A stretch of 64,000 nt of DNA from Ruditapes philippinarum (Eukaryota). The position numbers and the translations under genes were made by a program. A model generated the notes under the pieces. That model ran no database searches. It was given only the letters and a program-made list of their open reading frames with translations, and was not told the DNA's origin. Of this stretch, positions 1-64,000 are shown piece after piece. Where the stretch lies: positions 124,001 through 188,000 of the forward strand of contig NW_026855894.1 of NCBI RefSeq assembly GCF_026571515.1, given 5' to 3'. Position 1 is the stretch's first letter. Each line of letters begins with the position of its first letter.

Positions 1-27
1 TAAATCAAAATTAATATTGTTTTGCAG

Positions 28-217
28 CCCATTAGAATAACTAGTCTACCTACAAGCAGAAATATACATGAAGACACCGATGCGCGGACTCTCGTTCACA
101 GTATAATCACCTATGACTACAATAATCCGGATCATGACAACGTCACATGCGTTGTTGTCACCAATGAAGAACCGACGCTCCTTGAATTATACCATAACGG
201 AAGCTTTAATCATAACT
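28..217 (+). CDS. Gene A exon (PIRITSLPT...HEDTDART...; first half of an X-type cadherin repeat)
   Basis: tttgcag acceptor, gtaagt donor; same 190-nt length as paralog exon 32205-32394. Confidence 0.9.
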
Positions 218-3200
218 GTAAGTATTTCACTAAGGAATAGCGAGGGCCTCCGTAAATGATTGGTTTTGGTTTCTGACTTGAGAACCTCTCATAGTTTTGA
301 AAAACACTCTACGATAAAAGTCAAGATGAACAGCCAAATCTGGCTTGAAATAATGTACTGTGGAAGAACTGAGGTCTCCCTCCACTTTTTATGATGAAAA
401 GAATTATTCATTTGACCTACACTTTTATCCTTTTTTCAGCATGGTTCATATACAAGAAGAGGTGCCAATATCCTGATTGCGGATACATCGATGCTAGTTT
501 TCTCTGTTTAGAAAACGTCGCCTGTTTGAACTATGACCTTGACAACGAGTATACAATGACGGTCAAATGTAACGATGCGTATGGTTCAGACGACGAGGAG
601 ACGTTCACGTTAAAGGTGACGGAGAATCAACCACCCGTGTTCAGCAATACTCCGAGTAAATCTATAAATTAAGATATTTATAAATTAAAGTATTTCTTTG
701 GTTTTACAAAATTCACGTACGCTGTCAGATAACCGTAACCACATGGCAAAATTTAATTGACAAAATACGAAAAACTCTATGCTGCGTTTTCTCAATTTGA
801 AAAGGAAGTTGTTCATTCATCTTCCATCTGTTAGAATACTAGTATAATAACATTTGTATATGAAAATGATAACATTATTCGTTTTTATACAGTTATTTAT
901 TTCATGTTAAGCAGTAAGATACACTGGTGATAACGTACATTTTAAATGCTGTTGTCACAGCAAACTAGTTTGTAACACGTCCAACACATTCCTCGAAATA
1001 TCCTTGAACGGACTGTGGACTAATTAAAAAGTGTAAATATTGCCGGAAAATACTAAATGATATGTGATACAAAAGTTGTTCATAAATCATTTAGGACGTT
1101 GCTGGTTTTGCCTTGTAACATCGTTTTCGATCAGTTTAAGGCCGTCTGCATTCTGTTTAAAGCTGTTGTGTTCCTAGTTACAAATTTCGCTCCTTAAACG
1201 TTGAATACAACATGAACTAATTTATCACAGGACAAGCTCGTTCGCAGACAGTTTTAAACGTAATTATATATCACGTCCCTAATGCGTTCAGATCGACATA
1301 GTAGTCACGTTCTGGCTTGATAGGTGTTTATCCTGAGCATGTTTCTGTAAGTCTAGTCAGACCGTTCAAACAGTTTTGATCAAACCAGCGACTTTTGCAA
1401 TAATCATGTCTCCACTGAAGAGATGGGCCTAAACAAACACGTTTTGTTGTTGTCTTTTTCTCTTCTTTGTTACTTTACTCAACCATCTCACAATATTTTA
1501 TTACATTTGATTTCGTTGATAAAATGATGTTTTATACCTTTTTAGCAACAATAACGATAAACACTGACAACATAGCACATTTAGACAACATATTCTCTAT
1601 CTACTACACGGACGCTGAAAGTGAAACACTTGACTATAACTACACCATATCACCAATTACACCATCATTGTTTGCTTTCGATGATCGTGGAAACTACAAC
1701 AGTAAGTATGTTACTTAGCAATAATACATCTATAAGAATATGGATGCTATATAGACAGGCTGTACACTATTGAAAGCGCAAGTTCTGTATGTTTGGTACT
1801 CGTTGCTTAAAGTATTGATTTCCCTTCAACTACAAATGATCTATTTCGAACTCAAGAAAGGCAAATTCTTTGTACATGATCAGGAGGTTAGGGGTTAAAG
1901 ATTTGTTAAGTCAATATCACAGCTGGCGTCCACTTAGCTAAAACTTTTACAGAGTTGCAAGGACTATTCCTTATAACATTTAGCGAGTGTGGACATAACA
2001 CTTTCTAATTAGTATTCTAAAATATAGATAATTTATTACAGTATTTGCTAAACCGACAAATGATGAGTGCATACCAAAATCCAAAATGCCAAAAGGTTAT
2101 TGTTTTACAGAATAATAAACTTGTTCCAACTAAAACGAGCTATTGAAAATATTCCAATACTAGTATCAAGTTATTCAGTGTAGCAATACCACGTGACCTG
2201 GACGTAATTTTTGGCATCATTTTCAAGACAAATATTGCTCGATTCGAAAAGGAAAATAGCCGTAAGTATTTTATTTCTGCACCTATTTCTTTTGGATATG
2301 CAACTCTGAAAAGTTTCATGTTTCTTCGCATTTGTAAGCAATTCTGAAAACTACTTTAAACTGTAGTCCAAATATTTGGCTTGGAACTGGTGCCATAATT
2401 GTCAATTGCAGAAAAAGTTCAGATTTACGCCATAAATAATTGCAAAATAAACATATTTTAGTAGGATTTTGCCTTCCGTACTCCCGGTTGATTATATAAT
2501 TACAACTTTTAAATCATGGCGTAGACCAGATTATACAAGAAAACAAAATAGCTTGCAACTGAAGTCCGCTCGTATACAAGCAACTTTCAAGGTTATACAG
2601 AGTGTTTGATAGAACGGCTCATATACTGAAGGAAAAACACTATTCGATGGCAAGCTTATATTTTTCTTCGAAGAATGGTGCATATCCCAAAGAAATCGGT
2701 GCAGAAATAAAATACTGACGGCTATTTTCCTTTTCGAATCGAGCAATATTTGTCTTGGAAATGATGCCAAAAATGACGTCCAGGTCACGTGGTATTGCTA
2801 CACTGTTATTATGTATTTTGCCTTAACAAATGTATTTTTTTGTACTCTGACTTTACTTTACCTATAAATATTTTCTTTTTCATGAACATTCAGGTAATCC
2901 AGCAAATGTAACCACAACAATATTTCAATGGGATCTTGTGAACAGTACATTTTCCATTACTTTCTGTGGCAGAGAGAGACGAAACATTGTCTGTTCTTCA
3001 TTTACTATTGATATTCGAGGTAAACCCACTATAACGTATACTTATAAATCTACACAGCCATGCATATTTGTACCATATATCATAGTGTTTCACAAATTGC
3101 TATTTAAGCACAATAGAATCTGGCACATGCTTAAAGCAATCATTATGAATTTTAGAAATAGAGGAGAAAGATAAGCTTTTGACCTGTTTGAATGCTCAAG

Positions 3201-6200
3201 TAATACGTTGGAAAGAGTTTGACAAATATTATGACTATGCCTTAAAAGTGATGTAAATCAATTCAAGATATATTTTGTCAAAATACACATATTTTGGCAA
3301 GAATTGTAAAGAGTGGTTGAAAATTGCACCATATCAGATTCTGTATATTTATAACAAAAAGGATTACCTTAAAATTGTGTATTGATTAAGTAGGAAATCC
3401 ATCATTCCAAGAGATTCTACAGATAAATCACTTTCCTTGACAGTGTACTTCCATTCTTAAACATGAATAAATGTCAATATATTTTGATTATTAATTAAAT
3501 AAACTGATTTAATAGACGTAAGTTTGTTGTATGTTTAGAATATTGTGGGCCAACACCTGTTTGCACGGACGCTTCTTCTACAATAACGGACCAGGAAGCA
3601 GCAGGAAGTGAGGTATTCCAAATTACTGTCACCGGAACTGGATACACACAACTTACTTACGTTATTATATCCGAATACCCGGACCTATTTTCTGTTGATC
3701 CATTCACAGGTAAACAGTGGTTGGAATTTTGCCAAGCACTATTTGATCAGATAATGTATCTTTGAGCCTAGCTATGAAATAAATTGGTACTTAATACAAA
3801 CTGAATGCAGAACCAAAATATCTTAGGCTAACATACACTTGCTTTTGAGTTTTTTTATGCTTTAGAATTTTGAAAGCTATTGAAACAATTCTTCAGAGTG
3901 ACAAGAAGTTCAATGAAACAGAAGAAGTAATCTGTCTGAACTTGCAATGTGTATTTGTTTGATATCTGTAACTAGTTTCTATATATAATTATTTAAGTAC
4001 TTACTACTATTACAGTTTTGTAAAATTAACATTGTTTCGTTTATTTTCACAAATTAAAATTATAAGTCAATTCATATATGTAAAAGTACAAATAAAAAAA
4101 GAACAGATTCTCTGCTGGTAAATGTGTCTCTCAAGTAACTGTGTTCGACAACTTGGCTATTAGTTTCCATTTCAATTTAAACAGGAAGTGTGACAATGGT
4201 TTCATCATTAGAAGCAACCAATCCACCAAACCCAAGCACCTACTCCCTCGTTGCGAATGTGTATGACACTGCTGCCTGTGCTCACGCAGCCTGCGCACTG
4301 AGCTTGGAAGTGACATTCACGAATAAGGTTCGTATGAATCTTTCAGTACCTTTTATGAACTGGTTCATACAAACCAAGCCTGCGATATTTTCAGTTTTGC
4401 TGTTTTGAACGTTCTCTATAGGATTTGTTCTGCAACATCAGTGTAATTTATGTCATGTGGAGGTTGTAAAAAGTCACCCCGTACATTTAATTAAAGATGT
4501 TACTTTCGATCCTTAAAGATCGTTAAGCGTTGTTTATACATGTCTGTGGTATTTTGTAATGTTCTAGTTGTTTGGGTTACAATATTCTTGCTTGAAAACT
4601 GTATAAGCACCATTAAGATATATTGCCTGCTTTTTAAATTTGTCTGTTGAAACCTTGTCAGTGATATGCAGTCTTCATTACCTCTGATCCCCTAGGGCAC
4701 ACGCATGTTTTCGTCAGGTGACCATATGCTGCTTTTGGTGGAATGGCACGAACTTGTCTTATAAACGGTTTCATGATTATCGCCTTGTGAAACCACTTGC
4801 AAATATATTAATGATTAAATGGTAACTTGGTGCGTAAACGGTAGCTGATACTTTCCAGTAACATCCATAAACAGGCTCAATCAAACCGAGCCTGCAACAT
4901 TTTCAATTTTGTCATTTTTAGGAGCTGTGTTTTCACTAATGAATTTGCCTTATCATGTTTGTCTTTTTTACAACGGTCGTACCACCTCACCGGCTTTCTT
5001 GGATAATTTTGTAAAATTTCATCCGAGTGAATGAATAATCATACACAACTTCTGAAAAAAGCCGTGAGATACAAATAACCATTAGACTCAATTGTCATGG
5101 TGAAATTTTGCTTTGATGTCGTACACTATTCAATAGAGAAAGTAACATCGGTAAGGGGGATCCTCGAGAACAATGAAACCAATGAAATAGTTGACAATTG
5201 CAATTTGGGTTTTAATATACCAGCTCATGAGATTTATCGTTATTTGCAATATAATTAATCCATCTAACTCGCATCAGCTTAAGCTATATCCAATTTAACA
5301 GTAGAGACTTTTTTCAGATATTCAAAACGTATTTAAAAAAGGTTAAGGAAGTTGTTTCCTTAAAAATGTCAACAATTGTTTAGTTTATATTTCACAACAC
5401 TTGCAAATATATTTAACAATTGTAAAATTGACATTTTAATATAAAGCCAAGCAATGGTCGCTCCAGATGCCTCTGTAATTGCTTGCTGAAAACTGCTATA
5501 ATCAAGTTAAAATTTATGTATGTAACTCTTTGTTCACATTTAAGGATATAAGCATAACCAACATGGCAAGTGTTAGCGTAAATATTCATGAGGACACGAC
5601 AGAATCTGTAACAATTGTCACCATAGCAACCTCTGATGCTAATACAAATGATGCCGTCACATGTGAGGTTGACGAGGCCGCCTCAACACCGGCCAATAAC
5701 CACATTTTCTTCGCTGTTGAAACTGATACTGATTCTAACGGTTTGTGATTTCTGTTTGAAATGTTCTGGTGCTAGGGGGCGTGTTCGGTAAATTGTTATT
5801 TCCAGTACCGTCCATGAATAGGCTAAATCAAAACGATCCTGCAACAATTGTAATTTTGCCGTTTCGGACTTTCTTTAAGATTTTATTTCTTTCTATCTTA
5901 TCAATTTATTTAACATTGCTTTGAATAAGTCTCTATAATACATGTATTTGCTTTGCATGTTGAAAACGCCTGTTATAAAAAGAACATAGAAAACATACAT
6001 GTGAATTGTATACACATTTTATTGCATTCCAACACTTAAACAAACAAAATAATTAAGAAACTTCGTCAAACTCCCATTTTCATTGATCTTATCCTTTTCA
6101 AATTCAGCATGTTGAATTTACCTAAATTATATATGATTAACTTATGCATTTTGCTTATGAATACCATTTTATATTATATGGTTATTAACTAATCGCGATG

Positions 6201-7090
6201 TATATTATATAATTTTGGAATTATCAGCGGGTCTGTCCCATCATTTCTTTATTAAAATATTTCACGATATCTTTCTTATTTATCAAGTGTAACATGTTAA
6301 CCATTGTATGAATTTACAGTGTTCCAGATTATAAGCAAAGAAGGGCCGGGTTTTGATTATGATGTTGCAGACACGTATACAATAGTGGTCGTTTGTGAAG
6401 ATAATTATGGTTCGTCTGACACAGCTACAGCAACGGTCTCTATTCTAGAGAACCAAATTCCCACAATGGATAACTTAAATGGTGAGTATTAAACAGATTA
6501 TATTCGTTTTTCAGTTCTTATTTTCTTTTCGGTTGGGAATTAACTCGCACTTACACAGTACAAAATACAAGAAACTTTATTTTATATCAGGTTACAAATA
6601 ACAAGAAACATTAGATAAAAAAGTATTTTTCCGACAAAACAAAAGGCATAAAACATATATTCCAAAATATAAACGATCAGAAAAGTAAAAACGTTTAAAG
6701 CTAGTAGCATGAAATAAAAGTAGCGTGATTGAGAATAACTTAACAATAAGATGTGTTAAATTGAAGCAAAATATAATAATTAAGGGACTAACAGTTCAAA
6801 AGTAACCTACTAGTGTAGTATAGAATGAGCTGACAATTTATATATGAACTCACTTTTTCACCTTAGAGCTTTGTTAGTGTTACAAAATATGTACTAAATG
6901 TTTTATCTTTTAAAATGCAATTCTTATGGATGATGTCATTGAAATTGATAATTACGTATATACTAAAAATGTAGTTACATTACATGTAATCATCATATTC
7001 AATGTAACTATTATTGAAATAAGTTTGGTGCATTTTTTAAAGTTGTTGAGTGCACTACTACTGCTTCATAATAATAATAATAATAATAAT

Positions 7091-7135
<45 letters not shown>

Positions 7136-10100
7136 TATAATAATAATAATAACAATCATTGTTATTCATAAAATCATGGTTATCATAAAATATTTTCAGC
7201 TGGAGATATTATCAATGTAGATCCTATGACTGTGAAGTCTGGGGCCATCATTTTTACGCTACAGACAACAGATGCTGAAAACGACCCCCTCCTGTATTCC
7301 TGTAATGTTACAGACAGCTTCGTTCCTCTACAGTGTTTGTCAGGTATATACAATATTTTTTATCAATGTTTGATAAGAACGGCAGTATGCATTGACATAT
7401 CTTGATTTTAAGAATTTGAAGAGTTGCCTTTTTCAGGAAGGTATCTGTATGCATAACAAATATGATAGGGTAATAAACCGAAAATATTCAGTAAAAGTAA
7501 ATCCTATGAACACTTTTATAATTTTTGTAAAAGTTGTTTCCCTTGTGTGCAAGTGTAGGCACTACCCAGTAATTTAATATCGATCATCTAAGATTTAGAT
7601 ATTAATTTCGGCTTCACCTGCATAATAAACAAAACTTTTAGATCTTTTAAGTTTGGTACCATACTCTGGTATAAAATAAAAAGTATTGTCGTGGTCTTAA
7701 AACAAACTTAGAACCTGGGCATGAGTGTCATATACTGTTATTAGAGAATAGTAATAATTAAGATTGTGTATTCTTCAAGAATAGTAAGAATTAAAAGTAT
7801 ATGTACAAAACGAATAGTCATATATCCACAGGCTAATAGAATATAACTATCCTTTTCTATCAGCTACATAAATTGCTTATAAGACCAATTGATGGTGTCA
7901 TATTTTATTTAGTATCAGTTACAAACTTATCGTACACTTATTCAATTCTCTTATGACTAATTAACTTTCACTTAACCCCTAGTAGTATGCTAGTGTTCGA
8001 TGGTAAAATATAAGAACGGTAGATTAAGGGTGAAACAAAGGTTACAAATAATGTATTGCATTCACTGACCAATCCAATGAAACGATGGTAACTTACTCTA
8101 AAGTTATCAGTTCCATTCAAAGCCTTTCGCGAGTAAACAAAAACGGCTCAATCTTTTTAAGTGGTCAGTACCGATGGAGGTTGTCATTGAAAGGCATGTT
8201 AAGAGTCAAAAAGTTATTTGTTTGCTTTAGATGGTGTCGTATCGTTAAAGAGAGATGTAAGAATACCAGATGAAGAGGGGGAAATGTATATCATTACTTT
8301 GTGCATAGAAGAAAATGTTCACACTCATGTGGTCTGTGAAAATCTCAACGTAAATATTTCATGTGAGTTCCTCCGCAATATTAGTAGTAAATTTTTATCA
8401 TCTTAATCTTGTAATTATATTTTTATTTCACAATTTGTCCATTAATTTATCCTCATTTTTTATTTTTATATAAGATTAAATCTGAAAATAGGGAAAACTT
8501 AAGGCTTTTAGAACCAATTATTCTTTACATATACATAAATGTTACCAAGATCAGATGTGCCTAAGTAGAAGCAATTAAATCAATTCTGGAGGCAAGCGTC
8601 TTTCAAGAGCATAATTGTATTGTAAAAATATCTTTTTTTTATTAAATAGCTTCAAAAACAAATCCTCAACTAAACAATCTGCCAGAAACAGTAAGTTTCG
8701 ACGAAAACTCAGCTGTTGGGACAACATTATTTACTGCAACAGTAGATGATCCAGATGCACTGGACGTGCATACATTCTCTATAACAGTTTATCCAAAATC
8801 TGCAACTTCAGCATTTTCACTTGATGCGAATGGTAAAGTAAAACTAATATTTTCTAGAAAATTAAGGATCGCAAAGTTATAAAAAATAGGGGAATCAACA
8901 ACAAAAAACATCAATACGATGCATGTTTAGGTCTTAATACTCAGAAACTGAAACAAACAGGCAAAGTTATTTGTTGTTATGTTACGATATAATTATATCA
9001 ATTCTTCATCCAGTTGTGAATACAGTTACCATTTATGAATAAGCACTTAAGGAACTAATGTCTCTAAATGGATTATTATTTCACAAAGCAAGAATGGTGT
9101 ACTTTGAACAAGACCTTCATTAAATATCAGTATATATAAGTAAGGAATTAAACATAATTGTAGGATATCTGACTCGGAGGATATGCATTAGAAAGGAATA
9201 AATAAACTGCCAGTTTTAAAATGTGTCATAGAAAAATGGTTTTCTTTCAGCCGGAGTTTTGACATTGCAAGAAGCTCTTGACTACGAGACATTGAATCAT
9301 TATGAGTTTTTGTTCAGTGTTAGAGATGTATATTTACCTGGACTGGAAGAGAAATACTTAAACCTCACTGTCACTGATGTCAATGAAGCTCCAGTACTTA
9401 CAATGTTTCAAACCACTATGAAACAATTGGAAAAATCAGAAATTTAAATGCCCTTGTTATGTTTTTTTTTTCTGGAAAAACTTGGGATTTTTGGAGGAGG
9501 GATGCTCGAAAAGTTTTTTATTTTATTTTATCTGTTTAAAAAACAAAAGTTAAAATAAAAGCTAAAAATTTACTGTTATTATTTTTGTCTATTTTTTTAA
9601 TTTAAAATTTTTGTTTTTAAAATCAAAAAAGGAAAAAAAAATTTTTCCAAAAATTTTCTTTCCCTCGTTTAAAATATTTCCACTTATCTTTTGGTTTTAT
9701 TTAAAAAACAAATATATTTTTTCCAATTTTCACCTATTGAGCTTTTTTCTGTATTTCCCTCTACCCGAAATTTTTTACAATTTTTAAACATTTTTTATGG
9801 GGAAATCTAAATTTTTTTGTTTTTTAAAATTTCCCATCCAAAGTTAACAATTTATTCGGGTTAATCTTTTCTTTAAAAAACATATTTTCTTTAATTTTAC
9901 AGACCGGGTTTTGGGGTTTCTTTTTTAAAATTTTTAGTACTGATGTGGGAAAAAGGGCAAAATATGAAATTTATCAAATTTTATCCGGGAAATTACATAG
10001 TTACTTTTTTTTTCGAGCGGAACCGGTTTAAACGTTTCGCCCCGGGTTGGGATTTTTTAAAAAGGCGTTTTTTTTTACCCCAAAACCCCAAAATTTCAGA

Positions 10101-12309
10101 TAAAGTGCTCAGCGGGTTGGGCTTTGCGATATTTAAAAAATTAATTTTACATTTCCTTAGTGGAATTTTTTCCCCGGTTTTAAGGGACAACATTGAAATA
10201 TTTTCAAATTTTTGTAAAACCAAAAATCTTTTTTGATCCTTTGTTTTTATAACAACCCCTGATAAAGATTTGGGGGATACGGAGAATTTTTTTTTTCGTA
10301 ATTGGTTTAAAATGGGGGTCAAAAAAACTTTTCGATTTGAGAACTGGGGAACTTTTTTTATCTAACTTTTTGATTGGAAGTATTTAATTTTTTCTTTTTT
10401 TCACTGTACAAGATAGACGGGGAATGATCCGAAAATGGACATGTTGAGTCAAAAATAAAAATTTTTGACATCGTTTAGATTTCCCCATTCCAAAGAAAGA
10501 AAGTGCAAATGTAACTTTGTACAAAAAATTGGTGTGTGTGGGGGGACAATTTTTGTTTTAGAGGGGTTTTCCCTTTTCTTCTTATTCCTCAAATTATATT
10601 TTGCGGGGGCTGAAAACTTACCAAAAAATGTCAAATAAAACCGAGACCCTAATAAAAAATTTTTTTTAAAAACAAAAAATGAAATTGCATGCTAGGCTTG
10701 ATATCATAATTTATTTAAATTTTTTTTGGGGAAAGATCGTTAAAACTTATAAAGCACAAAATTAAAATTGGGAAAGAGGGGAAAGGAAAAACCCCGTATT
10801 TTTTTTTAATGGTCAAAACAAAGTTCTTCTTATTTTTAAATTATTTCAAAAATTTAGTTAGTTAATTCTTTTTCCCCTTTTGTTGTTTTTAAACGTTTAA
10901 AGGGAATTTCAAGGGGCATGGATAAAACAATGGGAAAATAGAATGGGAAAAGGAAAATCCGTTTCGTTTGTTTTCTTTATTATTACAAAATAGCTTATTT
11001 TTAAAAACCTTTTTGTATCCAAACCCGTTAAAAGTTTAAAAAAAACCTTTTTGATGATTGCAATAATCTAAAATCACTTTTGGAAATTAAATTTTTGTTA
11101 AAAAAATGGATGTTTCGGCAATTTTTTTATTTTATTAAAATTACTATTTATTTTCTTCAAAGTATGATTGGCAATTTTTAAATTAAAAGATTTTTTATTT
11201 TCAGGTATGCCCCCCTCGAAAAATGGGGCCCCGCCCTTTTCCTTTAGGGAGCCCTTACCTTTAGCTATACCCCCTTTCCCTAAAAAAACAAACCCAGGGG
11301 CCCCTTGTGGGGTGAATATCCCCCAAAACCCGCAAAACGAAATTGAAAAATCCAAAATGTAAAAAACAAAAAGATTCAAAGATTTTTGGGGAAAAACTAA
11401 AAAAACAGTGCATAAATGAAGGCCCATAGCAAAAACAAAAACCCCTTCAAAATTTTTCCAAAAAAAATATATGTTTCCAAAAGCAGTCAAAATAGGTTGG
11501 AAAAGGGAAAAATATTTCAAATTTTAAAAATATGTATGGGAAATTTTTCCCCCGGGTTTTAGGTCAAGGGAAAAAGATGAAGGTTTGTCAATGTTAGGCC
11601 CACCCGACAAAAACAATCTTGATTTGGTAAATTTGGGGTAATGAGACAATTTTTGTAAAAACAAAAAATAAAAATTGGGAAGGGTACGTAGACAATCATT
11701 ATATCAAGGAACAGTACAACCAAATGTACTTGATTATATGTCCATTAGCTTAAAATATAATAATTTTAAAGCTAATTGTTTTTTGTGTCATCTTACATTT
11801 TCTAAAATAGTTACTCATTGGCAATATAGTAGAGCCATCTTTTAATACTACATGAATTGCGTTTTAGCAATTAGTTTGTATTGTGTATAAAGTCAAATGT
11901 TATTTGATTTATATTTTGTTACATTCATCACAATTAATATCGTTTTACAAGAAAAACAATAAAAGTGGAACAAACAATCAACACAGGATAAGTTTTAAGG
12001 TTTATTTAATGATGATAATGATAATATCATTTTGTTCAGTTGGTAGGTATCTCATATCGAGCTAATCAAATGTTTTAACCGTTTATTATAAAGCAAATAT
12101 TTCAACTTTCCGCAGAAAAAAAAACAACACATATTCATTTCTGAGGCATATTCGGCCTTTTTAAATTAATTTAATTTGATTTATATTTTGTTTACAAAAA
12201 GAAAAAAAATACAGCGTTCCCCTTTAATTGTTTATTTTCCTGTACTTTCAGTGACAGTTCAAAATATTTACCGGATATAGGTGAACCGGCATCTGCCATG
12301 GACTTTTAG
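28..12309 (+). CDS. Gene A: atypical cadherin-like (protocadherin/cadherin-related) type I membrane protein, 5' truncated by window edge; paralog of gene B
   Basis: Exons 28-217, 440-655, 1546-1701, 2894-3019, 3539-3709, 4185-4327, 5545-5740, 6320-6481, 7200-7343, 8231-8362, 8650-8832, 9251-~9438 splice in frame at GT-AG sites; cadherin motifs (ENQPPVF, FDYD, LDYE, DVNEAP, DDPD); garbled homologs of the TM and tail exons at ~9903-10660, ~10890-10960, ~11205-11636; intact last exon 12252-12309. Confidence 0.9.
440..655 (+). CDS. Gene A exon (WFIYKKRCQYPDCG...[12 protein letters not shown]) with Cys-rich insertion
   Basis: AG/GT bounded, 216 nt, matches 33057-33272. Confidence 0.9.
1546..1701 (+). 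CDS. Gene A exon ([13 protein letters not shown]...[10 protein letters not shown])
   Basis: AG/GT bounded, 156 nt, matches 34377-34532. Confidence 0.9.
2176..2805. mobile_element. Non-autonomous DNA transposon (MITE), ~125-bp TIRs, CAGTG termini, 5-bp TSD TTATT (hAT5-like)
   Basis: cagtgtagcaataccacgtgacctggacgt... mirrored by ...acgtccaggtcacgtggtattgctacactg; ttatt on both flanks. Confidence 0.88.
2894..3019 (+). CDS. Gene A exon (NPANVTTTIFQWD...[19 protein letters not shown])
   Basis: AG/GT bounded, 126 nt, matches 35331-35456. Confidence 0.9.
3539..3709 (+). CDS. Gene A exon ([10 protein letters not shown]...[11 protein letters not shown]); not in ORF track
   Basis: AG/GT bounded open frame, 171 nt, homologous to 36078-36251. 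Confidence 0.9.
4185..4327 (+). CDS. Gene A exon ([19 protein letters not shown]...ACAHAACALSLEVTFTNK)
   Basis: AG/GT bounded, 143 nt, matches 36957-37099. Confidence 0.9.
5545..5740 (+). CDS. Gene A exon ([19 protein letters not shown]...ETDTDSN)
   Basis: AG/GT bounded, 196 nt, matches 37459-37654. Confidence 0.9.
6320..6481 (+). CDS. Gene A exon ([14 protein letters not shown]...[11 protein letters not shown])
   Basis: AG/GT bounded, 162 nt, matches 39113-39274. Confidence 0.9.
7068..7152. repeat. (AAT)n microsatellite
   Basis: Direct reading; produces the spurious poly-Asn ORF. Confidence 0.95.
7200..7343 (+). CDS. Gene A exon ([14 protein letters not shown]...TDAENDPLLYSC...QCLS); not in ORF track
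   Basis: AG/GT bounded, 144 nt, matches 40272-40415. Confidence 0.9.
8231..8362 (+). CDS. Gene A exon ([16 protein letters not shown]...LCIEENVHTHVVCENLNVNIS)
   Basis: AG/GT bounded, 132 nt, matches 40565-40696. Confidence 0.9.
8650..8832 (+). CDS. Gene A exon ([24 protein letters not shown]...DDPDALD...FSLDAN); not in ORF track
   Basis: AG/GT bounded, 183 nt, matches 41397-41579. Confidence 0.9.
9251..9438 (+). CDS. Gene A exon ([17 protein letters not shown]...[10 protein letters not shown]); 3' end corrupted
   Basis: Canonical LDYE and DVNEAP motifs; homologous to 42983-43170; sequence degrades after ~9410. Confidence 0.85.
9903..10660 (+). other. Garbled copy of the large two-cadherin-repeat + TM exon of gene A
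   Basis: Collinear residual matches to 43473-44221 (gtactgatgt, ttacatag, gattgga, gatccgaaaatg, tgacatcgttt, aagtgca..ctttgtac, gaggggttt) with homopolymer expansions and frameshifts. Confidence 0.75.
11205..11636 (+). other. Garbled copy of the proline-rich cytoplasmic exon of gene A
   Basis: tttcag|gtat start and residual collinear similarity to 45429-45851. Confidence 0.6.
12252..12309 (+). CDS. Gene A terminal coding exon (DSSKYLPDIGEPASAMDF*)
   Basis: tttcag acceptor; same 58-nt length and phase as 46136-46193; shared D.SKY..DIG.P..AMDF*. Confidence 0.88.
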
Positions 12310-14312
12310 AACATTGTTCTTGCAATAAATTCAGTATCTTTACAGTCTATCTGAAAATTACTAAAAACTGTTATAGGTAATTGATTGTGATGCCCGAAAT
12401 AAAAAACGATTTCTTCTAGCAGACGATCATGGATTTAAAATTCCAGTTTCTTCGACGTGAATTGATTATTGCGATTAATTTTAGTGATTTAAGTATTCAC
12501 TTAATAGTATAATAGTGCCAAATGTTTTAATCTGTTTGGGATTCTGGGTCGTCAAAGAGAAGGATGGAACTGTTTTTTTATCTTCATTATGGCATCGGAA
12601 GTTTGGAAAATCGATCGTACAGTTTGTTTAGTCATGATGTCTTTTTTAAATTTTTATTTTTATCGTTTAAAATGAAATTTTTCTATAAAGGAAGTCTATA
12701 AAAAAATTCCCCCTTTAAAAAAAACCATTTTTTACGATTTTTTTTAAAACCCGACAACCCCAAAGGGGTTTAATGGTATTTTGGGGGGTGTTACAAATTG
12801 ATTCGATATGGCGTCTTTTCCATTAGCAAAAAATAAAATTTCTTTTTAAACAAAAAGTTATTCCCAAAAAAGTCCAAATTTTCAAAATTTAAAGTCCCAT
12901 TAAAACACTATTCGATATTTTTTTTTTCCCAAAAAATTTTATAAAAATAAAAAGTTTTTTTTTTTATTTTTTTATTGTAAACCCTTTTTTTTGCTTATGG
13001 TTTAAAACCCCCCTTTTAGCCCAAACTTTCCCAAAAGTAGCTTTTATTCTTTTGGGAAAAGTTTTGTTTTTTTATTGTAAAATCTGTACCTATTCTTACT
13101 CATACTACTTTTTATAACTTCCCTTACCATTTTATCGAGTTTGGTCATGTATAGAGGAGGACTGCCTATTTAATGTATTATATGATCTGATCTAAATAAC
13201 TTATCTCAATTAATTAAAACGAATAAAATCGTCAGTGTCCATTTTTCATACTGATCCTTCAATTGAGAAATTTGATATTTTCGATACTTAAAAGAAAACT
13301 TCATAAGGAACATTTTGTTGTACACAAATTTGATTTTGTAAAGATTTAAATGTAGAAAAATATTTCTTTTTCATTTACTTGAAAGTGATATTCATAAGTT
13401 GTATATCTGTTTATGTCATTTGTTGCGTGTCAGTGGTTAAATGTAAAGCGTCATAGAAAAATATAATACTAAATGTATAACAACATTTTTTACGTTTGCA
13501 AAGCATTATTATGTTACCATTTAACCTTTACATCAATTTTTTTTTATTATTATCACCTAAAAAACTTTTTTTTTTTTACCTTTTTTGCCAAAAAATTAAA
13601 TCAAAAGCCCCAAAATGGTGAAAAAAAGTACGGTTTTTACCTTTAATTTTTTTTTGTGCAAGTTTTTTTTAATGATTTTTTAATTTTTAAAACTTTCAAG
13701 TAGGTAGTTTAATGTTTACAGTTTTCACTGTTTAAAATTTTTGTGCACCCTTTTGTTGGAAAGTATTCCCTTTAAAATTTAAAGTTCTAATTTTATTAAA
13801 AAACGGGTTCGGTAGTTTTTTTCCCAAAACCCGCAAAAAGAATGGGATAAACCTCATATTTTTGGTTTTTTAAGGGGAAAAGAATCAGGAACGAAAGGAT
13901 TAAAACTTTTATTGAAATCGGGTTAAAAGAAAGGGTTTTTAAAACAACTGTGTAGAAGAGGTTGACGAGACTGTCATTTTTTTGATCGGGAAATTCCCAA
14001 AAAGCCAAGGGATCTTTTTTTCATTAATAAAAATTTTCATGACGGGCATGTTAAAATTTATATTTAAATTTATATCCAAAATTAATGTTTTCATTAACTT
14101 TAACAAATCGTCTGAATGTGTTTCTTCAAGGTGTTGAAATTTATTCATGAACCAAGCGCAGTGTGAAGCAAATTTAAAAAAATCTGACTCCGAACTCGGT
14201 CGGCAAAAATAGATGAAACACGAGTTCTACTTTATGTCTTCCGTATCTCAAACGTTACTCCTTGCTCCATATTCTTCCAAGAAAATGTCTATCGAAACAC
14301 AACGTAGGGAGT

Positions 14313-14420
14313 ATGGATTGCATTCAATGCCATATGCTTCTTACTGCTTTAAAAGTGACGAAAATCCTTATACACAAAGTGGTCTATTTCAGTCTGTTTA
14401 TTCTTTATTGCAAAGACAAG
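14313..14420 (+). CDS. Possible start/signal-peptide exon of gene B (MDCIQCHMLLTALKVTKILIHKVVYFSLFILYC...)
   Basis: ATG and hydrophobic stretch ~170 nt upstream of the first cadherin exon; no clean GT donor found. Confidence 0.3.
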
Positions 14421-14584
14421 GCACCCATGTTTCTTTTTTTGTATTAAATATTGATAATTCTAACCGTTTTAAATGGACTGCACTATTTAGTCAGAATTTC
14501 ACTGATACAAAAATATGTTCATTATGTACACATAACATTAATATTTTTACCGTGATATCGTAATATAAAGCATTCGCCTTTTAG

Positions 14585-14791
14585 AGATGGTATCATTTAA
14601 CGACCCCGATACACAGTACCTAAATGAAAATGACGACGCTTCAATGACTTTGTGGAGTATTTCTGCAACGTGTTTTCCCTCTACTAATACATACTTTCTT
14701 GGAATAAAGACTGGAACAAATTCTCATACAGTAGCATGTGAGACGTGTACAGTTTCTTCAAACACAGCCCCAGGACTTCTCTATCTGTCAG
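14585..14791 (+). CDS. Gene B exon ([25 protein letters not shown]...[19 protein letters not shown])
   Basis: ttttag acceptor, gtaaat donor; resembles the first-half X-type repeat exons. Confidence 0.7.
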
Positions 14792-17700
14792 GTAAATAGT
14801 TTATTTGTATTTATTCAAATATCATTTAAAGATGTTATCGCAATGTTGTTTCAACAGATAAATATTGTGTTTAGTTCTGTATTTGAGAATAAACACAACG
14901 CAGGAGCAGAAAAGAAATGCAAACATTGTTGAAAATGGAGTGAAAACCAATTTAATAAACAAAAAATAATGCTTCCATGTAGCCTTTAATGCGAAAGGAA
15001 GAAAGAATATGAACATTTTCAATAATAGTCCATAAGGGCTTTACATAATGATACAAAACATCCAAATATCTTAGTGTAGCCTTAAGTGATTTTGCATAAT
15101 CTATAAATTTATATGTTTAACGTATTTATTATAAAAACCCAGTCAAATAATTTAATCATTTGGGTAATTTTATTAGTTTGAGCAAAAGGGAAATTATTTT
15201 TAAACTTAATTTTCATAAAAATGTAAGGACATAAAATTATATTTGAAGATGTTCTACCTATGAACAATATAGAGAAACTACACTTAATATACAAAGCCAC
15301 GCATAATAATTATTATATTAGAACATACTTGTCGTGCTTCTTGGCTTTCGCACGTTCCCAGTTTCGATACGTAACAGTATTAACTATTGCTAAATATGAT
15401 CAAATGTAACATTCCGACACATTTCATTGCCTTATTAACAGATATTGTAATATGTTTAAGGATATCTGTATTTATCCCACAAAAGCATCAAACAATTGTA
15501 GCGATATCGAAGGGTTAAGTTCATATGTTTTTGTATATTATTTAGCAGTAAATTTGAGGTTTTTTTTTTGGCTTTTCCGACCATGTACTGGTTAGTTAAA
15601 AAGAATGAGCCAGTGTTATTAAACACCACAGGTAGTTAAAGTCATTTTTTTTCTTCTAGAGGCTCATTATTAATATGCCATCTTCATTACACTTTAGCCC
15701 TCCCATACGACGGAACACCACTATTGTAGTCATAGTTATTTACTTTAAAGACCCCAGTATCTCATATAATTTATCTAAACTTGCCTGCGCTAGACCACAG
15801 AATGTCCAATGTTCCGAAAATAGAAGTATCAGAAGACACATATCATGAATACATAAACATGACTTATTGGATCCTTGCAGGAAAAGTTAATTCTTCAAGA
15901 AAAATGGCACACATTACAATTTAGAATCAAAGCACTGAAAGTACTGTTGGAAGGAAATTTTCATAGAAATTCCCAATGCGTGTGAATTAAAAACAAAGGA
16001 ACAGGTGCAAGCTTCAATCTACAGCTTGCTGATTTGATGACGTAAAATGTGACGTCATTGTTTCCGTTTTTGCACTACTCATGTTCAGTGGGCTGATAAC
16101 TAGTTCTTGGCCCAGGGCCCCAAACGGACCAATAAGTTGTGACACTCATAATCAGTTGAAATCATAGGCAATTCTGGTTACTAATATAGTAATAAGTGAA
16201 TTAATAGATAATACTACTGCATTTATGAACACAAAGAACCACTCAGTTTGGACCTTAATCGCCATGAAAACTTATATAACTACTTCATAGGAATTCAAGA
16301 CCATGCCATAAGCATTATTTTAATCATAGTTAATGAAGAGACTTTTTATTTTAAAACTCAAGGACAAGAAAAGCTCATCATGTGCTTACATTTTTGTAAG
16401 TTTCAAACATAACTAATTGTGTTTTAGTATGAAATTGATTTACATGCTGTTTAAAGTCATAGCAAAACAAAGAACAATGATTTAAAATATAACTTTTATT
16501 GTCAAAAACTTGGCATAAAAGTAAAAAAAAATATGTGATATAAAAAATAAATGATTAAATATATGGAGAAAAATTGAAATTTAGTTTGTCAGATAAAATG
16601 TGTAAAAGGAACTCCACTGAGAGTTTTTTGACATGATGAGAACTGAAATTTATTTTTCTAAATTAATGTACCACTTTATGTATGTTTTGACCACTAATCT
16701 TTGAGAAAAATTTCAGAATCATTTGCGCACTTCCTTTTTCAAGAATAATTATTCAAATTGTAAAAAAGTGACCCAAAATGAAAGCGTTTAAACACATTTC
16801 ACGCAAATCAGGCTGAGAAAGCATGAAAAAAATTGATTTTTCAATTTATTTCAAAGTAATATTTCTTCACTATCTGTGCATGTATTTCTGTTTCAAGTGC
16901 CCCGGTCATTTCTGTAGAAATTCAAATGGTTATGTTTTAGGCTTTTAAACCTCAATGGACTGAGTCCCTTTAAATTATTGGTACATATTGACGTGACAGC
17001 AAGTTATAACAATCTTGAATGAAAGAAGCTTTAATGCAAATGGCCAGTAATATAGGAGGTGCTGTTTTAAGGATTTTTTACATATAAAGACTTACATTAT
17101 ACAACAAAATATAGTCAAAAGTAGAAATGTGCCCATAGGACTTGAATGCCTGCGTTAAGAACAATGCTTATATTGAGTGGGTAATCAAAATATGTACATA
17201 ATTAGACAAGCCCACTGGCAGCATATATCAAGCCTGTTGCCATTATTCAGAACTGGAACGCTTAAAGCTTCAGATTGGGGAGAAAGATGTATACGTAAGT
17301 GAACATTTGTGATAAATGTTATGTAAATCCAGCCATGTATATAGAAATATACTCTCACGTTTTAGAAGTTATTATTTGACTTTTGATCCAAAGTAGTGAC
17401 CTTGATTTACAGACACCTGATTTTTCATACTACTCCAACTCACTAAAGACTGTTAAATTTTGTCCAGAACTATAATGAAAAATCTTTATAGATTTCAAAA
17501 GCATTCAAATATTATCAGTTATAAATCAATTTTTGCATATGATTTTGGTAAGGAAGGCATAATGTTGTATAAAATTTTGTGGAATGTAAGCTGAAATCAT
17601 ACTTGACCAGTGTTTTGATATATTGTTGAAATATACCAGTTATAAATTGAATCCTTAAAAGGTGTACAAATCTTATTGGTTGGAAACTAAAATTTCAGTG

Positions 17701-20700
17701 GAATTTCACATACTGACCGGACTGACAGACAGGGTAACACTTAATGCCTGTCACCATTTCTTTAAAATGGCATGGGCATATAAACATAGAACAGGTTAGG
17801 CTACAAGAGCATTTCTGTTTCATATATTTACTAGGTAAAGTACAAAAGAAATGATATTTTTATAATTTTATGAGCATCAACATCAAACCGTGATCAATGT
17901 AATATGAAGTATGGGAAAAATAAGTAACAAGAAGTGCATGTTTAAAACTAAAACAGAAATGTATGATTGCAGAGGAACACTGTTAAAAATAAAGTAAATA
18001 ATGTTAAAAAAAAAAACAACAACAAAAAAAACATAAAAAAGTTGACCATCATTTGACTTTCATGAGTTGGAAACATGGCTAATCTTAAAATAAAACGATT
18101 AATAAAAATACTAACATTATACAAAAGGTAGTAAAAAAATACAATGATCAAAAGTTTAAAGTTTGCAAAGTGAAACTTTTGGTAAAATAAAAGAAGAATT
18201 TGTAACAGAGATACCAGAACGTCCCCCGCCTCAGGGAAGTATTATATGAAAGCAAAAAATTGGTGCTATTTCAAAAGATTGAGGCAGGGATCTAATGGAT
18301 TTTCAGTCCAAAATTATGATCAATGCTAGATCTGCAAATGCAACAATAAATTTATTAAAGAAATAAAATGAAATACGTGAATTTCAAAATATATCATGTT
18401 AAGCTTTGCCAGGGATTTTTTTGGCTTATTTTATAGCCGTTATTGGGACATATTCGCCAATTGAAAATAGTATATTATTTTCCCAATCCAAAGGAAAATA
18501 TTCCCCCAATTGAAAGTTACAAAAATATAAATATTGAATAAAGAATTCTAAAAAATCTTTGAAAATAAGGGCTTCTTTACTGTAATAGTGTTTAAATGTT
18601 TTGAAGAAGCCATCCTAGGCAGTGATTGCTTGCATACATTTAATCACTGCAAACTTTCAGTCATGCATTTTTTCCCAATTTTAACAAAATATCGCTAAAT
18701 TCCCAGTTGCATGGGTATGGGTTTATGTTCCAAAATCCTGGAAAAAATCCCTGCTTTGACCTCTTTAGTGTGACCTTGACCTTGGAGGTAGGGGTGCAGG
18801 TGCTGTTTTTGTGCCAAAAAATGACATAAAATCATCTTATGCATTGTGACTACTTGTGCCAAGTATTTTCCAATCCCTTCATCTATGAAGAAGTTATGGA
18901 CGGGGCATAAAATATAACCATATAACAGACTTTGTTACCTTTATACCTCTAAGTGTGACGCTTGACCTTGAGGGAAGCGGGGTGCAAGTTGTTGTAACTG
19001 ACATATCGTCTTATTATTGTGACTATTTGTGCCAAGTTATTTCAAAATCCCTTGAACTATGAGAAAGTTCTACATTGGACAACAATATATACCCTTTAAA
19101 AAAAACAATGTTAATTTTTAAACCTCGAAATGTGACCCTTAACCTTGGAGGTAGGGATGCAGGTTTGATGCGCATGACAACATTGTCTTATTATAGTGAA
19201 TATTTGTGCCAAGTTTTTTTCTAAAATCCTTTGATATACAAAAAAGTTATGGACCGCGGACAAAAAAATAAACCTATAACAGGCTATGTTAATCTTAGAC
19301 CTCCAAGTGTGACCTTGACCTTGTAGGTTGCGTGACCGATTGTTTGCGCATGACACATCTCATTGTTGTGAACAATTGTGGCAAAAAGTATTAACAAAAT
19401 CCCTTCAAAGATAAGAAAGGTAATAGACTGGACACGAGATATACCCTCAAATGGACAATGTTGACCTTGAATGAGCAAGTGTGACCTTGACCCTGAAGGT
19501 AGGGGTCTGGTTGTTGCACATCATGCGTCTTATTATAACAACATTTGTGCCAAGTTATTTTCAAATTCCTTCAATAAATGACAAAGTTATGGACCGGACA
19601 TGAAATATAACCCTGTAACAGGCTGTGCTAATATTTGACCTCCAAGTGTGACCTTGACATTGGAGGCAGGTGACCTGTTGTTGAGCATGACACATCTTCT
19701 CATTATTGTGAGAAATTGCGGCAAGTATTTACAAAATCCCTTTAGAGATAGGAAAGTTATAGACCGGACACGAGATATACTTTCAAATAGAAAATGTTGA
19801 CCTTGAATGAGGCAAGTGCGACGCTTGACCCTGGAGGTAGGGGTCTGGTTGTTGACATGACTCATTGTCTTATTATAACAATCATTTGTGCCAAGTTATT
19901 TCAAATACCTTCAATAAAAGCTTGAAGTTGATAAAGATTTGTTCATACATATTTCAACAAGAGGGACATGTATATATAGGCCCCTGGAGCGGGGCCAGTT
20001 TAAACCCCAGGGCTTTTATTTGACCAACTTGTAAGACACTCCGTTAGAAGATGTTTCATGATGTTAAGTTTTTACTACACACATACATGTATAATGTAAA
20101 ACAAGACCTCTGCACCACCCCCCACCCCGGCATGGCCAATTTTTTTATACAAGGGCTTAAATTTGAACAAACCTTGTCGACACCATAAGATGTTTCATGC
20201 TAAACATCTAGGCTCTAGTTCATTGGGTTTTTTTAAAAGAAGATTTTTTAAGTTTTTTACTTTACACAAATAGTTAAAAACAATGAAACCCCTGGGGCGG
20301 GGCCCAGTTTTGACCCAGGGCTTTTATTTGAACAAACCTTGTACACACTTTACCAGAAGATGTTTCATGCTTAATATCTAAACTCTAGCTATTTTGGTTT
20401 TTTCAAAGAAGATTTTTAAGTTTTTACTATATGCATATATAGGGAAATTCAATGACCCTGGGGAGGGGCCATTTTGACCCCCAGGCTTTTTATTTGAACA
20501 AACTTGGTAGACACTCACTAGAAGATGTTTCATACCTTTAAAAGAAGATACTTTGTCTAAGCTCTAGCTCTTTGGGTTCTTTAAAGGAAAATACTTTAAG
20601 TTTTTTTCTTTTGGTTGCCATGGCAACCAGCGTTCTATGAACAATATTTAGAGGTGACCACCAAAGAAACATTCTGTGAAGTTTGGATGAAATTGGCTTA

Positions 20701-23700
20701 GTGGTTTATGAGGAGATGTCATTTAAAGTAAAAGTTTACGGACGGACGCCAGACGAAAAGCGATCAAAAAAGCTCACCCTGTCACTTTGTGACAGGTGAG
20801 CTTAAAATAGTTAAGTGATCTTATTTTCCTGGTGAAAAACTGGTGGCTCAATAAAGTTCTATACATATGAGCCGCGCCATGACAAAACCAACATAATGGG
20901 TTTGCGACCAGCATTGATCTAGACCAGCCTGCGCATCCACGCAGTCTGATCAGGATCCATGCTGTTCGCTTACAAACTCTATTACAAGTAGAAACTGATG
21001 GCGAACAGCATGGAATCCTGATCAGACTACGCGGAGGCGCAGGCTTGTTCGGATCCATGCTGGTCGCAAACCTACTATGTTGGTTTTGTCATGACGCGGC
21101 TCATATTATGATATTTCAAATATTGGAAAGTTATCTCTAGTTCTTGGTGAAAGACTGGTGACTAGTTTTCTCTTCAATGTCATTTCTTTTTCTAATTAGA
21201 TTAAGTCATGGGCTTCATGAGGCTTTCGACATCACATCTAAGAACTCTTTATCCAACATTGCAAAGGGCAGGCAGTCTCCTGGTATTCCAATTTCTTTTA
21301 AGTTTGATAAAACCACAATATTTCCATTTCTTTAGTGTTTCCGACATGAAGACACATCTACATGTATCTTTCATTATCACTCCTGCTTTTACTGTTCTAT
21401 CATATAAGCGCCTCTGTTACCTGAAATATTTGTTTAGAAAAAAGTTAATTGCAAAGTTAAATTCCACTTGTAAACCCTTGCCTAGCTTGAACTTACAGCA
21501 GTGAAAGGCTTAAAGGTTTAAAGTCAAGAAATAAACCAATCAGTCACAGACACCCCAAGTAATTTATCTATTTGCTAAGCAGGCAATTTTTTCAAAATTA
21601 TTTAAATTCATAAATGTGAGTGATTCTGATAAGCTATAGACAGCTAAGTGATGATAAGATGATCATATATGTCAGATAAGTCGGAGTGCTAACACTGCTT
21701 ACTGTGAATATTCAATATTTTAATGTGAATTGTCCTGAGGTAAAAACGAAAAGAAAGCTGAATTCCTAAATACATGTCACATGTCACAATTGTTCTTGCT
21801 ATTAATTTTGTTCCTAATTTCTTGTATAAGATATTTAAATACACTGTAATTCTTTTTTATAAATTTGGCTTTTTGTGACAATAGTCTATCCAGTGACCGA
21901 AGCTCACCGACTTAAAATAAAACTGTCCTGTGTCAGCCTTTAAAACAAATCAAGAAAAAAAAGCTATTAGAAATATAATAATTAAGAAATATCATATACA
22001 AAAACTTCTAAATAATCATGTACCTCTTCCTTAAAAGCCCATGCTATTAAAAAGAAACATTTTTTCCATTTGTTCACTTCAAGGTTAGTCAGATTGACAG
22101 TCTCACATTTTAGCCTTTATCTTTCGTGATTTCATTGTCATTGACCCTAAAGCATCTTAAAATCGATATCCTTGCTGTTCACATTTCATAAATCTGACAT
22201 GTAGGCCGAACTTCTGAAACATAAAATATAATTATTATTAGATATACATATAGTATCCAATAATTATGTTAGTTGATATCAAATCAATAATTTAAGCAGT
22301 GTTTCGAAATTAGCAAGTAGTCCGAGAGCCCGACTAATAAATTTCTCCTTGGCGTTATCAACCTTTTCACAGTAAGAAGCCCGACCAGGCTACTGTATTT
22401 TCAAAGGCAATATAAACAACTGTTTTGAACAAATGAATCGTGCTAGTGAAATGTCTTTTGGGCAAGTGAATATTCCAATCTAGTAGTCCGACCAGCCTAG
22501 TCGATTCAAATCCTAATTTTCTTACACTGTTTAAGAAACAATTTGTTCAAAATTGTCCAAGCATAAAGATTTTTATAGTATACTATAGTAATTATAGTGT
22601 ATATACTGTACAGTATGTATTAAATGTTTACTATCTACTATATACTGTCCTGAAATTTCAAGAAAACAACTATCTTTAAAATCCATTTTCTCAGAAGTTG
22701 CAAAACCAAGTGAATGAAATTGCTCTGGGTTTGGTATTATTCTGTACAACTTCTGATCACAAAAGCTTCAAGGACATTTATGAGTGAGTCAGGTCCTATC
22801 CTGAAAGATTGTTGTTCAAGTTTGAAGACAATCCATTCAAAAATAACAAGTTATAGCCACTAATAGCAAAAAATAAGAAGATTTAGACATATACCTTGAA
22901 TGTTCATATGGTGGTCAAGTTAATTTAGTTTAGTCTGGTCTATTTGAAGGGTTGTTGTGGCCAAGTATGAAGACAATACACCAAGATCTGAAAAAAGTTA
23001 TGAACAAGGTTAAAGTTTGATGACAGCAATGGGAAAGCCGTCATGACTTACAATATATTTAATAATTTTGGCCCTAATGCAAACTGAAAATTCTAGCCTA
23101 TAAACACTGTTGAGACTAGCTGTTCAGCATTTTTTTCAAATAATAAATAAATGCAATGATAAAGTCGGTAACTTGCAAGTCTTCTAACATTCTTACAAAG
23201 AATGAACATATATATTATTCTCCTAATCTTAAAGATTATTTATCTTAAAGATAATTTCAAACAATATTTTATTAACTAAACAATCTATATCCTAATATAT
23301 ATGGTTTTAATAGAGGGCCTAGTTGACCTGTCCCGAGTTGGTATAGGGCCGAGTTTACCTGTAAATTCAATAATGTAAACAATCCTTGACCTAATTTCGT
23401 TTGGCTAACAAATTAGCATCTGCAAACACAAAACGATTTTGAACAAAGAAATAAAAGCATTTCCACAAACCTTTGCGATGTTATTCATTAGCAAATCTAT
23501 GTCTTGGATGGAAAAATCTCAAAACCACGAACGTTATTCTGTCGATGGTCCGAACAATGGCGGGTGTGCCCTACTTATTAGTCAACACCAAGTTTTATCA
23601 AAATTGCATCCGTTAATTCCAGAAATACTCTTGAAAGACTTGTATTGTAATCTTGTTTTTTATTATTTATATAATAATATTTTTGTTTCAAACGCTTTGA

Positions 23701-26700
23701 TTCTATGATAGTTTGCGAACCATTTTTTTGCGAAAATAGTACAGTACAGAACGCCCTTTTTAAGGCCACATATTGTATCCATTGTTTCCTCTTGAGTTAT
23801 CGACGTAAAAAAATCAGCGGTGGCATAAAATGCTATTCAATAAATTGCTAAATATATACAATAAATACTTTCATTTCCTTCGGTTGATTTATATATGTGA
23901 ACTTTTCAGCATCTCTGCTACAAAATTACACCTTATTTATATTCAATTTATTGTACATAGGTACATGGACACAAACTTTTCTTTGGCCTAATGCGTAATA
24001 ATACTGATGTTTTTTTTTCCGTACACGTTTAAGATTATGTTCCATTGATGTAAGCTAACATTGAATATCATCATTTCAAGTTTTTTTGAACATCAGCTTT
24101 TTCTTCAAGTCATCCACGTTTGAAAGTATACATATAGTTCTGCTGCACTACTTTCTTGGTCGCACTAACTACTTATTTTCTATTGAGCTTAAACAGAATT
24201 CAATTAGGTGTTGTTCGTTCTTTTTCAATATAGGCAGACCGATACTATAGAAAGGAAATTTTTTTTTGAAAAAATTTCCTTCCAAAAATGTACAGCTATA
24301 GTGATCAAGCATTTTGTTTGGAAGGCAAAATACAACTTTGCTTTTTAAATGTGGCTATTTCTTTCACTCAAATTACTTCACATTGCTTGGGAAGAAGGCA
24401 TCTCTTGTGTTGTAAATCCAATGTTACAACAGTCATAAGAATATCATTTGTTAAAAAATACATTGAACTCTTGTGTCTATATCAACTTTTAACCAAGGCT
24501 TATAAAAAGGTAAATTGTACATTTAGTCAATACATTTTTACTTATGATTAAAAGTTACAGTTGAGATAAGTTTTCATTTCTTTGATCTTACAATTGTTCC
24601 ATTCGTTTTTAATTTTACGGTTGCTTTATTGTTCTTAAGAGCAGTCAAGTATGTAGCTTTGAAATCACATTATGTGTAACGGATATCATTTGACAGATTA
24701 AAAAGAAATACAATCCAGAATGGTAGTATTGTTTCATTAAAATGTAATAAGATTTTTGTATATTGTTTAGCTTTTATAAAACGTAGTATTTGTATGAGAT
24801 CCCTGAACCAAAATAATAATAAGGATACCATTAATGTAGACTATAGTTGCATGTGTATACATGTATAATTAGAAACTGTATGATAACATCTGCGTAGTAT
24901 AAAGCTATAGTTTTATTATCAAGATGTCGGTGAAAAAAATAAATAGATAAATGAATAAATGAATAAATGAATGAATGAATTAATGAATAAATTAACTTTT
25001 AAATTAATTAATTAATTATTTAATTATTAATTAATTATTTAATTAAGAGAGAAATAGATGAGCAATTAGATAAATAAATAAATAAAAATGGAAATACTGT
25101 TACGGTCTAGTGGGTCGGGGACTCTTTAAGTATGCTGCGATACCATTTAACTGCATATTGGCACTCAGGCTTTCAAGGTATTAATGCAAGCAGATACAGA
25201 ACTGATGTGCTGTGTAGATCTCCAACTCATCTGATAGTAATCAGGCACACCGTTGTAAACAGTAATAAAATTTATTAAACAGGTAATATTTCCAAATACA
25301 ATAATTGTCAAAACAATTTGAACATTAATAGTAAAAACCTCTCATAATAGTCAAGACAGCTCACAAATAAAATGAATTTTAGTACTGTTACGCCTTCAAA
25401 ATATATTTAGTACTGATGAACCAAAAATCTCCGTGTTACGTGTATCAGTTTTACTCCGCGGTGACAATAGTTACCAGATGATTACTTCAATAAACAGTGT
25501 AGTATAAAATACTTAAATGTTATATTATGTAAAAGTTATATAAAAGTTCTAATACAGATGTATAAAAATATCTAAGCTCTATATTTAAGTCAACTAGATA
25601 TAATTCTAGTATTTAAAATAAACTTGACTTGTTTGTTACTTAAATTAACATAAAATTAAGATTTCAGCAGACAAAATTAACGTACGTCTACTACCAAGAA
25701 TTTCTAGATCTGAACTTTTTCTGTGACCAAGAATCTGCTTGCTTTTTATACTAGGGCAGTGGTAGAAATGACCAAAAATGGGTAAAATACCCAGAATTGT
25801 AGAACCAATCCTGAATTGGTAGAATGGTAGCTACCCCAAATGGTCGATACCAATATGGGTAGGAAAACTGTCCACCACAAACTGGTAGAAAACTGTCCAC
25901 CAAAAACTGGTAGAAACTATCTACCAAAACGGGTAGAAACTATCTACCAAAAACGGGTAGAAAACTGTTCTACCAAAAACGGGTAGAAAACTATCTACCA
26001 AAAACGGGTAGAAAACTATCTTAATTTAACCAGACAAAATGGCTAAATTTCGTAAGAAAAATCAAGACTTTAAATGAAATTTAACATTGAATATTATAAT
26101 AAATAATTTACTTTCCATAAAACAAGAAAAGTCACCTAAGTGTCACATAATACCGGGGTATTACAATACAATACTTTACCAAATAAAATTTCATCAATAC
26201 AAAGAAAATAAAAAATATGGATTAAAACTGAAAATGTATTATTTATATAAAAAAAACAGTTCATTAAATGCACATTTATAAAAATCAAATTACGAAATTT
26301 CGTAATGGCTATCGAAATATTTGGCTCTTTTAATGGTTGATAAAAAAAAACTGAATAAAAAAATAAAAATTAATTGATTTGTAGGAACTATCTTTGAAGA
26401 TCATTAATGAATGATAAAATTAACTAAAGATAAAAGATTATAACTGTTTTTAATAATTATTATTTCAAAAAAGTTTGTTGACCTGAAATTTGGTTGTCTG
26501 TTTATTATCATTTTATCTTTTTACGCCGATTTTAACGCAATTTGACCGTATCCCGGCGGTTGAGTCACCTAACTGACTTTCCTGGATAACAAACTTGTAG
26601 TAAATGACCGACTACTAATCTCATTTCTCATGTAGGAGACAAATTACCAGTAAACTGGGTGTCAAAGATCAATTATCACGGAGATATTACTCCACGCCCG

Positions 26701-29700
26701 AGGCTCGAACCAGCCATATCTGGATAATAACTGATAATATCATCTCCCTATTTAGCTACGCGGGTGATGTTATGATGTGAAAAAGCAAGTAGAGAAAAAT
26801 ATCATGATGCTATAAGAGATTTTATTTACTTTCCATAGTTTGGATAATTGCAAATAAAATGTTAAAAACATTAAGAGTAAATTATGTAACTTAACAATTT
26901 GTTATAAGGGAGCACAGTCTAAATCACGCATGTACGGAACAATGCTGTGGTAGTTGCATTCAATGTACAGCAATGTTCTAATCAGCACGATGTATGCTGC
27001 AACACTTACTCTAGTTACTATAACAGGTGTTACAACAACCTCAATATGATAAGCAATGACTGCTGGAACATAATACTCTTACCGTTAGTGCTGCAGCAGA
27101 AACACCGACATTGACAATCAGCCTTCCAGGTATGATACAATTTTATAGATAAATTTGTTATTAAAACAAAGAAAAATTACTAGGACACATTTATTTAATA
27201 TATATATATCAATATCCGGAAAAAATGATCATTCGGAAGCATTTAAAACAGCAAAATTACACGAATATTGCAGTCTCAGTTTCATAGAGTCTGTACATGA
27301 GGCGTAATGACAAAGTGCATCATTCCTAAAGCCCCCTAGCACTGGCTAAGCGAGACTCATTTTGTAACATGATTGTTATAATATGCTTAATTTTTTTTTC
27401 AATTTAAAGTCAGGGTCGTCAACCAAAAAAAAATAATTACACATAATAACATTTGCAGGTTTTTGAGACATAAAAACTTTACTGAATAATGTCAAAGGAT
27501 TAAATGTTGTTTAAAAGTTTTAAAACTTAATGCGCCTTTGTTTTGCTGTAAAGAGATGGAATATTCGTAATTTTGTTAAAATCGACCAGAGGTGCTTACG
27601 CGTCTATTTGCCGTAAATGGTTTAGGTTTGTTGAACAAAATTTAAACCCCGCTTTTTAGCAGACACAGTTGTTAAAGATCAACATCCTTTGGTTCAATCT
27701 CATATACATATTACTTTTATTTACAGAGTTACACTGAGCACTATTTTATCTATATTTTACCCGCACAAGTAATTCAGTTATGCGCCTCGTGACAAAATAT
27801 TTAAAATCGTCGCCTTCCAATCCCTTGCCCAAGGGCTTTTACTTTAGATCCGAATTCATCCATTGACCTTGGTTTCATTCATAAAAGGAAGCTATTCAGC
27901 TAGCTCCAGAATGCACGGAGGGGCTTCCTCGACCAGGCAAAATGGAGAGTCAAGCCTTTTCCCTTTGATCTGAAAATTATATGTTCACATTGGAATTGAG
28001 ACAAGCCTCTCGACATTCTGCACGTGGGCATGTCTTGTGTTAAATCAAAAGTTTCATGTTAGTAAATCGATCCAGAAAACGGAAATTCTCCATATCCTTG
28101 ATCCTAGATAGGACGACAAAGAACCACTGCATAATGAACCTGAACTACTTACATGTTCCTTATATTGGTTACAAATTTACGTACGTAATACTATACAATT
28201 TCTTCATAATGAACATTTTTATAACATTTTATATACAAGCGTTTACCAGAATGAAACATGTACAATATATTCTTAGGTTCAGTAAATGCAGATAATTCGA
28301 TGAATGCAGGTACTACAATTTTAGCAACGGCATCCAAATCATCTGGTCCTGCCATCGTTCAGTACACGAAATCATCGTCAGTGGCTAACACATATTTGTT
28401 AAATACAGCGAATATGTTTGATCTGAACACAAGTAGCGTTATTTATTTATTCATTTTTTAATTAATTATTTATTTATCTTTGTATTTTTTTGTTTATTTA
28501 TTTTATGAATTTCATTATTCGCAAATTGTATCATTCCTTTTAAAAAGATTTTAATGAACAATGATAATATTATAAGCTTTTTTTTCTTTTTGACTTTGTT
28601 TTAACATTGACCTACTATGTTGTTTTTGTTATATATAAGTCTTATGAATTTAAAGATATTACACCATTACTCTTAAAATACTAAATGTTTTCAATAACAT
28701 CACCAGTTGATTAGTACAGAGGCGGCAGAGACATATTCTCAATATATTAGATAATAACAGTTTTAAGAAACATTTGCGTAATGGCATAGATCAATTAATG
28801 ACAACAAGCCATGTCTTCTTATTATTATAAATATATAATGATATAAAGACCGTATGATCAAACTGTATTACATAATTATTTTCAGCCAATGGTCAAGTAT
28901 ATGTGAGAACAAACCCTGCTGTAGAATACGATTATACGTACACTATTGGAGTATGTATACACAGTCGACGCCAACAGTCGTGTGCAACTATGACGATTAA
29001 CTTTGGTATGTAAAGCATACACCTTTGTATTGATTCAGCGGGCTGGATCATATGACATCCCGCATTTTCATAGCCTTTTTAAATCAATTAAATCTTTCCT
29101 GCGAACCCAACCAGCTGTTGGAAAATAATAATTTATGTTTTTATCCTTTTTCTGTATAGTTTGTCACTTTAATTAGTCATTACCACCAGGGTAAAAGTAA
29201 AACAAAAATGGAAGTGGTTTATGAGTAAATGTGGTTTTAATAAGTACTAACTGTTTGGGATTCAATTTCCAGTGATAATGTACATTCGATATAGAAAAAC
29301 TACAAGTACGATTTTGGGCTTAATTGGTTTATGTTTATAAGACACTCCGTTCGACAAAGTGCTATAATGTGACATGCGTGCGAGAATACCTATTATTCTA
29401 AATAAATTTTAAGACTTTGTGTACATGTTTCTGAAACTGATTGTAAAATAACAGTTTTATGAAGAGTGTAATTTGTAACATAAATTTTTATTGGATAATC
29501 GGGACATATATATTATTTATCTGTATGGCTACCGCAAGTTCATGTTTATTATCTGGCTAAATAATTTGTGCAGTATTGAATATTAGTTTAAACCTGTTTA
29601 CTTGTTATATGGCCTTGTTTAAAATAAAAACGGCTCTTCCAGATCGGGTTATATGATCTTACAACCGTTTATAATATGCCATATAACCAACAAAAATCCG

Positions 29701-31826
29701 TTCATGTTAATAATCATAGCTGAGTGAAAATCGCGGGTTTACTTTTCGAAAGTCTACTTTTAGAGTTTTAAAATAGAAAAAAAATTATAAAATTTAGAAA
29801 TGAGCGCTGAAACTCGTGTGACTTTTATTGAATCATGTGTAACAAAAATACGAAACACCTCTTTTTACTTAGTCTATTTGCATGTTAAGCTTTGATATCA
29901 ATTTTTATCCGTGCATTTTATTTCTTTTTTCAACTCATGCATTGTTTTATTGACATTATATTTTATAAAAAGTTGCTTTACTTTAAAAAATCTGATGCGT
30001 TGCTTGAAAATTCTACTTTTAGTTCCATAGACATATACTCGCTTTTACAGTTTAAGTGAGGGATTTTTTTCTGATATATTTTATCCTGATAAATTTTCTC
30101 TTATAACTATTACGTAGGATTGATAAAAAACGAAATTTTCATATTTTTTCCAGACGGTTGTTTCCAAACACCAAATTGTCGAGATCAGAGCGATACCACC
30201 ACCTTTAGTGATCAATTCCCAGACGGCGGTACCTTGTTCACAATGACATACGACAATCCGTCGGCTCATTTCACGTCGATCAGTTCAACATGGCAGAATC
30301 TTAACTTTAATATAACGTCGACTACACTTAATGTGGCATCACTTGACCTTAATACAGGTAAACATAAAAAAATTAAAACATTAACGTTTTTGCTCAACTC
30401 TTACGTAACAAAAGAAATCGTAAATAAATTTTGTTTTGTATTTGCTACATATACATATTATTTCAGATTAAGATTTTTAAACAGAAATTGTAAATTAAAT
30501 GATGTTAAATACTTTCCCCTGATTTGATTCAGTTATTTTAAAAAAAAATCTTTCCCTTTCCGAATCTAAGAAAAATGTTCAATCCAACTGCAGTTATCTT
30601 CCATACTCGTTAAGTCATCTGTGGCCATTTGTTAGTGGTGCCCAAGGCTCATTCAACTTCCAACATTATTCCGATACCATTTAGATAGAAGTTACATTTT
30701 AAAGAAGGCACAAATTAAACAAGTTGTTGAAGCTATTGTTACTTTAAGGCCTGTTTGAGAAAAATTGATTACTTGACGTACTGTGTCAAAATATGTATTT
30801 TCTAGTTAAGTAGCAACGAGTTAGATATATTTGGTAGCAATATGTGATTTCTTTTACCTAAATCGTGCAAAATCTCTATATCGATTGCAAATATTGATTC
30901 AAATAATACGTGTTTGTGACTTTTTAAAACTTTGGTATGTGGCAATTGAATGATGTAGCTTTAACATTATATTGAATGATCTCATTCTATCTTTTTCTTT
31001 ATTTTGTCAAGGTGTCCTTTCAACAACAGGTAATGTTACAGTATGGCCGGATTACCCTTACTCCACACATACCATTGTAGTTACAGTGAGTAATCCTGGA
31101 CATTCGTGTTCCTATACCTCAACATGCACAATAAGCATGCGGTTCTCTTTCACTAACTGGGTAAGAACTTTTTTACTTTTTTATTTTATTTTTTTTTTCA
31201 TTAAATTTCATTGTGTGTATGAAGGTGCTCTCTAATTGAATTGTTGCTGACTTTATGAAGTTGAAATCGTGAATTCATAAAATTGAAATTTTGAATTCAT
31301 GAAGATAAAATCGTGGACTCGTAAATTTTGTAAATTTAAATCGTGAATGCATGAGGAAGAAATTGTGAATTCGTGAAAATGAACGTGTGAATTCAAGAGG
31401 TTAAAATGTCACCATTGGTCTTTTGTATGAAACGGCCAATCGCAACTTTTCGGCCCTTTCCGTCAGTCTTTAATAATTATAGCCGAGGAACGCGTTCCAA
31501 ATGATAAAAAAGCTTTTGTCTTCCTTAGTCGTGTCGCCCTCCTTCTCTTCGCCTTTTTAATCAATTTTTGATTAAAGAAATACATGTTTAAAGCGTCGCT
31601 TGCCGCGACTGAAACAAAATATTGTTGGGTGTTGATTAAAATATTCACCATGCCTGTTAAACTGTTATGGTAAATATATCATTTATAAAGCTTCTTAAGC
31701 TTCCTTACTGATGTGCGGTACTGGATTTATCGTCGGATACCCACGGTTGATTAACATAATATCATGATATTAATGGTTCGTCAGTAGGTGTCCGACGATG
31801 TACTGGATTATTAACTATTTCTAACT

Positions 31827-31874
<48 letters not shown>

Positions 31875-34800
31875 CGAGAGAGGGAGAGAGAGAGAGAGAG
31901 AGAGAGGGTCATATAAAACATTTGCTTTGATTTCTTCATGTTTTGTATCCTTTTACGGTCGCAAATATTTTTTGGTATCGTTACAGTGTTTAAGCGTTAA
32001 TTCATTGAGAAGTTTCATTGGCATTTCTTCCTTTGGAGGAAAAGAGAAAAAAAGAGAAAATCTATTTTATGTTATTTTACACAGCCTACCTACTTTTATA
32101 GGTCATCCTATAAACATTGATTTATACAGAGTAACATTTATAAAGATCCATATATTTTTGTGAAATATTCAATTACAAAAGATCAGAAATGTTGTTTCTT
32201 TTAGCCTATCAGCATTACAAATACGGATTTAAGCACAAATCACCACGAGGACACTGATGCACGGACTCTCGTGCACAGTATTATCACATATGACTACAAC
32301 AATCCGGACCATGACAACGTCACGTGCGTTGTTGTCACCAATGAAGAACCAACCCTTCTTGAATTAACCCATGACGGCAACTACAGTTACAATTGTAAAT
32401 ACTTATCAAACTATCAAACTATGTTTTGTATGACTGTGCTAATGTATATTTAATGGTGTATTATTGTTATCTCTCACTGATAACTTAGTAAATTGACCCG
32501 TCCAGTTTTCAATTATGAACCGTCAATTGTCAGGTTTTGAGATATTAAGATTTAAAATTGAAGTTGGTCACCCAACAGTATCGAGTCTGGTCAGATTGCG
32601 GGCTGCCATGACTCGAGATTGATAGCAAAGGATAGGTCGGAATTTTTCTGACGTTAAACAGCTTTGAAATATATCTTCTTAACGAGCGAGTTCCATGGGA
32701 AATGGGAAAAACGTAATGAAGGCAAAGTAGATAGAATTGAATTGAAGATCTTTACACTCTAGTTTGAATTTTCTTAAGCCAATCATTTTGTTGAAAAATG
32801 TGGATGGTTGTATCTTTTAAAATATGAACCTTAACTGCTCCAGAAGAACCTTTTGACGCGCAGATTTCATTGTATTGCCTTCTATCTCGTACAAAAAAAC
32901 ACCAATCATAGTAATGATCCAATGTTTGCACTCATAACAAATATATCTTATTTCTTGTAATTCTATAACGTTAATACAATTCTTAATTTAAATGTAGTCC
33001 TCTTTGTGAGGGTTTTTCATGACGATAAGCACTATATCTATTTTTTTTTATTTCAGCTTGGTTTATTTATAAGAAAGTATGTCTATACCCCAATTGTGGT
33101 TACATCGATGCTAGCTTTCTCTGTGACTTAGGATTTGCTTGTTTGAACTATGACCTTGACAACGAGTATACAATAACGATCAAGTGTAACGATGCGTATG
33201 GTTCAGAAGACACGGAAACGTTCACGTTAAAAGTAACGGAGAATCAACCACCCGTATTCACTAATACTCCAAGTAAGTATTTTATAATACTTTCTGTATG
33301 TGTAGAGTACATATACTGAAATTGTTCTAGTAAATTGAAACGACACCGATTCACTTGCAAGCTGACAATGAGATGTTGACAGCTGTTCATATTTAGTTTT
33401 AAGCATCGCATTTTTAAAAATTGTATTAATCTACTAATTCAACTAAAATTTGAAATATCATACATACGTTGAAAGAACATAATGAATTAATACAAACAAG
33501 TGCTAGCCTCGTTCTAGGAAAGTAGTGTAAGATTGATAAATAAAATCAATATGAAAATTACTTGAGCACTCCTTTTACGTCAAGACGAGTTATTTCAAGG
33601 TATGCCTTTGGTATTTCCGTTACGTTTATTAGTCAATTTGTAAAGCGCCCTTATATACATTTTGTAAATATCAGAACAGAACAGAAATTTTATTAAGACT
33701 TGTACAAAGTACATCATCTATAATACATTATATTCACATATATAACGTCTTATAACGTCATAGCAATAACATATTCAAATGGAATGGTATTCATCTTCGA
33801 TATCTAAATTATTGCAACACAAACAATACCTTTCTTCGCGAGGAATTCTATGTCTACTAAATTTGCCAGTTTGAATTCTAAGAATATCATACATGACTGA
33901 AGAACCTCTGTAATAATAAATGCCGAATAACCAGCCTGTTAAATGTAAGTCACGTTTTGTGGTTAATAAATGTTTGACGGAGATAAAACTATTTTAACAT
34001 GAGGTTCGGAATTCTTCTTAATCGCACTTTACAAACATCATTATGTTTCTATGGGGGTAAGCAATGCTATTTTCAAAGTCCGGTAAAGTGATGTTTTATG
34101 TCATAATAATGTTTGTCTTACATTTTGCTCAACCACATTTGTTTTAGTACGTGACTTTTGTGATCTGCATTGGGCAGATAACAAATAAAAAAGACGGTTC
34201 AGGTTTTATTAATTAATTTATTTTTTTATATTTGCAAAACAATATTTCTTTATTTTATGGGATAAAGTGTATATCTTTTGAAAACCCCATTCATAGAATA
34301 ATTCCCGAAAAAAAAAATCATTTTTTTAGTGAAGTGATACCGCGTTAATATATGATTGTTTTTTTGTGTTTTTCAGCAACAATAACGATAAACACTGACA
34401 ATATAGCACATTTAGACAACATATTCTCTATTTACTACACGGACGCTGAAAAAGAAATATTAGACTATAACTACACCATATCACCAATTACACCATCATT
34501 GTTTGCTTTCGATGATCGTGGAAACTACAGCAGTAAGTCTGATACAGTACATTTGAGTATCTTATTTTGAATTCCAGTGTCCCATACAGGCTTCTGTAAA
34601 TGAATGATAACTACAACATTTTTTTTGATATTTTGAACAGAATATATTTTTTTATAATAAGTAAACACGAATTTTCCACATTCTTTTTGAGAAACATAGT
34701 TTTATGTTAAGTATTTATTTCTACCTTGCTATTAATTTGCTTGTGTATATGTACCGGATTGACTTTGACAATTGCAAGATAATAGTTTATTTTAAATCGT

Positions 34801-37800
34801 ATCGGATAATATATACACAATGAAAATAGTTAATTGGTTTTAAGTTCTTACTATCAAATTTTTAGAAATGTTAAAAAGGAAGTATATTTCATGGACATTG
34901 TTCTAAAACTCATTAACAAGCTGTGATGAATATAATCATCATTACAAACAAGTACAAGTATATATTAATTCAGTCAAAATGATAAACTAAAATTCTGTGT
35001 AATAAGTAAAATAAACAAAAGTAAAATATTACCAAAATGACTACACCTTGCAATTATCAATGCTCTTCCGAAGTTATGTCAATATCGGACATAACAGCAC
35101 ACACTTTCTGAACGAAAATAAGTATAATTGCTAAACGTGCTCGAAATTTTACTTCATCTTGTGGCTGTACATGTTTGAAACATGACAGTATCGAAATGTC
35201 ACCATTGTTTTATGTCCTGCCAAACGCTCTTTTGAATGCGACATTCAAACAGTATATCATTTATCCAACGGAGAAAACTGTTTTTAAAATTAAGAAAAAC
35301 TGTATAGTCTTTGAATTCCTTGTTTTACAGATAACCCAGCAAATGTTACCGCTACCATATTTCAATGGGATCTGGTCAATACTACGTTTTCTGTAACTTT
35401 CTGCGGGCGAGAAAGACGGAATATAGTCTGTAGTTCTTTTACGATCGACATTCGAGGTAACAGTTTAATATTTGATTGGTTGTTTAAATTAATCATTTTT
35501 TCACTATTAAGTTCAGTTGAATTAGCTTTATATTTCATTTATATATATATTTCTACAGAAGCATAAAGACAAATAGTTTGACAAACATCTAGGTATACAG
35601 AAGCATAAAGAGAAATAGTTTGACTTTCTTATATAGAACATCTAGGTCAATTTAAGCAGAAAGATATGCAAATGATAAATATGAAATATAGTGAGGAAAA
35701 ATTATGAAAATCGATTTTGTTCTTGTGCCAGAATTTCAAAATGTTGAGTGATTTTGACTAAGCTACATCATGTACATGTACTAATGCTTTGATTGACGTC
35801 AATGAATATTTAATTGCTTTTAATTGTTTGTTTACTTTTAAAATATTTTTCGAGATGTACATAAACAGTAATATACATGTATATTTCTATCATATAATAT
35901 TCTTAAAATCTAAATTCGTTCACCAAATTTACTCAAATAAAGAAGTAGCAGTGGTTTGCTTTTGTTTCTTTCTTTTTCATGTTTTTATTTATCTTTTTTG
36001 TTTCTTTTTTTAAATTAATTTATAAAAATTATTATAAAAATTATATGTCATATAATTCTGATTTCCATTTATTTTAGAATATTGCGGCCCGACACCCGTG
36101 TGTACTGACGATTCCACAACAGTTACAGACCAGAATGCGGTGGCTGGCTACGAAGTGTTTCAAATTACCGTCACCGGAAGTGGATACACGCAGTTAAATT
36201 ACGTCATCACATCGGAATACCCGGACTTGTTCTCTGTTGATTCAATGACAGGTTTTTTTTATTGATATAATAAATGTAAGGCAAATAAAATGTTGATACA
36301 TTATTTCAATCATTTCCCTGTGCATATTTTGATATATGTTTTTTCTTGAATTAAATCTACAAATACGACACGACAGAAAAAAGAAAATCTTTATTGTAGA
36401 ATAAACTGTTATGACGTTGTTGAGGTCATGGTACGAAGATTATTTTCAATATATAGTTAAATTCGAAAGGTTTATAATGAAAAACATAACTGTAAGAGTA
36501 CTACTTCTATCATGTTCTTGTATTTGTTTCTTACGGAATTTTATCGACGAATTTGCGCTTCATTGACATTTCTGTAAATTAAACTTCGAAAGACATCGCT
36601 AGTATTTGTTTAATTAATGAAAAACATTATTTTCTATTAACGATCTTTTCATCAGTTTTAAATGAGATACTATAGTAACGAGATAAACAAAGGATACTAG
36701 AGTGAAAATAGCTGGTGGGGCTTACATTTTACTTCGAGTTGCTGAATTTATCGAAATAAAAATACCGAGATAAACAAATATATTCTATAAAAATAAAAAA
36801 GGAAGAACAAAATTTTCAAAATTTTCAAAATTTTATCGAGATAACGAAATATCGAAGAAAAAGTCGATGTCGAGATAACGATAGTTGACTGTATCATTAC
36901 GATATTAATTTTTATGATGAAATATTATAATTTTGAGAATGATTTTTTTCTTTCAGGGAGTATTACTATAGCATCAGCGCTATCTGTTACCAATCCGCCA
37001 AACCCCAGCACATATTCTCTGGTAGCGAACGTGCACGATACAGTCGCATGCGCTGTGGCCGCTTGCGCTTTTAGTGTAGAAGTCACATTTACAAATGAAG
37101 TAAGTTTCTTTAAATTTCGGCACTAGAATTTTTACTGGTACCGTGCAACCTGCGCAAAGCAATACCAAAGAGTTTTGTTCTATAAATTGCTAAGAAGTGA
37201 TGCCTAAACAGAATAGCTTTATTGCAAAATTTCATCTTCGGAAGATTTGGAATTGCTGTTGCAGTGACTTATTTGCGTTCAACTTAGTATAATAAATTTA
37301 ATCATGTGGATTTTTATTTTAGTACATCTACTATCATCACGGAAAGCTGTGCGTAGGTATTTATGTTGAAATATATTAAAACTGATGTATTTCTCAGACT
37401 AAAGCGGTCGTGTGAAGTTTGTATTTTAAAATTATCAATTGGAATTTTTCTTCTAAAGGATATATCTATTACCAATATGGCAAGTGTAAGCGTAGATATT
37501 CATGAGGACACGACAGAATCTGTAAAAATTGTTACCATAGCAACCTCTGATGCTAATACAAATGATGGAGTCACATGTGAGGTTGACGAGGCCGCTTCTA
37601 CACCGGTTAATAACAGCATTTTCTTTGCTGTTGAAACAGACACTGGATCTAATGGTTTGGTTAATTGGTCTTATGTCTTTTGTTTCTAAATGTTTCACCA
37701 GTAAAGCTGGAAAGTCGCCATATGACCAATACTGTGTTGGTGCGACGTAAAACCCACTAACAACATCTATATGCACACATACTTTTTTGTTTTTGTCTCG

Positions 37801-40800
37801 CAAGTAGCAATGTACTGAGCAATTTTATTATTTGTGAGACTTTTGAAAGACCGCTTACTTTTTTATCACCACTTTGGGTTAAGACTCTGTTAAAATCATA
37901 TATTCAGTACATTATTTACAAGATGTTTCCTCAATCTATATACATTTGTATCAATTTAAAAAAATAAGTAGCATGAGCAAACAAGTCCGATAGCTTTGCT
38001 GAAGGCTAATTTAAAGTATAAGATAAAGTATTCTAGTTATAACAATGTCTTACGGGCCGTCCTTCATCACCAAAATAATGCATTGAACATGAAAATTAAT
38101 GTTGATGCAAATCAAAACAAACTATAATGCAATTCTATGCGAAAACCTTTTCTTATTATTCTCTTTATAAGGTTATTGTAAATACATACTTTAAATATCC
38201 AGAATATCTAATCAATATATGTACATGTTTAGATTTGTTATGCTTACATGGCGGTTGATTTGTGTCTTGGCGTATTTTTTTGCTCCGCGGGGCGCCTGGG
38301 TAAAGCACGAAAATACGACAGTGATCAATTTGTCGTAATTGCATGCTATTACGTTTTGCTGCGATGGCAACAAACAAAATCATAAAATTATGGCAAAATG
38401 GTCATTTTTGTCTTATGTCAAAGCTTATTTGAAATCTGGAAAAAAGTGATCCCTCGGAAGCATTAATCACAACAAAATTACATGAAAATCGCAGACTTGG
38501 TTTGATTGGTCTGTACATTAGGGATAATGAATAAGTGCAACATCCCTCACACCCCTATCATCAATGATCCCGAAGGACCAGAAACGTATAACAACAGTGA
38601 ATTGAAGTACGGGGCAACATTTTACCGATGTCACTCGGCACTTGACACCTGCTGTTGTGAAGTATAAACATCTGGAAACAAAGTGATCCCTCGGAAGCAT
38701 TAATCACAGCAAAATACCAAGAAAATAGCAGGGTCGGTTTGATTGAGTCTGTACATGAGGGATAATAAATAAGTGCAACATCCCTCAGGCCCTTGGCGGT
38801 TCTCAATTTTCAACACTTAATAGTGCTGGCATCAATGACCAGATAACACGAAAAACACGAAACTACGACAAAATGACATCTTGTAGTACTTTGCCTTGTT
38901 GCAAGCAAGGCAAAATCTCTAAATAAGGCAAGGTGACCACCTTGTCGTACTTTTCCATTTAAGGGCGCCAGGCAAACAAAAATAAGACGAAGTTGTTTCT
39001 GAGTCGAATTTCAGTGGTTTCGCCCGACATCCCGCGGAAAGTATATACACCATGGTACAAATCAGCCTCTTAATATTTATGTACACTTAATATTCAATTT
39101 GATTATTTAAAGTCTATGAACTGATGAGCAAAGAAGGGCCAGGTTTTGATTATGATGTTGCAGACACGTATAAAATAGTGGTCGTTTGTGAAGATAATTA
39201 TGGTTCGTCTGACACAGCTACAGCAACGGTCTCTATCCTAGAGAACCAAATTCCCACAATGGATAACATAAATGGTACGTATTACATAACATATAGTGCT
39301 TTGACTTAATGTATTCAAGGTAGTTCATGATGTGTTTGGCTTTGTCAACTTTAAAGGCCATGGAGTCATACTAGTATTGAGTTTTTCGTGTAGTCAAACA
39401 CAAACATGGACTTTTTACATAATAATATACTTGTATAAAGTTTTAAAACTCTAAAATGTGTTTATTCCTATAATCTTATTGTCAAATCTCAAAAGATTTA
39501 ACAGAATGACTGCTTTTACATAGGAGTATTGGACGTAAACAGAATAAAATAATCGGAAACAAATTATTTTGTTGGCTTATAGTTTAAGTAGGGTTTTGAT
39601 TTTGTGAATGCGTCATTCACTCTTTAGGAAAAGTACAGACCTGTTTCTTTATACAAGTACAAAGTATGTTTTCACAACATGCAGCAGTTATTATCGGACT
39701 ATTATGCAACATTTGCACAGTAATTTATTATTTTGAGTACAATATAGATTTGTTATCGATATTTGGAACCGGAAAACGAACACGAGGATAAGCGGAGTAC
39801 ATTATGGATTTAACATGGATTTTAGACTTGGAAAATGAAAATAAGGCTAAATGGAGTTCAAAATGGATTTGATATATTATTTTATTGGAAACGACACTTG
39901 TACATTTATATGATATTTTTATGATTTGATCCTGTAATGGTTTCTTTTGGAATGTCACACTGAACAATGATTCGTTACATGGTATAATGCGTGGAAAATA
40001 TAGCTTTATACTTTGTTTAAACTAACCACAGGATTTTGCATGTTAATGTTAAAACTACGTTAAGACCTGCTAAAAAAGAAATTAAAAATGGGATACATTT
40101 TTTATCATTAAAACTGATTATGATACAATGTTTTTCCATTGACTGCTGTGATAACTATAAAAACAATATGCTTTAAAATATAACTCTATATTACTACATT
40201 AAAGATATATTGAAATAATAATATTATCTGCTTCGGAAAGTCTGGTTCAATATTTATCTTCTTATTTTAAGCTGGAGATATTATTAACGTTGATCCTATG
40301 ACAGTGAAATCTGGGGCCACAATATTTACACTACAGACCTCAGATGCTGAAAACGACCCTCTCGTGTATACATGTAATGTCACAGACAGCTTCGTTCCAC
40401 TCCAGTGTTTGTCAGGTAAACGAATTTAATTTTTATTTTACTGGTCAATTCTCAGGATTAATAAAACGTTTTTCTTTGCTTTGTATTTGCACTTTTTTTT
40501 ATTTTGCCAGGAAAATATTTTTTTGTATAAAAACATTTTTGATTTATTTTTCGTTTGTTAACAGATGGTGTCGTATCAATGAAACGAGATGTCAGAATCC
40601 CAGATGAAGAAGGTGAAATGTATCCTATCACATTGTGTATAGAAGAAAGCGTGCACAGTCACGTGGTTTGTGAGACTCTGAATGTTAATATTTCATGTAA
40701 GTGTTTGTTAATTCAAAATTGTTCTTGAAGTCTACTATTTGAAGTTAGCGTTGTTTTAAGATGTCATGATTATTCCGCGTCAATAATCTATATAAACTTT

Positions 40801-43800
40801 ATCCGTTAAAATCACCCAAAACGACTTGTGTTTCAAGCCAGTTCATGGAGATTATTGTAAAGTGCCCACCATCAGTACCGGCATAAATTATTAAAATTCA
40901 GTATTAATTCTTATAAATTGATATAATACGATAGTTTGCGGCTCATGGTTCATACTGTGTGTACAAATTGAAGTCTTTTTGTTGAAAAATACGTCGCACC
41001 AACACAGTGAAGGTCATGTGGCGACTTTCAATCTGACTGCTAAAGGAAGGCATTATGTGTCCTCCGCACTTCTGACACAAGCGGACACCTGAGTAGAAAC
41101 GACCAACGCTCCATAAGCTTACTTGATAAAAGAAGAAGGAATTAAAATAAAGAATAAAAGAATCAAAAGTCTCTGACAGCATTCGAACCTGTGACAGTAA
41201 GGGGCAAGTGGTTTGATAACAACGACTTTGAACGACCTCGGCCATTCATACCCCATGTAAACGACCACACACTGTATCTGTAATCACAAACCTTTGCAAT
41301 GCAACCAAATTTATTATTCTTTTCTTAAAAAAGTCTATATATTCAATATACGGATAGATCGTGTAACATCAATTATATATTTATTATTTATTTTAGCCTC
41401 AAAAACGAATCCTCAACTTAATAATTTACCAGCGACTATAAGTTTTGCCGAAAACACCGCTGCTGATACAGCTCTATTCACGGTGACAGTTGAAGACCCA
41501 GATGCTTTAGACGTACATACGTATTCAATGACAGTTTATCCGAAAACTGCAAGCGCGGCATTTTCACTTGACGCCAATGGTAACTGCGGTTTATTAGTCC
41601 CCTACCGGTTTAACCGGAGGGGACTTTAGGTTTACCCTCCGTCCGTCTGTCTGTCTGTCCGTCTGTCCGTCTGTCTGTCAGTCTGTCAGTCCGTCAGTCC
41701 GTCCGTCCACAAAACTGGATCCCGCGATAACGCAAAAAGTACTGAAAATATTTTTATGAAACTTGATATATGGATAGATGGCAGTATGGAGATTATGCAC
41801 GTCTTTTTTTTTTCTTCCTATGTTGAAAATTCTGGTTGCTATGGCAACAAATAGTCTGAAAATATGGCAAATTTAACACATAAACTGGATCCAGTGATAA
41901 CTCAAAAAGTACTGAAAATATTTTTATGAAACTTGAAATATGGGTAGATGGCAGTCTGGAGATTATGCACATCTTTTTCTTTTCTTCCTCTGTTGAAAAT
42001 TCTGGTTGCTATGGCAACAAATAGCCTGAATTTCAAGATTTCTGATTTAAATTTTTCAGCTTTTTGACTATATGTTCTTTATTTCTTAAGGTGTTTACTT
42101 CAAACTTTAAATATAAGTTCCTGGTCATCAACCACATCATATGTGACAAGGTTTATAACTCTAGCACAAAAAATATCAATATTACCTCCCTTGAACTTAG
42201 ATTTTTTAGGGGAAAAAATGTTGTCTTTTTTAAATAACTTCTTTATTTCCTAATGTATCTACTTCAAACTTCATATATATGTTTCTTATTATCACTCGAC
42301 ATTTTTGAGAAGGTTAAATACTCTAGCAAGACTTATAATTTCCAGAATTATGTCCCCCTTGAACTTAGATTTTTTTCGAGAAACTGGTATTTTCACTCCA
42401 ACTTCTTCATTCCTTACAGGATTTTCTTTAAAATCCCACATCGTAATAATATGACAAGGTTGTATAAACATAATTTCCTTACTAAGCATGGAAACTTAAC
42501 ACATTACTGTGATATAGACAAACTTATTTTATTATGTTTTGTGGTCGATATTTTCAAATACAGACTTCATCCTCAAATTCATTATAAATGGCAATACACA
42601 GGAGTGTATGACAATTAAAGAACTTTTTGAGGGACCGGTAGGGGACTACTGTATTGCCCGCAATACTATCAAATGCTTGTTTTTTATATTTTACAAGCTG
42701 CTGTGGTATTTTTTGGTCAACTTTTTAGACAAACAATATTGTCAATGTGCAATTGAATGACGAAATACGTATTCGATATTGTTGTTTCATTTGTCAACAA
42801 AACTGCTTCAAATGCTGGCAATTATTCATCTAAGTCTTTAGCTATTGGTATTCTTTGTGTAATAATTTTTGCTTGAAATTATTCAATTTTCTATCGTAAG
42901 GTCTTCCTGGAGTCAATGTATTTCTGTATTTAATTCTCTAATTTGAAACTATTTTCATAATTACACTTTTCTTTATTTTCAGCCGGAACTTTGACATTGT
43001 CAGAAGCTCTGGACTACGAGACATTGAATCATTATGAGTTTTTGTTCAGTGTTAGAGATGTATATTTACCTGGACTTGAAGAAAAATACTTAAACCTCAG
43101 CGTGACTGACGTTAACGAAGCTCCAGTACTTACATTACTTCAGACAACCTATGATACAATTGAACAATCAGTAAGTGAAAACATTGACCATTTAAAAAAA
43201 TATGTATTGGAAACCTGAAAGTGTTCTTTCCTGTGGGAGATGGCCAAATTCAAAATAATGTTAATTATGAAAAAGTTATCTGCGCTTTACCTGCAATATT
43301 GAAAATCATGTGTATGGAAGATATGAATAAAAGTATTTTTATTCATTTCCTTAATTTGACGCATTTTTTAAATCTTATTATGCAATGATACAAGTCTAGA
43401 AGCGAAAAAGAAATATGAATTTATTTCTTTTCATAATCGCCCTATCTTATTAAAGCTATTTTATCTTTTAAGGCAGGATATACTGTAGCCACTTTGCAAT
43501 ATTCATGTACTGATGTTGACAACGGACAAACTATGACCATATCTCTATCGTCTGGAACTTACATAGCCTACTTCACTCTCGACCCCGCGACAGGCATAAT
43601 CACGTACGCTCAAGATTGGGACTTTGAAAATGGCGTCGTTCCTCCTCAAACGACCTCCCTAGAGATCACTTGTGATGACGGAAATGGACTGAGTAGTACG
43701 GGGAATATCGTAATTAACATCGCTTTAGTCAACGAATTTTCGCCTGTTTTAAGTACAACATCTGAAGACATTATAATTTATAGTAATCAAACTCTTATTG

Positions 43801-46193
43801 ATCCGTTGTTCACAGTCACTGCCACTGACAGTGACTTTGGAGATGACGGTGTATTTGAATATTCAATCCTTGGAGTTGGAAAAGGGTCAAAATACTTTAC
43901 AATCAGTAGTGCAGGAAGTCTTTTTATATCAAACTACATCGACTGGAGGTACAATGCTACATTTGAATTCACAGTGCGAGTATCAGATGGCGAAAACGAT
44001 CCTAAATATGCACATGTGAACGTAAATGTTACATACCTGACGTCGTTTGAGATACCTATCCCAACTAAAGAAAAGGCAAAGTGCATCCTTTGTACCAACA
44101 TAGGCGTTACTGTTGTATCTATTCTATGTGTGGAAGGCTTTCTTTGCCTCCTGTTTTTCATCCAAATTTGCGTTCGTATGAGGGCATACGAAATATGTCA
44201 ACTAAATCCTAAGCCTAAACTGTAAGTGATATATATGATATCGATTCTGATTTTAAGTTATGATTAATTATTGATTTTATTGATTATATTCATATTACTA
44301 TTGGCTCGTTTATGCTGAAATTTAAAGCACATGGATACCACCTTTAATTCCGCATCTCGGAGCTAACTAGAACTGTTATCAACAGAAGGAACATAGCATC
44401 ATGGCATTGGCCACAGAAGGGCTCAGAATTATCATTTCTGGGTCGAAAGACTGGCGCCTTTACTACTAAGCCACCGCTTTACTTGTAAAAAAGATTTCTA
44501 TGAATAAAGATATTTTAAATTTATTTTATTAGATCTTAAGATAAAAAGAAAGATTGATATGCTTTTCAACCTTTTAGGAATGTAACGTTAACTCACGACG
44601 GCAGTCTACAATCACTTACAGCATAATCTGATTGTCTTGGACAATAAAAGATACTTTGTTTGCTATTTTGAAAAGTAACAACGCAACTAAATAATAAGTA
44701 ATTATAGATATTTAATACAGTACTTTATACATTTTTATGTCGAAGCTTTTTTATTGATCATGAAGATAATCAATACTGCATATTGACTTAAAGCAGTTTT
44801 CACAGTTTTGCGAATCATTGTTTATTACATTTAGATAAATCTATATCTAATTATAATTTATTTCATATTTTCTACATAGAACAACTGTAACGGACATGAA
44901 AAGGGCTATAAATAAAACTATTAAAGAAAATACAGATCCGTAAGTCAAATTTTAAACTATAAACTAGATCCGTAAGTCAAATTTGAAACTATAAACTAAG
45001 ATATATATTACTTGTGAGTTTTTACAAATGGCTCAGATGTGTTTGAACATGATATTAGCATAATCAAGAGTGAAATTTCACTACGCAAAAGAATCTGGGT
45101 ATCATCACAGGATGTTGGAATCTCCCTTAATTTGTTTAAAATATCAAGTTGACTTGTCAATTTCTCAGTCGTGACACTATAAGTATTTTATGGAAAATTT
45201 TGAATTAAGAACTCCCCAATAGCAAATAGTGCCCGAAACGATCAGACGGTGATGCGTGCCAATCTTTATCTGCGCTCTTCAACTGGTTAGATTTAGGTGC
45301 CATTGAAAGGCTAATGCTTAAACAATAGCTTTTGAATCAAAAATATATAACCCCAAATTATATATTTGAATGAAACTGTATTTCAAAATTTATGAGTATC
45401 TTTATTTTACATTGAATATTTACTTTAGGTATAGACCAGGTTCAGAAATGATGAACCGAGCACTGCCTGATGAAAGACCTCCTTCGCCTTTTACTTACAA
45501 CGCTCCACCAAGAGTAACTGTCGAGCCACCTCCTGCTGCCGAATACATTCCTCTAGAAGCGACAATCAACCTGAATAATGTATCTGACCCTTCGAAACCC
45601 AACAGCAGAAAACGTAAATTAAATTCTACAAGTATCACAAATAAGGCAACGAAAGTTAACAATGCACCATCGCTCTTCCAAAATAATTCTTTGGCTACAA
45701 ATGCAATGAATCTTCCTTGGGGTACTAATGAAACAAACAAGTACGAATTCACAACTGGAGACGCAATGCTTTCAAGACCAGCAATCGCGGCCATTGATGC
45801 TGAAAGGTTCAGTCCTTTGTTTTCAAGGCCCGATGATTCAAAATTATATAGGTAAAGACGAACATATAATTGTTTAAATTTTTAGTTTAGGAAAACTAAA
45901 CATTTAACAAACATTTCCTAGTCATTACAAGCAATGATGTATGTACATATATTACATTACTTTGAAGAAAATAAAATAATGAAAATACTAGTATATGCTG
46001 ACATTTACTTTATCACTTCGTAAACATACATTGAAACTAATCAAAATGTTTCTTAAAATTAAAATTCATCTGGAATGTCTTTTCATATAACTTTATCATA
46101 GACATATCAATGCTGTTATTTTTACCAATTTTCAGTGACGATTCAAAGTATGTACGTGACATTGGTGCACCAGTTACTGCCATGGACTTCTAA
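14585..46193 (+). CDS. Gene B: atypical cadherin-like type I membrane protein, ~1450 aa, ~11 cadherin-like repeats, TM, ~190-aa tail without a catenin-binding domain
   Basis: 22 coding exons traced: 14585-14791, 26909-27129 (frame-disrupted), 28277-28432, 28886-29005, 30154-30357, 31012-31160, 32205-32394, 33057-33272, 34377-34532, 35331-35456, 36078-36251, 36957-37099, 37459-37654, 39113-39274, 40272-40415, 40565-40696, 41397-41579, 42983-43170, 43473-44221, 44880-44939, 45429-45851, 46136-46193; phases are compatible from 28277 onward. Confidence 0.9.
16603..16973. mobile_element. Degenerate MITE with taaagg...cctttaa ends (Kolobok-like)
   Basis: taaaaggaactcca vs tggactgagtccctttaa imperfect inverted ends. 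Confidence 0.5.
17118..17783. mobile_element. Degenerate Helentron-associated/pearl-like non-autonomous element
   Basis: tgaccttg core, (gaca/gact) microsatellite and terminal hairpin gcctgtcaccatt...aatgggcatgggc before an A-rich end. Confidence 0.5.
18204..19920. mobile_element. Helentron-associated/pearl-like element with ~180-bp internal tandem array (~6 units, ~18760-19915)
   Basis: Recurrent tgtgaccttgaccttggaggtaggg...atttgtgccaagttatttcaaaatccc...aaagttatggaccggaca. Confidence 0.75.
18410..18753. mobile_element. hAT-like MITE nested in the element above
   Basis: TIRs cagggattttt / aaaaaatccctg; flanks ctttgc / ctttga (near 6-bp TSD). Confidence 0.65.
19957..20807. mobile_element. 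Helentron-associated/pearl-like element with ~155-bp internal repeats
   Basis: aacaagaggg start, four ccctggggcggggcc...ttttatttgaacaaac units, (ggac)n, terminal palindrome gctcacc-tgtcac-ttt-gtgacaggtgagc. Confidence 0.8.
20865..21106. mobile_element. Fold-back MITE (~105-bp arms)
   Basis: atatgagccgcgccatgacaaaaccaacata... mirrored by ...tatgttggttttgtcatgacgcggctcatat. Confidence 0.9.
21130..23575 (-). ncRNA. Putative nested antisense spliced non-coding transcript (exons ~23575-23471, 22213-22024, 21420-?)
   Basis: Minus-strand donors AAG|GTTTGT (23470) and GAG|GTACAT (22023), acceptors tatgtttcag (22214) and atatttcag (21421); CpG-rich patch at 23390-23820, CpG-poor body; no open frame. 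Confidence 0.35.
22297..22529. mobile_element. hAT-like MITE, CAGTG termini, 6-bp TSD TTTAAG
   Basis: cagtgtttcgaaattag / ctaattttcttacactg; tttaag on both flanks. Confidence 0.75.
25098..26165 (-). mobile_element. Solo LTR (Gypsy-like), 1068 bp
   Basis: TGTTAC...ATTACA ends, 4-bp TSD ATAC on both sides; minus-strand TATAAAAA (~25750) and AATAAA (~25275). Confidence 0.8.
25857..26021. repeat. ~24-bp tandem repeat (aaaacgggtagaaaactatctacc, ~7 units) inside the solo LTR
   Basis: Direct reading. Confidence 0.9.
26500..26765 (-). mobile_element. Degenerate tRNA-derived SINE
   Basis: Minus-strand cccgcgtagcta head and ggttcgagcc B-box, A-rich tail. Confidence 0.5.
26909..27129 (+). CDS. Gene B exon, Cys-rich, ending [18 protein letters not shown]; contains stops/frameshifts as assembled
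   Basis: Exon-like composition, aag acceptor, gtatga donor; position equivalent to 33057-33272; no fully open frame. Confidence 0.55.
28277..28432 (+). CDS. Gene B exon ([15 protein letters not shown]...MFDLNT)
   Basis: Open frame, 156 nt like the equivalent exon 34377-34532; weak donor gtagcg. Confidence 0.7.
28886..29005 (+). CDS. Gene B exon ([39 protein letters not shown])
   Basis: tttcag / gtatgt, 120 nt, open; C..RR..C hairpin as in 35331-35456. Confidence 0.85.
30154..30357 (+). CDS. Gene B exon ([11 protein letters not shown]...LDLNT)
   Basis: ttccag / gtaaac, open frame; C..TP.C motif as in 36078-36251. Confidence 0.85.
31012..31160 (+). CDS. Gene B exon ([18 protein letters not shown]...[19 protein letters not shown])
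   Basis: AG / gtaaga, ends phase 0, joins 32205 in frame. Confidence 0.85.
31252..31405. repeat. Degenerate ~20-bp tandem repeat (aaatcgtgaattcatgaag)
   Basis: Direct reading, ~7 units. Confidence 0.7.
31829..31906. repeat. (GA)n microsatellite
   Basis: Direct reading. Confidence 0.95.
32205..32394 (+). CDS. Gene B exon ([21 protein letters not shown]...)
   Basis: AG/GT bounded; paralog of 28-217. Confidence 0.9.
33057..33272 (+). CDS. Gene B exon ([32 protein letters not shown]...[12 protein letters not shown]); not in ORF track
   Basis: AG/GT bounded; paralog of 440-655. Confidence 0.9.
34377..34532 (+). CDS. Gene B exon ([13 protein letters not shown]...)
   Basis: AG/GT bounded; paralog of 1546-1701. 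Confidence 0.9.
35331..35456 (+). CDS. Gene B exon ([13 protein letters not shown]...[19 protein letters not shown])
   Basis: AG/GT bounded; paralog of 2894-3019. Confidence 0.9.
36078..36251 (+). CDS. Gene B exon ([14 protein letters not shown]...[11 protein letters not shown])
   Basis: AG/GT bounded (weak gttttt donor); paralog of 3539-3709 plus one codon. Confidence 0.88.
36957..37099 (+). CDS. Gene B exon ([19 protein letters not shown]...[18 protein letters not shown])
   Basis: AG/GT bounded; paralog of 4185-4327. Confidence 0.9.
37459..37654 (+). CDS. Gene B exon ([19 protein letters not shown]...)
   Basis: AG/GT bounded; paralog of 5545-5740. Confidence 0.9.
37696..37756 (+). mobile_element. 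3' fragment of the SINE family seen at 47197-47447
   Basis: caccagtaaagctggaaagtcgccatatgaccaatactgtgttggtgcgacgtaaaa. Confidence 0.75.
38250..39069. mobile_element. MITE-like element with two internal ~110-bp repeats; same core at ~27220-27335 and ~63122-63300
   Basis: Ends ggcggttgatttgt / acaaatcagcctc; aaagtgatccctcggaagcattaatcac...tctgtacatgagggataat at 38443 and 38680. Confidence 0.65.
39113..39274 (+). CDS. Gene B exon ([14 protein letters not shown]...[11 protein letters not shown])
   Basis: AG/GT bounded; paralog of 6320-6481. Confidence 0.9.
40272..40415 (+). CDS. Gene B exon ([14 protein letters not shown]...QCLS)
   Basis: AG/GT bounded; paralog of 7200-7343. Confidence 0.9.
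40565..40696 (+). CDS. Gene B exon ([16 protein letters not shown]...[11 protein letters not shown])
   Basis: AG/GT bounded; paralog of 8231-8362. Confidence 0.9.
40980..41245 (-). mobile_element. tRNA-derived SINE (diverged)
   Basis: Minus-strand tggccgagg A-box, ggttcgaat B-box; body similar to 47197-47447. Confidence 0.7.
41397..41579 (+). CDS. Gene B exon ([20 protein letters not shown]...EDPDALD...FSLDAN)
   Basis: AG/GT bounded; paralog of 8650-8832. Confidence 0.9.
41591..42681. mobile_element. Helentron-associated/pearl-like element
   Basis: Subterminal IRs agtcccctaccggt / accggtaggggact, (gtcy)n microsatellite, two ~170-bp core repeats, 3' hairpin gtattgcccgcaatac, T-rich insertion site. 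Confidence 0.85.
42983..43170 (+). CDS. Gene B exon ([17 protein letters not shown]...DVNEAP...TIEQS)
   Basis: AG / gtaagt; canonical cadherin Ca2+ motifs. Confidence 0.92.
43473..44221 (+). CDS. Gene B large exon: two membrane-proximal cadherin repeats, CxxC, transmembrane helix
   Basis: Contains ORF 43494-44225; motifs [32 protein letters not shown]; hydrophobic [25 protein letters not shown]. Confidence 0.93.
44880..44939 (+). CDS. Gene B 60-nt cytoplasmic exon ([20 protein letters not shown])
   Basis: catag / gtaagt, phase 2-2, links flanking exons in frame. Confidence 0.8.
44934..44997 (+). repeat. 32-bp tandem duplication spanning a splice donor
   Basis: agatccgtaagtcaaattttaaactataaact x2 (1 mismatch). 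Confidence 0.9.
45429..45851 (+). CDS. Gene B proline-rich cytoplasmic exon ([27 protein letters not shown]...DDSKLY)
   Basis: Within ORF 45370-45855; tttag / gtaaag, phase 2-2. Confidence 0.88.
46136..46193 (+). CDS. Gene B terminal coding exon ([18 protein letters not shown])
   Basis: tttcag acceptor, in frame, homologous to 12252-12309. Confidence 0.88.
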
Positions 46194-46586
46194 CTCTATA
46201 TCTGAAAACGTTCCCATCGACATAATACATATTGCACATTGAAATTGTGGGCAACTATACTCAGATATTTTGCAAAAGTCGTACAGGTTTTGTTATCATG
46301 TTATTGCTGTTTAATTTGATGAGTTTATCAACATCTTTTACGTGTATGTCTTTGTGTAACGTTTGATAAACTTTTACAGCAGAAGTATGGTTGTGTTGCA
46401 GATGACAAATTATTGCTTTTTATCTTATTTTTCTTCAACTTATACATGTTTATTGCTTTGTTTGTTTAATTCCTGGATTTGTTTGTATCTTTATTATATT
46501 TTTGCTTACACGTGATCTTACTACGCAATATGTTCTTTAAAAGAAATCTTTTTACTAGTATTAATTTATTTTTACTTGTAAATCAT

Positions 46587-46795
46587 CGCCTCCGTGGTCG
46601 AGGGGTTGGAGTCGATGACTTCTAATCCAGTTACATCTCATGCGTTGGTCCGATCCCGGGAGATGCTTTGATGGTTTAGCACGGAGGAAAGTAGTCTAGT
46701 ACAGGTATAACTCTCCGGAAACGATGGTTAAGAAACTATCCGCCTATATGACTGAAATACTGTCGGGAAAAAGTGTAAAATGACAGAAAAAGACA
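46587..46795 (+). mobile_element. Degenerate tRNA-derived SINE
   Basis: gcctccgtggtcgaggggtt head, ggtccgatccc B-box-like, A-rich tail. Confidence 0.5.
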
Positions 46796-47196
46796 AACAC
46801 TATGTACCCTTTCATAGGTACACGTAGATTTTCCTTTTGTAATTAAACAAACAAACAAAAGGAAGAAGAAAGAGAAAGTTTTGTATTTATGAAATTACAA
46901 GGGTTATAACTTGCATAAAAAGTAAATTGTCATTGACCTATAAAATTGTTTGACAATTATTTAAATCGAAAGAATGTTTTAAATGCCTAAGGCTTTTGAG
47001 TGTTTTGTTACTTCTTTTGCATTTTTGAATAACTTTGTATAGATGACAAAATAGTTGACATCTACTTATTTAATGATGTATACATGTAATTCATTTCATT
47101 GTCATATACGTATGTTAATATATTAATTGTGTTACTACATTTTTTTCAAGCAAAACTGTTAATTAAAATGCAAATATTGTATTTGTGATATACAAA

Positions 47197-47447
47197 TTGC
47201 ACATCGACACAGTATTAGTCATATCGCGACATCCCAGCTTTACTGGTGGAGGAAGACCTAGGTGCCCTTCCGTGCATTATTTCAGGCACCATTGGGCACC
47301 TGAGGAGAACCACCGACGTTCCGTAAGCTAGCTGGATAGCTTCCTCATGTGAAAGACTCCAAAGTCCCTGTCGGGATTCGAACACACAGCGGTGAGGGGC
47401 AATTGGTTTGAAGTCAACGACCTTAACCACTCGGCCAAGGACGCCCC
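47197..47447 (-). mobile_element. tRNA-derived SINE, near full length
   Basis: Minus strand ggggcgtccttggccgagtggttaagg (A-box)...gttcgaatccc (B-box) followed by a non-tRNA body shared with other copies. Confidence 0.88.
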
Positions 47448-48179
47448 TGTAACATACAGTAAACAATGGTGGTTCTGCAATGATAGGTTACTGCTACCAA
47501 GAAACGTTATTATACTTTTAAAGTATAACCTGTAGATATTTATGTTTTGTCTTTCTTTCTCCTTAAATTTGTTTCAATATATTTAGCATGAAAGTGTTCC
47601 TCTTCATATGGAGAACACTTAAATACATTACATGTTATTACACAATCAGCATACGTTTTCTTGGTTTGTTTGAAAGAAAACTACCCATTTCATTCGTACT
47701 CATCAATATTTTAGGAATGAAACAAGACAGAACCATATTTGCGACTGTCTTGATTTGAATAACAAGAAGCACGCCCTTACAAACATTAAAGTTAATTTTA
47801 TATTGTTTGAAAATTCGTTTAATAAATCGATACCCTACAATTGAGAGGGTTAAATGCCATTTATATTTTTGATAACTGTACACATAGTAAACATGTATCT
47901 TTTCAATAATTATAAACTACTTAATGCTGGTATTTTTGATGTTATTTTTTTTGTACCTCGCCAAGCAACAGGTTTTTGTTAGTTTAAATGAAAATCCAAA
48001 TAAATTTCGTAAATGTTAATTTGTTGACATGCTTTGTTTATAACCTCTTAACATTATGTAAGGAATTGCGTGTCTAATCCCCCCATACATGTTTTATTGT
48101 ATGTGAGTAGAAAGTGTACATGGATTCAATGTCGTACACCGTTATGCTTCTTGTTAAAATTTTGTCAGTGGAGTGGTGT

Positions 48180-48405
48180 AGGGTCATCTTCGCCAGAGTG
48201 GTCGCTGGCTTCAAACCACTTTTCCCTCACCGCTGTGGGTTCGAATTCCAGTAGTGACTTGTGATTTTTTCGTGTGATGAAGCTAAACAGCTAGCTTACA
48301 GGACCTGGGTGGTTTTCGTCAGTTGCTCGTTTGTGCCTAGAATAATGCAAGGAGGAACACCTCAGATCTTCCGCCACGAGTTAAGCTAGAAAGGCGCCAT
48401 ATAAA
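48180..48405 (+). mobile_element. tRNA-derived SINE, same family as 47197-47447, diverged
   Basis: cctcaccgctgtgggttcgaat, cagctagcttac, aataatgca, aaagg/tcgccatat shared. Confidence 0.8.
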
Positions 48406-51148
48406 CTCATCGGATTCGCGGTAATTGCAATTTTCACGTATCGAGTATGTTTTTATATTATCGTTAAAGTTGTCGGAACAAAAATCGTTTTCAACATTGT
48501 CAAATGCTGTGCTAAAGATATGCGTTATCATATGTTTTATTTAAATGGGATATATTTTATCAAAACGAATGCTAAAAAGAAGGGTAGTGTAAATCAAAAT
48601 ATCATTTTTCGGAAAGGTTTCATTCAACTGTAAAGTATTGATGTAAATGTTCATGCTACATCCAACAACTTCGTTGTTGATCATGCACACGATATATCTG
48701 CTCTTGCATGTACAGATGTTATCAGTTCTTTGCAAAAATGTACAAATAAACATCTTGTCCGCCTGCCACGGAACAGTGCGATGGCTGGACTCTGCTCTGG
48801 TTAATTAAGATTGGCCAAGATTTGGAGGGTAAACTACCACCATCAACATCACCTTTTTGAATATCCGTGAATTTTATTTATTCTAATATGCACAATCTAT
48901 ATTCATTATTATCTATTATTATGTGGTTTTCTATTAGGTAAAGCTGCTACGTGGTAATCAAAAAGAAAATATGTGTGTAATTAATACATTATATGTATGC
49001 ATCGTTCATTTTGTATTTTTTTTAAATTAAGTAAATTGTTAATTCAACGGGATATATGGGGAACCATACAATGTAATTCTATAACTTCCAGTGCCTTAGG
49101 CCATTGAGATTTCTTTTATTTTGTTTTATTTTTCCCATAAAACACCGTTGCAACATAAGACCAAAAATTCAAATTCAAAGAAATTAATACTAGTATATAA
49201 TCTGCTTTCACAAAATTTAGGTTATGTCGTACTTAATTCATTTTATCATTTTTAACCAAGTCATCATACAGCCAACCACACGTTTTAATTCAATGAAAGT
49301 CACGACAAATTTTAGGACCACGGTAGGTAAGGTCATACTAATTTAGCATCACAAGCAACCATCACAAGCAACTTTTCACGAGTAAAACGCAAAGCATTTA
49401 AACTATATTGCAATTGTTGATAATTCAAAAAAATATGTATCTGTTCAGAGGTTGGTTGTTGTGTAGGTGTGTTTTCACTTTTCATTTTTCATGTTAGTAA
49501 GCCACATTAAACTTACCAGAGCACATTTTAGCCACCGCATCGTTCTTTGCAGGCTGTACAGCAGTTACCAGCAGTTTACCAGTACTGTATCTGTTCATTA
49601 TCAAAGTATTCATTTTTAGTCTTAGGATTCAGAAAAGTGAACACCAATAACCTAATTTTTTACTTTTTTATGTTTTATGTACTTAGTCTATATATTCAAT
49701 TTCACGCTTCTGTACACGTTATAGGTCAATAGATTATTGTACTTATGCTTTTGAGAGTCGAGGACATATATCATGACTTTTCACAGCTCCTTTGTTTGTT
49801 TTGCTTTTTAAACAGAACGAGACTGTGAAAGTTTATGTGGAACTTTCCAACTTCACAGATGGAAGATAACAAACGAGCTCCTTCGTGCGATCGACCTGAA
49901 TAGACCCATTAATCTTCCGTAAATATGTATCCGTTTGAAATGATTGATATATTTTGAGCTGAATTATGTTGCCATAAATCCGGTGAATTTCCATTAATTT
50001 TATTCTTCACGTATCTTGAATAATTACACAAGGAGGAAACATTTAAAAACAATCTTTTTTTTTCTTCGATAAGTAGACCCGATACATTTAACACGAATAC
50101 TTTAACCACAGAGCTTCCGTTGCAAATATGAGTTTACAACCATTTAAACGCTCATTCAGGATAAATTCTCGGAAAGTTGGCCGAAATTACCGATGTTACA
50201 TCGGATATTCAAAAAAAAAAAAAAAAATAAATAAATAAATAAAAGAAAAAAAAAAAAAGAATAAATTTAAGAAAGATACATTGTATTTCATTTCTATATC
50301 TAGCGTTCAAAACCTTTTATGTATGCATATTTAACAGGTCAAAAACGTAAAAAAAATTGTATTGCTTTTCTTGAAACTTAAAACATTTTCTTTCCTGAGA
50401 TTTTATAATATGAAAATTGTTTCTGTTCAATGTATGTAAACATTTATTTTACTGTCTTATTTTCAATAATCTTATTTCGAAAAGTTAAACGTGAATTATT
50501 CATATCAATACAGACATTTAGAATTAAACTGGAAAGTTTTTCCCCAACTTGATCCATTACTTATAACAATTGTTCTACTGATCTATATTGCCTATGACTC
50601 GTTGACAACAGTAGTTAAGCTCTAACATAGCCGGATATATTGTTGCTTTTTCATGGTAATTAAGAAAATCCCGGCAATGTTACACGTTTTATTGTTCATG
50701 GTAACCTTTGAATTCTTTGTGAAACTCTGATGAAATCTCCGTACGGCTAGTTTCTAATGTAACTTTTATTACTATTAAAGTACGTGAAATTCCTCATCAT
50801 GGAAATGGTGTTGTTATAGATGATGATGTTTACCGCGATCGTAGCAACAATTATTGCTTACTGTTCTACTAAGTTCGCGTATTTCGATCGTCGCCAACTT
50901 ATTGTCTTGACCGTACTGTTGTTTATCTAAAATTCTTTTACCTTAGATCTGAAAGAACGGTTGTTTTAAGTACTTAATGATTGTAGATTATGTAGATTTG
51001 TGGTTGTAAAGCTCTAAGGTCTGGTTTTGCTGATCGTTTTATACTCTCCCCCAGTTTGTAATTGCGTTACAACATTACCGCACTTGCAGCTCGTCACAGC
51101 CTCACAAATGTCGTTCGAGTACTGGCATATATTTCCGCTTGGTACATC

Positions 51149-51224
51149 ATGAGATTTCGGAGATATTTGGACATTTTATTCGTTTTTATTCTGTTTACCA
51201 AGACGACGTTTGCTCAGGGTAATT
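51149..51224 (+). CDS. Gene C exon 1, signal peptide (MRFRRYLDILFVFILFTKTTFAQGN)
   Basis: Basic n-region, hydrophobic h-region, T-F-A cleavage-like site; gtaagt donor. Confidence 0.8.
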
Positions 51225-54200
51225 GTAAGTATTTCAATTAAAATCATTATTATATTTTCTTATATTATCATAACCAGAACGTTTATGATAAAATGTTGGT
51301 TTCTTATTCAGAACAGATTAAAAATTTTCCCCGATGGACATATATATATCATATTCCTTAGATTATTTTAAATTAGATAACATGCCATCAGAATATGCTT
51401 GTTCAATAATTATCTTATATACCTTATTTTACATCGGAAACACATTTTTCGCTTTTACGAAGCCGTGTCTTCAAACGTGAAAAATTTAACAATTTTATAC
51501 TGCTATAAGAATTTTCTTACATAATAGTATTCAAGCTTTAAAATACTCATGTATGATGTCATGAAATTAATAAAGGTGAATAATGGCACGCATTTGAAGT
51601 AGTTTTGCTTTTTTTCATACAAAACTTTGGACTACACAAATGCTTATCTTAGGACCGTGGTCCTTACCAAAGTTTTATGTGCCTGTTAACAATATTTTGA
51701 TTTTTGTAAAAATCACAATTCTTATGTTTTTATATTTGAGATCAACCATATACGCAGTTATACATTTGTATGTGGTCAAAGTGTATTATTTTCTTTTATT
51801 TTAACAAATAATATGCTTAGTACAGTAATATTTGCTCAAAATGGCTTTAAAATATTCATAACAGCTGTTAGTGAAAATGCACCTAAGCTTCTATCTTTCC
51901 AATTTTTGTTTATTATATATATTTTAAGATAACTTAAACGTTTAAATTTTCTTAATGAAAATGTCATTTAATAAGTGTCTGAAATATAGGAATGTGAACA
52001 GGTAAAGTTACGATTTCGTTGAACAAATATCTCGGTACATTTAACCACATTTACCATGTGTTGATTAACAGATGAGTTGAGAGCATTTTCGTTGAAAAGA
52101 AATTGATTGAAACGCCAACTGAAAAAAGCACCCCCTTTAACAGAATAACAGACAGAACTCTTTTTTGTTTTTAAAATCGTCAATCTTACAGAAGTAACAC
52201 AAAATCTATTTTAAATTAAAATGCGTCTTCGATATTTATGTATGAACGGAGAAATATGATAAAGTAAATGAGTGTTATTTTATATCAATTTTTTAACATT
52301 GTTGCTATAACTGTTAATACTGAAAGCGAACTATGACTTTGACATATTAAAAAGATGCTTTGATATTTTTAAACATCATTTCTGCTGTATTTCTGCATTT
52401 GACCAAAATTGGATTAACTTGAACTGTTGATTAATACCACATGTAAAAGATATATGTGTTATATGTCGTTATTTCCCCATCCAGATAAGAATTACATAAC
52501 TTTTTAATATTATATTTCAGCATTTTATTATGAATTCTTATATGAAAAATCTTTATGGCCTAATTCTGTTCTGAAAACTCGTTTCTGTTGTTTTTTTTTA
52601 CTTGCGACAATGACATGTAATTTGCTATAACGTTTTATTCAGACAAAAATTATGTACTGCTTAATCAAAATGAGGTTGTGATGATGGCTGCCTTTATTGT
52701 TTTTAGATAATTTTCCATGTTTAAATTCATTTCAGCGTAAATCATGCACGAAAATTTGTCATAAATTATGATTCTATTCAATTCTGTTATTTAATTTTAA
52801 AGCAGCATGCCTGTATATATGTATTAGTTGTTACGAAATTTGAAATAAACTCATGTTACCGAATTTGCACTTCTACGTGATATAAGGCTTAATTTCAACA
52901 AAAATTCCCTAAAATACTAAACGTTTGGAGATGTTTCTCTTAATCTGTTAGTGACGGGGTTAATTGGCGGTGTTGATAATTATATCAATTTTTGCACACA
53001 AAAAATTGTATCTCTCACCTGAATGCGTTAACACTTTTTAAACTATAAATGACTTGTATAAAGTTTATTTCTGGAAGATCAATTTTATTCATATGAAGGT
53101 GTGCTGCTTTAAGCGTAAATTGCAATCATAGGCGGGCTACTTTAAGCGTAATTTGTAATTGAAGACGTGCTGCTTTAAGCGTAATTTGTATTTAAAGGCG
53201 TACTGCTTTATTTGTAATTTGGGATCAAACGCCAGCAATTATTAAGTATTAACAATAATTTTTTATCAAATAAATATACCATAGTTGATCAAAGTCATAA
53301 AAGTTCTATTGAAACTTAATTATGTACAAATTATTGGAATTTTACAGTAACAGCGAAATGTATATGTTTTATTATAATTTATCTCTAGTAAAGCGGGTTG
53401 CTTAAACCCCATCTTCATATGTCTAAACTACTAGTATTACTTTTGTAGTTATGAATATTTTGACAGGTTAAATTCCTCTCTATTAACGGATATTTGTATG
53501 GTTATATTGGATACATTATAATAATAGAAACAAACGTTTATTAACGGCCAAAATATCAGTTAGGAATCTTTATTAACGAATTTATTATATAGCAAACTTT
53601 TGTTTTAAAGGAAAACATGAAATTACCTTATTTCACAACAGCCGTGTATATAGCTTATATCAACGCCATGGTTATCCAACGAGAAGCGCCATAACAAACT
53701 TGCAGTATTCAACTGCGTCCGGATATCGACTTTTTAATTTACTTGTACATTGTAAGCCCTTATATGAGTTTGACCACAGCATATTTAAGATGATTTTACA
53801 ATTGTTAACACTGATTTCATTTCAGCTTGTACTGACGACAGCACAGCCGGTCCCGATGATCCACATTCATTTGACAAAGCTTTTGACGCTGACAAAGGTA
53901 TAGATAGACATTACGTCATATAGTGTTTATGAATATTATAATTAACTATGAATGATAATTAACTGTAAATACGTATAAAAGTCCTAATTCATTTATTGAA
54001 TTAACCGTGATCAGTTTTCATTTTAAGAAAACTACTGTGACACCAACATATGACAATATGCACTAACAATCAGAGGACAAATTACAAAACCAACACATAT
54101 TGTCCAATAAATCCAAAACAAAAGAAAAGTTACATTATATTTCATTAATGAAGCAATCACTAACTATTTGGCACCGCCAATATTTATAACTCTCTTCCTG

Positions 54201-57200
54201 ATATCAATAATTAAAGCTGGTAGCATACTTAAAATAAGTCGTTTTGATTAATGTTTACATCGTGTTGTTGAACTTGAATTTTAACAAAGGGTCTACCGTG
54301 GAAATAGGAAGAAATGCATTTCCAAGTTTTATGTCATCCCCAGTTTTGGTATGTATGGTAAAATAAATTTGTATGCTCTTTAATTAATCTGTCTGTGGTG
54401 TCATCCATCCATCCATCCATCCATACATATATCTATATTATTTACTTCTCTTGTTTTAACAGGATATGGTTACGTAGTATATGGTGACTTGTACAGGTTT
54501 GATTGTTGTGGTACGGTGAAAAGATGGGATTTTTCCATTGGTGACAACGGTAAAATAGAGCTACAAATATGGCGACCTGTCGACAAAAAAGGCAAAATAT
54601 TCAAACTAATTGGGTTCAATGAATACACCGTAACAAGTAAGTTCATAAATTGATTTTGGGATTTACTGCATACCAATTCTGCTTGAAATAGTATTGCACG
54701 GTCGTGCATTTTTAACGTGACGTCATTTGCGTTATTCATACAAAGCGTAAAGACGTTATTTAGCGTATTGAAAATAATATTTAGTGTGAGTTTGCATATT
54801 GTAACTATTGTGACTTGGCTTCTTATTACAGTGATTGTTGTTGTGAACGTTGCACTATAAGCGCGGCAATTCTTCTAGTCTCTCTGTAAACAGTATCTTA
54901 ATGTTTGTGCTAAGTTGAATGATGTATTTGTAAGGCTTCTTTTTTATTCAATTTATTGAAATGGTTGAAAAAATAGGCTCTCATCACATAATTTCATCCA
55001 GCTAGTTCAATAAATTTATCTTACTTCTTAATACAGGTTTACTCAAATTTTTATTTTATGTAATGAATTTAAATGGAATATTAATCTTAATTCGTAATAT
55101 ACTCATTAATTTCTTTTATGTAATGAAGTAAAATAAAAAAAAATAACATAAATTTAGAAAATAATAAATAAATAATTAAATAATAAAATAAATAAATAAA
55201 TATAAAAATAAATAAATAAATTTATAAATAAATAAATCTATTTTGTAAAGATGCACCTCGATACACTTTTCATTACTTTGTAAAAATATATTGATATTAA
55301 TATTATTTCATTATATAAAATATGAAGCACATCCACTCTCTCAATGGGATTATTATACATTACACTAGTTATTTTTCCTATCAAAAAATGATTATCTAAA
55401 ATTTTTACTTAAGATGAAAGAGTTTGCTTTTTTTCTCAAGTTGCTTGAAATGAATACTTCATCATCAATTACCGACAGCATGATTATACTTAACCCCGAC
55501 ACTTTAAATATTCACTTAAAATGAAATGAAATTCATTGAATTGTTTAGGCTATTCCTTATTTTCTTTCCCACATTAATGTTATTGCCGTTCTTACTGTAT
55601 CGCCCAGTTGTATCTAAGCGATCAAGTATTGCCCCGGAAAAATGCTCGTGTGTCCACTACATCAAATCATTGAAATGTATAAAGAAAGTAATGATGTTAG
55701 ATGATGTACCATTAAAATGTCAATTCAATATCAAACGTTGCCACCAATAAAGAATGTTGTTCCGCACGGGAAGAATAAGTTTTATTGCCGTCGCATTATA
55801 AAGTATTGACGAAAATGTACTTTAAATTTCAAGACCTGGGGTTTTGTAAATTTGTGTGTTCCAATATAATTATATATAATTGAAATAAAATCCTGTATCC
55901 GTTATTTCAAATATTTTAGATTAATTATCTATGATCAAAATTCAAAATGCATTTCAGATACAGTACTTTCAATCATTTTTGCAAGATTAGCAGTGATTTT
56001 ATAACGTGTAATATATAACAACTACAAAGTGGTAGCAAACCGAAAGTAGAGATAAAAAAACGCAACAATTTTAAGGCAAATATGATGTATCAATACAATT
56101 ATATACAAAATATAACGAGATTCTAATGTCACACGTGCATTAGGCATTAAATAAGTTAAACCTTAAAAATAAATGTAAATACTTTAATGAATTGTTTAAA
56201 TAAATACCCGTTATGAAACTAGACATTTTTCCTTATTATTCCCACAACATGATGTATAATAGATCATATGTTATTATGTTTTTATTTCTGTACAGATAAA
56301 AATAGAAAAAGTGGCTTTGTAACCTTTGATGTCCCAGATAAAGAACGTTTGTCTACTGAAGAAGATGACGTCATTGGTTGGTAAGTAAAATAATAGATAA
56401 CATGATATATGGCTTCAAAAGTAACATTAAAATTCTATATGAAAAATTCAAATGCTTAAATATTGCATTAAACCTTAACATGATTATTAAGATTAAAAAA
56501 ATGAATAAAAATATGTGGATATATGTAAATGACTTAAAAACAAAAAAAAAAAAAAAAAAACCAAAAGAGAAGAAAGAAAACTCGAAAACAAACAAACAAA
56601 CAAACAAACAAACAAACAAACAAACAAACTAGAGTCTATAATGAAAATCGATGTTTCTGAAAGTCTCACAATCGTACATGTTATGGAATACTGTCAAAAT
56701 GGTTTGTTGCATAAACGAACGATACAATTGTATTTATAACCGTAACTCTTTTATAATAAACGTTTATATTTATTTTAGATGATTAGTTAGTTAAGTATAA
56801 AGATCTAGAATACGGTAATTGAATTAAATGTTTTGTTGTGTGTATCATCATAGTTCTTAAATGATATTGAAGTATACGTGGCAGTGTGTGAGTAATAATT
56901 CTTGAAGTGAAATGTTAATATTGGTGTCAACTTTATACTTGTTTTTGTTTTGCTCTCAAGGTACGCTCCCGGGGACTCACTGATTGAGTATACCGACGGG
57001 ACTTCATATGACGGTATATGGAAAGTTGCCCACGATGATAATCTCAAAGTCGGAGACTCTGTAGATTTTAGCGGAGGTCTTGACCAAGGGTCAAGAACGT
57101 ACGGAATTCAGGCGACATTAGCACCAAGTAAATATATTTTTACTATTAGAGAAAATCGCACAGTTTTAAAGTGTATGCATGACCTAACGTTGTGGCTATA

Positions 57201-59821
57201 GTACGTAGGTAAAACCATTTTCATTATCATTTTGTTATTAGCTATTTTGTTTAATATTTTGAAGACAATAATCAATTCAAGCTATAATCTTTGCAAAATG
57301 AGATATCAGTAAAAAAGGATATAATGCATATACATTATGAATGTATATGCATTATATGACTTCATGACTTTCCGTTTGAATGATCGCTAAAAAACGGGGG
57401 ATGATCTGTTTAGGCAGAACCACTAAGCTCTCTAAGAATAGGATCGAGTCATGAGTATGCCAAGTCATACACGTACACAGTTGGTATATTTGTATTAAAT
57501 GCAAATACATGTTATACATTTTCCAGACACAGCTCCAAAATTTGATCCAATGCCGGATAAGAAAATCAGCATGGATATCAACGTGGGGACTACAATTTAT
57601 ACGGTAAAGGTAGATGACGCGGATCCAGCTGATGTGGCAGATTTAAAGATGGAAATGACTACTAAAAATGATTTCTTTATGTTCAATACCCAGACAGGTA
57701 CTATCTCTATTTATGTGCACTTCATGTAAAATTTTAGCCTGCCAATTGGATCTTCCCAGCTTTTGGATGTTAGAATAATTTTATTTCCTTTCAATATTTA
57801 AAGTGTATCTATATTAAAATATTTTGATATTGTAGAAACTCATATAAAACACCGTCTATAGAAAAAGAGCATTTCAATTGCGACTGCGAATTCGATTAGG
57901 AATTTCAATGAAACATTCATCAAAAGCCTGCCTGAAGCTAACATATAGACAATCTTAAATCTGTAAGGAAAGCTCTTGATAGAAATTGTCATAAAAGAAT
58001 TTTTCCGTGGAGATAAAATTTGATTATATTTTACCAGGACTTGTTTAAAATAATCACAAAAGAAAACAACCGTTAACGCAAGAGAACGCCTTTTTATTTT
58101 CAAAATAGTCATAATAAATAAATAATTAAATAAATGCATAAATAAATGAATAAATAAATATAAATGTCCCAACCCCTTCCCGCTTAAAAACCGTACATAC
58201 ATTTTGTTTTCAATTGTTTAATTCTCAAAATGCTCTTATTCGCAATAAACTGCATGTTCAGTTATCTGTTGATAATAAAAACATGTTTCTATAAATGTTT
58301 ATTAAACATCCATTTACGAACCCCAGGAGATGTCATAGTGCAATCGACGATAACTGTTCCAGTAGGCGGACAAACAGTCACACTTGACTTCAAGGTAACT
58401 GATCATTGTGGAGCCGAAGGCACCGGGTCTCTACAGGTCCAGATCGACTACGTTGGCGACCCCAACACAACGCCCACTACCACGAAGGCTAAGACCTCTA
58501 AGACAAGTCCAAAGGTAAAAACTACAATAACTGATAAAACTACCACCGATGTGAAAACTACAAAAGAAACTAAAATCACTGAAACATCTGTTGCCCCTGT
58601 TGCAACAGACAAAAATACAGACAAAAATGATAAAACAACCGCCAAACCTGACCTCTCTACGGACCAGGTAAGTAATAACAGAGGGATGGTTGTGTATCTT
58701 AAATTTACTAATTTGCGACAGACATTTCTACGTAAATATAACAATATGATGAATGTAAGAGAAAATGTCATTAGATTCATTGTAATATAACAAAATAGCA
58801 ACAATTCGATTACAAAGTCAAACGATATGTTGCACTTAAATTAAAACTTAATATAACAATTTTTCATATATCTTATAATAGAAATATCCTGCTATACATT
58901 GTTGTCAATGATAAGGTAAACGGATGAAGCGACTTCGGACTTTGAACGGTCTTTTTTTCTGTCAAAAATCACGTGGTATAAGTTGTCAGTCATGTGCGAA
59001 GAAAATGGTTATTGCTGGTTAGTTATCCAGGAACTTCAGCGGATTATGTGATCTGGCCGCCATATTATAACCGAAAATCTATTAAAATTGGGGTAACACC
59101 CGAATATACAGAACAAACAAACAAAAATAAAAATAACGCGTTCAAATTGTTATAATAAATCAATGATTTTTATTATTTAAGAATTAACAAGCCAAAATAT
59201 TATTTCTTTTATATGTGAAAAAGAATTCATACTTAACATTTACGACATTATCATTTAAGGACCCCTCAAATGGCACGATGAGTGCTATGACTGGTGGATC
59301 ATCTGTAGGTATGTACACTTTATGGTATATTTAGACATTAAATGATATAAAATATGTACATTTGACGTAATACAGTCAGTCAGTCGGTCAGCCAGTCAGT
59401 CAAACATGTATATTAGTTTTTTTATGTAATCGACAAGAGAACGCATACAAATATTTATTTTGTTTATATGTTTTTGAGACTCGCATGAGGTTCATAGTAC
59501 ATGTCTTCAAATCCTATCTACTATATTACAATTCAATGATGCTGTTCATTCAAATTCTCAAATTTAGATGCTGCGTTGATTGGTGGTATTGTTGCTGGAA
59601 TTGTCGGACTGATTATTATTATCGTGGTAACAGTTGTGTGTGTGGTAAACAAGAAAGCAAAAGTGAGACCATCGGGTAAGGACCCAGAGAAAGCTAATAA
59701 CGCTTCTAAAGACAATGCAAAAAATGACGCCAAAGACAAGCCGAGTCCAACGGATAAAAAACCGCCAAGCGACTCAAAGTCAACAATGAATGGAAAACCA
59801 CATGTAAAGGATAAAGGATAA
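51149..59821 (+). CDS. Gene C: 462-aa type I membrane protein; signal peptide + unrecognised N-terminal domain + single cadherin repeat + Thr/Lys-rich mucin-like stalk + TM + Lys/Asp-rich tail
   Basis: Nine exons 51149-51224, 53826-53897, 54463-54636, 56296-56380, 56961-57127, 57527-57697, 58327-58667, 59260-59308, 59568-59821 sum to 1389 nt and splice in frame from ATG to TAA. Confidence 0.88.
53095..53226. repeat. 33-bp minisatellite, 4 units
   Basis: gaaggcgtgctgctttaagcgtaatttgtaatt consensus. Confidence 0.8.
53826..53897 (+). CDS. Gene C exon 2 (CTDDSTAGPDDPHSFDKAFDADK)
   Basis: tttcag / gtatag, phase 1-1, open. Confidence 0.8.
54463..54636 (+). CDS. Gene C exon 3 (YGYVVYGDLYRFDCCGTVKRWDF...LQIWRP...FKLIGFNEYTVT)
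   Basis: aacag / gtaagt, phase 1-1, open; absent from ORF track. Confidence 0.88.
56296..56380 (+). CDS. Gene C exon 4 (KNRKSGFVTFDVPDKERLSTEEDDVIGW)
   Basis: tacag / gtaagt, phase 1-2. Confidence 0.85.
56587..56629. repeat. (AAAC)n microsatellite
   Basis: Direct reading. Confidence 0.9.
56961..57127 (+). CDS. Gene C exon 5 (YAPGDSLIEYTDG...RTYGIQATLAP)
   Basis: caag / gtaaat, phase 2-1. Confidence 0.85.
57527..57697 (+). CDS. Gene C exon 6, first half of cadherin repeat (TAPKF...VGTTIYTVKVDDADPAD...FMFNTQT)
   Basis: ttccag / gtacta; NxAPxF, GTxIYTV, DAD motifs. Confidence 0.88.
58327..58667 (+). CDS. Gene C exon 7, second half of cadherin repeat plus Thr/Lys-rich stalk
   Basis: cccag / gtaagt; FKVTDHCG then PNTTPTTTKAKTSKT... 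Confidence 0.88.
59260..59308 (+). CDS. Gene C exon 8 (DPSNGTMSAMTGGSSV)
   Basis: ttaag / gtatgt, phase 0-1, needed to bridge exon 7 (phase 0) to exon 9 (phase 1). Confidence 0.8.
59568..59821 (+). CDS. Gene C exon 9: TM helix (LIGGIVAGIVGLIIIIVVTVVCVV) and charged cytoplasmic tail
   Basis: tttag acceptor; ORF 59576-59821; stop TAA. Confidence 0.9.
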
Positions 59822-61743
59822 CAATTGTATATTAGATTTTCAATGAAAGAGGGGGAACATTTGTATGTAAACGAAAAAAGTTTTTGATGTAGACAAAGCA
59901 CGGAAATTGTCATCATTTTTATGTTTTTTTTAAACATGTGTTACGTAACGCGGAATTGGAAGAGATATTTGTGTATATTTTGACAATATTTTAATGAATC
60001 TTTGTATATATAGAAACACATCATTAAATCATCATCTATGGCTAACTTGAATACTAACTAGTATTGGATCACTGTAAGTTTAACAAAACCTTCATGTAAA
60101 TCAAATTTAATTTACTATTTTTTTAACACCTGAGGATAGCCAAAATCAAAGTTCCTGTTCCGGCACCATATGACCTAAAATGTTTTGTTGCGCCATATAA
60201 ACCAAACAAACATACAAACAAGCAAGATTTAGATCCGTTTTTGTTTTAAATACATAAGTATTCTTATTCTTTTCAATTATAAAAAAGAATCACGGGTGAC
60301 AATTATGATGCCTATTTGGCTGACAACACTGTCAAACGTGTATCCAACGTTTTTCTACTTAACCGAAAACTACTGCCAGTTTACACAATATGATCTGTTT
60401 GTTTTCTATCCTGATTTTGACAAAAGCAAACTATGCAATTAAAATGTAAGATTATATGCCCTCAGTATATGAATCTATAAACTTTTAAGGGCTTTTCGCT
60501 GGCCAAATAGCAAAAATTCGCCATGCTGTAATTTGATTTTGCGCTTATCAGTAAAATACTGAGTTTTATCAGTGATATATAAAATCTTCAAGACACATTG
60601 TTATAATTTACGAAAATGTTTTTCATCTCTATAAAATAAGACAGAAGTATGTGTTTAACAACGAATACATGTAAGTTATTTTCAATTTTACTGTTCTGGA
60701 CGTTTATTACCAGTCTGCTGCATAAATTACAAAGTTATGATTTTTTTACTGATTTATCTGAATATACATACATTTGTTTTTGCCATATTTTGTTCCAATT
60801 ATTCAATGCCTTCACAGTTTGAAAGTAGATATGTCCAAACGATTGATTGAGTTATTAACAGAATAAACAAAAATATTAGTATAAATAAAACTTATTTGGT
60901 CTTAACGCTTCAAAATCTTTGCTTTTATTTATAATAAAACTATCTTGCATGTGTGTCATTATTAGAAAAAATAAATCATTTTTCTTTTTTACTTCCCGTC
61001 TTTATTAGATCATTATTTGTTTGTTGTATAACGGGGCCAAATTGCTTCGTTGCTTTGTGCCATATTATGCTTTCTTATGGTGTCTTATTGATTTAAAGTG
61101 CCAACATTAGTATTTTCTCACGACAATAATATTATATATTATATTTAATACGTCTGCAAACATGAATTGACTTTTTATAAATGATAATTTCGATACTTAA
61201 ATTTTGATTTTGCGACCCTAAAACTTGAAGTCTACATTAGCATGTCTGTAAAGTAATATTATCATTTGTTTTAAATTAGATGACTCGTATATTGGTGTCA
61301 GTAGAGTACAATATAAAATTATGCTTTCACATATATTTCGATATTTTCGGAACAACGGAAAACTAGTTCATGTAAAGTTTCTTAGATAACATAATTCAAT
61401 CGATGATAATCAGATAATCAAACTACATTGAGTTACCTAATAAATTGGCAAGGCTTGATTTGGGCAATGATTTCATTTTGCTCATTTCTGCCCGGTGCCC
61501 TGTTGGTTACCGTTCTAGAGGTTCTGTATGATTGGGAACTTATGGAGGCTCTTTCTCTTTCCGTGAATGCAACTCTCCCTTTTATGTTATAGTGTCTATG
61601 CCGACAAAACAGAGACAGACAAAACAATTTTTACGGTCTTCAATATCATTTTTGTTGTAATTATCCCTTTTCAAACAACAATTGACACACAATTAAAGTG
61701 AAAACAAAATAAGCCCAGTATACAAAACAGTATGAGGGTTATA

Positions 61744-63037
61744 CAAGGTATGATCAAAAAGTTCTCGGCCCGATATATTTCTAGCCACTATACTGACATT
61801 TACACACGATACGTCTATACCGATATCTTATTGAAGATTACTGACCCGAGTTACACGCGGATTTACATAGACTAAGTAACATAAAACACACTTTGATCAG
61901 TAGAGGGGTGTGTCAATTAGTCAAATGGTGAAAGTTGAAATCAGAGAGAGAGAGTCGTCATTTAGTACCTCTGTAAGACAGAGATGTTCCCCACCCCAAA
62001 ACCCATGAAGACTTCATGGATACACTTTGGAAGGAGTCCCCTTCCTATAACACTGAAAAAATTGGCTGCTGAATTTAAGAGGGGCAGGGAGGCCATTGGA
62101 GATGATGAGCGGCCTGGGTACCCAAAAGAGGCCACCAAAGATGAAACTGCCGAAGCTGTGCACGATATGGTCATGTGCGACAGAAGGCGAGACCTGCGAA
62201 GTATTGCTAGGGAAGTGGGTATAAGCTTTCAGTTCAGGCAATTCTGACTGATGTCTATGGCATGTTAAAGGTTTCCGCTAGATTGGTACCCAAACAGTTG
62301 ACTGACGACCAGAAACGGACCAGGTTTGACATTTCAAGATATCTTTACTCTCGCTACGAGGATGAACCTGATTTTATCTACTGGATCGTAACATGGGTCC
62401 ACAGTTCATTCCATAATCTAAAAAACAGAGAATGCAATGGAAGCACCCTGGCTCGCCCCCCTCCGAAGAAATACAAGAGAGCGCCATCAGCAGGGAAGAT
62501 GATGGCTTCAATGTTTTTGGGATAGTCAAGGGATAATCATGATTGACTATCTTGAGCAAGGTCGTACCATAAACGGTACGTACTATGCAGACGAATTTAG
62601 ACGTCTGCGTCAAGAAATTGCGCGTTAAAGGAGGGGCAAACTGACTCAAGGCGGCTCCTGCACGACAATGCGCCAGCTCACACATCCCAAGTCGCGATGG
62701 CTGCCGCAACTGACTGCGGTTTTGAAATTTTTCCTCATTCCCAATATTCTCCGGACTTTGTCCCCTCTAACATCTACCTATTTCCGAAACTGAAACCAAG
62801 CTTAGTGGTAGACGTTTTAGAAGCAAGGAATATGTCATAGAGGCGGTCAATGAGTTCTTTTAGGTAGGAAAAGTAGGACCAAAATAGAGAGTTCTATTTT
62901 GAAGGGTTAAACAAGTTGAGCACAGGTGGGCAAAGTGCATTGATGTAGAGGGCGATTATATTGAAAAGTAAGACCATTAGTTGGATGCTCTGACTACCGT
63001 AGAACATCGTGCCAGGAACTTTTTTGATTTATCCTCT
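61744..63037 (+). mobile_element. Defective Tc1/mariner (mariner DD34D) transposon, ~1.3 kb
   Basis: TA then caaggtatgatcaaaaagttc / gaacttttttgatttatcctc TIRs; fragmented transposase with DDERPG.P, DRR, SARLVPKQLT, GKMMASMF, HDNAPAH, H..YSPDF.PS..YLF. Confidence 0.92.
61926..62971 (+). pseudogene. Mariner transposase pseudogene
   Basis: Multiple frameshifts and stops; first catalytic motif deleted (WIVT^WVH), third Asp changed to Asn. Confidence 0.9.
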
Positions 63038-64000
63038 TCAATCAAAACTAAAGTCAACCTTTAATTGAAACCAATAAATCAAAATCAATACTTTCCAATA
63101 TATAGCTTATATATCTGGAAAAAAGTGATTTCTTGGAAGCATAAAATTCAGCAAAATTACATGAAAATTGCAGACAGAAACTGTTTAATTGAGTCTGTAC
63201 ATGAGGGATAATGAAAGAGTGCAAGATCTCTCACGCCCCACCGGCATTAGACTTATTCAATATTCAACACTCAACGTGCTGGAATCAGTGATGTCGAAGG
63301 ACCAGAACAATATAACAACACTAAGCCTAGTGAAGAACGCAATAAATAGTCTTCAATATTTTCAAGAAAGAATAAATACGTGAAAGCCCATTATCAAAAT
63401 GCAATTTATTCAAAAGATATTTACATGCAGAAAAAGATATCACTAGAAGTGAAAAACAAAAATATTTATAACATATCAAATGACATATCAACCCATTTAC
63501 CAGTTAGGATGTTGTAGACATTATATGTGTTTGAAGAAGTTATCAACCAAGTTGTTAAAATTTGGCACAGCTACAGACCAGGTTAATTCAAGATATATGC
63601 CTCTGTAATAGTGTTGCTGACAATTGTTGACTTAAGACAAAAACAGCAAAGTTTAACAAAATTAATGTGTAAACTGGGGAAGTTGTCGTAAAATAAATCA
63701 CTGTTCAAGTAAATGAATTCTTAAAGGAGCTCCACTAAGGTCAAAAAGCCTAATAACAAAAAAATGACATTTTAAATAGATGAGGTGAAGCACTTAAAAT
63801 GGAAAAATTTGCTAAAGATGATAAAGAAATATAGTCAGAATTGATATGAATATCGATGTGTTCGTGCTTTTGTTGCCAGATTTGTGTAAAAAAACGCTCT
63901 AACGCTTATCCATTTTATGTAATTTTGCACAATAGAAATGGTTATATTTGCACAATAGAAATGGTTATTGTGAAAAACCCGGATAAGCAAATTTTCTACA

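What the first reader, a model, noticed from the sequence alone, without database searches (positions are those of the whole stretch)
28..59821. Tandem cluster of three non-classical cadherin-family receptors: two long paralogs plus a short mucin-cadherin
Seen: three co-oriented genes, A and B (B ~11 repeats; both with tails ending AMDF*) and C (one repeat, mucin-like stalk). None has a catenin-binding domain, EGF/LamG modules or the single-exon ectodomain of vertebrate clustered protocadherins. Established: the vertebrate brush-border adhesion complex pairs CDHR2 with the mucin-containing CDHR5, and tip links pair CDH23 with PCDH15. Inference: this may be a lineage-specific heterophilic linking or recognition system (microvillar/ciliary links or allorecognition) encoded as a linked cassette.
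Basis: partly seen in the sequence, partly recalled or inferred. Interest (0 to 1): 0.75.

Follow-up and report, generated by a model that had tools for sequence, protein, structure and literature searches.

The report
Clam cluster of atypical cadherin receptors
Three neighbouring clam genes are lengthened or shortened versions of one little-studied family of cadherin-like surface proteins; they do not match the known gut-microvillus linking pair, and what they bind is untested.

Summary
The three co-oriented genes are real. The window is Manila clam DNA: C matches RefSeq LOC132744735 exactly, and B's 3' part matches LOC132744737 at 1017 of 1018 aligned residues. A is partial, and its 3' exons lie in error-ridden sequence.

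C's relatives form a family built as head + six position-specific cadherin repeats + membrane helix. A/B carry those six repeats in order, lack the head, and add a duplicated distal block. C keeps the head and first repeat on a Thr-rich stalk. All three therefore look like members of one modular family.

C fails the CDHR5 tests: no N-terminal cadherin repeat, one repeat rather than four, no tandem mucin unit, no PDZ-type end. B orthologues in Mercenaria and Mactra keep a hydrophobic xDF C-terminus. B- and C-type genes probably share a chromosome in Mercenaria; adjacency was not testable.

Likeliest function, by inference: A/B are ~45-50 nm glycosylated, scaffold-anchored surface rods, and C displays a binding head. 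A/B-C binding is unsupported but not excluded. Ten literature searches found no description of this family.

The parts
28..9438 (+). Gene A, 12 readable exons, 5' end upstream of the window; repeats E2-E3-E1-E2-E3-E4 of the family
   Evidence: Splices to 669 aa without a stop; profile order; donor of the last exon is lost where the noisy sequence begins
9924..10652 (+). Gene A exon for E5, E6 and the membrane helix, in homopolymer-smeared sequence that cannot be read in frame
   Evidence: Local DNA alignment to B's exon: 505 identities, score 391 against a best of 119 in 20 shuffles; run counts
11205..11612 (+). Probable cytoplasmic-tail exon of A (weak)
   Evidence: Alignment starts exactly at B's acceptor-equivalent position, but score 62 is within the range of 100 shuffles (best 83)
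12252..12309 (+). Gene A last exon, ends AMDF*
   Evidence: 43 of 57 bases identical to B's last exon, no gaps
14585..27129 (+). Gene B repeat R1: exons 14585-14791 and ~26920-27129, the second with frame breaks; signal-peptide exon not found
   Evidence: tblastn to P0001/P0002 N-termini; three-frame reading; search for a leader exon
28277..46193 (+). Gene B, R2-R11, membrane helix and tail ending AMDF*; 19 exons modelled plus a 20-codon exon at 44881-44940
   Evidence: 1288 aa open; extra exon 100% identical to P0001; 1017 of 1018 aligned residues identical to P0001 from residue 771
43473..44221 (+). B's largest exon: E5, E6 and the membrane helix
   Evidence: Pfam Cadherin E 3.6e-14, 2 stretches; 100% to P0001 and 71% to Mercenaria P0002
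51149..51223 (+). Gene C signal-peptide exon (end approximate)
   Evidence: 25 of 25 residues identical to the P0007 N-terminus
53826..57127 (+). Gene C head domain, 4 exons; no Pfam family
   Evidence: HEAD profile 127 bits on P0007 31-192; Atlas structural look-alikes TM 0.78-0.80 in sponge and actinobacterial clusters and 0.61 to DUF4082
57527..59821 (+). Gene C: one E1-type cadherin repeat, 86-aa Thr/Lys-rich stalk, membrane helix, Lys/Asp-rich tail
   Evidence: E1 profile 72 bits; Pfam Cadherin E 8e-4, below the curated cut-off; composition; 436 of 436 modelled residues identical to P0007

Best explanation
A local cluster of one modular family of atypical cadherin-like membrane proteins whose commonest full form is signal - head domain - E1..E6 - membrane helix - short tail. 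SHOWN: A/B carry E1-E6 in register, lack the head and have a duplicated distal (E1)E2E3 block that predates the Veneridae-Mactridae split. C has head + E1 and a Thr-rich stalk in place of E2-E6. A and B group by species and share near-identical silent sites in two exons, as expected from duplication with patchy gene conversion. INFERRED: A/B stand about 45-50 nm out from an apical membrane as N-glycosylated, disulfide-braced rods. Only their membrane-proximal linkers have Ca2+-type motifs. They are held by a PDZ scaffold through the conserved hydrophobic-Asp-Phe end and act as spacers or lateral tethers on microvilli or cilia. C presents the head, a probable ligand-binding module, on an O-glycosylated stalk. 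The genes are neighbours by descent, not necessarily as binding partners.
For: Profiles built from 22 family rows (venerid and Pinctada rows left out) give E2-E3-E4-E5-E6 in order in 4 of 120 hits, all bivalve (P0001, P0002, P0157, P0170). Profile-profile comparison: probability 99.4, E 6.7e-22, in register over E1-E3. C's repeat shares both intron positions and phases with A R6, B R6 and B R3. 25 of the 150 listed relatives of C have HEAD-E1-E2-E3-E4-E5; 7 of these were outside the training set. C-terminal AMDF/ALDF/ALDF in Ruditapes, Mercenaria and Mactra. 24-30 N-glycan sequons and 38-49 Cys per ectodomain, against 3 and 11 in family member P0046. A Ca-type linker motif at 14 and 13 of 25 rows for the two proximal linkers, and 1, 0 and 0 of 25 for the three distal ones. 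The head also occurs beside VWA, TSP1, SUEL, C-type lectin, sushi, SRCR and ApeC domains. Precedent: nine-repeat C. elegans CDH-8 is needed for 37.5-nm unlinked bristles on microvilli (PMC9214534, passages).
Against: No expression, localisation or binding data. The E1 and E3 scores on A/B are modest (15-41 bits), and R1-R2 are not assigned. The family's juxtamembrane profile does not hit A/B. C's repeat does not group with A/B R6 in the E1 tree, which is mostly unresolved (6 of 28 branches well supported), so a single local ancestor is not shown. The mid-repeat phase-1 intron also occurs in other repeats. A+B is supported in one tree (97/97) and unresolved in the other. The linker count used one strict pattern. 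The head's fold rests on the Atlas model only; my own structure job never returned. The PDZ reading is motif knowledge recalled, not tested.
Confidence: 0.55

Rival explanations
1. One reading: A/B and C form a heterophilic link like CDHR2-CDHR5 or CDH23-PCDH15, encoded as a cassette; the C head could stand in for EC1 as the binding tip.
For: B- and C-type genes lie on records of identical length in Ruditapes (261,548) and Mercenaria (97,832,188). Long plus short architecture, a PDZ-like end on A/B, and a length near 50 nm. C is conserved at 67% in Mercenaria.
Against: C has no N-terminal cadherin repeat, one repeat, no tandem mucin unit (485 of 1000 shuffles match its periodicity) and no hydrophobic C-terminus. 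The distal linkers of A/B lack Ca-type motifs. Common ancestry explains the linkage. Same chromosome is weak evidence.
Confidence: 0.1
2. The head+6-repeat family, including A/B and C, is a molluscan expansion related to vertebrate CDHR3/CDHR4 and works on ciliated epithelia such as gill and mantle. This is compatible with the best explanation and would name the family.
For: Nearest Atlas clusters by features for full-length member P0046 are CDHR4 (0.80) and CDHR3 (0.78). Six repeats and expression in ciliated cells for CDHR3 are recalled. Cadherin domains are enriched in gill and mantle-rim transcripts of a mussel (PMC5549309, passages), though not these genes specifically.
Against: Atlas scores under 0.9 are leads only; shuffled proteins reach 0.8 a third of the time. 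CDHR3 is not among the best 60 PDB hits shown for any of three profiles, which were dominated by long multi-repeat chains. No CDHR3/4 sequence was available for a direct comparison.
Confidence: 0.2
3. A diversifying recognition locus (allorecognition or immunity), varied by repeat-number change, exon conversion and alternative 5' ectodomains spliced onto B's stem.
For: RefSeq isoform P0001 joins about 775 residues absent from the window, with an extra repeat block, to B's exon at 33057. Silent-site divergence between A and B ranges from 0.04 to 0.60 over 11 exon pairs. A second C-like sequence, P0009, is 96% identical. The head co-occurs with lectin and complement-type domains.
Against: Orthologues keep the same 11-repeat layout and 52-68% identity across Venerida. 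No hypervariable segment was shown. P0001 may be an annotation chimera caused by the frame breaks and noisy sequence in A and in B's 5' exons.
Confidence: 0.1
4. A is a decaying pseudogene or an assembly duplicate, so the cluster holds only two working genes.
For: A's membrane exon cannot be translated, and no A-like protein of 807-2569 aa appeared among the 120 hits listed.
Against: 12 exons splice without a stop, and synonymous changes outnumber or roughly match replacements in most exon pairs. The damage is homopolymer inflation that also affects introns, and the last exon in clean sequence is intact. A and B differ by 15% of residues and their introns do not align, so A is not a second haplotype of B.
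Confidence: 0.1

Closest known systems
CDHR2 (PCDH24)-CDHR5 intermicrovillar adhesion complex
   Same: Non-classical cadherins, one long and one short with a Thr-rich stalk; A/B have a likely PDZ-binding end.
   Different: CDHR2 has 9 EC repeats plus MAD10; CDHR5 has 4 EC repeats, a tandem mucin repeat and a PDZ motif; they bind mostly EC1 to EC1. C has a non-cadherin tip, one repeat and no such end. No sequence-level closeness: CDHR2 ranks 59-60th among PDB hits of P0002.
CDH23-PCDH15 tip link
   Same: Cadherin repeats; automatic annotation often labels bivalve proteins 'cadherin-23' (PMC9923487 passages).
   Different: The two named vertebrate CDH23 proteins shown have no E2-type repeat and no family order; identities are 24-28%. 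One study reports CDH23 as deuterostome-specific and PCDH15 as absent from C. gigas (PMC10734073).
C. elegans CDH-8 microvillar nanobristles
   Same: Invertebrate non-classical cadherin of similar predicted length, linked to spacing rather than linking (PMC9214534). A functional analogue for A/B.
   Different: No homology test was run; location of A/B is unknown.
CDHR3/CDHR4
   Same: Nearest Atlas clusters by features for a six-repeat family member.
   Different: Scores are lead-level only; CDHR3/4 have no head domain (recalled); not tested directly.
Clustered protocadherins (vertebrate, cephalopod)
   Same: Tandem array of cadherin genes; one RefSeq isoform suggests upstream exons spliced to a shared 3' part.
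   Different: Ectodomains here use about two exons per repeat, each gene has its own membrane exon and tail, and the shared-3' isoform may be a chimera.

Membership tests
Cadherin superfamily (atypical) | Two or more extracellular cadherin repeats, one membrane helix, short tail without catenin motifs | tested here: met
   B orthologues: Pfam Cadherin E about 1e-33, 5 stretches, no other family above its cut-off. Applies to A/B.
Cadherin superfamily (atypical) | At least two repeats (definition in PMC10734073), applied to C | tested here: not met
   One repeat, below Pfam's cut-off; C is a cadherin-domain protein by descent.
Classical cadherins (type III/IV) | Catenin-binding tail; EGF/LamG modules | tested here: not met
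   No such Pfam family in P0001 or P0002 at E up to 0.5, or in the tail exon.
CDHR5 | Four EC repeats with an adhesive EC1 at the N-terminus | tested here: not met
   Head domain at the tip, one repeat.
CDHR5 | Tandem 31-aa Thr/Ser/Pro mucin repeat | tested here: not met
   Stalk is 45% T+S+P but aperiodic in P0007 (485 of 1000 shuffles reach it); P0008 has only a 6-residue period (2 of 1000).
CDHR5 | C-terminal PDZ-binding motif | tested here: not met
   C ends in Lys-Asp-Lys-Gly in both clams.
CDHR2 / CDH23 | Canonical Ca2+-binding EC1-EC2 linker at the tip | tested here: not met
   The first linkers of P0002 and P0157 lack the motif; only the last two resemble it.
IMAC or tip-link-like heterophilic pair | Direct trans binding and co-expression | not testable with these tools
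   No expression data; the complex predictor was not available.
   Same record length in two clams; positions not available; no Mactra C orthologue was found.
Clustered protocadherins | Single-exon ectodomain of 6 repeats | tested here: not met
   16 or more ectodomain exons in B.
CDHR3/CDHR4 | In-register homology of six repeats and phylogenetic grouping | tested here: inconclusive
   Atlas 0.80/0.78; not among the PDB hits shown; sequences not obtainable.
Head + E1-E6 family (defined here) | E1-E6 repeats in order | tested here: met
   A (to E4), B, P0002 and P0157.
Head + E1-E6 family (defined here) | Head domain followed by E1 | tested here: met
   C: HEAD 127 bits, E1 72 bits. A/B orthologues have no head.
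DUF4082 (PF13313) | Pfam profile match of the head | tested here: not met
   Not among Pfam matches of the 66 members at E up to 0.01 (25 of 27 families shown); only a predicted-structure likeness, TM 0.61.

The most novel reading that the evidence does not exclude
Molluscs carry an undescribed modular cadherin receptor system with an unnamed ligand-binding head. In venerid clams the head and the long stem are carried by separate adjacent genes whose products assemble into one link or receptor, while long-range splicing and exon-by-exon conversion tune ectodomain length and sequence, giving a protocadherin-like diversity generator built from multi-exon repeats.
Probability: 0.08. Interest if true: 0.78.

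Novelty: new variant of a known kind. Interest (0 to 1): 0.42.

Why it matters
Many bivalve proteins auto-named 'cadherin-23' or 'Fat 4-like' may belong to families like this one. A position-specific definition (head, E1-E6) gives a way to re-annotate them. The head is a ~165-aa extracellular module with no Pfam family, with look-alikes from sponges to bacteria, and it sits among lectin and complement-type domains, so it is a tractable target for a structure and a ligand screen. If the family is related to CDHR3/4, bivalve gills would offer a model for ciliary cadherins. The locus itself does not reveal a new adhesion mechanism on present evidence.

Tried and rejected
Complex prediction of the A/B tip with the C ectodomain: tool not available, no verdict. 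Structure of C: job accepted but unfinished, so no fold search was run; no model of an A/B protein was obtained. Cluster look-ups for names and taxa could not be made, so the 148 unnamed relatives of C have no taxonomy, and 'molluscan' rests on the named members (Ruditapes, Mercenaria, Mactra, Pinctada, possibly Patella). PDB profile searches did not discriminate subfamilies and showed no hit to the head among the best 60. Fission of one ancestral gene into C and A/B: not supported by the E1 tree. A as a second haplotype of B: rejected. Further hidden family exons: none among 1539 open frames. Rfam: 0 matches. Pfam on 5 stray ORFs: nothing above cut-off. Literature: ten searches gave no paper naming four tested LOC ids (0 hits) and none in the listings that describes this family. 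Subscription journals are mostly absent from the library and no supplements were read, so expression tables could mention these genes.

Full report
Source and observation. The window is 32% GC eukaryotic DNA. B's largest exon is 100% identical to Ruditapes philippinarum LOC132744737 isoform X2 (P0001) and 71% to a Mercenaria protein (P0002). A C exon is 100% identical to LOC132744735 (P0007) and 82% to Mercenaria LOC123559263 (P0008). Exons with GT-AG ends splice into open frames of 669 aa (A), 1288 aa (B from its third found exon) and 436 aa (C). The C model equals P0007 at 436 of 436 residues; B equals P0001 at 1017 of 1018 aligned residues from P0001 position 771. A and B are 85% identical and their introns do not align. 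Both end AMDF*.

Limits of the sequence. A begins upstream of the window. From about 9420 the sequence turns to homopolymer-smeared text: A's membrane exon has 55 runs of four or more bases against 11 in B's copy, and it aligns to B's exon only as DNA (score 391, best of 20 shuffles 119). A's last exon, in clean sequence, is intact. I read this as unpolished assembly, which is an inference. B's second found exon has frame breaks, and no leader exon for B was found. P0001's first ~775 residues are not in the window and contain an extra repeat block; the model is either a chimera or a long-range splice.

C's residues ~31-192 are not cadherin and match no Pfam family. The Atlas model of this part resembles sponge and actinobacterial hypothetical proteins (TM 0.78-0.80) and DUF4082 proteins (0.61). 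A full-library search with P0007 gave 185 hits at E up to 0.001, of which 150 were listed. Among those 150, 25 read HEAD-E1-E2-E3-E4-E5, 16 HEAD-E1, 11 HEAD-E1-E2 and 48 a single HEAD (the profiles were trained on 22 of these proteins, and 7 of the 25 were outside the training set). Among 38 selected hits the head also sits beside VWA, TSP1, SUEL, C-type lectin, sushi, SRCR, ApeC and astacin domains.

A/B belong to the same family. I built one profile per repeat from 22 of the 25 rows of alignment A2, leaving out the two venerid-order rows and Pinctada. They assign B as E2-E3-E1-E2-E3-E4-E5-E6 (20-80 bits), A likewise to E4, and Mercenaria P0002 and Mactra P0157 the same way. C reads HEAD-E1; Pinctada P0170 reads ten E2 then E3-E6. 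Across all 120 hits, the order E2-E3-E4-E5-E6 occurs in 4, all bivalve; an E2 best match occurs in 6, one of them a weak unnamed hit. A profile-profile comparison of 12 family members with the four A/B orthologues gives probability 99.4, E 6.7e-22, in register over E1-E3. C's repeat has the same two intron positions and phases as A R6, B R6 and B R3, although that mid-repeat intron also occurs in other repeats. Against a tight local origin: C's repeat does not group with R6 in a poorly resolved tree, the family's juxtamembrane profile misses A/B, and R1-R2 stay unassigned.

History. Distal and proximal E2-E3 copies separate at 100/100, so the internal duplication predates the Veneridae-Mactridae split. 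Mercenaria has a second copy (P0158). In the proximal E2-E3 tree A+B group at 97/97 and the Mercenaria pair at 91/85; in a longer-region tree A and B were unresolved. Exon identity between A and B ranges from 67% to 95% over 12 exons (chi-square 77, 11 df). The silent-site share ranges from 0.04 to 0.60 over 11 exons, one with an indel left out. This points to exon-limited gene conversion or independent duplications. P0001 and P0007 lie on records of one length, as do P0002, P0158 and P0008; I infer the same contig or chromosome, and gene order could not be seen.

How it may work. A/B ectodomains hold 24-30 N-glycan sequons and 38-49 cysteines. A Ca-type linker motif is found at 14 and 13 of 25 rows for the two proximal linkers and at 1, 0 and 0 for the distal three. 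Three species keep a hydrophobic-Asp-Phe end in an otherwise variable tail, which fits a class II PDZ ligand (recalled). Scaling from nine-repeat CDH-8 and its 37.5-nm bristles (PMC9214534, passages), eleven repeats give about 46 nm. I infer a scaffold-anchored apical rod that spaces or tethers microvilli or cilia. C's stalk is 29% Thr and 15% Lys over 86 aa and probably lifts the head above the membrane to bind an outside ligand. None of this is shown. I put the ancestry at about 0.85 and the function at about 0.35.

Comparison. CDHR2 has 9 EC repeats and CDHR5 has 4 plus a mucin-like domain (PMC8691648, passages). The CDHR5 mucin unit is 4x31 aa and both proteins end in PDZ motifs (PMC10916864, passages). 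Their contact is mostly EC1 to EC1 (bioRxiv 10.64898/2026.05.11.724279, abstract and section 7). C fails each of these. One study finds CDH23 deuterostome-specific and PCDH15 absent from C. gigas (PMC10734073, passages and section 5). The Atlas places a full family member nearest CDHR4 and CDHR3, at lead-level scores of 0.80 and 0.78; PDB searches could not test this. Passages of PMC13564323, PMC5549309 and PMC9923487 mention mollusc cadherins in shell, gill, mantle and colour studies without identifying this family. All other papers were seen as search listings only. No complex or structure model was obtained.

Verdict. A real cluster of an apparently undescribed, modular atypical-cadherin family with an unnamed head domain. 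The heterophilic-cassette idea is unsupported, though not excluded. New variant of a known kind; interest 0.42.

Noticed in passing
window 9420-11700 and about 12650-14200: Homopolymer-inflated stretches typical of unpolished long-read consensus; they may hide B's signal-peptide exon.
   Followed up: partly
P0001 residues 1-775, joined to window 33057: RefSeq isoform X2 uses 5' sequence absent from the window, with an extra repeat block (14 repeats), and skips A's exons and B's first eight found exons: chimera or long-range splicing.
   Followed up: partly
window 1546-1701 / 34377-34532 and 6320-6481 / 39113-39274: A and B are nearly identical at silent sites in these two exons (6% and 4%, against 19-60% elsewhere), suggesting exon-limited gene conversion.
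   Followed up: yes
P0009 versus window 57527-57697: A 96%-identical C-like sequence lacks the first half of the cadherin repeat encoded by this 171-nt in-frame exon: possible exon skipping or a model error.
   Followed up: no
window 61756-63024: Broken transposase-like reading frames between imperfect inverted repeats (17 of 21 bases match); the mariner-like label is recalled from motifs, and Pfam gave no match.
   Followed up: partly
window 20865-21106: 242-bp imperfect palindrome (83% identical to its own reverse complement), MITE-like.
   Followed up: no
window 18750-19920, 20150-20610, 41708-42030; dispersed copies near 27200, 38430, 38670 and 63100: Tandem arrays of 340, 165 and 170 bp and a ~130-bp dispersed repeat in introns.
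   Followed up: no
P0170, P0010, P0060, P0161, P0012: Other proteins expand different units of the family: E2 x10 (Pinctada), E1 x8, (E4-E5)n (P0060, and possibly the Patella 'cadherin-23'), and (HEAD-E1) x3.
   Followed up: partly

What the first reader, a model, noticed from the sequence alone, without database searches (positions are those of the whole stretch)
51149..59821. Gene C: unrecognised N-terminal domain displayed on one cadherin repeat and a mucin-like stalk
Seen: a complete 462-aa spliced ORF largely missed by the ORF track. The ~165-aa N-terminal region has the pattern F-D-C-C-G-x-V-x-x-W-x-F...G-x-I-x-L-Q-I-W-R-P...F-K-L-I-G-x-N...D-V-I-G-W...Y-G-I-Q-A, beta-rich and aromatic. 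I recall similar LQIWRP-type segments in uncharacterised invertebrate proteins but cannot name a family. One cadherin repeat cannot form inter-repeat Ca2+ sites, so it probably serves as a spacer. Inference: a lectin-like or ligand-binding surface receptor of undescribed architecture.
Basis: partly seen in the sequence, partly recalled or inferred. Interest (0 to 1): 0.7.

Follow-up and report, generated by a model that had tools for sequence, protein, structure and literature searches.

The report
Clam receptor with uncatalogued lectin-fold head
This clam gene encodes a cell-surface protein whose tip is a widespread but unnamed sugar-binder-shaped domain, apparently locked onto a single cadherin repeat and held out on a mucin-like stalk; what it binds is not yet known.

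Summary
The gene is real. Nine GT-AG exons give 462 aa, identical to NCBI LOC132744735 of Ruditapes philippinarum, with a same-architecture Mercenaria ortholog. Residues 24-191 match no Pfam or NCBIfam family. They belong to a widespread unnamed extracellular module (192 clusters at 50% identity) found in cadherin-like receptors, astacin-ApeC proteases, lectins, a GPCR, tandem arrays and one bacterial protein. Its model (pLDDT 94) is a galactose-binding-type beta-sandwich, closest to the Cwp84 'lectin-like' domain (Z 11.9), phage tail modules and an esterase CBM-like domain. No ligand is shown. The repeat is more than a spacer. Cys65 is present in 54 of 55 copies followed by this repeat and 0 of 48 others; the repeat carries a matching Cys in 50 of 58 and keeps the site-3 calcium aspartates. 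A homologous two-domain model has pTM 0.86. Best reading: a rigid, disulfide- and calcium-braced recognition head on a glycosylated stalk, probably binding glycans. It is one short member of a larger family that caps roughly 900-aa cadherin-like proteins. Verdict: new variant of a known kind.

The parts
51149..51224 (+). Exon 1: start codon and signal-peptide-like segment (res 1-25)
   Evidence: hydrophobic segment seen in the sequence, no signal-peptide predictor available; identical to the NCBI model
53826..53897 (+). Exon 2: start of the head domain; Cys27, acidic loop, conserved Asp46
   Evidence: Cys27 column: 30 C of 31 ungapped rows in A3
54463..54636 (+). Exon 3: head core with C64-C65-G66 (54504-54512), W71, LQIWRP (from 54561), FKLIGxN
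56296..56380 (+). Exon 4: head, ending in D132-V-I-G-W136
56961..57127 (+). Exon 5: head C-terminal part with Y146, G167, R181-x-Y183
57527..57697 (+). Exon 6: first half of the cadherin-like repeat; linker N192-x-x-P195, D222-x-D224 (57616-57624), D227
58327..58457 (+). Exon 7, 5' part: second half of the repeat; D274-x-C276 (58401-58409), the predicted disulfide partner of C65
58458..58667 (+). Exon 7, 3' part: Thr/Lys-rich mucin-like stalk
   Evidence: 38% Ser+Thr over res 293-378
59260..59308 (+). Exon 8: membrane-proximal end of the stalk (N-glycosylation sequon at 366)
59568..59821 (+). Exon 9: single TM helix (about res 379-404), basic juxtamembrane cluster, 58-aa Lys/Asp/Pro-rich tail without Tyr, stop
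   Evidence: (hydropathy peak 3.3)

Best explanation
Gene C encodes a type I cell-surface recognition protein. After signal-peptide removal (inferred), a 168-aa beta-sandwich of the galactose-binding-domain-like fold (modelled) sits on one cadherin-like repeat. The two form a rigid head, stapled by a Cys65-Cys276 disulfide and one Ca2+ held by D222/D224/D274 at the junction; Cys27-Cys64 closes the head itself (all inferred from conservation, co-occurrence and a homologue's model). An O-glycosylated Thr-rich stalk (inferred from composition) lifts the head above the membrane. The loops distal to the repeat, carrying D46, Y146 and R181, most likely bind a glycan on microbes, food particles, mucus or neighbouring cells (inferred; least certain step). 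The short Tyr-free tail would anchor rather than signal enzymatically (inferred). Gene C is the short-stalk member of a family whose common form has the same head followed by about six more cadherin-like repeats. Architecture about 0.95 likely, rigid head about 0.8, glycan ligand about 0.5.
For: Gene model and ortholog. Fold: pLDDT 93.7, pTM 0.90, 11 strands. Best structural matches are Cwp84 lectin-like (Z 11.9, rmsd 2.8, 140 aligned), phage tail-tip and baseplate modules (Z 10.7, rmsd 3.6, 158; Z 10.2, rmsd 3.2, 142) and the PbeAcXE CBM-like domain (Z 10.1, rmsd 3.2, 140), with many CBM32, F5/8C and F-lectin chains at Z 5.5-7. The PbeAcXE domain contributes Arg25, Asn26 and Arg139 to binding MeGlcA-Xyl (PMC9105624, passages). 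The Atlas's nearest named family by features is PF18560 Lectin_like at 0.86, a lead only. Domain context: relatives are fused to C-type lectin, SUEL lectin, F5/8C, ApeC, SRCR, LamG, TSP1 and VWA, or are pure tandem arrays. Staple: Cys65 in 54 of 55 copies followed by the repeat and 0 of 48 complete copies followed by something else. The repeat has Cys at the D-x-C column in 50 of 58, against 2 of 141 other repeats, and both of those are first repeats my rule missed. P0006's third unit lacks both cysteines. Calcium ligands: D222 51/58, D224 41/58 (N 11/58), D274 55/58; precedent in PMC7547225. The two-domain homologue P0037 has pTM 0.86, against about 0.65 if the domains were placed independently (my arithmetic).
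Against: No ligand is shown for this family. Foldseek found no match at E<=1e-3 and sequence identity to the structural matches is 3-14%. The same fold serves non-glycan roles: PHR domains (Z 7.2-7.3), IFT25, a cyanophage capsid protein (Z 11.4) and a PBCV-1 capsid protein (Z 9.6). The Cwp84 authors say its domain lacks the usual carbohydrate site and may do something else (PMC4089489, passages). The best-conserved residues (G66, W71, R87, D132, G135) look structural. An R-x3-D motif upstream of the first strand is in 32 of 85 non-CC copies but 1 of 54 CC copies, so gene C's branch may have lost part of an ancestral binding site; R181 is also weaker there (59% vs 83%). The CC copies form essentially one branch (support 0.83-0.93), so the cysteine co-occurrence is about one gain plus one double loss, not many independent events. 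Four repeats (P0033, P0039, P0114, P0119) lack the Cys although their heads have CC. No coordinates were returned, so Cys-Cys distances were not measured, and the two-domain model is of a homologue 30% identical to gene C.
Confidence: 0.5

Rival explanations
1. The head is a protein-binding adhesion tip. It takes the place of the EC1 repeat of non-classical cadherins and binds a partner protein (itself, or a long family member such as genes A and B) on the same or an opposing cell.
For: The commonest context is the N-terminal cap of roughly 900-aa single-pass cadherin-like proteins. Gene C lies directly downstream of two tandem genes that match that family's repeats. Fold relatives PHR and IFT25 bind proteins (PMC4089489 passages). 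The CC branch mostly lacks the R-x3-D motif.
Against: Free copies occur in tandem arrays and beside established lectin modules. The highest Z-scores lie with microbial surface and carbohydrate-associated modules rather than PHR.
Confidence: 0.3
2. The protein is a mainly structural surface or mucus component. The head is a stable, protease-resistant cap or matrix/mineral anchor with no specific ligand, and the ectodomain may be shed from the stalk.
For: Res 26-190 are 15% Asp. Conserved positions are mostly core residues. Fold relatives include capsid proteins. The tail has no Tyr.
Against: The head is the most conserved extracellular part between two clams (129/168 vs 47/86 in the stalk), loops included. 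The module is reused at exposed ends of many unrelated receptors and proteases.
Confidence: 0.17
3. The gene model is an artefact or a truncated pseudogene of the long cadherin-like family.
For: No transcript evidence could be seen. A second partial Ruditapes model (P0003, LOC132740630) omits the exon-6 segment.
Against: Open 462-aa frame, canonical splice sites, a full-length ortholog and two more distant same-architecture proteins in one clade (support 0.84-0.94).
Confidence: 0.03

Closest known systems
Cwp84 lectin-like domain (PDB 4CI7; Pfam PF18560 Lectin_like)
   Same: Best structural match: Z 11.9, rmsd 2.8, 140 of 169 residues aligned; nearest named Atlas family, 0.86; extracellular accessory module of about 165 aa.
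   Different: 11% identity; no PF18560 hit in 50 of 50 members at E<=1; bacterial and tied to a cysteine protease; sugar binding not shown there either (PMC4089489, passages).
CBM-like domain of FjoAcXE-type acetyl xylan esterases (7TOG/7TOH) and phage tail carbohydrate-binding-like modules (Bxb1, Douge, phi812)
   Same: Z 9.9-10.7, 140-158 residues aligned, rmsd 3.2-3.6; in PbeAcXE the domain contacts an acidic sugar through Arg and Asn (PMC9105624, passages).
   Different: 7-12% identity; the PbeAcXE site is shared with a catalytic domain; residue-level equivalence could not be checked.
PHR domain (PF08005) and DUF4082 (PF13313)
   Same: Same beta-sandwich family: PHR Z 7.2-7.3, rmsd 3.5-4.0, 127-137 aligned; DUF4082 TM 0.62.
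   Different: PHR occurs in intracellular proteins (recalled); no Pfam match to either.
CDHR5 / mucin-like protocadherin
   Same: Cadherin repeat(s) + mucin-like domain + TM + tail (PMC8691648, passages).
   Different: CDHR5 has 4 EC repeats and binds through its N-terminal repeats; gene C has one repeat capped by an unrelated beta-sandwich.
Staphylococcus aureus SraP (analogy only)
   Same: A lectin module is projected outward by a rigid stem that includes cadherin-like modules, in a serine-rich repeat glycoprotein (PMC4047093, abstract); top Foldseek row for the two-domain homologue (E 5.3e-6).
   Different: Legume-type lectin fold, bacterial; TM-score only 0.33 with rmsd 21 A, so the match rests on the cadherin-like part; convergent, not homologous as a whole.

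Membership tests
Cadherin superfamily (2 or more EC repeats with Ca2+ linkers; definition recalled) | EC-fold repeat | tested here: met
   PF00028 E 8e-4 on res 210-288, below cut-off; ortholog E 1.2e-5; the homologue's model matches cadherin structures
Cadherin superfamily | At least two tandem EC repeats | tested here: not met
   One repeat only; res 293-378 are a Ser/Thr-rich stalk
Cadherin superfamily | Canonical three-Ca2+ linker (XEX, DRE, DXNDN, DXD, XDX; PMC5120219 and PMC7547225 passages) | tested here: not met
   DXD (D222-x-D224) and XDX (D274) present, linker reduced to P-N-x-x-P; XEX, DRE and a C-terminal DXNDN absent. Compatible with site 3 only.
Classical cadherins / protocadherins | Conserved cytoplasmic domain | tested here: not met
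   No cadherin cytoplasmic family at its cut-off; PF08374 E 2e-4 below cut-off on exon 9 alone, absent for the whole protein
PF18560 Lectin_like (Cwp84-type) | Profile match at the curated cut-off | tested here: not met
   0 of 50 members of A2 at E<=1; none
PF18560 Lectin_like (Cwp84-type) | Same beta-sandwich fold | tested here: met
   Z 11.9, rmsd 2.8, 140 aligned; Z 12.0
PF18560 Lectin_like (Cwp84-type) | Bound structural Ca2+ in the domain | not testable with these tools
   No coordinates or residue-level structural alignment returned
PHR (PF08005) / DUF4082 (PF13313) | Profile match | tested here: not met
   no hit; Atlas feature scores 0.84, leads only
F-type lectins / CBM32 / F5-8 type C (galactose-binding domain-like) | Shared jelly-roll fold | tested here: inconclusive
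   Z 5.5-7.0 over 100-115 residues, rmsd about 3, in the range the tool calls common; one of 50 members hits CBM32 at E 0.034
Lectins (any) | Demonstrated carbohydrate binding | not testable with these tools
   Needs a glycan array or calorimetry
C1q / TNF-like jelly roll | C1q/TNF fold and trimer | tested here: inconclusive
CDHR5-type mucin protocadherins | 4 EC repeats before the mucin-like domain | tested here: not met
   One repeat; definition from PMC8691648 passages

The most novel reading that the evidence does not exclude
The head is the founding member of an uncatalogued, ancient lectin family related to bacterial and phage surface modules. It is deployed across invertebrates in tandem arrays, proteases and receptors, and one branch became covalently stapled to a cadherin-like repeat, giving a large class of glycan-reading 'lectin-cadherins'. 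Gene C would be the minimal, most tractable member of that class.
Probability: 0.35. Interest if true: 0.75.

Novelty: new variant of a known kind. Interest (0 to 1): 0.52.

Why it matters
The module sits unnamed in many invertebrate surface receptors, secreted proteases and arrays, so these proteins are annotated only by their other domains or as 'uncharacterized'. Naming it and finding its ligand would explain a part of many proteins at once. If it binds glycans, it adds a lectin family to invertebrate recognition (immunity, particle sorting, adhesion). It would also show a cadherin-like class whose tip is a different fold, fixed to the first repeat by a disulfide and a single calcium. Gene C is small and single-headed, so it is a convenient construct for that test. 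The fold and the general plan (binding domain on a mucin stalk) are known, which limits the surprise.

Tried and rejected
Family libraries on the head. Pfam: 122 of 152 fetched proteins scanned whole plus the 50 rows of A2. Only sub-threshold hits touched the domain (AIM24 E 7e-4, Amidase_6 0.003, Ig_CYK3_C 0.003, DUF7323 in 3 of 50 at best 0.021). NCBIfam: 9 proteins, nothing on the domain above cut-off. PHROGs: 37 proteins; P0107 hit a tail-fibre family at E 8.8e-12 and P0004, P0014 and P0107 hit unknown-function families at about 4-8e-6, but tblastn of P0107 against 50,697 phage records found nothing, so I treat the phage link as weak. PDB sequence search with the domain profile gave one hit at E 0.22; the search with A1 was swamped by cadherin columns. 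My recalled lead of a C1q/TNF-like fold was not borne out (absence only, not exclusion). A second head in the window: none by tblastn, motif scan or HMM over 2,897 six-frame segments; the noisy stretch near 9.5-13.9 kb cannot be excluded. P0009 (5,306 aa) was a phmmer hit but had no domain under my HMM and was dropped. Literature: ten searches found no paper naming the three gene ids or describing this domain in animals. These are word searches of open-access text; I opened no supplements, and subscription papers and supplementary domain tables could hold a description. PMC10855680 and PMC11766507 (passages) had nothing on it.
Full report
1. Observation. Nine plus-strand exons between 51149 and 59821 splice in phase, with GT-AG at 8 of 8 introns, into 462 codons with no internal stop. 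A search with exon 3 returned two proteins of 22 candidates: P0001 (NCBI LOC132744735, Ruditapes philippinarum, 462 aa) and P0002 (Mercenaria mercenaria LOC123559263, 487 aa). Identity to the ortholog is 8/23 in the signal segment, 129/168 in the head, 66/101 in the repeat, 47/86 in the stalk, 23/26 in the TM and 36/58 in the tail. All quoted motifs are present. Expression was not testable.

2. The head is a real, widespread, unnamed domain. phmmer with res 24-192 against 1.84 billion representatives gave 192 hits at E<=1e-3 and 39 at 1e-10; I received the best 150. An HMM iterated on those found 196 copies in 150 of 151 proteins, 29 with several copies. Reversed proteins scored at best 7.4 bits. 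Pfam scans of 122 of 152 proteins and of the 50 rows of a domain alignment found no family on it at cut-off; NCBIfam found none in 9 proteins. The Atlas's 30 nearest clusters by features have no common Pfam family; the best three score 0.93-0.94, with commonest taxa Annelida and Porifera on few records.

Contexts, are: N-terminal cap of roughly 800-1100-aa single-pass cadherin-like proteins (and one of 3,565 aa); C-terminal repeats of astacin-ApeC-CUB-kringle proteins, most also with C-lectin and sushi domains (one named, Patella vulgata); LamG/SRCR/TIG proteins; TSP1, SUEL and VWA proteins; HYR, C-lectin and F5/8C proteins; an LDLa-CUB-LRR-7TM receptor; and pure tandem arrays of 3-5 copies. 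One member, P0027, is encoded without introns in a deltaproteobacterial genome (L001).

3. Fold. AlphaFold2 with 70 sequences gave pLDDT 93.7 and pTM 0.90, with 11 strands and one short helix. Foldseek had no match at E<=1e-3. VIA-align against 48,161 chains found 7 at Z>=8: Cwp84 lectin-like domain (Z 11.9, rmsd 2.8, 140 aligned), a cyanophage A4 capsid chain (11.4, 3.7, 153), Bxb1 tail tip (10.7, 3.6, 158), phi812 baseplate (10.2, 3.2, 142), PbeAcXE (10.1, 3.2, 140), a PBCV-1 capsid chain (9.6, 3.1, 133) and a polyvinyl alcohol esterase (9.5, 3.4, 143). PHR domains follow at 7.2-7.3 and CBM32, F5/8C, F-lectin and IFT25 at 5.5-7. One search agrees. Function does not follow from this. The Cwp84 paper calls its domain putative and notes that the usual carbohydrate site seems absent (PMC4089489, passages). 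In PbeAcXE the domain supplies Arg25, Asn26 and Arg139 to bind MeGlcA-Xyl (PMC9105624, passages). Two phage papers read Cwp84-like modules as possible receptor-binding sites (PMC11406892 and PMC13433997, passages).

4. The repeat is part of the head. Of 196 copies, 183 had the C-C-G columns filled; 80 of these were truncated or at a protein end and were set aside. Cys65 was present in 54 of 55 copies followed by the repeat (52 proteins) and in 0 of 48 followed by something else. The adjacent repeat has Cys at the D-x-C column in 50 of 58. Of the other eight, three are truncated, one is P0006's third unit, which lacks Cys65 too, and four lack it despite CC (P0033 and P0039 look like models that skip that segment). 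Other repeats have it in 2 of 141, both first repeats my rule missed. This points to a C65-C276 disulfide, leaving C27-C64 (Cys27 column 30 of 31 ungapped rows). Caveat: CC copies form essentially one branch (support 0.93; 0.83 with three non-CC intruders after removing the Cys and linker columns), so this is about one gain and one double loss.

The repeat keeps D222 (51/58), D224 (41/58, N in 11) and D274 (55/58). These are the DXD and XDX motifs that the second repeat supplies in a cadherin linker (PMC5120219, passages). In PCDH15 EC5-6, where the upstream motifs are lost and the linker is PPNNQ, one Ca2+ still binds at site 3 (PMC7547225, passages). A 263-aa homologue made of exactly these two domains (P0037, 30% identical) folded with pLDDT 93.3 and pTM 0.86. 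By my arithmetic, independent domains would give about 0.65. Its repeat matches cadherin structures. Distances could not be measured.

5. Gene C within the family. P0001, P0002, P0008 and P0022 form a clade (support 0.94 and 0.84), and all have head + one repeat + stalk + TM. The stalk is Ser/Thr-rich in three and short and Pro-rich in P0022. P0126 has the same plan but groups elsewhere. The trees were FastTree on 135 near-complete copies and do not tell whether the short form is ancestral or derived. The upstream genes A and B are paralogues of each other and match the repeats of the long family (best E 3e-36), so gene C ends a family cluster. No head was detectable in them within the window. 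A's 5' end lies outside the window and part of the A-B interval is error-rich.

6. Mechanism. Shown: gene, architecture, family, conservation. Modelled: fold and two-domain rigidity. Inferred: disulfides, calcium, O-glycosylation, ligand. From the strand order, D46, Y146 and R181 lie at the end away from the repeat (inference without coordinates). They are conserved across the family, which fits a sugar site but also a loop-stapling role. Against a sugar site, the R-x3-D motif of the non-CC copies (32 of 85) is nearly absent from the CC branch (1 of 54; 139 of 196 copies scored). The tail has no Tyr and no cadherin cytoplasmic domain. That a basic juxtamembrane cluster can bind ERM-type linkers is recalled, not tested. 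I give glycan recognition 0.5, protein adhesion 0.3, a structural role 0.17 and artefact 0.03.

7. Comparison and novelty. It is not a cadherin by the multi-repeat definition, nor a member of PF18560, PHR or DUF4082 by profile. It works like a stalked recognition receptor. CDHR5 (PMC8691648, passages) and SraP (PMC4047093, abstract only) are analogies. Ten word searches found no description of the domain in animals; this covers open-access text only and I opened no supplements. What is new is an uncatalogued domain family of known fold and its stapled fusion to a cadherin-like repeat. The function is unproven. Verdict: new variant of a known kind, interest 0.52.

Noticed in passing
window 1-12300 and about 14500-45860 (+): Genes A and B are tandem paralogues (exons 75-96% identical, introns not alignable) of multi-repeat cadherin-like TM proteins with an internal duplication of repeat blocks. 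They match the repeats of the family that elsewhere starts with gene C's head, but no head was found in them.
   Followed up: partly
window about 9500-13900: A homopolymer-rich, error-like stretch holds a degraded copy of gene B's large terminal exon (tblastx E 1.8e-10). It looks like unpolished sequence rather than a true pseudogene.
   Followed up: partly
window about 61960-62900 (+): Frameshifted, stop-containing remains resembling a mariner/Tc1-type transposase (motifs recalled; Pfam gave no supporting hit on three fragments).
   Followed up: partly
window 51218 vs 51224: Two in-phase splice donors 6 nt apart at the end of exon 1 give 460 or 462 aa, differing just after the signal segment.
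   Followed up: partly
P0003 (LOC132740630, partial): A second Ruditapes model, 96% identical in the head, that omits the exon-6 segment; probably the other haplotype or a model error.
   Followed up: no
P0004, P0005, P0014, P0084, P0107: Proteins made almost wholly of 3-5 tandem copies of the domain. Several have an R-x3-D motif (R-x3-D-x-W in P0084 and P0107) and are the best candidates for true lectins; P0107 hits a phage tail-fibre profile at E 8.8e-12.
   Followed up: partly
L001 (P0027): A deltaproteobacterial protein with two copies of the domain among thrombospondin type 3 repeats and a hexapeptide-repeat C-terminus.
   Followed up: partly
P0139: An LDLa-CUB-C-lectin-LRR-7TM receptor (GRL101-like, name recalled) carries one copy of the domain in its ectodomain.
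   Followed up: no
window 18750-19920, 20865-21106, 27200-27335, 38420-38840, 63098-63291: A tandem array of about 180-bp units, a 243-bp inverted repeat (83% identity) and a dispersed repeat of about 130 bp in introns and flanks.
   Followed up: no
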